Shown: piece after piece, positions 1-64,000 of the stretch
How the letters are laid out: the number at the start of each line of letters is the position of its first letter
Position numbering within the stretch: the stretch's first letter is position 1
Assembly (NCBI GenBank): GCA_019828565.1
Contig: JAHDYR010000053.1
Span: 284,214-348,213, forward strand
DNA length: 64,000 nucleotides
Reading direction: 5' to 3'
Source: Carpediemonas membranifera BICM
Taxonomy: Eukaryota > Protista > Fornicata
Program-made: the position numbers and the translations under genes
The notes under the pieces: model-generated
Told to the model about the DNA's origin: nothing
Databases searched by the model: none
The model's input: only the letters and a program-made list of their open reading frames with translations

Positions 1-1
1 C

Positions 2-112
2 GTGGCGCAGGACTACGTGTTCGTGCGGACGGTGGACCAGGACAAGCTGAAGTTCAGCATTCCAGCTGTCCGGGCGGGTCTGGTGCTGGTTCAGAAGGTC
101 ATCGAGGGGTGA
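2..112 (+). CDS. 3' end of an unidentified gene entering from the left edge
   Basis: Open frame VAQDYVFVRTVDQDKLKFSIPAVRAGLVLVQKVIEG* with GC3-rich codons, ending TGA followed by TAAAT. Confidence 0.6.
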   Translation: MAQDYVFVRTVDQDKLKFSIPAVRAGLVLVQKVIEG

Positions 113-384
113 TAAATTAGGATAACATGTGTCAGCCAGTGTTTATACTGAGACCCAAGCTTCTGTTATTTCGGGGCGGTTCGAAACAACCACAGTTTTT
201 CAGGTCAGGCGATGTGCCAACAATCGGCCTCATGATTGATCACTTCAGCGATCACACCAGGCCACTGGGGGTCATTCTACTCCCACCCACCCGCAGCACG
301 CGCCCCGTCACCGTCCCAAACCAGACGCTGCCGGGTTCTCGACATTTGCGATGTGCAGTTTATGTCAAACATCGAAAATTCACG

Positions 385-2941
385 ATGGACCTGCAGCGCA
401 TCCTGGAATACAAACAACTAGTTCGTAGCACACCACTCTATCACACAGATCGACAAACTCCAGGACGAAGCCGAAGAAGCTGCGCTGAAGCTGGATTCGG
501 AGAACGAGCGCACCCGGGCGCTCAAGAGCCACACGAAGAGCGTCGAGCAGGAGCTCCAGAACTGCAACAAGCTACAGATGGAAACTGACGCCGAGATCGC
601 CCGCATAGAGGAGACCGTTGGCGTGCTGTCCGCCGAGACCGAGGCCGAGCAGAAGGAGATCGTGAAGGTCGAGGCCAAGACCGAGCAGAGCATTCAGCAG
701 CTCAATGAGCACCAGAACAGCTTGCGTGGGATACAGGCGAAGATCGCGACGCAGACGGAGCAGCTTGGGCTAAGCCAGGAGGCGTATGAGCAGTGGTCGC
801 TCGTCATCAAGCAGAAGAGCGACGACGCCGCCGCGCAGATGTCGTACATGAAGACGGACGAGGCCAAGCTGAAGGAGCTGCAGACGAAGATCGACCATAA
901 CGACCGCGAGAAGGAGGCACTTCGCGAGGGCCTTGCGACGGACGTCAGCTTGACGCGCACGAAGCAGACGATCGTGAACAGGCTCGCCGAGGAGTTCAGC
1001 GAGGAGCGGCAGGCCGTCATCCGCCGCCACGCCGAGCTCGAGGACCTCGCCCAGACCATGGCGAGGAAGGACGCAGACATCGAGGAGGAGCGGGCCGAGA
1101 CCGAGGAGGAGACGCAGCTTGACGACGCGCTGCGCATCCGCATGAACGAGGACGAGGAGGCGCTCCGCCTCAACCGCCTGGCCGAGAAGGAGGTCACGCA
1201 CCAGGAGACTGTGTCTCTCGGGACGCTCGAGACCGTCCGCCAGAGTCGTATCGAGGACGAGCGCGCCCGCGAGGAGCGGCAGCGCCAGAACGCCCTCGTG
1301 CGCAGCGGCATCGGGGCCGGCGAGAAGGAGGGCCGCACGTGGCAGACCCAGACGGCCAAGACCAACCAGGAGACGCTGGCCGCGAGCGCCAAGCGCGACG
1401 GCGTCCAGAAGGAGATCGAGGCCATCAAGCTGGCCGCCAATACGCTGGTGACGAAGGAGAGGAGCGTCGCCGAGCGCCAGGCCGAGATCAAGAAGCGCTA
1501 CGACGAGACGGTCGAGCTCCAGGCCGCCGCGAAGGCCGAGCAGCGGGCGCTCGACGAGCAGCGCATGAAGCAGCGTGACCTGCGCGACGCCAAGATTAGC
1601 GAGGAGCGCTCGCTCAACACCGACATCAGCGGCGCGCAGAGCATGCTGCGGAACCTGACGTCGTCCGTCCGCGACAAGGACGCCGAGCAGCAGAAGCTCG
1701 TCCGCAAGCTGTACTCCGTGAACTTCGAGGTCCAGAAGCTTCAGCGCCGGCTCGAGCGCGCGCAGGGCCACCGCACCGCGGAGGAGAAGACCGCACTCAA
1801 CGACAAGATCGCGAGCCTCGAGGCGTCGCTCGCCGAGCGGAAGGCGGAGTTCAAGCTCCTCCAGCAGCAGGAGACCAGCCAGGCGCGGACGCAGGCTGCC
1901 GACCGGAAGGAGCTCGACATGCTCAGAGCCCGCCTGGACGAGGCCAGCACGCACCGCAGCGAGCTGGAGCTCGTGACGAGCACGTGCGAGCAGGAGAAGC
2001 TGAAGATGCAGACGCTGCGCAACGATGAGCGCGTGCGCGTCGACCAGATGCGCGTGGAGGTGGCGAAGAAGACCGAGCTCGTCAGCGTGGCGCTCAACAA
2101 GTCCTTCTACTGGGAGAACAAGCTCGCGCAGACCGAGCTGACCCGGGCCGAGCAGCTGATGAACGTCAAGATGCTCGTCGACGAGACCGAAAGCAACGTG
2201 AGGACGCTGCGCGAGGAGCACTCGCGCATCACCAACGAGGTCAACCGCCAGCAGCTCGTCAACGCAAACCTCAGGAAGAAGCTCGAGGTGCGCCAGTCCA
2301 AGATGGGCGTTGACGAGGACGGCAAGCCGCTCGATCAGACCACCATCATCGGCCGCGCAGCCCTCGAGAAGCAGCGCCTCGAGGAGGAGGGCTCGGCGCT
2401 CCACGAGAAGATCGAGGCGCGTCGTGCGGAGGTGACAAAGTACGAGAAGATGGTGGAGGCCTTCAAGTCCGCGAACGCCGCGGCCAAGGCGAAGAACAGG
2501 GGCGGACACAGCGCCCAGACGGAGGAGCTCCGGCAGAGCCTGCGCGCGGACGTGGACGCGCTGGAGGCGACGCAGAGCAGGCTGACGAAGGAGAACCGCA
2601 GCATGCGGGAGGCTGCGAAGTTCAATAACCAGCAACTCTCATCGATCTCCGCCCAGCTCGACGTCAAGATGGCAGAAGAGCGCCAGCTGGGCGCCGACCT
2701 TGACGACCTGAAGGCCAAGCGCCGCAGCGAGCTCGTCAAGGCCAATACCGCCGTCGCCGCGGCCAGCGAGGAGTTCAGCCGCGTCATGCAGGTCTCCGAC
2801 AAGATGCCCGAGACCGTCGGGCGGTACGTCGTTAGCAACCAGTGCATGGCTGTCCTCCGGTCCGTGGCGTCGGACGCCGAGAAGCTCCAGCTCGACAAGG
2901 GCAGCCACGACCGCCTCGTCGCGGCCACGACCGTCGAATAG
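385..2941 (+). CDS. CCDC39: Coiled-coil domain-containing protein 39 (axonemal 96-nm ruler, FAP59); exons 385-420, 449-2941
   Basis: Splicing 421-448 joins MDLQRILEYKQL to IDKLQDEAEE... in frame with ORF 578-2941; motifs SHTKSVEQEL, QEAYEQW..KQKSDD...Y...DEAKLKEL and LYSVNFEVQKLQRRLERAQG...EEKTALNDKI match CCDC39. Confidence 0.85.
421..448 (+). other. Spliceosomal intron, 28 nt (CCDC39)
   Basis: GTTCGT...TCACACAG; removal restores frame. Confidence 0.85.
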
Positions 2942-3432
2942 GGCATTTGTTCCAACATTCCTCCGATAAACTCTCCTGTGACGATGAGGCGACCCAGGCA
3001 CTTCGCTGCGTGCACTCGTAAAGCAGAGCATTGCCTGATTCAAGACGCGATGTGGGGCAAGGAGCTCGTCTCAACGCTCAGCTGTCTCGTGTCTACTAGG
3101 TGTTGTTTGAAAGCCGACGCATGTCGTTGAAACAGTGAACAGACATGACCCATTGGCCACAATCTCATAAATTCACTTGGTTGTTTTGCGTTGCTCTACG
3201 CTTCAGCCAGCAGGTGGCTCCCGACCCTTCGCGCCGCGACAGGCAGATGGCAAGGGGTGATGTTCGTCTCGGCCAGACGAAGATGGCTGGCTCGCTGAAG
3301 CTCATTGCTCGACCTTCAGTCGATAGCCAGAGATGAACAAGTCTGCCTCGGAGATAAACAGGCTGACTCGCGATGTTGCATACACACCATCTGTTATACA
3401 AGGCTATTTACTGTAATATATCCTTAGTGTCA

Positions 3433-6400
3433 TTAAAAGTCATAGTACCTTCCCCCGCGGCGTCTAGTCAACAGCTTGACAACATTCTCGGTCACCACCC
3501 ACGGAGACATGACAACCTGCCCAACGGTCATCTTCAACAGCGCCACGACATTGTAAACGCTCTCACTCTCTCCTAATCTGAGATAAAGATTCCTGTCAAG
3601 CGGCAGCGAGCTTAGCGCGAAAGAAATGCAACAGACGCAGCAACAAAGCAGGATCAAGAAGAGGACCGTGAGCACGATGGGAAGGAAGCTGAAAGCAGAT
3701 GTGTCACTACCAAGTGTGTAGTCGACTGAGCAAACCATCACTGGGAAGTCGACCTCGTCCACGGTGATGAGGAAGTGGAGCTCTGCCGCGTCGATCCCGA
3801 CAACGTGGACAGTATAGTCGTTGACGGAGCCGGCGTCCTTGGTAATCTCGGAGACCCGGAAGTAGTCGGCGGTCGAGACAGTAAACGTCGCCCCCTCGAC
3901 GGCGATGGTCTTATACGACGACCCCTCTCCACGGCTGAGGCCGTAGATCTTGAGGCGGGCGTGCACGGCGGGCTCGCGGTATGGTGTGCCGACGTTGAAG
4001 CGGCGGGAGCGGAGGTGCATGGCGAGGCGGAACGTCTTTCCGACAAGAGCTTCGTTGGGGACAGTGACATTGGACAAATCCGTATCTAGCGGTCGCAGGA
4101 GATACGTGTAAGCGGCAGGATAGTACGTATTGTTGTCGACACGCACAGTGATTGCTGCATCATCGGCCAGCGGCGTGGTCAGTGTGTAGTTGCCGACTGC
4201 GGGGTGGGTCTCGGCCGGGGCGACTGTCGTGCCGTTGATCTTGAGCTCAAGGCTTGCGTTCACATCGCGTGGGACTGAGAAGTAGTCGAGCAGTGTAGTG
4301 TTAACGACCAGGTCCTCTCCAATGGGGACGAGCGGCGGCACTACGATGGTACTGGTCGCTACGAACGGCCACGGATGGGCGCAGTAGACGTTGCTGGGGA
4401 TTGCGGCGACGGTGGCCCCGTTGATCGTCGTGGAGAGCGAGACATTCCCAATCGTGGAGCACTTGAAGGCCCAGCATGTTTCAGTGAGGTTTGCGGTCAC
4501 TGGGGGTGCTGCCGTGACGTCGACAGTGCCATTGACGAGGATCTTCGTCTCCGCAACCTGGTACTTGTACGTTTCATTGCCGTTCTTGTCTCTGTTCAGG
4601 ACACAGAGGTTGGTGACGGTGCTGTTGATGTAGAGATCGGCCTCAGTAGCGATCATCGAGCTTTGAGGAGCGCTGATGTTTCGAGCAACCACAAATGTCA
4701 CCGCCTCCGCCTTGATCGGCCCGACCTTGGCCGGACCGAAGTAAAAGAACGGCGTATACTCCCTCCCTGGGGCCTCAGGCTCGAGCTTAGCCACTGTGGT
4801 GTACGCCGAGTGGGTGTGGAGGTCAGTATACACCCAGCCGTCGAGCGAGGCGGTGATGTCTGTCGCCTCGTCATACGCACGGACGTCGGCCAGGTCCCCT
4901 GAGTTCCAGACGATGGGATCGCTCTTCGCAGACAGCGGGGTGAGAGTGAACTGTACTGGATCGTCCGGGTCGAGGTAGGCGCCGTTGGTGACGTTCGCCG
5001 TGACCGAGCCGGCCACGGCGAGAGGGACCCTGGTCCTCTCGATGTATACGATGGTCCCGGCGGGGGCATGGTCGCCCTCAAGCTGGGCCTCGAGGTCGGC
5101 GTAGTAGTAGCCGTCGGTGGCAGTACCGAGGTAGAGATTAGCGGTGAGATCGGCGCATATGGTGCCCACTTCCTTGCGGTATGGTGCACCGACAGAGTAG
5201 TATGAGCCGTCGAGGAGGTCGGGCGAGGTGCTGATGCCGAAGATCACCTTGTATCCGTCAGTGACCTTGTACGAATCGACTAGTGCCCCAGTCGTCGAGT
5301 CGGTCATGTTGAAGCACAGCGGGGTGGGTAGGCCGCTAATGGCTCTCGCGGGGGCGAGCATCGTCAGCGCGGTCTGCGTCGGCAGCTGTGGGATGTCAAC
5401 CAGGGTCGTAGTGGCGGTGACGAAGGACTGGGCGATCGTGGAGCCCCACACGCCGTAGAACTTGATGCCCAGGGACGCCGGGATCGACAGGGGGGCCGTG
5501 TATTGGCCGCAGTAGACTCTGACACCGTTGATGGTGGCCGCCTTGACCTCGAGCGCGGTGGCAGCGGCCATGCTCCCGTCCTTGGCGAATATGGCGAGCA
5601 TAGACATGTCCTCGGAGTCGCCTGGGTCGACCTGCTTGCCTGCACCATTGTAGAACTCCAGACACGCGAGCAGCTTCTCACCGATATACACGGAGGACGT
5701 CAAGTTGAACTTGGCCGAGGCACTGAACGTGATAGCCTGAGACGCCCACTCTGATCCTGCTACGACCACCTGGACGTTGAAACCGGTCAGTGAGTGAATG
5801 TCAGAGTCGATGCAGACCAGGTTAGGGTCTGCCGCCTGCGGTATGCCCGTGTGGGGATCGTTGTCGACCCTGAACACGACAGACTGCTGTGGGCTCAGGA
5901 TCGTCGGGTTGGAGTCGGCGTCTGTGAGGTTGAAGCAGTACTGGACCGTCTCGCCGAGCAGGGGGGTGTCAGGGGCGACGAACTTGGACGTGGTCTTGCT
6001 GACAGGGTGGGCGACGGTATATACGTTACGTTGGGGTGAGGTAGCGTTACCGTAAATCGGTGTGACGAGCCATTCTTCGACAAACGTGGCCGTGGTGAAC
6101 GTGATGTCAGCGCAACACGTCTTGCCGTCGTTTCCTAGCGTCACATCTGCCACGATCGTGTCGTTACTCCACACGGTGATGTAAGCGTCGACCTGCTCCT
6201 GGGTCAGCGTCACCGGGGAACGGGTGGAGTCAATAAAGACGAAACACACCTGCCCGTCAGCTCCCGGGGTGACCAAGGTGTTGTTGCCGAGCGCCCCGAC
6301 GCCCGTGACTGAGGTGAGAGCCAGGTCGGCGGCTGGGAGGGCATGGACGGTGGTGCCGCCGTTGTTGTACGTGTATAGCTCATGACCCACGGGCAGGGTC

Positions 6401-7850
6401 ATATCATTTGATGAGAGGATGAAATGGGTGAGGACGGGGACGTTGACAGGCACATTGTCGACGGTAAACTGGTAGACCCCGAACTTGACCAGGTCACCGG
6501 GGGTCTCAGTAGTCTGAGTGACTAGGGTGGCAGCGACCTGGGCGGTCGTGTCAGTGTACACCACGTTATCGCATGTCCTCAGCTCCATCTCCACTTGGAA
6601 TGGTGCGTTGTACTTGATAGTCTCCGGTGCATCGAACACAGTCTTGTCGAGGCAGATCACCGGCACCTGAGTGGAGCTAGTAGTCACTAGCTTGCCCTCG
6701 AGATACACTCTGATCGTTGTATCGGTGGACGTGGTCGACACGAAGTCAGCGCACACCTGGCCGGCATCCACGTAGTACTTGAACGGCCGGGCTGGGGCAG
6801 ATGCGGGGCCGATCTCCATGGTCACGAGGTTGGCCCAGTCGTAGCCAATAAAGGCGGTCTTCGGGGGGGCGAGACATACAGTGTGTGTGCCCCCAGCCAC
6901 CTGGTAGGCAGGGGTGACGGCGAAGGACAGGGCAGCCTTCTCATCCACCAGGGGACTGAAAGGGGTGGCTGCGATTGACCCGGTTGGGGTCATTACGGCG
7001 CCGTGCACCCTGTCAGTGAACGTGGTCCCGCACTCAAAGGGCCAGTATGCCGCGGCCCCGGGGAACGTGGCGAAGTAGTCAGTATCGGTCCATGACTCGT
7101 TGCCTGTGCGTATGTGGCGGCCATAGATGGTGTTGAACTCGTTTGTGCTTCCTTTGCCCGCATAGACTACGCCGCTGACAAAGGGGCGGTCCATGATGAA
7201 CACGTCGTCCATGTAGCCGATAAAGTGGTCGCCTGTGGGTTGCATGGCGGATATGGATGCGCCTAGGACCAGCAGGCCGCCACTGACAATGTGGTGGGCG
7301 GAGGAGGTGAGGCCAGCGTGCTGCTGGACGCCGTTGGCGTAAACGGTGAGCTTGCCGTCGGATGCGCGGGAGATCACGAGCTGCAGCCACTCATTGGGCG
7401 GCAGCTCAGTGTAACTCCATTGACCATGGGTCCCGCCAACGTCAATTAACAGGTTGATGACTTGGCGGTCTTGGTACTGCAGACCTATGCGGAAATCCAC
7501 ACCGCCGTCGCAGCAGTCGGTTACTTCAGCAGCGCAGTCTACAGTGGGGTTCGTACTCTTGATGCCTGAGGAGGCACAGCCGTGCTCAGTGGCATATGAT
7601 ATCCATGTGTAGTTGCTGCCGAGAGTAAACGACGGAACATACACAGCAAGCGAGATGCCGGCCTCCAAGCTTGGGAATGAGAAGTCTTCAGTGGATAGGT
7701 AGGTTCCAGGTGTTCCACTGAACGCGACTGAGTTAAGAAGAGAGGAATAAACGAACGGTAACACTCCTCGGCCGCATAAATGGCCGGGACGTCAAAAGCG
7801 AAAGCATAAACGATGAAGGAGCACAAAACAAGCAATGCTGCAGTGCCCAT
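3433..7850 (-). CDS. Large type-I membrane/surface protein: signal peptide, LamG/pentraxin-like jelly-roll, beta-rich Ig-like repeats, C-terminal TM with Cys cluster; exons 7850-7757, 7727-3433
   Basis: Signal peptide MGTAALLVLCSFIVYAFA joined through intron 7728-7756 to ORF 3433-7764; LamG-like NEWLQLVISR..GKLTVYANG...LLVLG...FIGYMDDVFI; TM FLPIVLTVLFLILLCCCVCC. Confidence 0.8.
7728..7756 (-). other. Spliceosomal intron, 29 nt (surface protein)
   Basis: Minus strand GTTCGT...TAACTCAG; phase 1, yields EECY-L-AFSGTPG. Confidence 0.85.
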
Positions 7851-8190
7851 CGCCGATGCTTCTCGTACTCGTCGCGTCTTTGCGAAATACGTGTAGTGAC
7901 GCCCCGATCCCAGCCTCAAGAGATGCAGTCCGCCACCAATGTTCAGCACCCTAGCTGGTACGATACTCATATATTGGCTTCAGTGACATAGCGCCAGACG
8001 AAATATTGGCACTTGCGGCACGCCACAGCACAATACGGGATAAAGAGAACACAGTTGCAGGGCTGTGAAAGTGAGCTGTGAGCTGGGCTACGCTCACAGT
8101 GCATGTACGCGAGACTGTGGGGTCAATGATGATGATACATGAACCATAAATGGAAAGTCAAACTTTGTCATCTCCCTTGACAGACGCAAA

Positions 8191-9148
8191 ATGGCTAAGA
8201 GCAAGGGTTCCCTGACTACTTTCCAGTATCTTCTTGCCGGTGGCATCGCCGGTGCTGTTTCTAGAACTATCACATCTCCTCTTGATGTCGTGAAGGTTCG
8301 TAATGCTTCTCTGAGCTCTCACACAGATCCTGTTCCAGACTGGCTCCCAGTACGACAGCATGTCTGTTGCTATCCGCTCTATTATGGCCAAGGAGGGTGT
8401 TGCCGGCCTCTGGAAGGGTAACGGCATTGCTCTTCTCCGCATTGCCCCCTACTCTGCTGTGAAGTTCACCGCCTTCGAGCGCTACTCCCCCTACTTCCAG
8501 GACGCCAACGGCCGCCTTACCCCTGGCCGCAAGCTTGTCTGCGGTGCCCTCGCTGGCATGTCCGCCGTTGCCGCCACCTACCCCCTCGATGTCGTCAAGA
8601 TGCGCCTCACCGTCCAGTCTGCCGAGAACCCCGTCTACCACGGTGTTCTCCACGCCTTCTACAAGATCGGCAAGGACGAGGGCCTCAAGGGCTTCTTCGC
8701 TGGGCTGACCAACACCCTCATCGGCACCATCCCCTACGAGGGCGGCCAGTTCATGGCTTACAACATGATCCAGGACTACTGGAACGATAAGGTCGGCCGC
8801 CCCATGAAGGTTTACGAGCAGCTCCTCGCTGGCTGCGCCGCCGGTGCCTTTGCCCAGACCATCTCCTACCCCTTCGACACTGTCCGCAAGATGCAGGCCA
8901 TCTACCCCCAGAAGTACCACGGCGTCCTCCAGTCCTTCGCTGTCATCATGAAGGAGTCCGGCCCCACTGGCTTCTACAAGGGCACCACCGTCAACCTCAT
9001 CAAGGTTCTCCCCTTCGCCGCCCTCAGCTTCGCCACCTTCGAGCAGACTAAGCGCGCCCTCGAGCTTTACAACAAGAACCAGAAGGCCAAGCTTATCCAG
9101 AAGGTCGAGGCCAAGGTGACCGAGGCTAAGAAGGCTGTCAAGAAGTAA
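8191..9148 (+). CDS. Mitochondrial carrier family (SLC25) protein, adenine nucleotide/CoA-carrier-like; exons 8191-8295, 8327-9148
   Basis: Three Px[DE]xx[KR] repeats (PLDVVK, PLDVVK, PFDTVRK); LLAGGIAGAVSRT, GLWKGNG...RIAPYSAVKF. Confidence 0.93.
8296..8326 (+). other. Spliceosomal intron, 31 nt (carrier)
   Basis: GTTCGT...TCACACAG; removal gives PLDVVK|ILFQTG. Confidence 0.92.
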
Positions 9149-9150
9149 AT
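9144..9150 (+). terminator. Putative polyadenylation signal AGTAAAT overlapping the stop codon (representative instance)
   Basis: Same heptamer overlaps TAA stops at 14267, 20043 (minus), 27043 and 30476; resembles Giardia AGTRAAY. Confidence 0.6.
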
Positions 9151-9416
9151 TGCTTTTCATTCTGCCAGTTTAGCTTTGCATTGGCTCATGCGTGCCTTGT
9201 TGCGTGTTTGCTGCAGGGATTACGGACCGATGCAGCGAGTCAATACCGGTGGCCTGGTCGTCAGGAAATGCTGACCCCAGAGTTGGGTCGAGACTGTCTA
9301 ACAATGGCCATTTTACCACTTCGCACCGGCCCTTTCTGCTGACTAGCAATGTTCCACGACGATTGTGCTGACAAATCTTGCTCATTTTTTTTCGGGAAAA
9401 AAAATCCAGAGACGTG

Positions 9417-9908
9417 ATGTCCGCTGAAGAAGTCGCTGCTGTCCCCGAGCTCCCCCCTCGCCAGATCTCCCGCCACGAGGCCAAGGCCCGTGCCAACTTC
9501 GAGAAGGTTCCCGGCCTTGAGAAGGTCGAGAACCGCATGGTGAAGTTGAAGCGCGCTGGCGCCACCTTCAACATGGCTCAGGCTGATGTGTATTTCCACA
9601 AGGCATCCAAGACCTACATCATCTTCGGTGAGCCCGTCTTCGAGGATCCCACTCAGCGCTTCGCCCAGCAGGCCGCTGCCGGCCAGGAGGAGGCCAAGGC
9701 TGCCGCTGATGCCGCCGCTGCCGGTGAGACCAAGGACGCCGAGACCACCGAGGAGGTTGAGGCCGAGCCCGTTGACGCCACTGGCGTTGATGACACCGAC
9801 ATTTCTCTCGTCATGAGCCAGGCCGACTGCACTCGCGAGGCCGCCATCAAGGCGATCAAGGAGAACAACAACGATGTTGTTGCTGCCATCATGGCTCTCT
9901 CCGAGTAA
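9417..9908 (+). CDS. NACA: Nascent polypeptide-associated complex alpha subunit
   Basis: [29 protein letters not shown] (NAC domain); UBA-like [34 protein letters not shown]. Confidence 0.92.
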
Positions 9909-10130
9909 CTCCAATAAAGGCTCCGGACCAGTTGTTGTGCGGACCACTCCACCGGACTCGGCAAATTCTTCGGAAAAGTGTAGACACCAGTGGCACCTGG
10001 TGCTGTGTGTGTGTCCATTTTGACACACATCTGGCGCCAACTACGTCGACCGCGCTGTATCCAAAGATATAACTTGACTTTTCAGGGCACCCTGAGAACC
10101 AAAAACAAACCAACTTTCCCAACAAGCGCA

Positions 10131-10774
10131 ATGCGTTTCATCCAAAATGAAGAACTATCAGCTCTTGCAGCATCAGTAAGCGAGCTTCAGTCCGAAGGAG
10201 CGCAGTTGATCTGCCATGTCGAGTTGTACAGCATGAAGGGCGCGGCGTCCGAAAAGAAGATCAGCAGGTCTTTAGAAGACGATATAATCTCCTCTTCTTA
10301 CCAAGACAACCCTTTCGACGTCATTAGCAACAACAAAGGCCGCAAAATGTACATCAACCTAATTCATACGTTGAATAGCGTCTTCCCAAGCAACGGTTCG
10401 CATGCCCACAGCCCGCTCACACAGATTTTACATACGTCACACCAGACCACTTCGTTGCCGAGCCTTCCGCCCATGTTATCGCCGAGTTCTTACTCAGCCG
10501 CTTTGAAGGCATCCCCGGCGGTCGGGAACTCATCAGCGAGACCCTGTCGACACTGGACTTGGCCATCATGGTCAAGGACTGCGAAATCTACTCCCTGGCC
10601 ACCGAGGACGACCTCTTTGGCGACGAGGCCCTCTGGTCCTTCTGCTTCTTCTTCCACAACCCCAAGACGAGGAGGATAGCAGTGTTCGCGTGCCGGGCGG
10701 TACCGTACGGTAACCTGCTCGACTGTTGGTCTGACCACGAAGTATGCCACGATGTGTACTACGATGTATACTGA
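10131..10774 (+). CDS. MAF1: Maf1, repressor of RNA polymerase III; exons 10131-10395, 10425-10774
   Basis: MRFI...ELYSMK; RKMYINLIHTLNSVFPSN|DFTYVTPDHF after splicing; DCEIYS...LWSFCFFFHNPKTRRI. Confidence 0.88.
10396..10424 (+). other. Spliceosomal intron, 29 nt (Maf1)
   Basis: GTTCGC...TCACACAG; phase 1; restores conserved FPxxDF motif. Confidence 0.9.
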
Positions 10775-10991
10775 TATACTATACTGGCTGTGTGTAAGGC
10801 ATGTAAATGACCTTTTGTGAGGTGTGGCCAGCCTGAGGCTCATTTATGGCATTTATGGTGGGAAACGTATCGCTCGAGGACAGAGGATGTTGCCGCTCGA
10901 AAAGCCCGGCATTCTGCACGGAACGCTCCCAGAAGGATGGAACCCGAACATTATCAAGATCGGCACCATTCCTGAGAAGTCAAGACGGCAG

Positions 10992-11381
10992 ATGGCCGAG
11001 GGCGTACAGCAAAACTCGGCTTGCGATCCACCAGCGCAAGCCGCAAAGCTTAACGCGTACACAGACACAATTGAGGCGCTACTAAAGCAGTTTTGGGACA
11101 ACTACAACAGCTGCATAAGCCCTCTCGACCCTTCGTTCGCCCGCATTGTCGCCCAGCTCCAGCGTGTTCAACGGCGACTCCAGCCCCTCACCGAGTCCGT
11201 CGCCGCCACAAGAGACAACGACCTGGTGAACGCGCTGCTTGGCCCTGAACTGGACGGGCAGGAGGAGGTCGTCGTCTCTTTTGCCACGCCGATGAAGGAG
11301 CGCATCCAGCGTGTACTGGATGTGTACGAACGGCTCAAGACGGTGGTGGGGGCGAGGGTCTCTAGGCCGGGGGTGAGGTGA
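10992..11381 (+). CDS. Hypothetical helical protein (start uncertain)
   Basis: Part of ORF 10824-11381 with coding-like codon usage from MAEGVQQ; no recognised motif. Confidence 0.55.
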   Translation: MAEGVQQNSACDPPAQAAKLNAYTDTIEALLKQFWDNYNSCISPLDPSFARIVAQLQRVQRRLQPLTESVAATRDNDLVNALLGPELDGQEEVVVSFATPMKERIQRVLDVYERLKTVVGARVSRPGVR

Positions 11382-11703
11382 CTGCGGCTGGTTTAGTGGT
11401 GAATGAACGATGATGGATGACGTCATCATCTGCACATGCTGCACATGTTTAGGAATATTTGGGACTAGGAGTGATTCAATTAAACGTACTACCCGCTTGG
11501 CTTGTAGTGCGACCCTCGGCCCGAACTAGGAATAGCACAAATCATTGATGCATTCAAACCATAATGAATCTGGAGCTGGGTATTTAGACGAAGTCACTAG
11601 CCACAGCCCGATGCCAGGCACCCTGGGCTCCTCAATCCGACCGAGGAGGACCTTATCTCCATCAGAAGACGGGAGTACGTATTTCGCAAAGGACACAAAG
11701 AGG

Positions 11704-14271
11704 ATGGCAAGGGTCAAGGCAGTCGTCTGTGGCCAGCAGATAATCATCACAGCAGCCTATGATGGAACAATAACAATCCAAGAACAGAAGGGATCGCACT
11801 CCCTTGCGGTCAGTGCGCCTCCGAACTCTCCCATTCGTTGTCTAGCTCTGCATCCGACCAAGACAATTGTGTACGCTGGATGCGATGATTTTAACGTATA
11901 CTCTATCAATTACAGCACGTACACGAGCTCCAAGGTGATCTCTGCCGCCCATGCGGACTACATCCGAGACATCAAGGTTCACCCCGATGGATCCTTCCTC
12001 TATACGTGCTCAGACGACCGTACCATCCGCAGATGGTCATTATCTACCTTCCAGCTCGATGCCGTGTACCGCGATCCCAACCTCAAGGGCGACGAGAATG
12101 CGGCTCACGCCCATTATGTCATGAAGCTCGCCATCGACCCTAGCGGTAACACGCTGGTGTCTGCCTCGCTCGATCAGACGATCAAGATGTGGGATGCCCG
12201 CGCCAGCAAGTCGAGCGGCATTCCTCTCAAGAAATGCACCATCGAACACGCCCACGACGTCGGCGCCGATGCCGTCGCCTTCCTCGACGGCACGACTCTC
12301 CTCTCCGGCGGTGACGACAACCTCGTGAAGATGTGGAACGTCCGCACGCGCCAGTGCATATACTCTCTCAGCGGCCACAGCAAGGCCATCACCGCCCTCA
12401 CGGCTCACCCCAGGGTCGGCCTCTTCGTGTCCGTGGCCGAGGACGGACAGGCTATCGTCTGGGACAAGGAGGGCCACGAGGTGTTCCGCCAGACCATCCT
12501 CATGCGGGATGACCGCGAGAACAAGGACAAGGTCTGGGCTGTCGCACCCGTGCCGGACAAGGCTGCTGTTGTGGTCGGCCATGACCGCGGTACTACCACT
12601 GTCAAGCTCCAGAAGGGCCGGCCCGTCGCTGTGTTCAACGGCGGCCGTGCCACCAAGGACGTGTACATCGTAGCAGGCGACGTGCACCGCTTCCAGGCCC
12701 GCCGCGCCATTACTGAGAGTACTGCCGTCCTTCAGGGCAAGGTGACCGAGCTCTTTGCCGTTTCCGAGCTCGAGGCCGAGGACCTCGTCCACATTGAGTC
12801 CGGCCACGTCGTCACGGCCCTCCACGCCTCCCCCGACGGCAAGCACACGGCCGTCCTGACCCGGGGCCGGGGCGACTCAGCCCAGACACTGTCCGTCCAC
12901 ACGGTGGCCAAGACTTGGACCAGGCGGGACTTTAAGACAGAGACGTCGGTCACAGGCACGCTCTCGGTCGGTGCTTTCACGTGGGAGGTGCCCAACAAGG
13001 ACGGGAGGACGGCGGGGCCCGTGCCCCAGAGGTTCGGGACGGTCCATGCAGACTCGCGCGGGCTGGCCGTGCTCGACGTCTACACCATGCCCGGCAAGGA
13101 ATTCGACCGCGCCTTCCAGATCTCGATGCCGTATGCCGCGAACGCCCTCTTCGGCGGCCCGCTCATGGGTGTGGCGAACAACCAGACGAGCGAGACGAGC
13201 GTCCTCAACTTCTACGCCTGGCCGGAGGAGGGCGCGAGAGGGATGCCTCTCCTCAACCAGATTGCTCTCGACTCCCCAATCAAGGATGTCGCGTGGTCTC
13301 GCGTGTTCTCGGTCGACGGTCACGATGTCCAGCTGGTTGCTATCCGCATGGCCGAGCGGATCATGGTCATCCAGTTCTGCCCCGAGATCGCCCAAGCCGC
13401 CATAGCCCAGGCCCCCAAGAACACCTCCGCCACTGATGTCGTCTGCGGCGATGCCTGGCGCTTCCTGGGCGTAGTGAACGAGAAGTCCAAATCTGCGCTG
13501 TGGGTCGAGTCTGCTCTCGTCACGACCACGGCGAGCGGGGTCTACTCGACCGTCTGGCCCGCCGTGAGTCCCGCGTGTGCTGCCCCCCAGCCCATGGCCC
13601 GCCAGTCCCACCTGCTGTGCCTCACTCAGAAGCCGGTATACTCTATCGGCGCGACTACGGCTGAAGACCCCTCTGGCACGGACCTCCCCATCGTACTGTG
13701 CGCGGACCAGGACAAGGCGGTCCGTCTCGTGCCAGTGCCCATGGCCTTTGTAGAGATGAGGGTCGCCCTTGCCCGGGGTGACTTCGACGCCGCCCTCGCC
13801 AAGGGTAAGGCCCTGCGTGATGCGGACCGGGAGCAGGCCTCCGTCCTCCTCGAAGGGGCCAAGAGACTTCGCGAGGCGCTCGACCTCACAGCCAGCAAGG
13901 AGAGGAAGCTGGACCTCGCCCTCAAGCTCGAGGACTTCCCCCTCGCCGCAGAGATCGCCGCCGTGCTCGACGACCCTGCTGTGTGGCAGCAGGTAGGCGA
14001 TGAGGCTCTGCGGTGGGGCGACCTCGCGGTAGCCTTGGACGCCCTCGAGAAGGCCAAGGACCTCAACAGTCTCTTCCTCGTGTATGCGGCGCTGGACGAC
14101 GCGGAGGGCATGCAGGCACTGATCCCTCGGCTCGAGGAGGCCGGGCTGCATAATTTGGAGTTTTACGCGAGCTATTTGACTGGCGACTACGAGGCCGCGC
14201 GGACAGCCCTTGAGAGCGAACCGACGGCCGTGGTGCAGCTGTTCGACCGGGCATATAAGCCCCAAGAGTAA
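11704..14271 (+). CDS. COPB2: Coatomer beta-prime subunit (divergent)
   Basis: N-terminal WD40s (AHADYIRDIKVHP, CSDDRTIRRW, HAHYVM, SASLDQTIKMW) and solenoid tail WQQVGDEAL...KAKDLNSLFLVY...HNLEFYASYLTGD typical of Sec27. Confidence 0.82.
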   Translation: MARVKAVVCGQQIIITAAYDGTITIQEQKGSHSLAVSAPPNSPIRCLALHPTKTIVYAGCDDFNVYSINYSTYTSSKVISAAHADYIRDIKVHPDGSFLYTCSDDRTIRRWSLSTFQLDAVYRDPNLKGDENAAHAHYVMKLAIDPSGNTLVSASLDQTIKMWDARASKSSGIPLKKCTIEHAHDVGADAVAFLDGTTLLSGGDDNLVKMWNVRTRQCIYSLSGHSKAITALTAHPRVGLFVSVAEDGQAIVWDKEGHEVFRQTILMRDDRENKDKVWAVAPVPDKAAVVVGHDRGTTTVKLQKGRPVAVFNGGRATKDVYIVAGDVHRFQARRAITESTAVLQGKVTELFAVSELEAEDLVHIESGHVVTALHASPDGKHTAVLTRGRGDSAQTLSVHTVAKTWTRRDFKTETSVTGTLSVGAFTWEVPNKDGRTAGPVPQRFGTVHADSRGLAVLDVYTMPGKEFDRAFQISMPYAANALFGGPLMGVANNQTSETSVLNFYAWPEEGARGMPLLNQIALDSPIKDVAWSRVFSVDGHDVQLVAIRMAERIMVIQFCPEIAQAAIAQAPKNTSATDVVCGDAWRFLGVVNEKSKSALWVESALVTTTASGVYSTVWPAVSPACAAPQPMARQSHLLCLTQKPVYSIGATTAEDPSGTDLPIVLCADQDKAVRLVPVPMAFVEMRVALARGDFDAALAKGKALRDADREQASVLLEGAKRLREALDLTASKERKLDLALKLEDFPLAAEIAAVLDDPAVWQQVGDEALRWGDLAVALDALEKAKDLNSLFLVYAALDDAEGMQALIPRLEEAGLHNLEFYASYLTGDYEAARTALESEPTAVVQLFDRAYKPQE

Positions 14272-14310
14272 ATAATAATAGAGCCCGGGTTTTTTTATTA
14301 AACTGCATCT

Positions 14311-15243
14311 CTACCAGGCAAGCACGCTGCCGAACAATAAATGCTGAACGACCACAAACTTATCGAGTACCTCGCCGCGCCACATCTTCATCATTCCTTC
14401 GCAGATCTTGTTCCAGGTCTTGACGGAGCTGACGTCATACAGTATCGGGGCACACTCTCCGAGGTATGCGGACTTTGACTCCGTGATATACTTGACAGCA
14501 TCAAAATACATGTAATCCTCCGCGTTGGCGAGGATGCTGGACCGCTCACGGATGTCCTCTGGTACAACCAGCGGGTTGTCTATCAGCTGGCTAGCACCAA
14601 TGATGAACGGGGCGTGCTGGAAGTCGTCTAGGCCCCAGACGCCGTGTGACCCGGCGGGCTCCATCGTGTACTGTGTCTGCAGACGCCGTACGAGTGTGAG
14701 GTAGGCGTTGAACACCATGATGGCGATCACATCGCCCTGCACTGGGGTGAGGAAGCCGATTTCCATGAGGATGAACAGCCACGTGATGAATGAAAGCTCA
14801 TGGCCGGTGCCATAGTCGATACGCGATGGCTGGCCCATACTCTGCATGAAGTACGGGGCGAGCTCGATAATGGCGTCGTGCTTGTCCTCTGGGAGCATCT
14901 GTTTGTGCAGATCAACGATGACGGTCTCCAGGTACTCGTAAAACTCAACAAACGCCCCGTTACCGAAGCGGAGACGTTTCTCGTGCGGTGGGAAGTCGTC
15001 TATGATGTGATAGACGTCGTCTATCATGTCTAAAAGCTTCTGCGTGTTCTCATTTGGCTTTCCCACGCTGCTGTTCGGCATTCCCTGCACAGATTGCGTC
15101 AGAAGCTCCATGAAGCCACAGAGCTTCTTGTAACCAGTAGAGCGCTTGAAATGACTCATATCATTGGCGCTATGTATCTTCTTTTCGGGTTCTATGAAAG
15201 TGGGCATGGGTTGATCGGCTAAACTGCTCGGGGGTATCGGCAT
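14311..15243 (-). CDS. PTPA: PP2A phosphatase activator PTPA/Rrd (start 15243 or 15207)
   Basis: RFGN.AF, RIDYGTGHELSF, MEPAGSHGVWGLDDFQ, EVLDKFVVVQHLLFGS. Confidence 0.95.
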   Translation of the reverse strand: MPIPPSSLADQPMPTFIEPEKKIHSANDMSHFKRSTGYKKLCGFMELLTQSVQGMPNSSVGKPNENTQKLLDMIDDVYHIIDDFPPHEKRLRFGNGAFVEFYEYLETVIVDLHKQMLPEDKHDAIIELAPYFMQSMGQPSRIDYGTGHELSFITWLFILMEIGFLTPVQGDVIAIMVFNAYLTLVRRLQTQYTMEPAGSHGVWGLDDFQHAPFIIGASQLIDNPLVVPEDIRERSSILANAEDYMYFDAVKYITESKSAYLGECAPILYDVSSVKTWNKICEGMMKMWRGEVLDKFVVVQHLLFGSVLAW

Positions 15244-15590
15244 GGGCCCTAGGCGGGGTGTTGCAGTCTCACTCCTTTGAGGATGGCGTTGAGTCGTGAC
15301 GTTGCCAGTTTGTCTGCGGCGACCTGATACTGTCGCGTCGACAGAGCTTAGTAAGACACGGGACCTCACAGCAGGCTATCTGCACCCGCCCTCCCATGTT
15401 TGCCGGACGTTCTGGACTACAACACCACTCCCCTCCACTCCGATTGACGAATCATATGCAATGGAAGACGAAGAGACAAAATTCTCAATCGACGTTGTGT
15501 AGTGGTTCCAACCAGTTTCATGACGCCCTGGGCCCCATTCGTCGGTGTCTCTGTCTGGCTGACTCCGCGACTTTGAAACAACCGAGCTGG

Positions 15591-17156
15591 ATGGACGCAG
15601 ACGGTAGGCCGCTTGCTGTCGAAGAAAGGCTGTACGCCCTTCACGATCTAGCACAAAAGAAGCTGGCGAAGGCAAGAAATGAGTTTGATGCTGATCTTCG
15701 CGACGAGGCGGACGAATTGGTCACTTTCACCCCGAAAATCAGCGAGAGGACGCGTAAGCTGGCTGAAAAGCGTGCCAAGAGAGATGATACTGCGTCTCCA
15801 ATCGCTCAGAGACGCCGTGAGGCCATCAAGGCCCACATGCTCGCAGAGATGCCTTTTTCTCCGACGATTAGCGAGAAAGCGAAGCGCATCGTGCGCGAAA
15901 AGGACGCTGCCGAGAGCCTCTACGAGCTCTCTCTCAAGCGCCAAGCCGAGCGGGCTATGCAGCAGGTGGAGCGGCATGTGGTCCCCACCCCGTCGCCGTC
16001 CCGCCCCCACACCGCGGACGTGTACAACAGGATGCGGGAGCTGCCCATCGAAGACGACCTGCTCCTCAGGGAAGAGCAGCGTCGCCGCCAGCGTGTGCGC
16101 CAGCTGTGGCGCATGGCGAAGGAGGAGCGGGGTAGACACAAGCCGACCATCAACCCGAGGTCAGCCGAGATCGTCAGGAACATGGGGCAGAGCACTATAG
16201 ACAGGCTGACAAAGCCTAAGACCGTCCCCCGCAAGGAGATCTTCGAGGACCCAGAGGCCACGTTTACACCGCAGATTAACGAGACGAGCAAGCAGCTCGA
16301 CCGGGTGCGGGTATCTGGGTTCAAGCGGATGGAGGCCTACCAGGGCCAAAAGCCGCGGCCAGTGATGATGACGCCCAAAGACCTCGATGAGAGCGAGAAC
16401 CTGACCTTTAAGCCCAAGCTGATGACGACGCTCGGAGAAAGGGACGACAACATCATAGACCGGCTCAACTCATGGAAGACAGAGCGCCAGCAGACCATGG
16501 ACACGCTCAAGCAGGAGCAGGAGGCCCGTGAGGCCCAGGAGTGCACGTTTATCCCCAACGTGCGGTCTCCCTCGCTCGCCTCGAGCAGACTCGCGCCCCC
16601 GAAGAAGGTGGGCGGCATTCCAGAGTTCCTCGCCCGCCAGCAGAAGGCGAGGCAGGAGAAGCTCGAGAAGGAGCGCCGGCTGTGCCCCGCAGACTCGTGG
16701 AGACCGCGGGTGACCAAGACGGAGGAGTTCCACTTCGGACACAGGCCCAAGGAGATCAAGAGCCTCAAGCGGCCCAACGAGCGGAAGGCGGGGTCGCTCC
16801 AGTCGAGTCAGACGATCAGGCCGCTCGTGGACCTCGAGGCCGAGGAGGAGGCGAAGGCACTGATGGCCATGCCCGCGGCAGGCACGCCCTGGCCCCACGG
16901 CGACACTGAGGATGAGACAGAGGAAGAGGGCTTTGACGACGAGTTCGTCGAGCAGGAGGAGGTCGAGGCCGATGCTGGGCCCCAGGACGACCCTGTGCTC
17001 AGTCGGGACGAGCTGACGGACTACTCGCACGCCCTGTTCAACGCTTCCCAGGGCCAGAAGGTGCCGCTCGAGTATGCCAAGCTGCAGGACGAGAAGAAGG
17101 GCGTCATGAGCAGCATGGCGCTCAGTAGGGCCCGCGGGTGGAAGACGAAGCTGTAG
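15591..17156 (+). CDS. Hypothetical protein with repeated (T/P)FxPx(I/L/V) motifs, probably microtubule-associated (start uncertain)
   Basis: TFTPKI, PFSPTI, HKPTIN, TFTPQI, TFKPKL, CTFIPNV spaced by charged helices; acidic tail. Confidence 0.7.
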   Translation: MDADGRPLAVEERLYALHDLAQKKLAKARNEFDADLRDEADELVTFTPKISERTRKLAEKRAKRDDTASPIAQRRREAIKAHMLAEMPFSPTISEKAKRIVREKDAAESLYELSLKRQAERAMQQVERHVVPTPSPSRPHTADVYNRMRELPIEDDLLLREEQRRRQRVRQLWRMAKEERGRHKPTINPRSAEIVRNMGQSTIDRLTKPKTVPRKEIFEDPEATFTPQINETSKQLDRVRVSGFKRMEAYQGQKPRPVMMTPKDLDESENLTFKPKLMTTLGERDDNIIDRLNSWKTERQQTMDTLKQEQEAREAQECTFIPNVRSPSLASSRLAPPKKVGGIPEFLARQQKARQEKLEKERRLCPADSWRPRVTKTEEFHFGHRPKEIKSLKRPNERKAGSLQSSQTIRPLVDLEAEEEAKALMAMPAAGTPWPHGDTEDETEEEGFDDEFVEQEEVEADAGPQDDPVLSRDELTDYSHALFNASQGQKVPLEYAKLQDEKKGVMSSMALSRARGWKTKL

Positions 17157-17649
17157 GCCGGGCATGTTGTAAAAGTACGCGCTGGGTCATGTTGTGAGAC
17201 TCCTTTGAAGAAGCCTGGAAATATGAGTTTGGCAAGAACGGGTTGAGGGCGTTTACGGATGAGGGGCTGTGTCGATGTCGACGGGAATGATGATAGCGTG
17301 CCTGACCTGCCACATGCTGTTGGTGACCAATGTCTCCTGTGACGCCCAGTTCGTCACACTCCAAAGCCTTGGTTACAGCTTGTGCTGCGTCTTGAGTCGA
17401 AGAAAACTTATATCACGTAAATCACTGGCTTAGGAACAGGGCAGCAGCACAGGCACAGGGCCACTGGGAGGAACAACAGATGGCTGATCGGCCTCAGCTC
17501 GAGCGCCCACACAACATACACGACAGTTGCAGACACGAAGGCGTCAGCAACGCGAATGACATATATGGGGCATACGTGGCATACGTGCGGATGAGCACAT
17601 AAATCAACAGACGACCCATCCAACCCAGCCATCCGTCCCATCGCCCCCA

Positions 17650-18912
17650 TCACCGGCCCTTCCGCCACCCCTTCTCTTCGTTCTGCACCTGGTACGACAC
17701 ACCGCGGTCCCGCAAATACTGCTGCAAGAACGCCGAGCTAAACACCGCCCGCTTCAGCCTCCTCGCCTCCGATGGCAGCCGCTCGGGCAGAGCTGATCTG
17801 TTCGTGCTCAGCTCTGACTCGGCTCTGTCCTTGGCGCTGAGGTTGACGTAGGTGTGGAGGGCGTCCAGCTTGATCGGTCGGAACAAGAGAATGTCCGTCC
17901 AAAACGACGAGGCCCGAATGATTGCAGTGAGGCCAGTGTCGTAGGCCCGTTTGGTTGTCGGCGTCATTCTAAGATGGACGGGGACCACAACATCGGGAAC
18001 CGTGCCAGTGCTGTCATAGTGTGCTGACAACTTCTTCAACGCGTGCTCTCTGTTGGAAAACCTGAGCCCGAGCCGCCTCATCTCCCGTTTGATCTGCGGT
18101 AGAGTCATGATGTTCAAATCAAGCGCTCTGGGCGTCTTAACATACGCTTGACCCCCACCCCCGTCGTCGCGCTGGGGGGTGAGTGCTTTCCTCATGAACG
18201 GGGTGAGCGTCAGCTGGTGAGGGGAGGTCATGAAGGCTCGCGACGATGTATACCGCTGGGATGGTGCAAAGGGGCCGGCGGGCGTTTGAGAGGCGGCGTT
18301 GGGATCGTTTTCGTCAGTTTTGGCACGCTTGCCGGTCTTGGGGATCTTCCGAGGTTGTGCAGTCGGGCGAGTAGGCTTTGCAGGCGAGCATGGGGCGGGC
18401 GGCCCAGCATCAGCTGCTTTCTTGCCCAGCGATGCCTCCATGATCATGCTGTTGTACTTTGCAAACAATGCTTCGATGGCGTCATCCCTTTCGCGGCGAA
18501 GAGCGGCAACGGCGTCAGACGTGCCGTATTCTCGCATATTCCGTTGTATTTGAAGCCTCATTCCTATGGGGGTCTCTACCATGCAGAAACGTGGGGTTGA
18601 TCTGGTTGGCGCGGGCGTGCGAAAAGGTGGCGCGAGAGAAGATGGCGGCGGCATCGCTGCGAGACGATCTAACCCAGATAATGCTTGCTGAGTGGAAATA
18701 TTACACACAGACGGAGTACCCTGATATGGCGTATTTGCATCATCAACCACAAATGAGTCAATTTCCATCACACTATACTCGTTCCCTCCCAATTGCGAGT
18801 CTTCCGGATCATATACTGGCAACTCGCATGTGCGTAAGATATTACTCTCTATATCACTATCAACAATCGTTGCATCGGAGTCATTGATGGAGATGACAGA
18901 GATTTCGCTCAT
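17650..18912 (-). CDS. SLX4: SLX4-like structure-specific endonuclease scaffold (SAP + Slx1-binding domain)
   Basis: SAP-like MTLPQIKREMRRLGLRFSNREHALKKL followed by IIRASSFWTDILLFRPIKLDALHTYV...SSAFLQQYLRDRGVSY, resembling the SLX4 C-terminal domain; disordered N-terminus. Confidence 0.65.
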   Translation of the reverse strand: MSEISVISINDSDATIVDSDIESNILRTCELPVYDPEDSQLGGNEYSVMEIDSFVVDDANTPYQGTPSVCNISTQQALSGLDRLAAMPPPSSLAPPFRTPAPTRSTPRFCMVETPIGMRLQIQRNMREYGTSDAVAALRRERDDAIEALFAKYNSMIMEASLGKKAADAGPPAPCSPAKPTRPTAQPRKIPKTGKRAKTDENDPNAASQTPAGPFAPSQRYTSSRAFMTSPHQLTLTPFMRKALTPQRDDGGGGQAYVKTPRALDLNIMTLPQIKREMRRLGLRFSNREHALKKLSAHYDSTGTVPDVVVPVHLRMTPTTKRAYDTGLTAIIRASSFWTDILLFRPIKLDALHTYVNLSAKDRAESELSTNRSALPERLPSEARRLKRAVFSSAFLQQYLRDRGVSYQVQNEEKGWRKGR

Positions 18913-19386
18913 CACTGGACTTTGTGAAATTCGTACACCAACGGAAAGCCCAGGTCGACGCTGAATACTAATATGGCTGCCAGAGCGCATAAGAAGACAC
19001 CAGCGGGCATTGCAGCGTTGGTAGAACAGCAGCTGATCAGCAAGAACCTCAGCAGTCACTGAGAGAATCGACAACACGGGACGGGAGTGCACGGCGGGCG
19101 GATGGCCGACCCTCACTAAGGACTGCGACCATGGTCAGTCCTTGCTGTTGTCGGCCAGTGCTCCTGTCCCGGCCTACCAGTGCCGAAGCTCAGTCAGGCT
19201 CATAACGATCGAGCCCTGGTCAGAGTCCCATGGCAGCAGAGTTGTTTGGCATGCGTCGATGCGACTAAAGGTCTGCGCCACCAATCTGGTTTGTGAGCCG
19301 ATCCGCAAATATCCGCGACGATCTCCTCAGAATCAACTCAATCTGGGTCGAATAACTTCTATTTATCGCATCAATTTCTCGAGTAA

Positions 19387-19836
19387 TTACACAACAATGC
19401 CAGGCAGGCATTCTCCGGCGGGAGGGCCGGATACGGTGACCGTGGGGGCGGCAATCACCGAGGCGTCCGTCTCATGTTGAACGAAGAGGTCGGAGAACGT
19501 CACAGTGAGGGGGGCGTCGTAGGGATCGATCTTCTTGGTGATGCATACGTCGCGAGTGGTGGCCTCTTTCACTCCGTTTAGGGCGTACTTGTATTCGGCC
19601 TTGATGCCGTCCTCGTTTTGCTCAATGGGCATCAGCGCAACGTAGGGGCGGAATATCTTGTTGTTCGGGCCCTTGACTACGTTCTTGCTGGCCATCATGG
19701 GGTACTCGGTGATAACAAGCTTGTTCTTGCTCGATTTGGACGGTGAAGAGACGATCACGACAGCGTCCATCGCAACCTCTTCCACCTTGGGATCAACAGG
19801 CACATGGAGGCAGAATCTAAACGAACCAAGAGACAT
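19387..19836 (-). CDS. Hypothetical 149-aa beta-rich protein
   Basis: ATG-initiated ORF with coding-like codon usage; no recognised motif. Confidence 0.6.
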   Translation of the reverse strand: MSLGSFRFCLHVPVDPKVEEVAMDAVVIVSSPSKSSKNKLVITEYPMMASKNVVKGPNNKIFRPYVALMPIEQNEDGIKAEYKYALNGVKEATTRDVCITKKIDPYDAPLTVTFSDLFVQHETDASVIAAPTVTVSGPPAGECLPGIVV

Positions 19837-20044
19837 AATGGTTCCAGTCAGTTTCGAGCGCTTGGGCTCGATACGGTCACTTTTTCTCGCACAAAAAGAA
19901 ATCTACAGCATGTAAGCCCTGGCGAGCGTTCCAGCATGCCCCAGCCACCCTACCGCCCTCTCTTTTGCCCCCCTGTGCCACCTCTCGACCCCAGTCCCTC
20001 TTCCCGACTCTCCCCATCTCACACAAGACAGACGTCCCTACAAT

Positions 20045-21064
20045 TTACTGCCCGTTAACTACCACAGCCTCATCCCTCAGCGCCAGACACGTCACAGCCT
20101 TGGGGTGGCCCGTGTAGTGGCGGATGGCCAAGCCTTCGGGCGGGGGAGCTGTCAGGTCCCAGAGTCGCGCAGTCGTGTCGGACGAGCAGGAGACCAGGTA
20201 TGCGCCGTCGGCACTGAGCTTGCACTCCCAGCACCAGTTGCTGTGGGCCTTGAGGACGAACTTTGGAGCCAGGATGGGGGGAACCACACCGTCGTCGTCC
20301 GGATTTTGGTCGGGATTGAACGTCCATGTACGTACGATACCATCACTGCCTGCGCTGGCCATGTAGTGTCCGTCTGGGGAGATACAAGCGGAGAGACAGT
20401 ACGGCGAACCGACCTTCTCGCGCAAGATCTCATGGAAGTAGGTGGCGTCGCTCTTGATGTTGAATATCCGCATATCGCCCGTGTTTGACACTGCGAGCAG
20501 ATAATCCCCGTCCGGCGTGAACGATAGCGAGCGGACGCCGCTCTGATCGAAGAGGTCGATTGTCTTCAGGTGCTTATCCGTGCTGATGTCCCACACAATC
20601 ACATGGCCGTCCATGTCGCCCGTGACCATCTCATTCGTGTGCGAGGGGCGCAGGGCAACTGTATTCACGCCGTGGGGGTGGACGAGACGTTTCAAAGACT
20701 TCAGCGTGCTGCTGTCCCACAGACGGACGGTGCGGTCCTCGCTGCTGGAGTAGATCCAGCGCTGGTGGGGCTCGACGTCGACTTGGGTGACGTTGCCGAC
20801 GTGGCCGTCGAGGGTTGCAACCGCGTTGGTGGAGGAGCTGGCGATATCGAACATGTGGAGAGCTGCATAGCCGCCAGCGAGTAGCTTGCTCTTGTTTTTG
20901 GTAATATATAGCGTATTGACGTTGGGAACCTGCGGAGCATTGAGCCCTGGAGGGTTAAATGTAAAGCATTTCAAGTTCTTCCCAGAAGCGGCATCCCAGA
21001 GGCGAATGATGCGATCATAGCCTCCTGTTGCAAGAAGAGTATAAGAATGGAGAGCTTCGGACAT
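20045..21064 (-). CDS. LST8: TOR complex subunit LST8 (WD40)
   Basis: LATGGYDRIIRLW, GHVGNVT, WIYSSSEDRTVRLWD, WCWECKLSADGAYLVSCSSDTTARLW, YTGHPKAVTCLALRD. Confidence 0.9.
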   Translation of the reverse strand: MSEALHSYTLLATGGYDRIIRLWDAASGKNLKCFTFNPPGLNAPQVPNVNTLYITKNKSKLLAGGYAALHMFDIASSSTNAVATLDGHVGNVTQVDVEPHQRWIYSSSEDRTVRLWDSSTLKSLKRLVHPHGVNTVALRPSHTNEMVTGDMDGHVIVWDISTDKHLKTIDLFDQSGVRSLSFTPDGDYLLAVSNTGDMRIFNIKSDATYFHEILREKVGSPYCLSACISPDGHYMASAGSDGIVRTWTFNPDQNPDDDGVVPPILAPKFVLKAHSNWCWECKLSADGAYLVSCSSDTTARLWDLTAPPPEGLAIRHYTGHPKAVTCLALRDEAVVVNGQ

Positions 21065-21284
21065 TGCACTGGGTATATCGCCTGTCCGCGTCGAAATGAT
21101 GAAACGATACATGATGGCCCATAACAAGCCATAACGCGTCAGTGCAGATATGTATAGAGCTGCTGTGACCCCATGCCTGTCTCTGGCGACATTGATCGTG
21201 CCAGCCATGCAACGATACGAGAGAGCGTAGAGACGAGCTTCATTTATGCGATAGCCGTGCTATACCAATAGCCCCGCCGGCCCC

Positions 21285-21593
21285 TCACGAGTTCGTTGGC
21301 CTGACAACGCTGATAACAGAGTCTCCGCGGATGAACATCTTGTTGACGCTCCGCTCCTGGTTCGAAACCTTGCCACCGGGCATCCTCACGCTCCAAATCT
21401 CCTTGGCGTTCTCTACAATGAGGTTGAAGTGACGATCAAAGGCCTTAACGGTGCAGTAGAGCTTGTGATCGTTCCTGCACGAAACAAGGACCTTCTGGTT
21501 CTCTTGCACGGCAGTGCTGAGGATCTGAAAGGGACCAAGCGTGCTGCTATCCGGTTTTCCTTCATGAGACCTTTCCGAATGTCCGCTATCCAT
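21285..21593 (-). CDS. SNRPD2: Small nuclear ribonucleoprotein Sm D2
   Basis: GPFQILSTAV...VLVSCRNDHKL..VKAFDRHFNLIVENAKEIW...RSVNKMFIRGDSVI. Confidence 0.93.
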   Translation of the reverse strand: MDSGHSERSHEGKPDSSTLGPFQILSTAVQENQKVLVSCRNDHKLYCTVKAFDRHFNLIVENAKEIWSVRMPGGKVSNQERSVNKMFIRGDSVISVVRPTNS

Positions 21594-21795
21594 CCTAGTT
21601 AAGTTGGTTTCGCTTCGCTCGGCCGAGTGCAGAAGAACATACATGTCTCATAAACGTATGTAAATGGGAAAATGACCCTCTAAACAGCGTGTGTCCACCC
21701 TGATGCATCCCTCTGACTGGCCCGTTTGCTCCAACATCATGTTTGGGTCGACTCCGCAGGATAGCCTTCGACAAAATTCCTCACCGCGGATTCAA

Positions 21796-24111
21796 ATGAA
21801 TCCACCGCCGAAACGTCTGTTAGTGAATAATGTTGGGAAAACTATGATGGAGAAGAGGATAGAGGAAGAGCGACTGCGAAACCTTCAGTTCCAGTCGACA
21901 GTAAGCCGTGAAGGCGAAGAAGACGAGGACGAGTATCCCTCCGACGTCATCTCGTTCTCTGATGCCTTCTCTGTAGGAGGAATGTCCGACGACGACCTTA
22001 TGGACGATGACTCCTTCGCTGGCTCTGACATGGAATCCCCCACGCCCCGTCTTGTGCCCAGCCCTTCTCGGCCCATCGCTGCCACCCCAGTACCTGCCGA
22101 AGTGGCGGCAGAGCCGGAGCCTGAACCCGAGACAAAGAAGCCAGTGACACACCTTCGCGTGGTTCTCGCAGAATCCGACACAATCACTCTGCTGTCTCAG
22201 CCGAACATCGTCTACCCCACAGACGGGGTTGACACTCCACCTGTAGTCCAGGCCAACGAACGGTATGCCCAGGTGCTGGAGAAGTACCGGTTGGGAGAGA
22301 CAGTGGTCGACCGCGGCGTGCAAACAGTCGTCTCCTTCACGAAGGACAAGAAAAGCGCGACCAACCCGATCACCAAAGCCCACAAGCAGGTGGCTGCTCT
22401 CGAGGTGGAGATCTTCGACTCCCTCCAGGCCCTCGAGGAGGAGGAGGTCGCCATTCCCGAGTCCGGGCCCGTCAACTCTCTCGCCCACGCCGTCTCCGGA
22501 GTTAACGACGACGCAACCACCACAGGCGGGGGTCCAGGCGATGACTGGGACGCCCGGTCCGTGATGACGGCGTACACCGCCTACACAATGACCGCCAACA
22601 CCGCCCCCTCGGAGGCCGGCACCATATTCACCGGGACGGGTCTCACAGCGGGATCACAGACCGGAGGCGCGTCTGTAATCATGCCCGCGGAGGGAACAGC
22701 GTCTATGGCCGATGTGGGAATCAAAGCCCCCAACCGGAAGATCATGCATGATCCCACCCTACCGAACGTCCTCCGGATCGCTGAGAGAATCATCCACGGC
22801 AACACGTACGAGACTAAGCTGAAGCTCTGGTCCTCATTCGCAGAGAAACCCCAGCCTAACGCCACCCGCCGCCTTTCCCGCGGCAGATCTCTGTCTATCG
22901 CCCAGGGCTCGAGGAGATTGTCCACACTCAACAGATCACAGGGCATAGAGGGCGCTGAGGCCAGAGTACCAGGGTTTGAGCCGCTCTGGACATCTGCCAG
23001 CCCGTGCATGGGCGAGCTCGATGTCACGGCCATGGCGTGGGGCGGCCCCAGGGCCCCTGACCTCCTGGCAGTGGCGTACGGTCGCCTCTCATTCAACCCC
23101 GGTCCACAAGACGTGGGCACCATCGCTGTGTGGACTCCGAGGAACCCTGCCCATCCAGAGCTCGTGCTGAGGGTTCCCTGCCTTGTAGTCTCACTCGCCT
23201 GGTCACCAGACAGGCCCCAGGCCCTTGCTGCGGGCATGCACGACGGGCGTGTCTGCCTCTACGACGTCCTCGCCCCCGTGGTCGACCTGAAGACCGGTCT
23301 CCACACGCCCGCACTCTCCACCTCCTTCGCCTCTCGTAAGCACCAGGACGCTGTGTGGGCGATGGCGTGGATCCAAGCCAGCCAGGCCGCCACTGCTAGT
23401 GATCTCCTACTCTCCGTCTCAAGTGATGGCAGGGTCACCCAGAGAAGTCTCAAAAAGTCCCTCAGTCCCGACGACATCATGCTACTCAAGACCACGGGAT
23501 CGACGCACAACCCAATCATGGCCGGAGAGTCGCCGCTTGCCAAGGTTGTGGCAGGTCTGGCCCTGGGCGTCACGGCCCATGACCGGAACGTGTACCTCGT
23601 GGGAACTGATGACGGAGCTGTGTACAGATGCTCTCGGACGTACAACGAGCAGTATTTGTCCACTTACTACGGCCACAACGGGTCTGTTACGTCTGTGGCG
23701 TACTCTCCATTCACAGCCGGCGTGTTTTTGACTTCTTCGACTGACGGTACCGTTCGAGTTTGGGAAGTGGAAGAATCTGAGCCAATTCTCGCCATACAGC
23801 ACAAGGACTGCGTCACTGCGGCCGCCTGGTGTCCATTCTCGGCGACTGTGTTCGTTACCGGCACAACTGGCGGCGAGTTGTGCCTCTGGGACCTTGCGTA
23901 CTCAGTGACAGAGCCTGTTATGCAGCTAGACGGCCCGCCCGTGCAGAAGCTGGCGTTCAATGGCTCCTCTGCGGTGCTCTCGGTGGGCTATTCTGGCGGG
24001 AAGGTGATGATGCTGCATCTGACTGAGATCCCCTACGTGGACGCCACCACTGACGCCGAGGAGCAGGCTGACCTCCTGAATATGGCGCTGGAGCAGCTTC
24101 GGGAGAGTTAG
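21796..24111 (+). CDS. WDR78: Axonemal dynein intermediate chain WDR78/DNAI4 (IC138-like); start uncertain (21703, 21739 or 21796)
   Basis: VLAESDTITLL, NERY...DRGVQT, AERIIHGNTY, DLLAVAYG, RNPAHPE, SVSSDGRVTQ, YLVGTDDGAVYRCSRTYNEQYLSTYYGH. Confidence 0.82.
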   Translation: MNPPPKRLLVNNVGKTMMEKRIEEERLRNLQFQSTVSREGEEDEDEYPSDVISFSDAFSVGGMSDDDLMDDDSFAGSDMESPTPRLVPSPSRPIAATPVPAEVAAEPEPEPETKKPVTHLRVVLAESDTITLLSQPNIVYPTDGVDTPPVVQANERYAQVLEKYRLGETVVDRGVQTVVSFTKDKKSATNPITKAHKQVAALEVEIFDSLQALEEEEVAIPESGPVNSLAHAVSGVNDDATTTGGGPGDDWDARSVMTAYTAYTMTANTAPSEAGTIFTGTGLTAGSQTGGASVIMPAEGTASMADVGIKAPNRKIMHDPTLPNVLRIAERIIHGNTYETKLKLWSSFAEKPQPNATRRLSRGRSLSIAQGSRRLSTLNRSQGIEGAEARVPGFEPLWTSASPCMGELDVTAMAWGGPRAPDLLAVAYGRLSFNPGPQDVGTIAVWTPRNPAHPELVLRVPCLVVSLAWSPDRPQALAAGMHDGRVCLYDVLAPVVDLKTGLHTPALSTSFASRKHQDAVWAMAWIQASQAATASDLLLSVSSDGRVTQRSLKKSLSPDDIMLLKTTGSTHNPIMAGESPLAKVVAGLALGVTAHDRNVYLVGTDDGAVYRCSRTYNEQYLSTYYGHNGSVTSVAYSPFTAGVFLTSSTDGTVRVWEVEESEPILAIQHKDCVTAAAWCPFSATVFVTGTTGGELCLWDLAYSVTEPVMQLDGPPVQKLAFNGSSAVLSVGYSGGKVMMLHLTEIPYVDATTDAEEQADLLNMALEQLRES

Positions 24112-24918
24112 TGAGTGTAAATAGTGTTCCCTATAGAGGTCGGAGATAGATTTGCAGTTTATGTCGTGTCCTCTGTAGCGTTTGGACTCAAGTATTCTTA
24201 TCCTGCGCGGCACATCCTTGGATCAGAATCTGGCGTTTGGTCACATGAGTGGGATACCGCAGAGACGGGTTGGAACGAGATATTGGCTAGGGGTTCTGGG
24301 ATTCGTGGCTGAGGGATCTGGAGCCGAGTGCCGTGTGGAGCCGACCCGGTGTTCCTTTACCAAACGAATCAATGCAGATGAAAAGACCGCATGTGATTGT
24401 AGGTAGTGTACAAACATCTCATTTCCGGTGCATTGATGATTTGCTAGATTTGGTCAATCTAAAAATTGGGTGAATCCGCTGCAGGATTTCGCAGGATACG
24501 CCTAGTGAGAGATGGTGGCTACCCATCTACCACACGATATATCACTCGTCACTAAGACATTTGCTGAGTTCTAGATTCACTGAAGGATTGCCGGAGAGGG
24601 CTCAATTCCGTACAGTAACCGCCAAGACTTTTCTTGACCATGTCCGGCAAAAAAAAAATTGAAACTTGTTCAGCACATCTCAAGAAGCAAGGGGGGTCGC
24701 CTAAAGCTCGTTGACCACTTCAGCGAGCGCTTTTGTCACCAGGCAGAGGCGCTGTCGTCCAATTTTGAGGCTGATTCAAGGAGCAGCTAGATCCTCAAGT
24801 CGACCCAAGGGGGCAGCAGAGAACGGCCGAGTCGACACGATCTGGAGATGCAGTAAGATGCATTTTGATTTGCGATCTCCCCAGGATCAGCCATCAGCAG
24901 TTTCGAAGAAACCTCGAA

Positions 24919-27047
24919 ATGGTGCACGCTCTTGATAACATCTTCGCCCCTCGCTCCGTTGCGCTCATTGGTGCTTCTGAGAAGCCCGGTGTTGGCCGTA
25001 CTATGGCTGAGAACCTTCTTGATTTCTCTGGCGAGTTTTACCCCGTGAACCCCACCAGAGAGACTGTCCTTGGCCGCAAGTGCTACAAGTCTGTTCTTGA
25101 CCTCCCCGAGACCCCCGATACCGCCATCCTTGTCATCCCCGCTCGCTTCTGCGCTAACGCTGTCAAGGAGTGCGTTCAGAAGGGCATCCCCGGTGGCATC
25201 ATCATCTCTGCTGGTTTCAAGGAGATGGGTGAACCCGGCATCAAGCTCGAGAAGGACATCATGGCGATTGCTCAGGGCAAGTTCCGCATCGTTGGCCCTA
25301 ACTGCCTCGGTGTCCAGAACTCCCACTACGGCTACAACGGCACCTTCGCCGGCTCCCTGACCAAGCCCGGCAAGGTTGCTTTCATCTCCCAGTCCGGTGC
25401 CCTCTGCTGTGCCGTCCTCGACTGGTCCCTGACCATCGGCCTCGGCTTCTCTGGCTTCGTCTCCATCGGCTCCATGCTCGACCTCGACTGGGGAGATATC
25501 ATCGACTACTATGGCTCCGATGACAACACCGAGGCCATCATCTGCTACATCGAGGGCCTCGGCGATGCCGAGTCCTTCTACCGCGCCGCCAAGAAGGTTT
25601 CCCCCAAGAAGCCTATCATCGTCATCAAGTCCGGCCGTACCGCCGCTGGTGCCTCCGCCGTCGCCTCCCACACTGGCTCCCTTGCCGGCTCCGACGACGT
25701 CCTCGACACCCTCTTCGAGCGCTGCGGTGTCCTCCGCGTCAACGAGATCCAGGACCTCTTCCTCCTCGCCGACGTCGTCGCCGCCCAGCCCCTCCCTGCT
25801 GGCTCCCCCGCCTCACCATCGTCACCAACGCTGGTGGCCCCGGTGTCATCTCCACCGATGCTCTTATCTCCGGCGGCTCCGAGCTGACCAAGCTGTCCGA
25901 GGGCACCTTCAAGGAACTCAACGACTTCCTCCCCGCCGCCTGGTCCCGCAACAACCCCGTTGACATCCTCGGCGACGCTCCTCCCCAGACCTACGCCGGC
26001 TCCCTCGCCATCGCTGCTCGCGACCCCAACGCCGACGGCATGCTCGTCATCCTCACCCCACAGGGTGTGACCGACGCGACTGCCACCGCCAAGCACCTCG
26101 CCGAGTACGCCACCTCCACTGGCAAGCCCGTCATCGCCTCCTGGGTCGGTGGCAAGGACGTCCAGGAGGGCCGCAACGTCCTCCGCCAGGCTGGCATCCC
26201 CTGCTTCGAGTACCCCGACCTCGCCGTCCGCATGTGGAACTACCTCGTCAAGTACGGCCGCACCATCGCCGACCTCACCAAGAACGAGACCCTCAGCAGC
26301 AAGGACCTCGTGCCCGCTGGCGCCAAGGACGCCGCTATGGCCATCATGAAGGAGGCCTACGACGTGAAGCGCTCTTACCTTACCGAGTATGAGTCCAAGA
26401 AGGTCCTCGAGGCCTACGGCATCAAGATCTGCGCCACCGAGGTCGCCTTCACCCCTGAGGAGGCCGCCCAGAAGGCCAAGGAGATCGGCTTCCCCGTGGT
26501 CGTCAAGATCCACTCTGAGACCATCACCCACAAGTCCGATGTCGGCGGTGTCAAGGTCAACCTCAAGACCGAGGAGGAGGTCATCGCCGTCTACAAGGAC
26601 ATGGAGCAGCGCATCGGCCGCCCCGGCTTCCTCGGCGTCACCGTCCAGGCCATGATCGACCTCAAGGGCTCTGAGGTCATCATCGGTATGAACCGCGACC
26701 CCCAGTACGGCCCCGTCCTCGTGTTCGGTGCCGGCGGTGTCCTCGTCGAGATCTTCAAGGACTCTGCGCTCGCCATCCCCCCGCTCAACCTCGAGGAGGC
26801 CAAGGCGACAATCGAGAAGACCAAGATCTACAAGGCGCTCAAGGGCTTCCGTGGCGAGCCCGCCGTCGACCTCCAGGGCCTCGCTGAGACCCTCGTCAAG
26901 TTCTCTTACCTCATTTCCGATCTCAAGATCGTCAAGGAGCTCGACATCAACCCCCTCCTCGCCAAGACCGACGCCGTCATCGCTCTCGATGCCCGTGTCA
27001 TCATTTCCTTCGACGAGATGCAGGGCGCAATGTGCTATGAGGAGTAA
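24919..27047 (+). CDS. Acetyl-CoA synthetase (ADP-forming), fused alpha-beta, interrupted by a 1-nt frameshift at about 25805-25809
   Basis: FAPRSVALIGAS, RIVGPNCLG, SQSGAL, phospho-His motif SHTGSLAG; after the shift RLTIVTNAGGPG, NNPVDILGDA; ATP-grasp FPVVVKIHS..ITHKSDVGGV, ELDINPL. Confidence 0.92.
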
Positions 27048-27301
27048 ATGTTAACTTTGCACTCTACGCTGTGGCAACAAAGCTCGTGAGTCACGCTGTC
27101 GCCATGGCCATTCGCCCCACTGATGCCGCGCATAAGTGACTTTGTCCAGACATGGCAGGGCAACCTGCCTACCCGTCAGGGCCTGTGTATTAGTCCCATG
27201 CATATCAGCGTGTTCCCTCGCTCGATTTGGGAGCGTTTACATAAACATAAATCGCGCATGTATCGGGTCCGCCAACAAAGACCAAAAGGCGACGAAAACG
27301 A

Positions 27302-28309
27302 ATGGAGGAAACCCCTACAACAGCTCTTGACCATGTGAACACTGAGATCTTAGCGAAGAACGACCGCATTGCCGAGCTCGAGCGTGAAATCAAGGAACTT
27401 AAGGAAACCCTCGAGAAGAAGGACTACGAGATCCGCCAGAACCCCATGAAGGCAAAGACGCCCGGGAACCCAATCGCACGGATCACACAAGAGGAGATGG
27501 AGCCCGCTACTCCGCTTACACCCGTTGTCGCCGACCTTTCCGACGAAGCGATCATGGCGACACCCATGTTCCAGCGGCTGCAGGGCCAACTCAAGTCCAT
27601 GGCGCACGCCAACGAACTCCTAGAGTCCAAGCTCTCTGTCGACACTGGCGCGGTCATCGATGATCTCCGGAAGGAGCTGCAAGACACCAACGAAGCGAAG
27701 GTGGCGCTGGAACGGGACCTTTCCGAGGTGGAGACCCAGAAGGCCCGGGTCAACGAGGAGCTGAGCAAGTGGGTGGGCGATGGCGAGACCAACCACCAGC
27801 GCGTGGACAAGCTCAAGGCCGAGATTGTTTTCCTCCAGCGTCAGGTGTTGAAGCTGCAGAAGGATCTGTCCAGCACGCTTCAGACCGTGGCTGAGCGCGA
27901 GGCCCATGATGTCCGCATCGCGCACGTGCTCAAGGGCGCATGGGACGGACTTGGCGTTGCTGGGGTCGACGACGACGAGGAAGCCCCCGAGGAGGCCGAA
28001 GGAGAGGCCGTGCTTCGCTTCTACTCCCGCAAGCTCGCCCGTTTGGTGGAGGGCATGCAGCGGGAGAGCGTAGCGCTCGCCGCAGTCCGTGATGCTGTTG
28101 CCGTCCGTCTTGACGAGATGATTGAATCCATGGAGGTTCTCATTCGCGAACGGGATGTCGCTCAGCGTGCGTGCGAGGCGGATGAGAGGAAAGCATCTCT
28201 ACAGAAAGCCTCGATGAAGCGCCAGATCGAGGAGCTCGAGGTTGGGAACGCTTCGCTCGAGGCAAAGATCAAGGACGTGGAGAGCCAGCTGCGGGCCCTG
28301 GAGAAGTGA
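27302..28309 (+). CDS. Hypothetical coiled-coil protein
   Basis: 335-aa E/K/L-rich heptad ORF. Confidence 0.75.
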   Translation: MEETPTTALDHVNTEILAKNDRIAELEREIKELKETLEKKDYEIRQNPMKAKTPGNPIARITQEEMEPATPLTPVVADLSDEAIMATPMFQRLQGQLKSMAHANELLESKLSVDTGAVIDDLRKELQDTNEAKVALERDLSEVETQKARVNEELSKWVGDGETNHQRVDKLKAEIVFLQRQVLKLQKDLSSTLQTVAEREAHDVRIAHVLKGAWDGLGVAGVDDDEEAPEEAEGEAVLRFYSRKLARLVEGMQRESVALAAVRDAVAVRLDEMIESMEVLIRERDVAQRACEADERKASLQKASMKRQIEELEVGNASLEAKIKDVESQLRALEK

Positions 28310-28993
28310 GTGCTGTCTGCAATAAACATTTGCGGATCAACTATGGTAGTTTGGCGGGTGGCGCTGAAGCAGCGACGGGGGAGTCAACGATACGTGGAAC
28401 AACACAGGCGATGACTATGACAACTTACGTCACCATGTTGAAGGAGACTTCCTCTTATATTTACCCACGTGACACCGTGAAGGTGATTCACACCTCCTTG
28501 CTGAGATCTGAAAAACTCGCAGTTTAAGGTTGGCTGTTTGCGTGCCAAAAAGTTTTTTGTCTTCTAGTGGATGAGCCGACCTTGCACAGGGGCTTACCGC
28601 TAATTTTCTCTGTATTGATAGATATTCACAATGCCTCGAGGCCATACAGGCCCCGGGCGTTAGAAATTGGACCTCTCGTCAATGAGATTTTCTCTGATTA
28701 CCGCGGAGACAGCTTGTTTCTTGCTCATTTCAACAAGGATACTTGAACATGCTGCAAATATGTTGTATAGCTTGTCATAACATCTGCACAAAGCTTCTTC
28801 TGTTCGTTTTATCTCATCTTCATCATGGACATTCGCCCAAGCTGGAGTGCAATTGTTGAAGCAAAAAACTGAATGCAGATATGGCCAAACACGGCAATGT
28901 CAGCTCAAGCAAGCACACAGGTACCGCTTGCCCTGGTCATTCTGAGCACTTTATGCGGCACTTTCATTTCCCCTACCTCAATTCCCCGCAAAC

Positions 28994-29355
28994 ATGCTCA
29001 GTGAGATCCATATCTCGCCAGACGCGTCAATTGAAGACGCACTCCGTAACCTGAAGGGAGCTTATGGCAGAGATCCATCCAATGCCGAGCTTTTGAAGAC
29101 CGCCCGCTATTTCTACGCCAATGGCCAGTACAAGCAGTCTCTCCTTTGCTGTGAGATCCACGTATGTCTAATAGTCACCATTTTACACAGCAGAGCCGCA
29201 CTAACAAGAGCGAGAACTCCTCCCACCTGCTAGGATACTGTGCAGCAATGCTCAGCGACAGAGCCCGCGCCATCGAGTGCTTCAAGATCACGTCAAACAA
29301 GAGCTATCCCACGGACTGGCAGCTGCTTGTCGAGCTTATGGTTGAACTCGAATGA
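28994..29355 (+). CDS. Small TPR-like helical protein (110 aa); exons 28994-29161, 29191-29355
   Basis: Splicing joins ARYFYANGQYKQSLLCCEIH to QSRTNKSENSSHLLGYCAAMLSDRARAIECFK, a TPR-like helix pair pattern. Confidence 0.72.
29162..29190 (+). other. Spliceosomal intron, 29 nt (TPR-like gene)
   Basis: GTATGT...TTACACAG; phase 0. Confidence 0.8.
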
Positions 29356-29804
29356 GGCTGGCATGCAGAGCGAAGTTTCTTCTCTTGGCACAAAGGCATC
29401 AGCCACAGTGGAGGGCGGCACGACCGATGTCTCATAGTGCTGCTGAGTATGATTGACTACGACGCTGATAGAGTATGGAGCGGATCTTGCAGACACAGTG
29501 GGAGGACTCATGGTTCTTTCCCCACCGATAAATTCCATCAAACGGCCAGAGGATTTCTGAGCTGCCATGGATAGCTTTGGCTGATCGGCGGGAAGCTACT
29601 CGGTCCCACCGCTCTTTTTCTGTCCTGCTTCTCTTTCGACAAAACAGCAAATGGGTTTAACGGACAACTCTGAAAATTGAGTGGCACCCAGACGACCGTG
29701 AACCAGTCACAGTGCCCCTCCGACCGAGTGTATGCAGGCACTGCTGCCATGCCGTTTTCAGACCGCAGAAAAAAGTGCAAGAAAAAAGCCAGACAATTCC
29801 GAAC

Positions 29805-30480
29805 ATGCCAGGGCTGTTCCAAAGAAACGCACGGACATTTAAGCCTAAGAAACACGTACAGCAGAGCACAACGAAGCGGGAGGCTCTTGCCAAGTTTGCA
29901 CAAGCCACTCTTGGCTCTGGGAACTTGAGAGAAGCTGTAACCCTCCCAGAAGGCGAAGATTGCAATGAATGGCTCGCGGTCAACAGTTTGTAGTGCCATC
30001 AACTCCCTATTCCCTCACACAGCCGTGGACTTCTTCAACCAGATCAACATGCTGTACTCGACCATTTCCGAGTTCTGCACCCCTGAAACCTGCCCGACCA
30101 TGACCGCTGGGCCCAAGTTCGAGTACCTGTGGGCGGATGGTGCCGCCTATAAGACCCCTACCCGCCTCCCTGCACCCCAGTACGTCGAATGCCTCATGGG
30201 GTGGGTTCAGACGCAGCTCGACAACGAGTCTATCTTCCCCAGCAAAATCGGCGTGCCTTTCCCCAAGAATTTCATCCAGATTGTGAAGACGATCTTCAAG
30301 AGGCTGTTCAGGGTCTATGCTCATATTTATCACAGTCACTTTGAGCAGATTGTGGATCTTGGCGAGGAGGCACACCTCAACACCATCACGAAGCACTTTA
30401 TCTACTTCGTGCAGGAGTTCGATCTGGTCAATGAGAAGGAGCTCGTGCCCCTTCAGGATCTGATTGACCGTTGGCAGTAA
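29805..30480 (+). CDS. MOB1: MOB kinase activator 1; exons 29805-29985, 30023-30480
   Basis: TFKPKK, ATLGSGNLREAVTLPEGEDCNEWLAVN|TVDFFNQINMLY, KRLFRVYAHIYHSHF. Confidence 0.96.
29986..30022 (+). other. Spliceosomal intron, 37 nt (MOB1)
   Basis: GTTTGT...TCACACAG; phase 1 in the Thr codon of AVNTVDF. Confidence 0.95.
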
Positions 30481-30672
30481 ATGTGTGAATATGGCGTGGT
30501 TGCCGTCTTGTACACGGCGGGCCGTTAAGGTCGGGCTTGAAAATTTGTATGGTAGGTCTGGAAACGTATTGTAACGTGGGCTTGGGGTAGTGTGCGCTTG
30601 CTGCCGTCTCTCCAGGCCTAGAAACAACCGACGCGCAGGATAACCAAATTTTGAATCGGCAAACGGGTACTA

Positions 30673-33189
30673 ATGACAGACGAGGTCCTGGACTTCGTGG
30701 ACACATTCATGTCCCATTTTAGCCAAGCTAATTCGCATCGTCATCCATTCTTTATCACTCGAGAGACGGAGAACGGAGACAGGAAGTTTGTTTGCGAAAC
30801 CATTCGGCCCACCATCTCTCGTCTAGCAGGCGCCTACGATTACGACAAATGCGCCCATTTCATCTCTGACATCATCCGCTACAAGCCCCTTGAGGTGCCC
30901 ACGGAGCTCCCCGAGACGCTCTTCACTCCAGCCTATGTAGCGAAGCAGCAAGAGGGTTCAGCGTTCGACATGGCCGCCCTGCTGACCTCCTGCCTCATCG
31001 GTAACGGATACGACGCATACGTTGTCGTTGGCTACGCTCTCCGTGCCATCTGCGAGGGAGACGCCACGGACGTTCCCACTCCAAGCCGGTTCAAGGAGTA
31101 CGACGCTGTTCTTGACGAGTACAGACAGTACGACAAGCCCAAGATTGTCCATGAGCGCATCTCCACGGACAAATACAAGGCAATCATCCCGCCAGTGCTC
31201 GTCTCGAAGTTCCAGGCGAAGCTGAAGAACCGTTCAGACAAGATCAAGCGCGGAGAGGATCCAGACACTGTCTACCAGGAGGATGTGATCCTCGACGAGC
31301 TCGCTGAGGCACGTGCCAAGGCTGCGGCTGAGGGAATCGTCGAAGAGGAGCCCGACGACGCCGAGGCTGACCCCCTCCTTGGCCGCCGTCTACACGCGTG
31401 GGTTGTCATCCTCCCTGGCGGCCGGGGTGTGACCGAGCCCGTCTTCCTCGAGCCTACAACGGGTGACATCTCGCCTCTCGCCACCGACGACTACCTAGGC
31501 ATCGAATCAGTGTTCAACAATAAGAACTTCTTCATCAACATGCAGGACTGCTCTGAGACCGGCGTCCACACCCTCAACTGGGACCTGACGTGCGCTGGGT
31601 GGGAAGCTGTCATCCCTATCCCGAAGGAGGCCGAGGCACCCCCGATGCCTGGCACTACGGTCACCCAGACCCCTTATACCCCGTATAGCCACGCCGGCAG
31701 CGCTATATTCAGCGCGGTCGACCGTCCCGCCGTGCGGTCCATCGAGCTGCCTCCCACCATCCTCCCCCCCGTGACGTTCTCAGAGGCCACCGTTGAATCG
31801 CGCTACCCTGGTGGCAAGAAGACCATCCAGTACAGGGACAGCAGAGTCGACCTCTTTGGCGAATACGTGGACCCGACTGGCGCCCTTCTTGTCGTAACAA
31901 CCACCGCTTCGCCCATCATGAAGGATATTTACGAAGACGACGTGTGGATGCGCCGCGAAGAGACCGGCCGCGTGGGCTGGCAGGAGACTGCCGTGTTCGA
32001 TGAGCGGCGTGCAGACAAGCTCCGCCTAAGACGTGTTCGTTACACCTCTGCGAGTTCGGGCGACGACGTGACGATGGAGGAGATTGTCGAGCTCTTCTAC
32101 GCAGGCCGTGATGATAAGCTCGCCAAGCACACGATCGTCCCCGGCAAGATGAGAACGCTCGGCTTCTTCTACGGAAGCCGGCCCGACTCGCTTCACATGC
32201 TTCGTCATAGATTTGGGCGATCGGTCGAAGCCCAATACCACCAGCGGCACGACAACCTCAAGCGTCGCAAGGCATGCTATGCCACGGGCAAGGATGGTTC
32301 GCCCCTTATTGAGATTGCAGGCGAGACGGGCGTCGTCACTGAGCTGAGCGAGAAATTCTTCCCCGACCAAAAGCTGCTCGAGGCGTGTAAGAACACCAAG
32401 CTCCCCCCCAAGGAGCGCTCAGAGCTCTCGCACACGCCCCAAGCCATCCGCTACAACTTAGTGCAGAAGACCATCCATGTGTCTCTCCACCACCATCCAG
32501 ACCGCATCGTGCCCTCCACACTCTCCTATGCCCACGCTACAGGCGACATCACACGCATAGACACTGATAGCCTCGGGGTCCCGATGCTTGAGTCCGAAAT
32601 TAATGCCCTCATCGCACCGCTCGTTAGCGAGGGCGACAAGGTGCTGGTAGGGCACATGAGGACAATCGCCCAGGATCTAGATGCTGTCATGGCCAGCCTG
32701 GAGAAGACTATGGCGGCCCCCGAGTTGATCCCGACAGTCTACGAGCCAGAGCGGCGCGGCATCTCACATCTCGACGGTGCAGGCAACGGCGACGAGCAGA
32801 CTAAGCGCGACTATCTCTCCGGCTTCCTGCCGCGCGACTGGACTGGCGAGGCGCCTCTTTCAAGCTCAGAGATCGCCGAGGTCCGCCAAAAGTGCCTTTC
32901 CTCCATGAAGGAGCGTCTCTTGAGACGTGCAGGTGTCATCCAAGCCCGCCTTGATGCCGAGAACCTCAAGCTCTCCCGCCAGCAGACGGCTTTCCGTAAG
33001 AATGCCCAACACATGGACAAGGAGGAAGAGGCTGCGTACGTAGACAAGTTTAACGACGCGCTCTTTAAGGTCAGAGTCCTCGAGAGCAGGCTCAAGAGGC
33101 ATGAAATGAACGCGCTGAAGAAGTACGCCGAGCTCGACGCCAGGCTGGCCGAGGACCCGCGGCTGCAGGTGGCGGATGACGATTATTGA
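30673..33189 (+). CDS. DRC7: Dynein regulatory complex subunit 7 (CCDC135/FAP50)
   Basis: KFVCETIRPT, GSAFDMAALLTSCLIGNGYDAYVVVGYA, RLHAWVVILPG.R, FLEPTTG, YLGIESVFNNKNF, C-terminal CLSSMKERLLRRA.VIQARL. Confidence 0.9.
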   Translation: MTDEVLDFVDTFMSHFSQANSHRHPFFITRETENGDRKFVCETIRPTISRLAGAYDYDKCAHFISDIIRYKPLEVPTELPETLFTPAYVAKQQEGSAFDMAALLTSCLIGNGYDAYVVVGYALRAICEGDATDVPTPSRFKEYDAVLDEYRQYDKPKIVHERISTDKYKAIIPPVLVSKFQAKLKNRSDKIKRGEDPDTVYQEDVILDELAEARAKAAAEGIVEEEPDDAEADPLLGRRLHAWVVILPGGRGVTEPVFLEPTTGDISPLATDDYLGIESVFNNKNFFINMQDCSETGVHTLNWDLTCAGWEAVIPIPKEAEAPPMPGTTVTQTPYTPYSHAGSAIFSAVDRPAVRSIELPPTILPPVTFSEATVESRYPGGKKTIQYRDSRVDLFGEYVDPTGALLVVTTTASPIMKDIYEDDVWMRREETGRVGWQETAVFDERRADKLRLRRVRYTSASSGDDVTMEEIVELFYAGRDDKLAKHTIVPGKMRTLGFFYGSRPDSLHMLRHRFGRSVEAQYHQRHDNLKRRKACYATGKDGSPLIEIAGETGVVTELSEKFFPDQKLLEACKNTKLPPKERSELSHTPQAIRYNLVQKTIHVSLHHHPDRIVPSTLSYAHATGDITRIDTDSLGVPMLESEINALIAPLVSEGDKVLVGHMRTIAQDLDAVMASLEKTMAAPELIPTVYEPERRGISHLDGAGNGDEQTKRDYLSGFLPRDWTGEAPLSSSEIAEVRQKCLSSMKERLLRRAGVIQARLDAENLKLSRQQTAFRKNAQHMDKEEEAAYVDKFNDALFKVRVLESRLKRHEMNALKKYAELDARLAEDPRLQVADDDY

Positions 33190-33425
33190 TTGTTACATAA
33201 ATACCTAAGAATATGTCTTCGGATGTGGCATGGCATCTTACACTGGCGTGACTACTTCTTCTGCTGCATTCTCGGGCTGTTTTTTGATTTTTGGCAGGAT
33301 ATGTCACATTTTTCGCGATGAACAGCATCCTGAATTACACCATCCGCGTGTCGCCACATTCTTTGAAGGATGCTGCACAGTTGCAAAGCAATAGTAAGTC
33401 GTTAGTCGGAGCAGAGCATGCCCTG

Positions 33426-34274
33426 ATGGGCGTTTATAAGACCGTAGACGACTATCTGGCTGCATCTGTTGGCTCTACACCGCTTTCGACGGTAATAGCC
33501 GATCTGAAGATCAACCGCAGTATCATTCTTTCGAGGAAGCGGCTCCAGCAGTTCCAGAAGTTTGCCGCCACCCCGGCGTTCACTCTCACTTGGTCACGCG
33601 GCGATCGGCCCGAATTGCTAATCAATCGTGTGAGGATGACTGAAGCAGGCCGGGCTAGCTTCATCAAGGCCACAACTGAGGCAATTGAGGCCTACATCAA
33701 AACACACTCGCCCACGTCCATCGATGAGCTTCCCGCGGCTCCGTTCCCGCCGAGCCCACAACAGGAGCCTCGGGCTAAGAACCATCTGCAGTCATCGCTG
33801 AAATCTAAGCGGGAGTCGCCCTTCCAGACCGAGCGCTTGTCCCGTGCCGGCTTCTCTGCCGCGGTTATCAGCAATACACTCAAGATAGAGAGCAGAAAAG
33901 TCGAAAAAACTGCACCTCCACCGTTTATTGACTCGGCTGAGGCCAGGAAACGGGTATTCGACTCGATGTATAGGAGCCTCTACGCCAAGTGCATCAGGCC
34001 CATGGCCGACGTGACGACCGATGTCCTCAAGGGCCTTGGGGACCGGCACATGCGGGTCATGGTTGCTGATCAAATGATTAGGCGAGTATGCGGTGTTTCT
34101 CAGTCCCCCTTTTCGATCGTAGCGAAGCCAAGGCCGGCGACTGCTGTCGGCGAGGCCGGTCCAGGTCAATGCGAGGTCACGGTGAGGATGAACAAGCTCC
34201 GATTCAGGGCGCGGGACAAGTCGAAGTTTATGGAGGATGCGGCGAAGGGGGCGACAGGGGCTGAGCTCGGCTGA
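33426..34274 (+). CDS. Hypothetical protein (start uncertain)
   Basis: Long ORF 33291-34274; no recognised motif. Confidence 0.6.
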   Translation: MGVYKTVDDYLAASVGSTPLSTVIADLKINRSIILSRKRLQQFQKFAATPAFTLTWSRGDRPELLINRVRMTEAGRASFIKATTEAIEAYIKTHSPTSIDELPAAPFPPSPQQEPRAKNHLQSSLKSKRESPFQTERLSRAGFSAAVISNTLKIESRKVEKTAPPPFIDSAEARKRVFDSMYRSLYAKCIRPMADVTTDVLKGLGDRHMRVMVADQMIRRVCGVSQSPFSIVAKPRPATAVGEAGPGQCEVTVRMNKLRFRARDKSKFMEDAAKGATGAELG

Positions 34275-34319
34275 CGGGTTTTAACCATTTTTATTAAAAA
34301 CACGCTTTCCCTCTCTGCT

Positions 34320-34555
34320 GAGGTCGGCCTCTCGGTTCATGTCCGCACCAAACAGCTCGACCTCAGCCAGTGGGACGTCGCCATGACCCGCGTCGTCTAC
34401 TCTTCGAGACCATTCACATGCGCGTGGTCGGCCACATCGGCATGCGCCATCCGCGCCTCATGATCGAGCCCGGCGGCTCCATGGCAATCGATTCGGGCGT
34501 CCAGGCCGAGGCCGTCCTCGTCTCCCGCCAGTCCAACAATGACTGCGAGCATTGA
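34320..34555 (+). pseudogene. Possible degraded coding fragment
   Basis: GC3-rich frame EVGLSVHVRTKQLDLSQWDVAMTRVVY shifts near 34401 into FETIHMRVVGHIGMRHPRLMIEPGG...; no proper start. Confidence 0.3.
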
Positions 34556-35063
34556 GATTACTCGACGCCGACACCTCAACAATTGGGCAGACCCGTGGCC
34601 GTGACCTCTGTGACGCCCAGTGGCCTTAGCCTGCACTATTTGATTCATTCATAAACTGAGCTGCTTCCTCTCCGTTTGGTTCGTCACACCTCAGCTCGAC
34701 CGGCCTGAAATCTGATAAATTCCGTTCCGCAAGCCTGATCGTCGAGATCGGCGCAGTCGATCAGTTGATTGGGGATTTAGGGGTCAACGCGGGTCAGGCA
34801 TGCTCGAGAGAAGTGGACCCTGGACGTTTCTGAGGGCTCTTCTTTTTTGGGCGTGGACATCAGCACAGTTCGCTGCACTCCCGTCCAGAGCCGAAGCCGT
34901 CCTCCTCCCATCCGCACTAACAACCAGGTGCCAACCCGCAGACCCGAGAATCAACACGCAAAGTGTCTAGATGCAATATTCCGCATCGAAACGCCTGACA
35001 CACAAATCAGGCGGCACGCCCCACCATACTATAACATACGCTTTATATCACACATTAAACTGC

Positions 35064-38000
35064 TTAATTTCCCTTACCATTAAGGTAGAACTCCCAGCGC
35101 ACCAAGCCACCTTCCGAGCCCGTCGTCGCGGAGACAACAAGCGTAGCGGGTGCCCGCACCGGCGTCGTCGGCTTGTACTGCACGGTGATGTTGATAGCCT
35201 TGTCTGGAGCTAGAGTCTCGCGTGTGACAGGCAGGATGAAGGCGCTGCTGCCACCGAGGATCTGGTACGTCATGACTACGGGCGACTTAAAGGGCGACTT
35301 GAACTGGATCTGCACAGAACCATTGAGGGAGATATCGAAGGGGCCCTGCGGCTGGGGGTGTTTGCAGCGGCCGCTCAGGGGGATTGTGAACGTGCCGCCA
35401 GACGGGTCGGCGATGGTGACGATGGCACGAGTATCGCCGAGAGATGAGGGGACAAATTGGATGGGGATCTGCACCTCCACACCGTTGACGTCAGTAGCAG
35501 CCGGGGCGGCCAGTGTAGCAGGTACGGTGAAGTCGGCCGAGTCACACGAGACCTTGTACGTGACAGCGGAGTCCTTGAGCGACGTGATGCGGCCGATCTG
35601 CTCTTGAACGTTACCCAGCGGGCACTCGAAATGAAGGCTCTCTTCGGGCGGCGGGTCTCTTGCAGTGAGGCTCAGCTTGTGCCGGAGCACGCCAAGCTTG
35701 TCCGAGGTGAACGTCAGCTCGGTCTCGACGGGGCCACCCTTGTCAGTGGGGACGAGAGGACGATACGTGACGTCGATCGTGCTGCTCGACTTAGGCTTGA
35801 GTGCGACGGTCTGCGGCAGGAATACGGCGGCGTCAGGGCAGGCAGAGGTGAACGTGACGGGCGATTCGAGGGGGTTCTCGAGCCGCAGTGTGTGCACTGC
35901 AGGCTTGCGGGCGAGAGTCTCAAGGCTGATCGCAGAGACGACCCCGGGAGGCCTTGCCGTGTACTCGAACGTGTGCTTGATATACTCTCCTGTACGGGCG
36001 TTCGTGAGTACAATATCGCCCAAGAACACACCCGCGACGTGCGAGAAGAACGTGATTGCGTAGTCCCTGGACGTGAGAGACGGGACGTCGATGGCAGCGG
36101 GGCCTGTGACCGAGGCTGACTCGAGCAGGGCTGGGTTCCGGACGCCGCGGGACACGCCCGGCTGGGGTGTGCCCGCAGAGGACTGGCGGCGGGACGAAGG
36201 ACGGCTGCCGGACTTGCTGGTCTTGGGCACGTCAATCTTCGCCTCGTATGCGTCGCGGAGGACAAGCTCTGCCGTGAACCGCTGGGAGACGGGCAGCCAG
36301 TTGCTGACGTCGACCTCCGTCTTGTACGAGAACTTGGCGATGGTTTCCCACGTGTGGTGACCTGCATCCTCGGGCGCGGTGGCAGTTCCTTCGAGGGAGA
36401 TGAGCTTGGCGGTGCCGTCCGGCAGAGGAACCAGCAGCGAGCCGAGAACGGGCTCCGTAGTCATGCGCTGGGGCTTGAACGTGACCGTGATGTCCTTGGA
36501 GCCGCGTGCGGGAACGACAAGCACATCAACGGTGCTGAATGGCTGGCCGCCGTAGAGGTCGTCGTCCTTCTGGACCTCAGCCTCTTCGACGGACTCTCCC
36601 TTGGCGGCACGTATGGTCTTCTGGAGCTGGGACGTCGCCATGACCGAGGGACGGAGGCGCCACTCCCGCTCAGTGGGGTTGGCGATGCTTACAGTCTTCA
36701 CTGCGGTTCCACGGACAGGGCATTCGAGCGCGATGGTTTCTGTGGCACTCGCGACAGCTACAGAGGCGCCGCTGAACGTGACGGCGACGGGGTCGTGAAC
36801 CGACTTTGTGGAGTCATCGTCCATGACGAAGGCGCACTGTACGTCTCTGACAACGATGCTTTCATCGATGGAGGTCGGCTCGAACGTGACAACAATGTCA
36901 ATGTCCGAGTTGCGGTCAATGACGCCGCTCGTCTTGTCGATTGAGAAGTGCGGCTTCAGCTTCTCAATGTCCCACCTGAAGTGGGTATCGATATCGCCGT
37001 CGTTTTGGAGCTTCAACACCCTGGTGACCTTGTTGCCGTATACGACGGGCGGGAACACGAGTTGCTCGGTGTCGAGCCTGAGCGATCGGCCAAGAGCAGC
37101 ACCGCTCACCTTGAACAACTCAATGACATCGCCAGCAACCTCAACGGAGACGGGGACGTCGTTAAAGTGCGTCCGACCGCGAGGCTCGTAGCTGATCATC
37201 ACCATTCCGTGGTGGTCCGGCTTCAGCTCGATCTCCTCCTGAGGGGTCGGCGTAGCAGTGCTCTTAACCTGCTCGGGCATGCCAGGCCTGCGCTTAGGGG
37301 CGACCGTCTCGTTGACTAGGCCGACCCGGAGGTAGGGGGGAATCGACGGCATGCAGAGCTTGACCTTCATGGGCGCCTTCGATCTGTTGGTGAACCGTAC
37401 CTCGCGAGTCCGCTTGGTTCCGACGTTGATGGCGCCGATAGACACATCCTTGCTGGCACACTCAAGGGCGAGAGGCGTGCCCGACCCTTCGACGGTGACA
37501 TGCATTGTTAGGAGCCCGTTGATGACAAACGGGATCATGTCGCGATAGTGGGTCGCCTGGCGTGGCTTAAACATGAGTCTGAAAGTCGTGCTCTCGCCTG
37601 GAGCCAGGATGGTGGGTGCGGCGTCACGCATCTCGAGGTGAGGCACCTTTGTGGCGTCGAAGCCGGGGTCGACCGACAAAGTATGCTGATCCTTGTTGGT
37701 GATGACGATGTCAACGTGGGCGATGCTATCTTCAGACATGCCGCCGTGGTAGATAAACTGCGGGCCAAAGTCGTGCTTCGTGAGGTTAAACGCGAGCTTG
37801 GGCCTGACTGCCTTGCCTGTGACATCGAGGAGGTACTTATGACCACTAGCGACAGATACGGCGACGGTTTCCTTGAGAGTGACCTCCGTTTGCGGGAAGA
37901 AGCTGAGTGTGAGCTCGCCATGGGCACCGGGAGCGACCGTGCCAGAGACGGGCAGGACGCTCATATGACGGTTGTCCGGGGCCCGGATGGCAAAGTTCAT

Positions 38001-41000
38001 GGGGAACCGACCGTTGTTGACCAGGCGGAAGAGCTGGGCGCGCTTCTCCTGCAGGAAAATAGTACCCAGGTCAATCTCCGACGGGGAGTCGTAACGGAGC
38101 TTGACGGGCTCGGGCCCAGCAAGGATGAGTTCCTCGTGCACGGCGAATCCGACACCCTTGACGTTGATGCTGATAGGCGTCTCCTTGCGGTCAACGCGGC
38201 CGACGATCTGGTAGTTGTATTCACGTTCCTCGGTTGGCCTGAACTTGATGGCGAGTTCGACAGAGCTGTTGGCGTCGATGTGACCCTCAGCGGGCTCGAT
38301 AGTAACAGCAGGAGGCGTCTTATCACCGCGGGCGAGCTGGACAGCAAAATCTCTGAAGCTGAGCGTCATTTCCGAGTTGTTGGTGAGTGTCACGGCCTTA
38401 ACCTGCTCCTGCTCGGAACCGATGAGAAGGGATCCAAAGTTGATGGACGACCTGTTGACGGAGACGTCAGGCTCAGAGGGGAAGCCAAGGACGAGGAATG
38501 GTACGATGTTGCGGGGTCGGCCTTGGACGGACACCTCGAGGTTGAGATACGCCTCGACACGCTCCATGTGCGTTGGGATGAACTCGAAGGACATCTGCTT
38601 GCGGTAGCTGGAGGTTGCCTGGTCGCGGATGAGGCTGCCCGAGGCGGTGGTGACGGCGAGAGACTTGGGCTTGTCACCAACAGGAAGCCAGCGGAACGTG
38701 GGTTCGCGGGTAAACGCCTGGCCGGGGACGACGGGCACGATGGCCGTAAAGTGGCCGGACTTGCGGACCCGGAGGCCTGTGGCGTCGATGCGGAAGACCT
38801 TGGCCTCGGACCTTTCCCAGCCAGACTCCGGGGGCCGCAGGTCGGCGGTGTTGAGGAGGTACTGCTGGGAGACGTCGAGGTTGAAGTGGATGTCGGGCTG
38901 CAGGGTCGCTGAGTCGAGGTAGACCAGGAATTTGTGGGCGTGCGCCTCGTCCTCCATCTCATGTTCGAGCCCGGCGACAGTGAGGGCAGCGAACCCTTCG
39001 TACGCCATAGCCTGCTGCGGATGGAACTGGAACGACAGCTGGGCAGTTTCCCCGGGCGGGACGGAGCCATGGGCGGGGGCTACCGTGAAGCCTGGGTCCG
39101 CCTGAACACCGATGTCGCCCTCAATCTCCTTACGCTCGACCATCCACGAGTACTCGACAGCGACAGAGCCCGTGTTGGCGAGGGGGACCGTGACGGCGCG
39201 GGTTTCGTACATGATCGTGCCAGCGAACTGTATATGGTACGACTTGACGGTCACCTCCTCCCCGTCCTCGACGAACTTCATGTCCTCGGGCTCGATGCCC
39301 AGGCTGAACTCGGGGTTGCCGCACGTGCACACGAGTCCGAGGCGGAGGCATACTTCTTCAGACGTCTCGCCCTCGGGCAGGACGGGTCTGTAGTAGCACT
39401 GCAGAGCGGTCGTGTCGGGTGTGTAGGCGACCGGCTCGTCCGCCCGGAATGTGACATCGACGAGGAGCTCCTGGCCTGGCCCGAGCTCACCAGATTCGGG
39501 CTCGACTGTGACACCGTCCGGGATGTTGGACATGACGACGGACTCGGCCTTGGCGGGCTTCTTGGCGGTCTTGGTCTTTGCCTTAGGGTCGTCGGGCTCG
39601 GCGAGGTCGGCGAGTCTCTTCCTGATCTCGTCATTCTGCTTCCAGTCGAACGTGAACAACTGGCGCGAGGTGTTGACGAGCTTGAATGAAACCGTCTTGG
39701 ACGCACCAGTAAAGGCGTCACCAATGCGAACAATGGAGGTCTCATCGCCAGGCAGCTCAGCAGCGACAATGTCGGTACTATACGCCGTGCCGAACAGCGG
39801 AATGGCGACAGTCTCGTACTCGTTGTTGTCCACCGTCAGCCTGAGGGCGAACTTGCTGTCGTGGTCCGAGTCGCTGGCTGGCGCGTACGTCACCTGGATG
39901 GTGGCCGAGTCGCTGCCGTCGAGCTGGTCCACGGAGACCAGGGCGCCGCCGTTGAGTCTAAACGGACAGTTGCCACCAGCACGGACGAGCTGGTCGTCCA
40001 CTGAACGAACCAGGCTGCCTCGTACAGTGGCTGCAATCTGGCCGACACAGCGGACGACGACCTTGCGGTGAGTCTGAGTGTTCATCATGTTCTTGCCGAA
40101 GAACAAGGCGTATTGGTCCGCTACCTCGGACCCGCCGGCTCTGGGCTTCGACTGGGACCCTGGCCGCCCCTTGCCCTTGGTCTTGTCGGCTGCGGGAGCG
40201 ACTACAGACTCGGCGAGGCGGGCCTCGATTTCAGAGGCTGGGACGGGTTCGGGGTGGGTCAGCTGGATGTGAGGCAGCGAACCCTCGCCGCGGACAGTAA
40301 AGCGGAGCTGCTGGTGGGCTGCGAGTGCGGGTTGCTTGGGCTCAGAAGCACCCTTGCCACCCTTGCGGGCAGTGACAGGCTGTGTGGAGGTCTCGCCCAC
40401 TTCCGCGGTGACGGCGAAGTTGGCCTCATAAACAGCCATGTGCGTGGGCTTAAAGGAGCAGGTGACATATACTGACTGGCGGGGGGCGAGGTACACGTGT
40501 GACGGCTCGACAGTAAACGCGGACGGGGGCTCATCAGCGGGCTTGCCGGCCTTTGCTGGCGTCTTAGCCCCCTTGGCGCCACTCGAAGTCGAGGGCCGAG
40601 CTGGATCTCTGCCGTCCACGGCGATGTCGAGGGCTACAGGAACCTTGAACGGGTTCGTGAGCTTGTACCTGGCCTGCTTCGTGACGCCAGGCAGCACTTG
40701 GCCGAACTGGAAGACACCGCCGTCCTTTCCTTGGCGGACGAAGACGAAGGTGTCGTCAACAACCGACGTGTCTTCTCCGGCGCGGGAGACGATCTTGTGC
40801 TCCTCAAAGATGGAGGCGTAGTTCTCGACATCGATGCCAGGAACAGAAGACTCGCCGTCCACGGTATACCGCACACCGCACAGGTTCTCGGGCTCGATGT
40901 CGCCCACCTCGGGTCCGGCCGACTCAGCTGGGTCTCTACCCGTGATGTCTAGGCCGATGAGCTCCGTGCCAGCCCACTGACCGTGTGCCGTGAAGGCCAC

Positions 41001-44000
41001 AGAGACCTGGACAGACGAGCCGGGCTCGACGGAGCCGTGGGCCGGCGTGAGGGTGAACATGCCGCCGGCCAGGGTGAGTTCGCCGCCGAGCTCCGCTGGA
41101 GTGACGACGACGGGGTCGCCCGCGAGGACAGGTGTTTCGCCCTTGGTAGGCTTGGGTGCCTTGGCGCCTGTGCTGGGGCGAACGGGGGCGACCTCGCCGT
41201 TCTTGACAGCAGTGAGTCGCGCGGTCTTCTGCTCTGCAGCTGCAGCGAACCGTGCCTGCTCAATGCGCTTGATCTCTTCCGACTGACCAAAGGTGAAGTT
41301 GAAGGGGAACGCGCCCGTGTTGGCGAGCTCGAACTGTCTCGTCTTCACAGCGCCGTCAGCGAGCGCGCCGAAAGAGAGTGACCGGGCAGGAGTAAGCTTC
41401 CACTTGTTGAACGTCGCGCTAGCCTTAGCTGGGATGGGCAGTGTGTCCACCACCTCACCCGTGGCATCCTCGATGATTTGGACAAGCATCGCCTTGTTAG
41501 AGGCGTAGAAGAACTCGCGGTCGACTCCGAACGCAACCTTCACCTTTCCGGGAGCGACTACAGGTGCGCCCTTGACTTGCTTCGTCTCGGGCGGGGCAAT
41601 GGGTAGAATACCGCCGACCTTGTCGACCACAAGAAGGCCGTTGAGCTCGGCAGACACGAGGAACTTATATCTAATGTCGTACACACCCGTGTTCCGAAGC
41701 GTAATCTCAGTTTCACGGACCTCGTTCACGCGCAGGTTCTCGAAGTCGACGTGGGGCGCGTTATCAGGCATGTCCAGCTCGACACCGATACGGTAGCCCT
41801 CCGCATGGACCTTGCAGGCGGTCGTGTGGATCGGGGAGGGGAGTGCATCGGCAAAGGCAGGCGCATACGGGTCGACCGGCTTCTTCCCGTCCTTCTTGCG
41901 GCGTGGAGCGTTGGGTACCGGCTTCTTTTCGACGAGCTGGGCGACAATGGCCTTGGGAACCTCGGTCTGGTCGTAAACTTCGATGACAATGTCTTCTTCG
42001 AACTTCTCGACACACTTACTCTGGAAGGTGACGGTGAGGTCAGTGCTCGACTGCCCCCTGCGGCCGAGGAGGAGGCCACATTCAGGGGCGATGGACATGT
42101 CGGCCTTAGCCAGCTTCTCCTTCGACTCGGGCGAGAGTCTCCACACGGCATGCAGGGAGGAGGAGTTCGTGATGGTCGCAGTCATCGTCGCGGTCCTATT
42201 GAGCAACAGCCGCTCGAACTCGACTGTCTCCGACGCCATTCTGATACGAGGCACGTCACCCACGACCTTGAACGGCACGACGACGGGGGAGGGGTTGTTC
42301 TCCATAGTGATAAGGAGCTGGTCTTCCACAGGTCCGAACACATCAGGGTATGCGAGCACCTGCACCGTCTTGAGTTCCCCGGGGGCGATGGTGAGCTCGG
42401 ACTCGCTGGTGTGGAAGCAGGATGACTCCTCGTACTCCGTCTTCGAGTCGAAGATCCGGACTGGTTCAGCTGGGGGCGGGGCCTTGCCCTTGGCTTTGGG
42501 GTTCTTCTCGCCCTTCTTCTCAGCCACAGGAGGTGCGAGCTCGCATTCCGTGATCGTGGGGTCGGCTTCAATCGTCTTGAGCTCCCGACTCTTGCCGTGG
42601 CCGCCGTAGCGCCACACGAGCTTGGCCTTGATGGGGAGGGGCTCCACGTTGACCAGGGCGACTGTCTGAACATGGTGCTTATGGGGCATCTCAGGGCCAG
42701 TATCCCAAGCGACTCCAGTGCAGTCGACCGCGCCCTGGTCGGTCACCCAGGGTGCGGGGGTGAAGCGGTGGCGGTTGAGACGCAGGGAACCGAAGGAGAA
42801 GAGGCCGATCGAGTCGAGGCGGGTAACGGGGCCCTTCACGGGCTCCGTAGACGAGGGGATCCACCCAGTCACCGCGTTCTCAGCACCCTTGTTGCTTCCA
42901 GGGAGCAGGACGTGCGGGCTCGTGTTGATTGCGGGCAGGGTGGCTGTGGCCTTGAGCAGGACAGGCCAGCTGCGGGTACTAAGCCCAACCACGCCGAACG
43001 TCAGGGTGCGGCGGACAGTGCAGGCTATGTCGGACTTGAACAGGGCGTACACGACCTTCTTCTTGCCCGCGGGGATGGTCCACCGCGCGTGCACAGGCGT
43101 GGGTTCCGTCTTGGCAGGCTCGGCAGCCTCAGAAAGAGAGGCGCGGGAGCCCCGGGAAGACGAGCGGGAGAGGCGGGGGGAGGCGGGCGTCTGGTGGGCG
43201 TTCGAGGGGCGGCGAGGTGGCTTGGGCACTGTGTCGACGATGGTGAAGACAACAGACGAATCCTGGCAAGGCACGAACTTGCCAGCGGGGTTTCGAATGG
43301 CGGTGGTGTTGCTAGGCGCGGTCTTTGGTCTGTAAACCACCTCAAAGCGCTCGTTCTCGCCGTACCCGTCAAACGGCGCGGGGGGCTTAAATTGCACTTC
43401 TTCTTGGAACAGCTCGCGGATGCCATCGTCGCTCGCAGACTTGTCGGGAACAATAGAGCGGTGAATGCCGCCCGAGGGGACCGGCTGGCGTGCCATAGCG
43501 TCCTCGAGCTCGTCTCTTGCGTCGAGGAGTTGCTTCTGGAGGAACTCGCGGCGTCTCCTGAGCGTAGTTAGCTCGCGCTTGTGCTGACGGCGCTTGAACT
43601 GGATAAGCTCTCTCTCAGCACCCGACATGCGCTCCCAGTCCTCCTCGTCGACGTCCTTGACCTCCGTGGGGAGCTCAGGGGCGTCGGGGAGGCTGTCAAT
43701 CTGCTCCTCGATCCTGGCAATAGACCTGAACACGGGCAGGGCGGCTGGGATGTCGAGGGCGAGGAAGTGGACGGGGAATGGCATTGTGCGGAGTGTTTCC
43801 GAGAGACTGTCGCCCTCCTCGACGGCGACAGCGGACTTGTCCAAGATAGCTTGGGCGATCGCTTTGTGAGAGTCGGCCACGGGGTCGGCTGGGGCGGGCA
43901 GGCTCTCGCGAGAGGCGTTGCCCTTGCTTAGGCTGGCCTTGTGCTCTGGGCAATCGCTCATGGGGAGGAGCTCCGAGAGGTGGAAGACGACCGGGTCTGA

Positions 44001-47000
44001 CGGGGGGAACGTGCGCTGGGCGATCTCCTCGGTGAGGGCGTCCATGCCACCGCGGACGACGTCTGCACCCCAGACCTGGGCGATCGAGTCGACTAGGGCC
44101 TCCGTGTCGAGGGTGTCGGCCGGTGCACGGGCAGTGACGATGACCACGGGAGGAATTGGTGCGTCCTCGGTCTTGTCTGCCACGTTCTCTATGGGTATGA
44201 TGGCGCGGTCGTCTAGGTATCCTCCAAACTCCTTCCTTGCCGCGAATTCCTTGCGGAAAGTACTGTCGAAGTCCATGCAGAACACCTCTATGGGGTGCGC
44301 CGAGTTGTTGACGAGTTCAACGGGCGCATGAGAGCCCAGGGTCGACCGGGGAAGCATGGCAGGGATCTCGACCTCAGAGGGGCCGATGGTGATCTCGGGG
44401 TCTACGCCGGTCCCCGTGGCCGATACGTGGAGCAGCTTGCTGTTGGCCACCTTCAGGGCGACAGAGGCTGAGTTCTTGCCGGCCTCGATTGGGGTAAAGA
44501 TGGCGTCAATCTCGAGGTCACCAGTGGGGGGAACCGTGCCGGCGGGAGGGTCGAGGGTGACCGTGGGAGTCTTGCCCTTGGAGTTGAACACGGTCTGGGT
44601 GACCGCGAAGTCGCAGGGGAGCGGCTCAGCATTGTGCAGTTTAAGCCGCAATTTCTGAGCTTGACCGAGGAAGACTTCTCCGAATGAGAGAGACGGAGGG
44701 ATAGTGGAGAGACGTGGAGTGACGATAACAGCCTCAAACCTCACAGCGACACCCATACCGTTGTTCGGACGAATGGGGATGTTGACGAAGAACGGCATGC
44801 CGCCAGTTTTCCTTAAACTGCTTTCGTTAGGATCCCTCGTCTTCAGACTCTGTGGCCTGAGCTCGATCTTGATGGTAGTACTGTCGCCCACGGCGACGGG
44901 GCTGAGCTTGGGCGGGTCCATCTTGAGGCCGTGTGAGGCCATGAGTTGTTGGTCTGGCGTGAACGTCATCTTGCTGGGGCCGTAGTTCTTGAGGGTAAAG
45001 GTCACCGTGGCCGAGCCGTCCCATAGGACAGGGCCGAAGGAGTGGCGATAGGTGGCGTAGACCGCGGAGCGAAGCATGCCGTTGAGACCGCCGGCAGAGG
45101 CCACGCGGCGGGGACGGAGGCCGCCTGCCGTGACAACCGCGGTGGTTGCGTTGGCGAGCGACTCGTTTGCGCCTACAGCCTCGACCACGGCGAGTCTGTC
45201 GGCCTCAGCCTCGAGCTCCTCCTGCGTGTGAGGCTCGGGCAGGATAGTGTCGTCAAGCTCGGTCTCCCGGGGCAGCGATAGGGCCATTCTCTGGAACGTG
45301 GCGACTCCGGCGACTCTGATAGGCCTGGGTTCGAGGAAACCTACCCGGAGAGTGGCGGTGATGTCGTAGTGTCGCGGGACGGAGGGGTCGACCACGAGTT
45401 GGATCGGAGTCGTCGACCTCGACCCAGACCCCGCTGGGAAGAGGGTACCGCCGCTCGGCTCGGCGCGGAGATGGCTATGCGGGGGACAATGGATGGCGAA
45501 CTTGAACGGAACCAGGCCGGTGTTAGAGAGGACGACCTCCTTTGACACGGCCGTGGTGAACAGAGTTGGGTCCATCTCGACAGTGTCGTTCGACAGTGTG
45601 TACGCGATGCCCGAGGCAGACCCTGAGAGCCGCAGCTTGCGGGTCGGCCCGCCCTCGATGTGGGCGAGTGCCGTGCATGAGCAGGCAGTGTCAGCGTGGG
45701 CGTGGTACGTCACCGTGATGTCCACAGACTCGCCCTTCGCCATCTCAAAGGCGGTAGGGGTGATCTCGAACGTCCTGTTCGACGGGATATATCTGCCGTC
45801 CTCCTTGGCCTGCTCGACCTCCTGCTTGGCCTCAAGATACGACCACTTGATACGGACGGGCGTATCCAGCCCGCATGTGTTTGTCAGCCGAAGCCGACGG
45901 GTCTGGACCGAGTCATTGAGGCAGGTGCCAAATGAGACGAGCGGGTTTCCGGCGAGGTCGAGGCCGTCGCATGAGACATCAGGGTAGGCTACGGTTGCCT
46001 TGAGACTGATAGGGTGGACGTGGTCGTGGCGCTCGACCCGTATGAGGAGCTTGTCCTTGATATTGACGAACTCGCGGCCCGGTGATGCGACCAGCGGGTC
46101 AAATGTGAGGGTAAAGCGGCGGATTGATCCGGCTGCGAACTCACGGTCGACGCTGCCACCGGTAACAACGGCTGGCTCGGCGTCTGAGTCGGCGGGGAGT
46201 ACTTCTGTAAGCACGAAGGGCGCTGGGCAGACGAGCTTGGCCACCAGGTCGAGCTGGGAGGCGTTGGTGATCGAGAAGGTCTGGCTCTTCACGAGGGCGC
46301 CCTCGTAGTCCCCGTCGTGCTCGGGTTGGTACTCGTAGTTGAAAGCCATGGCATCCGACGACACCTTGAACAGCGGCTCGATGAACGTCGCCCTAAGTCG
46401 GGGAGAGAACGCAGTTTTCGCAGAACCGCCGCCCTTGCCGTCGGCATTGGCCACTTGGATGAACCAGTGTTCGTCGAGCTTGGAGGGAGTCTTGCTCGTG
46501 CCTGTGAGAGCAAACGTCACCTGGCTCTGGCGAGGGATGGTCTCTTTGGGGCTGTTGAGGGTGAAGCTCGGCCTGGGGCCGTCCTTGGGCGCGGCCGGGT
46601 TGAATGTAACGAGCTTTGTCCGCTTGTTCTCACCCTCGCCCTCCGTGACTGGGATCTCGCAAAGCCACGAGACGGTCTGCGCTGTCAGACCGTAGTTGGC
46701 AAGGGTGACTGTGCGGGTGAGCTGGCGGCCGGTGAAGGCCTGACCCAGCTCAACGATGCCGTTGATGATCTCCAAATCCCGGCGGATCTCGTTGTCACCA
46801 ACAATGACTGGGAGGACGGTCGACCCCTCGCCTCTGGCCTCAATGGCGATCTTACAGTCGGAGTTATCCCTCTGGGGCACTCTGCCCGAGTCGCCCGTGA
46901 TGGGCTCGTGGGATGAAATGAGAACAAACTCTGCGGCGTACTTTCCCGTGTTCTCCAAGAACAACGTGACTGGGATATCGACGTGCTTGTGGGGCGGGAT

Positions 47001-48773
47001 GGCAATGTTCTCGTCGGGATCTTCCAGTCGAAGGGAGAACGGCATATGCTGGCCCTGGCCTGCTTTCTTAGTGAGACTGGCGATGCAGTATGCTGGGATA
47101 TCTCCCGTGTTGCTGACCCTGATCGTGCGGTTCACTTCAGTGAGGACCTCCACCGACTGAAAATCGATAGTCTTGCCTGAACCCTTGTCTGCCTCAGTCT
47201 TGCCTGAAGCAGCGAGGGGTCTGGCGACAACAGTGGGACCGCGGGCTTCAAAGAACACGGTGTGGTGAATAGCCTCGGAGTCCGGCCGGCCGTGGACCGA
47301 GAAAGGGAGTGCGATCGAGTTCTTGCCGATCTTGAGGGGCGTCACGTTGATGACGACGCTCTGCTCCGTCTGGGGAAGAATCGCGTGGTTACCGCCGTCG
47401 TGGCAGCTTACGGCTGCTGTGCCTGCGGCGTCACCCTCGAGCTTCATCAGACGCCACCATGCGCTGAAGTCTTCGGATGTGTTGCGGACAGTGACAGTGA
47501 TGGGGTACGTCTTCCCGACGAATACGTACTGCACACCCTTGTTGTCGGGCTCCTTCTCCGCGAGGATGGTCCTTGCATCCCCAGAGGCAGCCTCGATGGT
47601 CACCTTGGGAACTACGGCCTCAGCGTCGATGGGGATGGTCTCGTACTCACCCACGTCATCCACGAAGAACTTGAGGTCAGCAGTGAACCGGCCGGGTGTG
47701 ATTGTGGGCATGAACTCGACAAGGACAGTCATACTGGCGCCGGGCTCGAGGAATCCGGGGACGTCGTAGCATGGTTCTGTCGAGTCGGCTTGTTCTGCGC
47801 TCGTTGCGGTGACTGCAAAGACGTTGGAGCCAGAGGTCTGGATTGGGGCCACGGTTCCGTCGGGGCCGATGATGCGGGGGGCTACAACACTGAACCCGAC
47901 GTTGAAGTCGACCTCGTCGTCGTTGGTGACGGTAACCTCCTCACGGTGGTTGAAACCAAACGCCTTCTCACCAAAGAGGATCTTGCGCTTAGTGAGGGCG
48001 AAGCGGGGCCTGGGACACTCGTATTTCACAGTGAGCGAGACGTCGTTCCCACCCTCAACAGCCCAGGTCATTGTGGGCGAGAGTTTGCTGAGAGAGAGGA
48101 CGGTTGGATGCACAGTGACGTCGATGGGGATGATCCCCTCCTTCTCCAGCGTGCCTTCTTCGATGGAGAACGTGATGGATGACGCCCCTTCGCTCTCTGC
48201 GGAGAACGCTTCCCTGGCGCGCTTGTATTTGAACTGGGCGACAATCTCGGACGTATTCTGGAGGAAGACTGTCATCGTCTTCGTAGAACGTATGGAGACT
48301 TGACCGAAGTCGATCGTGTCAGTCTTACGCCGCTCTTCGCGTGGTGTGGCTTGGTCGCGGGGGTCGTGGAGAGTAAAGCGCAAATTAGGGCCAACAGCCT
48401 CACCAGTCAGCGTGAACGTGAGGGTAGTCTTTTTCGGAGGTCCTTCGTCGACAGTAGTGATGTGGATATGGCATATTGCCATGTGTGCGCCCGGATGCTG
48501 GGGGTTGAACGTGAAGTGAAGGAGTGGCCGCGTACCGGGATGGAGTACGTAGCCCTGTAGGTCGGTGACGGTGAACGCATCCCCTTCCACATCCACGGCA
48601 AGGCTGCAGTTCCGTGTGAAGGAACCACGTTGATAATGCAGAGCAAGACTAGAAGAAATGCGCTGTCGAATCGCGATCGTACGGAATGATAACGACTGCT
48701 TTGTTCCATTCCATGATGCAGCTTGTAGCGAGGAGCTCGCGCCATCGTCCTTCAAGACGAATGCACGCTCCAT
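35064..48773 (-). CDS. HYDIN: Hydin, axonemal central-pair protein (about 4570 aa, intronless)
   Basis: Dozens of ASH/Ig-like repeats (xFG...xxNxG/S...F.W...P..G...PG......V.F.P); C-terminal IPLSGRCKHPQPQGPF...WEFYLNG. Confidence 0.92.
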   Translation of the reverse strand: MERAFVLKDDGASSSLQAASWNGTKQSLSFRTIAIRQRISSSLALHYQRGSFTRNCSLAVDVEGDAFTVTDLQGYVLHPGTRPLLHFTFNPQHPGAHMAICHIHITTVDEGPPKKTTLTFTLTGEAVGPNLRFTLHDPRDQATPREERRKTDTIDFGQVSIRSTKTMTVFLQNTSEIVAQFKYKRAREAFSAESEGASSITFSIEEGTLEKEGIIPIDVTVHPTVLSLSKLSPTMTWAVEGGNDVSLTVKYECPRPRFALTKRKILFGEKAFGFNHREEVTVTNDDEVDFNVGFSVVAPRIIGPDGTVAPIQTSGSNVFAVTATSAEQADSTEPCYDVPGFLEPGASMTVLVEFMPTITPGRFTADLKFFVDDVGEYETIPIDAEAVVPKVTIEAASGDARTILAEKEPDNKGVQYVFVGKTYPITVTVRNTSEDFSAWWRLMKLEGDAAGTAAVSCHDGGNHAILPQTEQSVVINVTPLKIGKNSIALPFSVHGRPDSEAIHHTVFFEARGPTVVARPLAASGKTEADKGSGKTIDFQSVEVLTEVNRTIRVSNTGDIPAYCIASLTKKAGQGQHMPFSLRLEDPDENIAIPPHKHVDIPVTLFLENTGKYAAEFVLISSHEPITGDSGRVPQRDNSDCKIAIEARGEGSTVLPVIVGDNEIRRDLEIINGIVELGQAFTGRQLTRTVTLANYGLTAQTVSWLCEIPVTEGEGENKRTKLVTFNPAAPKDGPRPSFTLNSPKETIPRQSQVTFALTGTSKTPSKLDEHWFIQVANADGKGGGSAKTAFSPRLRATFIEPLFKVSSDAMAFNYEYQPEHDGDYEGALVKSQTFSITNASQLDLVAKLVCPAPFVLTEVLPADSDAEPAVVTGGSVDREFAAGSIRRFTLTFDPLVASPGREFVNIKDKLLIRVERHDHVHPISLKATVAYPDVSCDGLDLAGNPLVSFGTCLNDSVQTRRLRLTNTCGLDTPVRIKWSYLEAKQEVEQAKEDGRYIPSNRTFEITPTAFEMAKGESVDITVTYHAHADTACSCTALAHIEGGPTRKLRLSGSASGIAYTLSNDTVEMDPTLFTTAVSKEVVLSNTGLVPFKFAIHCPPHSHLRAEPSGGTLFPAGSGSRSTTPIQLVVDPSVPRHYDITATLRVGFLEPRPIRVAGVATFQRMALSLPRETELDDTILPEPHTQEELEAEADRLAVVEAVGANESLANATTAVVTAGGLRPRRVASAGGLNGMLRSAVYATYRHSFGPVLWDGSATVTFTLKNYGPSKMTFTPDQQLMASHGLKMDPPKLSPVAVGDSTTIKIELRPQSLKTRDPNESSLRKTGGMPFFVNIPIRPNNGMGVAVRFEAVIVTPRLSTIPPSLSFGEVFLGQAQKLRLKLHNAEPLPCDFAVTQTVFNSKGKTPTVTLDPPAGTVPPTGDLEIDAIFTPIEAGKNSASVALKVANSKLLHVSATGTGVDPEITIGPSEVEIPAMLPRSTLGSHAPVELVNNSAHPIEVFCMDFDSTFRKEFAARKEFGGYLDDRAIIPIENVADKTEDAPIPPVVIVTARAPADTLDTEALVDSIAQVWGADVVRGGMDALTEEIAQRTFPPSDPVVFHLSELLPMSDCPEHKASLSKGNASRESLPAPADPVADSHKAIAQAILDKSAVAVEEGDSLSETLRTMPFPVHFLALDIPAALPVFRSIARIEEQIDSLPDAPELPTEVKDVDEEDWERMSGAERELIQFKRRQHKRELTTLRRRREFLQKQLLDARDELEDAMARQPVPSGGIHRSIVPDKSASDDGIRELFQEEVQFKPPAPFDGYGENERFEVVYRPKTAPSNTTAIRNPAGKFVPCQDSSVVFTIVDTVPKPPRRPSNAHQTPASPRLSRSSSRGSRASLSEAAEPAKTEPTPVHARWTIPAGKKKVVYALFKSDIACTVRRTLTFGVVGLSTRSWPVLLKATATLPAINTSPHVLLPGSNKGAENAVTGWIPSSTEPVKGPVTRLDSIGLFSFGSLRLNRHRFTPAPWVTDQGAVDCTGVAWDTGPEMPHKHHVQTVALVNVEPLPIKAKLVWRYGGHGKSRELKTIEADPTITECELAPPVAEKKGEKNPKAKGKAPPPAEPVRIFDSKTEYEESSCFHTSESELTIAPGELKTVQVLAYPDVFGPVEDQLLITMENNPSPVVVPFKVVGDVPRIRMASETVEFERLLLNRTATMTATITNSSSLHAVWRLSPESKEKLAKADMSIAPECGLLLGRRGQSSTDLTVTFQSKCVEKFEEDIVIEVYDQTEVPKAIVAQLVEKKPVPNAPRRKKDGKKPVDPYAPAFADALPSPIHTTACKVHAEGYRIGVELDMPDNAPHVDFENLRVNEVRETEITLRNTGVYDIRYKFLVSAELNGLLVVDKVGGILPIAPPETKQVKGAPVVAPGKVKVAFGVDREFFYASNKAMLVQIIEDATGEVVDTLPIPAKASATFNKWKLTPARSLSFGALADGAVKTRQFELANTGAFPFNFTFGQSEEIKRIEQARFAAAAEQKTARLTAVKNGEVAPVRPSTGAKAPKPTKGETPVLAGDPVVVTPAELGGELTLAGGMFTLTPAHGSVEPGSSVQVSVAFTAHGQWAGTELIGLDITGRDPAESAGPEVGDIEPENLCGVRYTVDGESSVPGIDVENYASIFEEHKIVSRAGEDTSVVDDTFVFVRQGKDGGVFQFGQVLPGVTKQARYKLTNPFKVPVALDIAVDGRDPARPSTSSGAKGAKTPAKAGKPADEPPSAFTVEPSHVYLAPRQSVYVTCSFKPTHMAVYEANFAVTAEVGETSTQPVTARKGGKGASEPKQPALAAHQQLRFTVRGEGSLPHIQLTHPEPVPASEIEARLAESVVAPAADKTKGKGRPGSQSKPRAGGSEVADQYALFFGKNMMNTQTHRKVVVRCVGQIAATVRGSLVRSVDDQLVRAGGNCPFRLNGGALVSVDQLDGSDSATIQVTYAPASDSDHDSKFALRLTVDNNEYETVAIPLFGTAYSTDIVAAELPGDETSIVRIGDAFTGASKTVSFKLVNTSRQLFTFDWKQNDEIRKRLADLAEPDDPKAKTKTAKKPAKAESVVMSNIPDGVTVEPESGELGPGQELLVDVTFRADEPVAYTPDTTALQCYYRPVLPEGETSEEVCLRLGLVCTCGNPEFSLGIEPEDMKFVEDGEEVTVKSYHIQFAGTIMYETRAVTVPLANTGSVAVEYSWMVERKEIEGDIGVQADPGFTVAPAHGSVPPGETAQLSFQFHPQQAMAYEGFAALTVAGLEHEMEDEAHAHKFLVYLDSATLQPDIHFNLDVSQQYLLNTADLRPPESGWERSEAKVFRIDATGLRVRKSGHFTAIVPVVPGQAFTREPTFRWLPVGDKPKSLAVTTASGSLIRDQATSSYRKQMSFEFIPTHMERVEAYLNLEVSVQGRPRNIVPFLVLGFPSEPDVSVNRSSINFGSLLIGSEQEQVKAVTLTNNSEMTLSFRDFAVQLARGDKTPPAVTIEPAEGHIDANSSVELAIKFRPTEEREYNYQIVGRVDRKETPISINVKGVGFAVHEELILAGPEPVKLRYDSPSEIDLGTIFLQEKRAQLFRLVNNGRFPMNFAIRAPDNRHMSVLPVSGTVAPGAHGELTLSFFPQTEVTLKETVAVSVASGHKYLLDVTGKAVRPKLAFNLTKHDFGPQFIYHGGMSEDSIAHVDIVITNKDQHTLSVDPGFDATKVPHLEMRDAAPTILAPGESTTFRLMFKPRQATHYRDMIPFVINGLLTMHVTVEGSGTPLALECASKDVSIGAINVGTKRTREVRFTNRSKAPMKVKLCMPSIPPYLRVGLVNETVAPKRRPGMPEQVKSTATPTPQEEIELKPDHHGMVMISYEPRGRTHFNDVPVSVEVAGDVIELFKVSGAALGRSLRLDTEQLVFPPVVYGNKVTRVLKLQNDGDIDTHFRWDIEKLKPHFSIDKTSGVIDRNSDIDIVVTFEPTSIDESIVVRDVQCAFVMDDDSTKSVHDPVAVTFSGASVAVASATETIALECPVRGTAVKTVSIANPTEREWRLRPSVMATSQLQKTIRAAKGESVEEAEVQKDDDLYGGQPFSTVDVLVVPARGSKDITVTFKPQRMTTEPVLGSLLVPLPDGTAKLISLEGTATAPEDAGHHTWETIAKFSYKTEVDVSNWLPVSQRFTAELVLRDAYEAKIDVPKTSKSGSRPSSRRQSSAGTPQPGVSRGVRNPALLESASVTGPAAIDVPSLTSRDYAITFFSHVAGVFLGDIVLTNARTGEYIKHTFEYTARPPGVVSAISLETLARKPAVHTLRLENPLESPVTFTSACPDAAVFLPQTVALKPKSSSTIDVTYRPLVPTDKGGPVETELTFTSDKLGVLRHKLSLTARDPPPEESLHFECPLGNVQEQIGRITSLKDSAVTYKVSCDSADFTVPATLAAPAATDVNGVEVQIPIQFVPSSLGDTRAIVTIADPSGGTFTIPLSGRCKHPQPQGPFDISLNGSVQIQFKSPFKSPVVMTYQILGGSSAFILPVTRETLAPDKAINITVQYKPTTPVRAPATLVVSATTGSEGGLVRWEFYLNGKGN

Positions 48774-48944
48774 CGTTCGTGATTTCTGGCATAAAGTGCA
48801 CCTCCAGATTTTGCGCCATTTATGAGACAAGGCACGTAGTACACGAGGCTACACTGAGTATATTGTAGCGCTGGCATCCTTTCCCACTTTTTGCGGAGCA
48901 TAATCTGCGCGTCCCTTGATCGACAAGACATATTTCATACAGTC

Positions 48945-49607
48945 ATGGCGGAACCCGAAGACGTCAGGGACAAGATCGCGATCCTTTGCTCGCAGTTGCA
49001 TGACAAGTACTCCAACGAAATTCGCAATGCCGTCAAGCAGGTCCAAAAGGGCAACCATCCCGCCATTACTGAGCGTCTGGAATCCCTCAAGGCAGCGCAT
49101 GAGAAGAAAATCAAGGAATCCGAGGAAAAGAAGCAGCGTAGCTCACAAGAAATCCTCGATCGGTACAAGGTTGCCCGCGAAGAAGCACTCCATCGTCTTC
49201 AGACGGCCATGTACGACGCGAAGAGGATGCTTCTCTCAGACGTCGAGTTCCAGCGCAACATGTTCGCCGCTGAACTTCGTAAGTACGGCATGACCGAGGA
49301 GCTCCCCAAGGTTCCCAGCCCGCCATTTGAACTCCTCGACGAGCCTGCACAACACCTCAAACGCGCCCCTGAGGAGGAGGATGAGGAAATGGAGGAGAAG
49401 CCTGACGACGCAGAAGAGGATGAGAAGAAGGAACCGGAGGCTGCTGAAGAAGAGGAGAAGGTGACGGAGGAGGAGGAGGAACCTGAGGAGCAGGCTGAAC
49501 AGGCGGATGTCGTGGGCGACGACGCCGGGAATGCTGAGCCTACCGAGCCTGTCGAGGAAGCGAAGGCCGAGGAGCCTGCAGTTGACGAGGACGAGCCCAT
49601 CGAGTGA
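48945..49607 (+). CDS. Sds3/BRMS1-like Sin3-HDAC subunit candidate with acidic tail
   Basis: KQVQKGNHPAITERLESLKAAHEKKIKESEE...ILDRYKVAREEA...AKRMLLSDVE resembles the Sds3 coiled-coil domain. Confidence 0.5.
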   Translation: MAEPEDVRDKIAILCSQLHDKYSNEIRNAVKQVQKGNHPAITERLESLKAAHEKKIKESEEKKQRSSQEILDRYKVAREEALHRLQTAMYDAKRMLLSDVEFQRNMFAAELRKYGMTEELPKVPSPPFELLDEPAQHLKRAPEEEDEEMEEKPDDAEEDEKKEPEAAEEEEKVTEEEEEPEEQAEQADVVGDDAGNAEPTEPVEEAKAEEPAVDEDEPIE

Positions 49608-49815
49608 GCGACGCCACCATCGTATTAAACCACGCGCCCTGTTTTGTCGAGTTTTTAAAGATAATAATGCACAAGGCGATGAGGGGAATGATTGGGGCGA
49701 GGCGAGTCTATCGCGCCCCAGCTCATGCCCTGGATTGCGCATTGGTCCATCCTTCGTTGAAGAATCGACTCCGTGGCGAGTTATGGCAAAACACGACGAA
49801 AAACCAGGCCTAGAC

Positions 49816-51276
49816 ATGAACAGCAAGCGATACCGCCTTGCTGATCTTAGCGAGGAACGCGTACGATCTCTTGCTTCATCGTCAGTTCTTCAGAACTATC
49901 GCCAGCAGCTTAAAACTAGCGCGGACATGTTTTTCGATGAACCAGAACCATCAACGCTATCCCCGACAACAAGAACACCAACAGCGCCGCGAGTTCGTGC
50001 TTCTCCGCAACAGACCCAGGTTATGAACCTGCAACATCGTGATTCCCCGCAACAACTCCTCAAGAACCGAGAATCACCGCAACAACGAATGGAATCCCCA
50101 AGCTCCGCCCCCATTCCCCACCAAATCACACGGCGTTCGGCGCAGAGAGCTGAGACTGAGTCAGCGATCCTTGAGGACATCCTTCTGGCCATCCAGAGCC
50201 TCGAACACGCCACCCGGTCGAACCAGGCAACACTCAGCGACCTCGTGCGGCAAGTAGGCGCGCTCACCGCTGCCCAGCAACAGGTGCTGTCCCGCCCCGC
50301 GACTATGGTTGGCGGAAGCCCCTCGAGGTCGCCAGAGAACATGCGCCCGGCACAGGCGAGCCCGGCATATATTGAGGGCACGCAGCCGGACCAGCCAAAG
50401 CGGAAGAAGAAGAACATTTTCCGCATGCTTGCGCCCATTGGCCGTAAGAAGAAGGGCAAACACGGCAAGTCCACACACCCCAGGATCGTACGAGCGTTGG
50501 ACATCGACGAGACGTCCTCCAGAGCCATGTCCGCAGCCTCACTGACTGATTTTGACTTTGACTCGACTCATAAGTCACGGTCGACCAGGTCTGGTCTCGG
50601 AGAGGTTACGAGGGTGAGCCCAGACTGCGAGGAGGACGAGCCGCCGACTAGACCCCCTGCTATCCCTGTGGAGCCTGCTGAGCCCGTGAGAGAAGCGGTG
50701 AGGCCAACACTCCCAATAGATGTGGTGGAGGCAGCGGTCGACCATGAAGGCGTGCAGGCGGAGCTGACTGACACAGACCCTGCCGACTCGCCTCGCCAGG
50801 ACCCCGCGGCAGCTGTAACAGAAGAGTCCGCACCCACGGTACAGCAGGCAGAGGTTCTACCCGACGCTGAGGCCGACTCCGAGGCCAACGCTGAGCTCGA
50901 CCCCACCGCCCTTTCCCCAGTCCCGGAGCCCGCCGCCCCGTTCCACCGCGCTCCTGTACCCGAACCACAAGAAGCCACCCCAGGCTCACCCGACTCGCTG
51001 GCGCTGTCAGACGACGGAGTGGTGGAGACGGGGGTGACCGAGTACCCCCTCTCCCCCGCCCTGCACAGCTCGACCGCGGAGCTGCCCACCGTGACCGACA
51101 GTGAGCTCGACGAAGCGGAGTTGGCTCAGGCGGGGCACGATAAGTCTGCTGAGGACGCCGAGGTGGCTGCGTTGATGCCAACCAGGGCGCTAGGTAGCCC
51201 TGATTTCCCCTCGTATACGCCCCCTGAAGATGAGAGCGACTCCGGCCCTGGGACGCGGCTACCGGGCCTCGCATGA
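49816..51276 (+). CDS. Hypothetical, largely disordered protein with short coiled coil and basic patch
   Basis: Long ORF; P/S/E-rich; KRKKK and RKKKGK basic motifs. Confidence 0.7.
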   Translation: MNSKRYRLADLSEERVRSLASSSVLQNYRQQLKTSADMFFDEPEPSTLSPTTRTPTAPRVRASPQQTQVMNLQHRDSPQQLLKNRESPQQRMESPSSAPIPHQITRRSAQRAETESAILEDILLAIQSLEHATRSNQATLSDLVRQVGALTAAQQQVLSRPATMVGGSPSRSPENMRPAQASPAYIEGTQPDQPKRKKKNIFRMLAPIGRKKKGKHGKSTHPRIVRALDIDETSSRAMSAASLTDFDFDSTHKSRSTRSGLGEVTRVSPDCEEDEPPTRPPAIPVEPAEPVREAVRPTLPIDVVEAAVDHEGVQAELTDTDPADSPRQDPAAAVTEESAPTVQQAEVLPDAEADSEANAELDPTALSPVPEPAAPFHRAPVPEPQEATPGSPDSLALSDDGVVETGVTEYPLSPALHSSTAELPTVTDSELDEAELAQAGHDKSAEDAEVAALMPTRALGSPDFPSYTPPEDESDSGPGTRLPGLA

Positions 51277-51375
51277 TGTAAACTACTACTGCTAGTGAGT
51301 GCGGACGGTGTATTGGATGATTTACTGGTCAGCGGAGTCGTTTGAGTTGGGATTGAATGAAAGAGTGAAAGCACA

Positions 51376-52179
51376 ATGGCCACCGTCGGAAGTGTGGAGC
51401 ATTTCATCAATGAAATCATCCCTCCTACTGATATATGCATGGAGAATGACCCTATTGGCCTCCACGTAGGCGACAGAGCGGCGCCAGTGACCAAAGTGCT
51501 CGTTTGCCTCGATGTGGACGCGGACACGCTGGCCGAAGCCAAAGAGCACGGCTGTGAGATGATTTTAGCTCACCATCCACTCATATTCCGCCCTCTGAAA
51601 GACGTTGTTGCTGGAAACGCATTCGACACCTCGTCGCTTGTCTTCGATGCCGTCCGTTCCGGGGTCGCCATCATGACCGCCCACACCAACCTGGACAAGT
51701 CTGACTACGGTACCAACGCTGCCATCGCCTCTGCCATTGGCTATGACTACTCCACAGCCATGCCGATCGATGCCACGGGTCTCTTGAGAAAGTTCGATGC
51801 TGTTGACGGCACAACAACCAAGTCTCTCGCCCAGAAGCTGGCGTGCAAGCTGAATGTCCCAGTAGTGAACATGACTACAACAAACGCCAATCGCCCAGTC
51901 GCCTCCTTCGCCATGTGCTCGGGCGCAGGCTTCAGCTTCCTCTCCGACGTGGTCAAGTCCGGGGCCGACCTCTTCATCACGGGGGATGTGGGCTACCACG
52001 AGGCACAGGCTGCCCGGGCGGCCGGGGTCGACCTGATCGACATCCAGCATTACTCGGAAGGGATGTTCATGGAAGTGCTGGTGCCCATGTTGAATGCTCG
52101 TGGGGCGGACGAGAGGGGCGGAGTGGAGTTTATTGCGTCGAAGAAGCAGCATAACGTGTGGACACCCATCACTGTTTAG
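51376..52179 (+). CDS. NIF3/YbgI-family dinuclear metal-centre protein (GTP cyclohydrolase 1 type 2 family)
   Basis: DPIGLHVG, VLVCLDV, ILAHHPLIFRPL, AHTNLD, FITGDVGYHEA, IDIQHYSE. Confidence 0.92.
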   Translation: MATVGSVEHFINEIIPPTDICMENDPIGLHVGDRAAPVTKVLVCLDVDADTLAEAKEHGCEMILAHHPLIFRPLKDVVAGNAFDTSSLVFDAVRSGVAIMTAHTNLDKSDYGTNAAIASAIGYDYSTAMPIDATGLLRKFDAVDGTTTKSLAQKLACKLNVPVVNMTTTNANRPVASFAMCSGAGFSFLSDVVKSGADLFITGDVGYHEAQAARAAGVDLIDIQHYSEGMFMEVLVPMLNARGADERGGVEFIASKKQHNVWTPITV

Positions 52180-52339
52180 ATCCCGCGGAGAAGAGTAAAG
52201 ATAAGCCTGCCGCGAATGAGCCTGAGCCTGGGCCTGGAGATTGTGTCTGTGGCCGTCGCTGGTCATTGCAGTCCTACAGCGCTGGTCGAGTCGGAAAGTC
52301 GATATTGCGGAAGCTCCCTGTAGCACGGCGCAAAAGTCG

Positions 52340-52901
52340 ATGGTTTTCGAGGTCGTTCATCCTGACGGCAGCGTGATAGTATATGTTAACCCAAAGCAGT
52401 TTCAAGCGATCATGAGGCGCAGGACGTCCGGAATCGTCCTTCGTCGCCTCCCGGTATGTTTCCTCGCCAAATCTTACTCAGAAACGGACGCACTTCGCAG
52501 GAAGACCGCGCGATGAGACAGGAAAGTATGTTGTGGTTCATGACCGCGAGAACCGAGTCCCAATCACCATTCCCAACCCGACCACAGGTACTACCATCAT
52601 TCCCAACGAGCCAGAGCCAGAGCCGACGTCTGACGGCCTTGGCGCAATGCCCCGTACCACTGCGCAGTCATCCGACCCGCCCAGATCTGAAACTCAGCCC
52701 GCTCCATCCCGCCGAGGCGGTGCCCGACGCCGCCCGGCTCCGAGGGCCACCGTGAACAGCCAAGTGAATCCCGGGACGACCACGAGAGGGCCCTCAGATG
52801 AGAGCTCGCCCAGTGCTGCGGGACTGCCGGGGGCCGAGTCAGGGGCGGTGTTTGGCCGGGCGATGAGCATGGTGGAGCTATGCAACAAGCTGTTTTGCTG
52901 A
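52340..52901 (+). CDS. Divergent NF-YA/HAP2-like transcription factor; exons 52340-52453, 52482-52901
   Basis: YVNPKQFQAIMRRR (cf. NF-YA YVNAKQYxxIxxRR) spliced to KRTHFAGRPRDETGKY (cf. RxRGxGGRF). Confidence 0.6.
52454..52481 (+). other. Spliceosomal intron, 28 nt (NF-YA-like)
   Basis: GTATGT...TTACTCAG; phase 0; links two ORF fragments in frame. Confidence 0.82.
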
Positions 52902-53274
52902 GGCAGTGCGCTTTCGTACTGAAGATCGGGCGAGGGATAGTCTCTCTGGTCCCAAGCTCACTGTTGTCTGAGTTCGCCGGGTGGTAACTTCGGCAGAGTG
53001 TCACAGTAAACCTGTTAAATACGTAAACGGCAGTAGGCCATTCATTCATTCCATGCTGCATGATCCACCGAGAGCCAGACACAGTTTGACCCGCCCCGAG
53101 ATTGCCTTCTCTCCCAGGATCATCAATACTGAGTCAGCCTGTGAGCATCATTCGACTCAACAACTGCCAGGGCAGTCTTTCCGACGATCTCAAGTCGCCC
53201 GATACGCTTGGATTCCATTCATCAGCTGGCACTTGGACCACTAAAGACCAACCTCGCACAGAATCACTGGACGA

Positions 53275-53652
53275 ATGCTTTCCACTCTTTCCAAGGTTTG
53301 TGCCCGCATGGTCTCATTGTAGCTAATACAGACCATCTCTCTGGACTTTGCCCGCATGGCCTCCACCGTTACCATCAAATACCCCGGTGTCCCCGATATT
53401 GCTGCTGCTGTTGGCGAGAGACTCGATAAGGTCCTGAAGGAGGCTGTTCCCGGCTTCAAGAACTCCTGCAACGGCGCCGCTGTGTGCACCAAGTGCATGG
53501 TCTCCATCAATACCGACCACCTCTCCAAGCTCCCTCCCGTGACCGAGGATGAGGCTGACGGCCTTGAGGACGTCGATGCTGAGCCTAACCAGCGCCTCAC
53601 TTGCCAGATCAATGTCACGAACGACATGGACGGCCTTGAAATCATTGCGTAA
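53275..53652 (+). CDS. [2Fe-2S] ferredoxin (adrenodoxin/hydrogenosomal type) with N-terminal presequence; exons 53275-53295, 53332-53652
   Basis: C-x5-C-x2-C (CNGAAVCTKC), EDEADGL, RLTCQI; spliced leader MLSTLSKTISLDFAR. Confidence 0.9.
53296..53331 (+). other. Spliceosomal intron, 36 nt (ferredoxin presequence)
   Basis: GTTTGT...TAATACAG; 3n length with in-frame TAG. Confidence 0.85.
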
Positions 53653-53790
53653 ATGTAGTTTTGTGGGTGCTGCGGTATTACGATGAGCGGAAGAAGATGT
53701 GATGGCTGCAGGCCGATGCCAAGACGTCTCCTCGCTTCAGAGGGTGCACATGGTTGCCTCATCATTTCCTCATCATTTTCGAACGTGAAC

Positions 53791-54858
53791 ATGTCGGCGG
53801 ATGAGGGCATGGAGATGGCTGCGGTCCCTGAGATGAGAACGAATCGTTCTAACTCAAAACAGGAGCTCCAGCGCACGGTTTATGTGTCCAACATCCCATT
53901 CACTGCGGATTATTCCATGAATTGCCAAGATGAGGGCTCCGTGTACAAGACATTCATCCAATTCGGCAAGATCTACTCTATTACGCCCATGAAGGACAAG
54001 ATCACCGACACATTCAAGGGCATGTGCTTTATCCAGTTCGCCAACAAGAGCGCTGCTCGCAAGAGCTTCTATCGGGCCGGCGGCCCGGATCAGGACACAT
54101 CTGCGCTCATCACAGACGACGGCCAGGCGGAAAGAATAGAGATTGGCGGCCAGAAGGTCCTAGTTCTCCTTGCAATAAGCAAGGATGCCGCCATCAAGAA
54201 GCGCGAGGAGGCCACCGCCAAAAACGAGCACGATATCCGCTTCGTGAAGAACACTGGTGTCGACAGGCGGAACACCCACCTCCTCACGGTCGGACTGATC
54301 CTGACCGGGACCCCCGAGGCCGACGGCGTGTCCGAGCACGACCTCGAGCGGCGCTTGAACTCATTCCGACAGAGGAAGAGCAGACTCCGGTCATCCCCCA
54401 ACGTATCAGTCAGCGACACGCGTCTGTGCGTCAGGAACTTGCCCAAGACGATCTCTGACGCAAAGTTCAAGCAAATTGCGGTGGATGCCGCCGTAGCCGT
54501 CGGACTGACCGAGGATGACGTGATCGAGAGCCGTGTGATCCGTGAAGGCCACATGGCCAACGCTCCTGGCCGCGGTTTCGGGTTCTGGGGCTTGAAGACG
54601 ACCGAGGGGGCTCTCGGCGTCCTCAAACAAGTGAACAACAGTGAGACCATCTTCACAGCACTTCGCAGGCCTATTGTGGAGTTCTCAGTGGAGGATTCGA
54701 AGAAGATCCACATCAGAGAGGAGGGCAAGGCCAGGCAGAGGGATGTTGCCACGGGAAAGGTCGCCGCGAAGAAGAAGAAGCGCGCGGGGCGTGGTTTCAA
54801 CGGTAAGGACAACGGGAAGGGCAAGGGAAAGGGCAAGAAACCCGCCCGGGCCGATTAA
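53791..54858 (+). CDS. NOP4: Nop4/RBM28-like nucleolar RRM protein (two RRMs only)
   Basis: RTVYVSNIPF, KGMCFIQF, DRRNTHLL..GLI..GTPEADGVSEHDLERR, VSDTRLCVRNLPK, RPIVEFSVED. Confidence 0.82.
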   Translation: MSADEGMEMAAVPEMRTNRSNSKQELQRTVYVSNIPFTADYSMNCQDEGSVYKTFIQFGKIYSITPMKDKITDTFKGMCFIQFANKSAARKSFYRAGGPDQDTSALITDDGQAERIEIGGQKVLVLLAISKDAAIKKREEATAKNEHDIRFVKNTGVDRRNTHLLTVGLILTGTPEADGVSEHDLERRLNSFRQRKSRLRSSPNVSVSDTRLCVRNLPKTISDAKFKQIAVDAAVAVGLTEDDVIESRVIREGHMANAPGRGFGFWGLKTTEGALGVLKQVNNSETIFTALRRPIVEFSVEDSKKIHIREEGKARQRDVATGKVAAKKKKRAGRGFNGKDNGKGKGKGKKPARAD

Positions 54859-55063
54859 GTAAAGTTTGCGGATGGTGGTCGAATTGCAGCTTGCCCATGT
54901 GATGCCAAACGGGCAAAGATGGGATCATCGTGGTCGCAGACGCATTCGAGAACAGACGCGGCTTTCACGGCGACGTTGGACCTCAGCCGATCTCGAGCTG
55001 CCGACAGAGATTTGACTCGACCTCGAGTCGGATTCGAAAGTGCAACGCCCGAGGTCGAAACGA

Positions 55064-55690
55064 ATGCGGGGGCTCACTTTGGCAGGTGTTATGGTGTGCT
55101 TCATGCTTATACACGTAGCTTCAGCAGCAGAAGGTGTGGATATCACCTGGTCTTGGCGTGGAATGGATGGAACTGTCGATTGCTTCTTCATTGAGACCCA
55201 GCACCACGGGCTGATCAATGGAAACTGCTTCATCGAGTCCACTATCGATAACTACTGCCACATCAAGTACAGCAACATCTCTTCCGTTGAAGTGAGCAAC
55301 TGCACCGATTGGTGCAACAACGTGCAGTACACGCGCTGGAACAGCGACATCGTAGTGGGTATAGACCACCGTGGCCTCAAGTGCCAGATTAACTCGGGCT
55401 GGGGCGTGCTCTTCTACTACGTCCTGCTTATCGCCGTCCACTTTGTTGTCCTATGCGGCCTGGGTCTCGGATGCATAGCTTTCTTCACAGCTTGCAACCC
55501 CTGCTGCTGCATCACCGTGCCGTGTATGGCGACGTGTTCTGTGTTCTGCTGTCCAGTGGTCACTATCCCATTGGTGCCGCCGAGTCTCATCGTTCTTTCG
55601 CTCTCAACAGTAACAGCTGGTGTAGTCATCGTGGCAAAGATTTATGGGTACACGCAGTTCGACTATCCGTTTGACTTGTCGTCCTGGTGA
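55064..55690 (+). CDS. Small Cys-rich membrane protein (signal peptide, Cys ectodomain, 2 TM-like segments)
   Basis: MRGLTLAGVMVCFMLIHVASA leader; hydrophobic VLFYYVLLIAVHFVVLCGLGLGCIAFF; CNPCCC and FCCP clusters. Confidence 0.7.
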   Translation: MRGLTLAGVMVCFMLIHVASAAEGVDITWSWRGMDGTVDCFFIETQHHGLINGNCFIESTIDNYCHIKYSNISSVEVSNCTDWCNNVQYTRWNSDIVVGIDHRGLKCQINSGWGVLFYYVLLIAVHFVVLCGLGLGCIAFFTACNPCCCITVPCMATCSVFCCPVVTIPLVPPSLIVLSLSTVTAGVVIVAKIYGYTQFDYPFDLSSW

Positions 55691-55888
55691 CCATAGCCAG
55701 TGGTGAACGTCTGTTTAAAATAGTTGATGGGATTCGGGTTTAGAATCAGAGATTCCAGTTCGATAATGGGGAGATATCATAGTGTGCTGGAATGGCGTGA
55801 CAGAGTGGGAGCTCGGCGAGGCTCGGATTTGTGTAAGGTGCATTTTATGCGAAAACTATCCGAAACTTCTAGAGCGTCAAGATTAACA

Positions 55889-57532
55889 ATGGGTGGCGCT
55901 GCAGGACGTTTCAAACCAGATCATATTAGGAATAAGTACGCGCAAGCGTTGTATCGTGAGTTCAAGGACCGTTACCAAGACTCTGCGCAGGAAAAGAGTG
56001 AATCCACCTCCTCCGCCATCACTGCGGCAGTATTTTCCGTTTTTGAGATGCAAGAGGAGTCCAGCGACTCGCTAGTTCTAGATTTTGCGCAGACAAGCCT
56101 CGACGACGTCTCCTTGAGCGTCATTGTCCAACTCGTCGCCGTCTCAGCAGCTGTAGGGTACCTCAACCTGAACAACAAGTCCCTGACCATCGACCATGCC
56201 ACGCTACTGGCCGACGTGCTTCAGTTCAACGTGTCGCTCGAGCATCTCGAGCTAGCTGCATGCGGCCTTACCAGTGCACATATCGACATCATCGCGGACG
56301 CCCTCCGCCGGAACGATACTTTGCTCTCTCTCAACGTGTCCAACAACCAGTTGGGTGTGGAAGGAGTCAAACTGCTCTGTCTCTCCTTGGTCGAGGACGC
56401 CGATGTCCGCGGAGCTCCCTCGCCGATCAGAAGACTCGCACTCAGTGGGGTGGGGCTTGATAACCACGTCTCGGTCATTGCTGATATCATTGGCCTCCTC
56501 CCGCGCCTGTCATCTCTCGCAGTTTGTGACAACAACATTGACGAACGGGGCGGTCAGAAGATTGTGCGGGCGGTCCATGATAGCGCCAGTATCTTGGACC
56601 TGGACGTGAGAGATAATCTCCTCCCAGAAGACCAGCTCGTCCGTGTCACCCAGCTCTGCTCCAGAAACACCTTTGCTCTTGCTCTATTGCAGAAATCAAT
56701 TGATGACTGTCTTGCAGGTGTTACCCGCGATATAGTCGCCCCAAGCGTGGTCCCGTCCAACGCTCTGGACATCAAGGCAGCATACGCAGAGACGGTCGGC
56801 CGCCGACCCGAGATGGAGGACGTCGTGCTGCTCAAGACGCGGTATAGAGACCAACCCGCTGAATACTTCTACGCAGTTTATGACGGCCACGGTGGTCGAG
56901 ACTCGGCAGAATACGCGGCTGCCACGCTCCTCCATCTCATTGCCGAGCGCTGCCCCGCCTCACCTGACCCTGCATCACCCGACGGCCAGACGGCACTCAG
57001 ACTCGCGATTCACAACGCGTTCCTCGAGTGCGCTGGCCAGATGAACGTGCGCGGCATCTCTGACGGCACGACCGCCCTGTGTGCCTGGATCATGGGCGAT
57101 TTTTTGATCACATCAAACGCTGGTGACTCGCGTGCAGTTTTAAGCAGAGAGGGGCGACCGGTCCGACTTTCGTTCGACCATAAGCCTATTGAACCGAGTG
57201 AGCGCCAACGTATCGTATCTTTGGGTGGTTTTGTCGAGGATAAGCGAGTTCTCGGCTCCCTCTCTGTATCGCGTGCCCTGGGCGATTTCTTCCTTGAACC
57301 GTATGTGATTCCGGATCCCTACGTCTCTTTCGAGCGGCTAGGTCCCAAAGATGACTTTATCATTCTTGCTTGCGATGGTCTCTGGGATGTTGTCAGCGAC
57401 CAAGCGGCCGTGAGCCTTGTTGGTAATGAGCGGGATCCTGTTCAAGCTAGCATTAAGCTGCGGGATCAGGCATTTTTACGTGGTAGCACTGATAACATCA
57501 GCGTGCTCGTGATCATGCTCAAGAGCCGGTGA
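55889..57532 (+). CDS. RNI-like LRR + PP2C (PPM) protein phosphatase
   Basis: LRRs (LEHLELAACGL, LLSLNVSNNQLG, LDLDVRDNLL); PP2C motifs GRRPEMED, YDGHGG, NAGDSR, DHKP, SRALGD, LACDGLWDV, GSTDNIS. Confidence 0.92.
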   Translation: MGGAAGRFKPDHIRNKYAQALYREFKDRYQDSAQEKSESTSSAITAAVFSVFEMQEESSDSLVLDFAQTSLDDVSLSVIVQLVAVSAAVGYLNLNNKSLTIDHATLLADVLQFNVSLEHLELAACGLTSAHIDIIADALRRNDTLLSLNVSNNQLGVEGVKLLCLSLVEDADVRGAPSPIRRLALSGVGLDNHVSVIADIIGLLPRLSSLAVCDNNIDERGGQKIVRAVHDSASILDLDVRDNLLPEDQLVRVTQLCSRNTFALALLQKSIDDCLAGVTRDIVAPSVVPSNALDIKAAYAETVGRRPEMEDVVLLKTRYRDQPAEYFYAVYDGHGGRDSAEYAAATLLHLIAERCPASPDPASPDGQTALRLAIHNAFLECAGQMNVRGISDGTTALCAWIMGDFLITSNAGDSRAVLSREGRPVRLSFDHKPIEPSERQRIVSLGGFVEDKRVLGSLSVSRALGDFFLEPYVIPDPYVSFERLGPKDDFIILACDGLWDVVSDQAAVSLVGNERDPVQASIKLRDQAFLRGSTDNISVLVIMLKSR

Positions 57533-57832
57533 GGCTGGGCTGGGGCGCTTTGCTTGCCTGCGGTAGGGTGAATATTGTTGGTAAACACGGTATAGAGTGC
57601 TTGTGTCATGTGGTGCTGAGTCGAGGTCCAGTATCATGGTGCTGACTCTTCGACTTGAGTCAAGGTGGTTGAGGTGGCGACCCAGCAAATCGATCTTGTG
57701 CCGCCAGATGCCAGCAACTTCTGCTAGCTTCTTTATCCGTTCTTTCCGGCAGTCCACTGCTGCTATTCCGGCGTCCGGTTAAAGTGCGGTCTGCATGAAA
57801 AGATTTCTTGCAGAGAATTTCTAGACGACAAC

Positions 57833-58564
57833 ATGAGCGACTCCGAGGAGGAAGTGACAAATATTGGTACCTATGAGGGCGAAAGAAACGAAATCGGCGA
57901 GCGCCATGGCAAGGGCAAGAACGTTTTCCCCAACGCCGACGAGTTCCAGGGCATGTATGAGAAGGGCGTTCGTTCAGGCGAAGGCCAGTACACATGGGCC
58001 TATCTCGGCGTCAAGTACAACGGCGAGTATAGCAACGGCAAGAGAAACGGACAAGGGACGATGACGTACACGAATTCCTCCGTCTACACCGGTCAGTGGG
58101 AGGACGGCGCCCGCCACGGCCACGGGACCTACACCTACCCCAATGGCGATGTATACGAGGGCGAGTGGGAGAAGGGCGTCCCTTCTGGCCACGGGAAATA
58201 CACTATTGCCCGCAACAAGTCTATCCTCGAAGGCACATGGGTACGGGGCCGCATCACCGATGGTGACTACCGCTTCCCCGACGGCACCTTCTACCGCGGA
58301 GAGTTCCGCATGAACCAACCGTTCGGCCGGGGCGAGTACCACTTCCCTCAGCTGGACGCGGACGAGATGATCGTCAAGGGCGAGACTACTGAGCCTAACC
58401 CCCCGGAAATTGAGCCCGAGGAGGATGAGGAGGAAGAAGAAGAAGAGGAGGAAGAGGTCGATGAGAACGGGGAGCCGGTTCCCAAGCCCGAGAAGGTCAA
58501 GGAGATCAAGGATGAGCGGATGCGTCGCATGACCACCGTCTTCACACCCACGCCCAGGCGCTAA
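57833..58564 (+). CDS. RSPH1: MORN-repeat radial spoke head protein 1-like
   Basis: YEGERNEIGERHGKGKNVFPN, tandem MORN repeats, acidic tail. Confidence 0.8.
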   Translation: MSDSEEEVTNIGTYEGERNEIGERHGKGKNVFPNADEFQGMYEKGVRSGEGQYTWAYLGVKYNGEYSNGKRNGQGTMTYTNSSVYTGQWEDGARHGHGTYTYPNGDVYEGEWEKGVPSGHGKYTIARNKSILEGTWVRGRITDGDYRFPDGTFYRGEFRMNQPFGRGEYHFPQLDADEMIVKGETTEPNPPEIEPEEDEEEEEEEEEEVDENGEPVPKPEKVKEIKDERMRRMTTVFTPTPRR

Positions 58565-58752
58565 ATGAACTTATATGCCCAGCTTTTGTTGTATGTTTGA
58601 GAGTTGGATTTGCACAAATGGAGAAAAGTTGGAGGATGTAGGTGGATGCCCAGAAGTGCTGCTTACCGGTGTGTTCTCACGCTGGTGGCGTCAAAAGGCG
58701 TCAAAATCGTAAAGTGCGCAGAAAAGTTTTGCAAACGAACATCTCAACAACA

Positions 58753-59421
58753 ATGCGCCGTGTTTTCGAGGTCAAATACGATTTCAGCGCACAGGAGACA
58801 TCTGAGCTTACGGTCAGGAAGGGCGATATGCTCGTCGAGTGCGCCCAGGATGCCCCCGCCGCAAACGGATGGATTTACGTCGAATTGCAGCTTGATTCTT
58901 CCAAGAAGGGCTTTGTTCCCTACTCCTTCATCGAGGAGGTCTCTAAGCCCATCACTCCGCCCCGCATGCAGGAGGCCAGCACTCCCCTCCGTAGAACAAC
59001 CCTTGAATCCAGCCCCCGCCGCGTTTCCCCCCGCCGCAGCCCTGCAGCGACCCGTTCTATGTACTACTCCGCTGTGAGCCAGCCGTCCACCCGTCTTGCA
59101 GACTACGCCACATCCTCCCCCTCCTGGTCGCCCTCCCGTACTGTTAATCGCCACGAGATGACTTTTACTGGCTCTTCAACCATGCCCCCGCCCGGCGGCC
59201 TGAGGCAGACCACCATGCCCGCCATGCCTTCACACCAGCCTGTGTCGGATGCCGACAACAAGCTGAAGCGCCTGGAGGAGTCCATCGCGGACATCCTGAG
59301 CGAGGTCCGGTCCGCCCAGGAGCAGAATGCCCAGATCGTCCAGCGCGCCACAGAGCTTGAGAACCTCATCGCGGATGAGCGGCGCAACTGGCGCGACGTT
59401 GCTGGTGTGAGCTCGATGTAA
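58753..59421 (+). CDS. SH3-domain protein with C-terminal coiled coil
   Basis: VKYDFSAQETSELTVRKGD...GWI...KGFVPYSFI. Confidence 0.88.
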   Translation: MRRVFEVKYDFSAQETSELTVRKGDMLVECAQDAPAANGWIYVELQLDSSKKGFVPYSFIEEVSKPITPPRMQEASTPLRRTTLESSPRRVSPRRSPAATRSMYYSAVSQPSTRLADYATSSPSWSPSRTVNRHEMTFTGSSTMPPPGGLRQTTMPAMPSHQPVSDADNKLKRLEESIADILSEVRSAQEQNAQIVQRATELENLIADERRNWRDVAGVSSM

Positions 59422-59701
59422 ACTAGAGATCCCGAGATTGAGTGGGGCTGACTGTGTAAAGGAAGCTGAATCGCTACTATTTGCCAAGGTGGAACTACAG
59501 TGGCTTCGTTGGCTTATCCGTAATCTGGATCTCGGAGTTATTTCTGGCGGCGATTTGAAAAAATAGCAGAGCTCTAGCTGGTCTAGCAGGATAGCTGGGA
59601 CGCTCATGGCAGGCTTGGGCTGACGCAGGACTGGGAGGATGACGAGATCAAAAACTTGCCTGAAAGAGACAAAAGGCAGGCGCCAAAAATCACAATACAC
59701 A

Positions 59702-60419
59702 ATGCGTGAAGCTGATCTTGTAGCAGTATGTTTACTATATGGACATGGTTACATAGGGCTTGGAGGAAGACGTCATCCCCACGTTGGATGAGCGTATTGA
59801 GGACATCAAGAGCCGCATCAAGCGCTTGAAGAATACCTCCGGAATGGAGAGAGAGGATGAGCTTGACGAGACCCAGAAGATGATTGCCGGTCTTAGAAAT
59901 GAACTCGACGGCTTCAGGCTCGACGTCGAAGGCCTCGAATCGACCAAAGCCCAATGGAGACAGGTCTACGAGGGCTATGACGAGAAGTACCGTGATCTCA
60001 AGAACGAACTAGAGATGAAACGCCGCCTCCATGGGCAGACGGAGGCCGAGGCGACCCTGGAGCAGGTTGGGCAGGTTACTGATAAGCAGCTGCTCAACAT
60101 CGCACAGAACCTCAACACAGACGCCATCGACAGGCTCCAAGAAGCTGAGCGGGACGTCCAAGAGATGATTGAGATGAACACCGAGGCGGCTAAAGTGCTG
60201 CTCAGTGATCGCGAGACGATGGACCGCATCCGGAACGACATGGGGAGCATCAGGAACGACCTCAACATTGCCAGGAAGCAGATGACAGCCATGGCTCGGC
60301 GGCTGGCGACTGATAAGATCCTGCTGTGCCTCATCCTGATCATCATCATCGTGTTCATCGTTGCGGTGCTCTGGTTCGTCATTTCACCCCCTATCAGCGG
60401 TGACGACTTCACTAAGTGA
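59702..60419 (+). CDS. Qb-SNARE, NPSN/VTI1-type; exons 59702-59725, 59757-60419
   Basis: Habc helices, SNARE motif, ARRLATDK followed by C-terminal TM; ATG supplied by spliced exon MREADLVA. Confidence 0.82.
59726..59756 (+). other. Spliceosomal intron, 31 nt (SNARE)
   Basis: GTATGT...TTACATAG; phase 0. Confidence 0.85.
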
Positions 60420-60521
60420 GGGGCTAGCCTGTATCATGTGTTTTAGTGCAGTTGCGTCGTCGGGCGTTTCATATAAAGCCCCACAAAAATTGGCTTAAGC
60501 TGCACCTCATTTCAAATCGCA

Positions 60522-62483
60522 ATGCTTAAACGCTTCCAGGACGGCTGGAAAAAGACTGTGGATGCTGTTGCTGATGCTGTGGCACCCTCACAGATGCGTT
60601 TGACCCGCTTTGCTATGTCTTGGGAATCTCTATACGACAATCTCGACGTTTCCCCGGAATCCGTGGACATGGCCCAAGCTGAGTGGAAAGCGATGGTCCG
60701 CAGCAAGGCCCAAATCTGCTGCCATGCTATCAACGAGATTCTAGAGCTCCTAGAGGCGGAGTCGAAGAACCCCCCTCCAGTCCAAGACAGCACCTACCTT
60801 CCCTGCATGGAGCACGTTCTTGCAGAGAAGAAGCTGGACAAGCTCTTCATTGCCGGGGCGACTGACATGCCCACCGGGCTAATGGGCCTCGTTCTTGAGT
60901 TTACCACGCATCTCCTGTCCTATGGTCGGGGACAACTGCTGACACTCGCAGCATTCGTTGTTCCTCTGAACGACTTTATGGAGAAACTGATCCAGCACAT
61001 GGGCGACACCCTCACCCCGACCCTCTCTGCCCGCAACAGGGCTCTCCTCGTCACACTTCTCGACCGCATTGCTGATGACATCGAGATCTCCCCAGCCGCG
61101 GCTGCCTCCATGATTCGCAACGGCGTGCCTCTCCCGCTGAAGCTGTGCTCCGAGGTCCTGGATATGGACGAGACAACTGTGCATGAAGCATCCATCCTCC
61201 GCAGGGTCGTCGTCAAATTCAGCGCCCATAGCCCCTTCACCCACGACGAATGGAGCGCATCGAGTGTCGCCCCAGCGCTTATTCGCGGCCTGTGGAAGGC
61301 GCTAGCCACACTCCCCGCCGAGATCCCCAATGTCTTTGCGTTCACCCACGAGTGGGGCGATCGAGACATCCCTCAGGAGGCGAGGACTACATACCAGCTC
61401 AAAGAGCTTCTAAGGAAGATCAGGTCAGTCAATAGAGTGGCTGCGAGCGACGGAGCGCTTGCTGCTCTGCTCGTTGAGGACTTCTCGCTCATGATGCAGG
61501 TTCAGTTCATTCCACGTCTTGTCAGTGGCGACGAGAGGGAGGTGGCCAGGATGACGAGGAACCTTACACTGCTCGTCGAGGAGTCAGCAGAGGCTCTGCT
61601 CAAGGCGATCGCCCAGAGTCTGTTCGGTGACTTCACCTCAGTCGACACTGTCACGTGCGACCTCACGACCATGCAGCCTAAGCGCGTCTCAAAGGCCCCT
61701 GTTGACGAGTACGACGCCCTTCTTCCCGTCATGCCCGGCGACTCTGCTCCATCCGCCTCTACCGCCCCACCGACCCTTCCCCAGACCGACAGGGCGTGGC
61801 CAGTGGTGGCGCAGTGGCTTTTCTCCCGTTTGACCGATCTTGACTCTGCCATCTGTCTCTGGACCATCAGGTTCTTCGCCGCCTGTGTGACTGCGAGATG
61901 TGATGCCCTGAATCAGTGTCTCATGCCCGCCACGCTAAGGCCAGGCAGGGTGAACTGGAAGGCGCTGGTGATCGCCCGCGGGATGGAGTGGGAAGGGTTC
62001 AAGGCTGAGGTCCGCGCTGATGCGGAGAGTATGCTCGAGGCCCGCACCAAGGAGGCTGGTGTCGCTGCTGTCCACGACGCACTCGCAGACGCGCCAAAGA
62101 CCACACCGGCCGGGATGTTTATGACCCAGCTGGCCGCTGCCGTTGCCCACTGGGCGACGAACTCGGCCCGGATCAATATGGCGCTTTCAATGCTCCTCAC
62201 AAACATCGTGACAAACCCACTATACACTGGTGCGGTCGACAACACCGGTGACGGTGACTCCATGTCAGTTTTCAATGCCCTGGGGCTCGCCAAGACCGAG
62301 TGCCAGAGCTTGATCCCGACTGACCACGACGAGCAGCTTGAGGCGCTGGGGCGGGCCGCGGAAGGTGTGAGGGAGGTGCAGGGCGGGACTATTGACCCGC
62401 TGACCAACTCGATCCTGCTCGACCTCACGGCGATTGAACTCGACGAGATTAGCAGCCTGTGCGCCAAGCTCCTGGCGGTGTGA
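60522..62483 (+). CDS. FHIP/FAM160 (RAI16-like) FTS-Hook-interacting protein candidate
   Basis: ILELLEAE...PCMEHVLAEKKLDKL....TDMPTGLMGLVLEFTTHLL and NSARINMALSMLL resemble FHIP family motifs. Confidence 0.6.
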   Translation: MLKRFQDGWKKTVDAVADAVAPSQMRLTRFAMSWESLYDNLDVSPESVDMAQAEWKAMVRSKAQICCHAINEILELLEAESKNPPPVQDSTYLPCMEHVLAEKKLDKLFIAGATDMPTGLMGLVLEFTTHLLSYGRGQLLTLAAFVVPLNDFMEKLIQHMGDTLTPTLSARNRALLVTLLDRIADDIEISPAAAASMIRNGVPLPLKLCSEVLDMDETTVHEASILRRVVVKFSAHSPFTHDEWSASSVAPALIRGLWKALATLPAEIPNVFAFTHEWGDRDIPQEARTTYQLKELLRKIRSVNRVAASDGALAALLVEDFSLMMQVQFIPRLVSGDEREVARMTRNLTLLVEESAEALLKAIAQSLFGDFTSVDTVTCDLTTMQPKRVSKAPVDEYDALLPVMPGDSAPSASTAPPTLPQTDRAWPVVAQWLFSRLTDLDSAICLWTIRFFAACVTARCDALNQCLMPATLRPGRVNWKALVIARGMEWEGFKAEVRADAESMLEARTKEAGVAAVHDALADAPKTTPAGMFMTQLAAAVAHWATNSARINMALSMLLTNIVTNPLYTGAVDNTGDGDSMSVFNALGLAKTECQSLIPTDHDEQLEALGRAAEGVREVQGGTIDPLTNSILLDLTAIELDEISSLCAKLLAV

Positions 62484-62776
62484 AGGCGTGGGTAGCCATA
62501 GGTAAATATCGTATAAATGCCGTAGGTAAATGGCTGGGCTTGGCTTGTGTGTCTATGGGTTTGAAGAGATACAATCATGCTCTTGGATGAACGCTCACAT
62601 CTACTTTGTTTGCGTGAATACGACTTGAATTGGCATCAAGGCCGACTGTAACAGGTAGAGTAAATCGTTTGGACTGTGATCCAATCATGCTGATTTGGGA
62701 TTTATGTGATCTCACGTAATTCGTCAGATTCATGTATCGCATCAGGCACACAGCATAGACAGCCCGTGTGGAGGTA

Positions 62777-64000
62777 ATGAACTTCACTCAGCGTTTGTTA
62801 CACCTCCCTGAACCTATAATACAGTGCTTGAGCATCTCTTACGAGTTTCCAAGCTCACAGATGTCTTCTCCGTCATGTGGGAGTATCTTAACCATTCTGG
62901 CGACCCAGTAATGATCGTATCTCAGCTTGTACTAATTGCCTTCGTTTTATGGGTACGTAGCACTACACTAAGCACCGTTACATAGGTTCTTTTCCGTTAC
63001 AACACGCCTAACAGCAAGCGTCCCAGAGAGGTTCGCCCCGCCGATTTCAGCGACAGGTTCGCCCAATTCATGACCTACCGCAAGCCCTTGGCCCCCAAGT
63101 CCCGCCAGATCACGCAGGACCGCTACACAATCGTCAAGCACGGTTCCTTGAACGACTCAACCCCCAGTGACAACCCCGTCGTCACCCGCGTCAAGGACGC
63201 CGCGGGCGACGTTGTTGACCTCACTGACTTCAGCACTACCGACTTCCTCCGCCTCTCTCGCAGTGTGGGCTCGCGCCAGGCTGCGGAGACCACGATTGCG
63301 TCCTACGGCGTCGGGTCCTGTGGCCCCAGAGGCTTCTACGGCACGATCACCCCCCACATGGACCTCGAGAACCACATTGGTGAGGTCATGCGCGGCCTGT
63401 ACAACGAGCTGATCGCCCTGTGCGGCAAGAAGTGGGCCCCCACCTCTGCCGAGTCCCACGCCGCCATTGCCTACTCCTTTGGCTACGCAACGGTCTCTTC
63501 CGTCATCAGCGCCTTCGTGAAGCACCAAGATTACGTCGTCTACGATGAGGCGGCCCCCTCCTCCATCCAGACTGGAGTGAACCTCTCCAAGTCAGCCCAT
63601 GCCTGCGCCTACGCCCATAATGTGCCCACTGGCGGCCACAGCAGCGGAAGGGTCGCCTCTTCCGTTGAATCTGCCATTGAGCGCCTCGAGGGCGCTGCTG
63701 CTCTTCAGACGAGAGACAAGCAGATCCGCCGCAAGTTCATCGTCATCGAGGGCATAAGCGCTCAGCGCGGCACCCTCGTAGACCTCCCCGCCGTCCTCGC
63801 TGTCGCCCGCAAGCACCACTGGCGCGTGCTCATCGATGATTCCTTCGCCATCGGCGTCCTCGGCGCCAAGGGCCGTGGTACGATCGAGCACTACGCCGAC
63901 CAGGGCCTGCTCTCGGACCCGGCGATGGTGGAGTTCATCAGAGACTACGTGATGGTGACGTTCACCTTCAGCAACGCCCTCGGCTCCATTGGCGGCGCGT
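62777..64000 (+). CDS. LCB1: Serine palmitoyltransferase subunit 1 (partial, runs off the window); exons 62777-62792, 62825-62952, 62986->64000
   Basis: N-terminal TM; YGVGSCGPRGFYGT, YSFGYATVSSVI, IDDSFAIGVLG..GRG..EH; FSNALGSIGG lacks the PLP lysine, as expected for LCB1. Confidence 0.9.
62793..62824 (+). other. Spliceosomal intron, 32 nt (LCB1 intron 1)
   Basis: GTTTGT...TAATACAG; phase 1. Confidence 0.8.
62953..62985 (+). other. Spliceosomal intron, 33 nt (LCB1 intron 2)
   Basis: GTACGT...TTACATAG; phase 0, terminal TAG is an in-frame stop; removal gives continuous TM LIAFVLW|VLFRY. Confidence 0.88.

Follow-up and report, generated by a model that had tools for sequence, protein, structure and literature searches.

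The 64,000-nucleotide stretch analysed here (the window), from Carpediemonas membranifera, a fornicate relative of Giardia, contains 11 genuine minimal spliceosomal introns, and RNA contigs show the excision of three of them. They are probably ordinary U2-type GT-AG introns near the smallest workable size, in which an eight-base 3' module would serve as branch site and acceptor together. The arrangement is a local variant of the known fused branch-acceptor design and not a new type of splicing.

Eleven introns and the excision of three from RNA

The initial annotation had described 11 introns of 28-37 nt in the window, and our check of the sequence reproduced every coordinate and length, the donors (GT[AT][CT]G[CT] in all 11, with seven GTT and four GTA) and the acceptor octamers (TCACACAG four times, TAATACAG and TTACATAG twice each, and TAACTCAG, TTACACAG and TTACTCAG once each). 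All have the GT-AG boundaries expected of U2-type introns; ten lie on the plus strand and one (7728-7756) on the minus strand. When both strands of the window were searched with the pattern GTWYGY-N12-30-TNAYWYAG, the matches were these same 11 sites and none besides, and 100 second-order Markov simulations gave 1.05 +/- 0.94 chance matches, with a maximum of 4. The G+C content of the window is about 58%, and the published figure for C. membranifera is 57.1%.

For each intron, a single phase connects an upstream frame that has an ATG with a long downstream frame (coding scores 0.07-0.38 per codon), and the upstream frame, if left unspliced, reaches a stop 2-94 codons past the donor. The intron at 421-448 (28 nt, GTTCGT...TCACACAG) interrupts a CCDC39-like gene in phase 0, joining a 98-codon exon 1 from ATG 127 to an 830-codon frame that runs to a stop at 2941; the CCDC39 profile matches exon 2. 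In a small gene with no Pfam match, 29162-29190 (29 nt, GTATGT...TTACACAG) links, also in phase 0, an exon 1 of 56 codons (ATG 28994) to an exon 2 of 54 codons, with coding scores of 0.15 and 0.24. An aminotransferase-like gene holds two introns: 62793-62824 (32 nt, GTTTGT...TAATACAG) follows codon 5 in phase 1, the ATG being at 62777, and 62953-62985 (33 nt, GTACGT...TTACATAG) joins, in phase 0, a 512-codon frame, with an Aminotran_1_2 match in the downstream exon. The same frame-joining support was obtained for 7728-7756 (29 nt, GTTCGT...TAACTCAG), close to where a gene of 1,430 codons with a Laminin_G_3 domain has its 5' end; 52454-52481 (28 nt, GTATGT...TTACTCAG), in an NF-YA-like gene; 53296-53331 (36 nt, GTTTGT...TAATACAG), which follows codon 7 in a gene for a [2Fe-2S] ferredoxin; and 59726-59756 (31 nt, GTATGT...TTACATAG), in a SNARE-like gene.

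Homology was assessed by Pfam profile searches with each exon taken separately, and three introns were found to divide a domain at adjoining profile positions. Across 10396-10424 (29 nt, GTTCGC...TCACACAG), the Maf1 profile continues from positions 2-78 in exon 1 to 82-173 in exon 2; across 29986-30022 (37 nt, GTTTGT...TCACACAG), the Mob1 profile continues from 1-28 to 30-170; and in the mitochondrial-carrier gene with 8296-8326 (31 nt, GTTCGT...TCACACAG), Mito_carr positions 3-30 close exon 1, and three Mito_carr stretches follow in exon 2. Elsewhere, Fer2 matches exon 2 of the ferredoxin gene, exon 2 of the SNARE-like gene weakly matches Sec20 and V-SNARE_C, and the CBFB_NFYA match in exon 1 of the NF-YA-like gene is weak (25.5 bits).

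The RNA contigs, from four runs of one sample, have poly(A) tails and, at the 5' end, an adapter of the library. The RNA check that had been proposed for the junctions found exact splicing at all three introns within the 5.9 kb compared: one contig omits precisely the 29 nt of 7728-7756, and contigs of three runs lack the 31 nt of 8296-8326, with their GT..AG ends, and the 29 nt of 10396-10424. Three transcript 5' ends (9408, 10084 and 10095) share an extra sequence, ...GACCTTGGCTGTCACTCAAA, and each of their alignments begins at a genomic AG. We rejected spliced-leader trans-splicing as the source of this sequence: the genome lacks it except for a single match with one mismatch, and unrelated papers on plants, humans and Neisseria list it as a library adapter, so that it marks adapter-ligated 5' ends.

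A fixed 3' module across the genome

The strict pattern occurs 1612 times in the genome against 417 in the control (ratio 3.9), whereas decoys with non-T at -8 (1229 versus 1807), with non-A at -6 (1270 versus 2374) or with the TNAY box one base further upstream (322 versus 532) reach 0.53-0.68 of their controls and show no excess. From these counts, the real introns in which T(-8) and A(-6) are fixed would number roughly 1,350; the figure is approximate since the control, made by reversing the pattern, gives no exact null and the decoys fall below it. The genome-wide positional constraint that the initial annotation called for is present, and a branch-like box is joined to the acceptor with constant spacing; a branch-like motif placed directly before the AG, at an invariant distance from it, is what characterizes the fused type of metamonad intron. 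When sequences were anchored on the acceptor alone, GTTTGT, GTTCGT, GTATGT and GTACGT emerged as hexamers enriched 26-39 nt upstream. The C. membranifera genome paper and its supplements do not give intron signals.

Base composition was examined in a local set of 19 introns (28-44 nt), which had been selected by requiring T(-8), A(-6) and Y(-5). Position +3 of the donor is T in 13 of them, and in 7 of the 11 window introns; -7 is C in eight, T in seven and A in four; 13 have A at -4; and only 10 have C at -9. Their interiors 5' of the box are pyrimidine-rich (63-66% Y, 14% G). The earlier remark that no polypyrimidine tract lies between motif and AG is correct and at the same time trivial, because only Y-W-Y fit there. 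In the Maf1 intron (10396-10424), an AG at intron positions 15-16 is unused.

T(-8) is not absolute, the final acceptor of a thioredoxin gene being CTATGCAG. Two intron units of this nearby gene abut as AG|GT, and a nearby CFAP410-like gene has a 29-nt candidate intron, GT...TGACACTG, with GT-TG ends; on the tentative reading given further below, both observations hint at an acceptor that is counted by distance. A search of 264 kb for long coding frames that join across GT..AG segments 18-120 nt long yielded no convincing intron of another type; this search has low power and recovered 4-5 of the 11 introns, because very short first exons precede most of them.

The putative branch nucleotide, U2 and the splicing machinery

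The initial annotation had placed the branch A at -6, and A(-6) is the best candidate, and the likely branch, as the only position-fixed adenosine besides that of the AG; the adenosines upstream of it share no common position in the 19 local introns. The assignment is one that we infer from such regularities and from pairing with U2. In the RNA-verified intron 7728-7756, adenosines occur only at +9, -7, -6 and -2, leaving no other usable A, and in a candidate intron of the thioredoxin gene they occur only at +3, -6 and -2. In a related assembly, GCA_002919055.1, the Mob1 orthologue (92% protein identity) is interrupted at the corresponding codon by an intron of 31 nt, GTAAGT...TTACATAG. This intron keeps T(-8) and A(-6), together with C(-5), A(-4) and Y(-3), and differs in interior, length and donor.

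Six U2 genes were found in the genome, at 57-68 bits and over the Rfam cut-off (RF00004), and all three copies read contain UCAAGUGAAGUUUC. The branch-binding stretch is GUGAAGUU, the consensus being GUGUAGUA. If A(-6) is bulged out, the intron bases complementary to this stretch are Y(-9), U(-8), Y(-5), A(-4) and Y(-3), which would pair with U2 G36, A35, G33, U32 and G31, respectively (in a numbering carried over from the canonical GUAGUA, 33-38). The predicted pairing is short and degenerate, with -7 opposite U2 A34 and often mismatched. Mean pairing was best in register -6 among all registers tested (3.53 of 6), a test that is partly circular because the introns had been chosen by T(-8), A(-6) and Y(-5). 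The register is the same in Giardia, where GUGUAGUU of U2 pairs with AACUA[A]CAC (PMC3510501).

Each intron consists of a donor GU[A/U][C/U]GU, a G-poor, pyrimidine-rich spacer of at least 14 bases and the 3' module U-N-A-Y-W-Y-A-G, whose eight bases, in the mechanism that we propose, would combine branch site and acceptor. The bulged A(-6) would attack the donor, and the AG directly after the short branch helix would become the acceptor, leaving a lariat tail of 5 nt; it would then be the branch site, and not a separate search for a polypyrimidine tract and AG, that sets the position of the AG. Seven ordered nucleotides and about two more are thought to bridge the branch and the 3' splice site in the P complex of yeast, and Prp18 has been proposed as a ruler for the minimum branch-acceptor distance (10.1101/212811, PMC10711555). 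Given this spacing and the Prp18-domain protein that C. membranifera encodes, a 5-nt tail would need another local geometry.

The genome encodes U1, U2 and U6, each with its recognition sequences, the U1 and U6 candidates scoring under the Rfam cut-offs. A candidate U6 gene, absent from the initial annotation, lies on the minus strand of the window at 28547-28642, with canonical ACAGAGA and AGC and with UUUUU at its terminus; the genome has no other U6 match (RF00026, 35.2 bits against a family cut-off of 44; E 4e-6 genome-wide and 2.8e-7 locally). The two U1 candidates (36 bits, below the gathering cut-off) begin with AUACUUACC and have an Sm-like site. The proposal that U1 and U6 are adapted to GTT donors found no support, as the candidates keep the universal sequences, AUACUUACC at the start of U1 and ACAGAGA and AGC in U6; the snRNA that departs from consensus is U2. 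U(+3) donors would pair poorly with a canonical U1 and could gain a U-G wobble to the ACAGAGA of U6. A reduced need for U2AF65 and Prp18 had also been suggested, and it is not reflected in gene loss: a U2AF65-like protein (414 aa, three RRMs) and a Prp18-domain protein are both encoded. Six-frame searches for Slu7 (PF11708) and for the SF1 helix-hairpin (SF1-HH, PF16275) gave no match, a weak negative that does not imply absence of either.

The identity of the branch nucleotide has to be weighed against other readings of the same introns. UNAYWYAG might be an extended acceptor read by the U2AF65-like protein and U2AF35 or by Prp8, with the branch at a variable adenosine of the spacer. This we consider unlikely, although the U2AF65-like protein is encoded, the spacer is rich in pyrimidine, most introns have at least one adenosine between +12 and -9, some upstream adenosines pair with U2 equally well (for example, -9 in 421-448 and 62793-62824) and a longer tail would fit the yeast geometry better (10.1101/212811). 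Neither the position nor the sequence of these adenosines is conserved, however, and 7728-7756 and the thioredoxin unit have none from +12 to -9; moreover, a branch moved upstream in a 28-nt intron would cut a donor-branch distance that is already minimal, and a fused branch-acceptor module is proven or accepted in relatives (PMC6679479). That another base of the module serves as the branch, with variable spacing within the box, seems quite improbable. A(-7) is present in 4 of the 19 introns, where either A of UAAC or UAAU could bulge, and A(-4) in 13, but neither position is conserved, a tail from A(-4) would measure only 3 nt and, genome-wide, no excess is seen with the box moved by one base; a non-adenosine branch belongs to the same reading.

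It is hardly credible that the whole pattern is a by-product, either of copies of a mobile or duplicated element ("introner") or of choosing GT..AG pairs that restore a frame. An identical copy of 421-448 does lie 8.7 kb leftward, in an inverted gene duplicate, and some of the strict-pattern matches genome-wide recur in repeats. Yet the interiors of the 11 introns show no sequence kinship, the Mob1 orthologue's intron has the end signals alone in common, Pfam profiles run on across introns, RNA contigs lack exactly the predicted segments and the pattern is 10-fold above chance in the window.

With A(-6) as the putative branch, a further reading may be offered tentatively, and we hold it to be possible rather than probable: a U2-type spliceosome that works with a tail fixed at 5 nt and counts the acceptor from the branch helix instead of seeking an AG, with a U2 (GAAGUU) and a relaxed box that would have evolved jointly, and with donors with U at +3 that would depend on U6 and less on U1. 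Yeast structures and genetics place the practical minimum near 7-9 nt and assign Slu7 and Prp18 to longer distances. If the reading is true, the tail would be shorter than the 7-9 nt thought possible from yeast, despite retention of Prp18, the proposed ruler. Carpediemonas, which is free-living and culturable and has a public genome and RNA-seq, would offer a natural test case, having a U2 with a variant branch-binding sequence and apparently more than 1,000 introns that would all have a 5-nt tail. The rule GTWYGY-N(14+)-TNAYWYAG is also of use in annotation, where it recovers small 5' exons that gene callers overlook.

Comparison with known splicing systems

The spacing had been called unusually compact, and relative to yeast and other metamonads it is; it is not unprecedented, because the 15-nt introns of Stentor have their putative branch A at position 10, which is -6 (PMC9505925). 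In the 15-16-nt introns of Stentor coeruleus, this putative A is, in 91% of cases, the 10th of 15 bases and leaves a tail of 5 nt; Stentor has the recognition boxes of U2 and U6, and its U2 branch-binding site is reported to be conserved (PMC9505925). The -6 spacing is all that is shared, as Stentor introns are AT-rich, half as long and have GTA donors, and neither Slu7 nor Prp18 was found there, whereas Prp18 is present in Carpediemonas. Ciliates are unrelated to Carpediemonas, and the likeness is therefore convergent. U12-type introns also combine a constrained branch-acceptor distance with the lack of a polypyrimidine tract, but the donors here are GTWYGY and not RTATCCTT, there is no TCCTT box (TCCTTRAC) and the matching snRNA is U2 (RF00004, over the cut-off), not U12.

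The same organism had supplied an earlier example: in two small carbamate kinase introns of C. membranifera (2002/2005), potential branch sequences abut the 3' boundary, within a pyrimidine-rich stretch, with 3' conservation below that of Giardia (PMC1201135). The 2005 description covered those two introns, without a position rule, genome-wide count, snRNAs or splicing factors.

With Giardia lamblia and Trichomonas vaginalis, whose fused modules are [A/C]CTRACACRCAG and ACTAACACAYAG, Carpediemonas shares short GT-AG introns in an intron-poor metamonad and a branch-like motif set directly against the AG with unvarying spacing (PMC1201135, PMC3510501, PMC6679479), as well as, in part, a YGT-type extended donor (GTATGT) and a "CAC" past the branch A that can pair with GUG of U2. 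Its U2 stretch ends in GUU like that of Giardia and, in GUGAAGUU, carries A where Giardia and the consensus carry U. Compared with the metamonad donor GTAYGT, Y at +4, G at +5 and T at +6 are common, and +3 is mostly T here. The branch A lies at -8 in Giardia and Trichomonas and at -9 in Spironucleus (PMC1201135, PMC6679479), so that the spacing proposed here is 2-3 nt tighter, with a lariat tail of 5 nt as against 7 in the former two and 8 in the latter; relative to Giardia and Trichomonas, one "AC" unit is missing, and the box is a degenerate U-N-A-Y instead of CTRAC. The introns of Spironucleus vortens and S. salmonicida (GTAAGTY ... RCTAACAARYTAG) likewise fuse branch and acceptor with strict spacing and have a pyrimidine-containing motif 5' of the branch (PMC6679479), and they differ in a branch A that is 3 nt farther from the AG and in a GTAAGT-type donor. 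Carpediemonas would have about 1,350 introns, against about 10-65 in Giardia and Trichomonas. For the question of how the fused module evolved, it stands between the intron-rich Kipferlia and the nearly intron-less Giardia.

Introns of the window and their removal

The minimal-intron observation is real and valid genome-wide. The window (G000:C39:284214-348213, in a genome of 24.24 Mb and 69 contigs) is gene-dense, has a G+C content of about 58% (57.1% in the published C. membranifera genome) and codes for typical eukaryotic proteins, ciliary ones among them; examples are CCDC39, DRC7, PP2C and WD40 proteins. All 11 introns proposed in the initial annotation (421-448, 7728-7756, 8296-8326, 10396-10424, 29162-29190, 29986-30022, 52454-52481, 53296-53331, 59726-59756, 62793-62824 and 62953-62985) agree with the sequence in coordinates, lengths, donors and acceptor octamers; 7728-7756 is a minus-strand intron. 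Matches to the pattern GTWYGY-N12-30-TNAYWYAG on the two strands of the window are confined to these 11 introns; 1.05 matches were expected from 100 second-order Markov simulations. For every intron, one phase links an upstream frame that contains an ATG to a long frame downstream whose coding score is positive, and without splicing the upstream frame stops 2-94 codons past the donor in all 11. The introns are 5'-biased, since the first exons, where readable, are short (5-98 codons).

Removal of these introns was examined in RNA contigs from four runs of one sample, which represent cDNA because poly(A) tails and a 5' adapter are present. The three introns testable within window positions 7000-12900 are all absent from the cDNA: 7728-7756 and 10396-10424 (29 nt each) are lost exactly, and at 8296-8326 a contig skips 31 nt with GT..AG ends. 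This last contig carries 23 further differences from the window sequence and thus probably derives from a paralogue with the same splice location. Support independent of RNA came from exon-by-exon Pfam scans, in which the Maf1 profile is divided by intron 10396-10424 (positions 2-78 upstream, 82-173 downstream) and the Mob1 profile by intron 29986-30022 (1-28 upstream, 30-170 downstream), while Mito_carr positions 3-30 form the end of exon 1 ahead of intron 8296-8326.

The 5' library adapter is joined at window positions 9408, 10084 and 10095 on the plus strand, so that these bases are probably the 5' termini of transcripts from a gene starting near 9410 and from Maf1 (ATG at 10131); the cDNA contigs run into poly(A) near 9927-9930 and 10816-10820. 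A [2Fe-2S] ferredoxin gene (53275-53652, plus strand) is interrupted after its seventh codon by a 36-nt intron; the first intron to be discovered in Giardia was likewise small and in a gene for a [2Fe-2S] ferredoxin (PMC1201135). At the window start, a CCDC39-like gene forms an inverted duplication between positions 1-2000 and the neighbouring DNA on the left (L006; window coordinates about -8750 to -8300), which includes an identical copy of intron 421-448 (minus strand, -8343 to -8316 in window coordinates).

Positional constraint at the intron ends

Counting from the first (+) or last (-) intron nucleotide, the strict pattern with T at -8 and A at -6 occurs 1612 times in the genome, as against 417 times when the pattern is read backwards, a ratio of 3.9. 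The corresponding counts are 1229 and 1807 with non-T at -8, 1270 and 2374 with non-A at -6, and 322 and 532 with the TNAY box one base further upstream, so that all three decoys fall below their controls (ratios of 0.53-0.68). The proposed T(-8)/A(-6) constraint is thus borne out genome-wide: about 1,350 strict matches should be real introns, a number that is approximate because the control is an inexact null, and introns without T(-8), without A(-6) or with the box displaced should be a small minority at most.

A selection that demanded T(-8), A(-6) and Y(-5) yielded 19 intron candidates in 264 kb assembled around the window; they are 28-44 nt long, nine of them 28-29 nt. At +3, 13 candidates have T and six have A; at -7, eight have C, seven T and four A; at -4, 13 have A, four T and two G; and Y occupies -3 in all 19, as it does -5, where it was a selection requirement. 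When only the acceptor was used as an anchor, GTTTGT, GTTCGT, GTATGT and GTACGT were enriched 26-39 nt upstream, which confirms the donor class free of donor bias. The interior of the candidates is G-poor and 63-66% pyrimidine; a pyrimidine tract is therefore present, but ahead of the box, in agreement with a 2005 remark on two C. membranifera introns (PMC1201135).

Candidate introns in two neighbouring genes depart from the rule. In a thioredoxin gene 21.8 kb left of the window (L004:8064-8439, plus strand), exon 1 (profile positions 3-34) and exon 2 (35-102) are separated by 61 nt made up of two intron-like units, 8166-8197 (32 nt) and 8198-8226 (29 nt), which meet at an AG|GT junction, and the final acceptor, CTATGCAG, has C instead of T at -8. 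These 61 nt are either a single intron or two introns taken out one after the other, with an exon of length zero between them. The other gene, a CFAP410-like LRR gene, lies 3 kb to the left of the window; its 29-nt candidate intron (L006:6914-6942, minus strand; GTTCGT...TGACACTG) falls between a first exon of 24 codons and a second of 289, and has the usual box (T-8, A-6, CAC) but a TG end, not AG.

Branch position and splicing machinery

The best-supported reading of these signals, and a fairly probable one, is that the branch lies at -6, as initially proposed. Among the 19 local candidates, in which it was required, A(-6) is the sole position-fixed adenosine besides that of the AG. The RNA-verified intron 7728-7756 has adenosines at +9, -7, -6 and -2 only, and one unit of the thioredoxin gene at +3, -6 and -2 only. 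The genome holds six U2 copies (57-68 bits), and in the three copies read the branch-binding stretch is UCAAGUGAAGUUUC, as against the consensus UCAAGUGUAGUAUC. With A(-6) bulged, Y(-3)-A(-4)-Y(-5) would lie opposite U2 G31-U32-G33, and U(-8)-Y(-9) opposite A35-G36; the U2-facing positions are exactly the conserved intron positions, and the U2 of this genome fits the -6 register. Mean U2 pairing is highest at this register among all registers, yet reaches only 3.5 of 6. In a related assembly (GCA_002919055.1, contig PPCM01001551.1), the Mob1 exon is 92% identical and carries at the same codon position a 31-nt intron, GTAAGT...TTACATAG, which retains T(-8), A(-6), C(-5), A(-4) and Y(-3), whereas interior, length and donor have changed.

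The suggestion that U1 and U6 are adapted to GTT donors found no support, as both candidates have canonical boxes and show no visible adaptation. Two identical U1 candidates (36 bits, below the cut-off) start with the universal AUACUUACC, and the only U6 match in the genome (window 28547-28642, minus strand) has the universal ACAGAGA, AGC and terminal UUUUU; at 35.2 bits it lies below the Rfam cut-off of 44 and was therefore missed by the default window scan. Given these boxes, U(+3) would be mismatched to U1, yet might form a U-G wobble with a G of the U6 ACAGAGA. Nor is loss of U2AF65 or Prp18 supported: the genome encodes a 243-aa Prp18-domain protein and a 414-aa protein matching U2AF_lg across all three RRMs (135 bits, versus 50 bits for SF-CC1). 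The genome profile search gave no match to Slu7 or to the SF1 helix-hairpin domain, a non-detection that does not establish absence. The snRNA genes are present as near-identical copies in stretches of other contigs (L021/L022, G000:C63:801904-803035; L025/L026, G000:C17:102719-111413); two U2 genes are inverted relative to each other about 0.8 kb apart, and the two U1 candidates lie 8.5 kb apart.

Comparison with known introns

A branch-like signal abutting the 3' end was remarked in 2005 in two C. membranifera introns (PMC1201135), and we found no genome-wide description of the intron signals of this species in the literature. In Giardia, U2 GUGUAGUU and AACUA[A]CAC pair in the same register (PMC3510501), and the Carpediemonas module therefore resembles that of Giardia minus one 'AC'. 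If the branch is at -6, the tail measures 5 nt by the yeast convention; natural yeast introns have tails of at least 10 nt, prp18-deletion yeast uses acceptor sites down to 7 nt, the predicted tail in Debaryomyces is 7-8 nt, and below 9 nt Slu7 is dispensable. In the 15-nt introns of Stentor the putative branch A is the base at position 10, again at -6 (PMC9505925); the spacing is thus extreme, but has a convergent, likewise putative, precedent. The introns of Carpediemonas follow a design known from metamonads, of which the variant described here is new.
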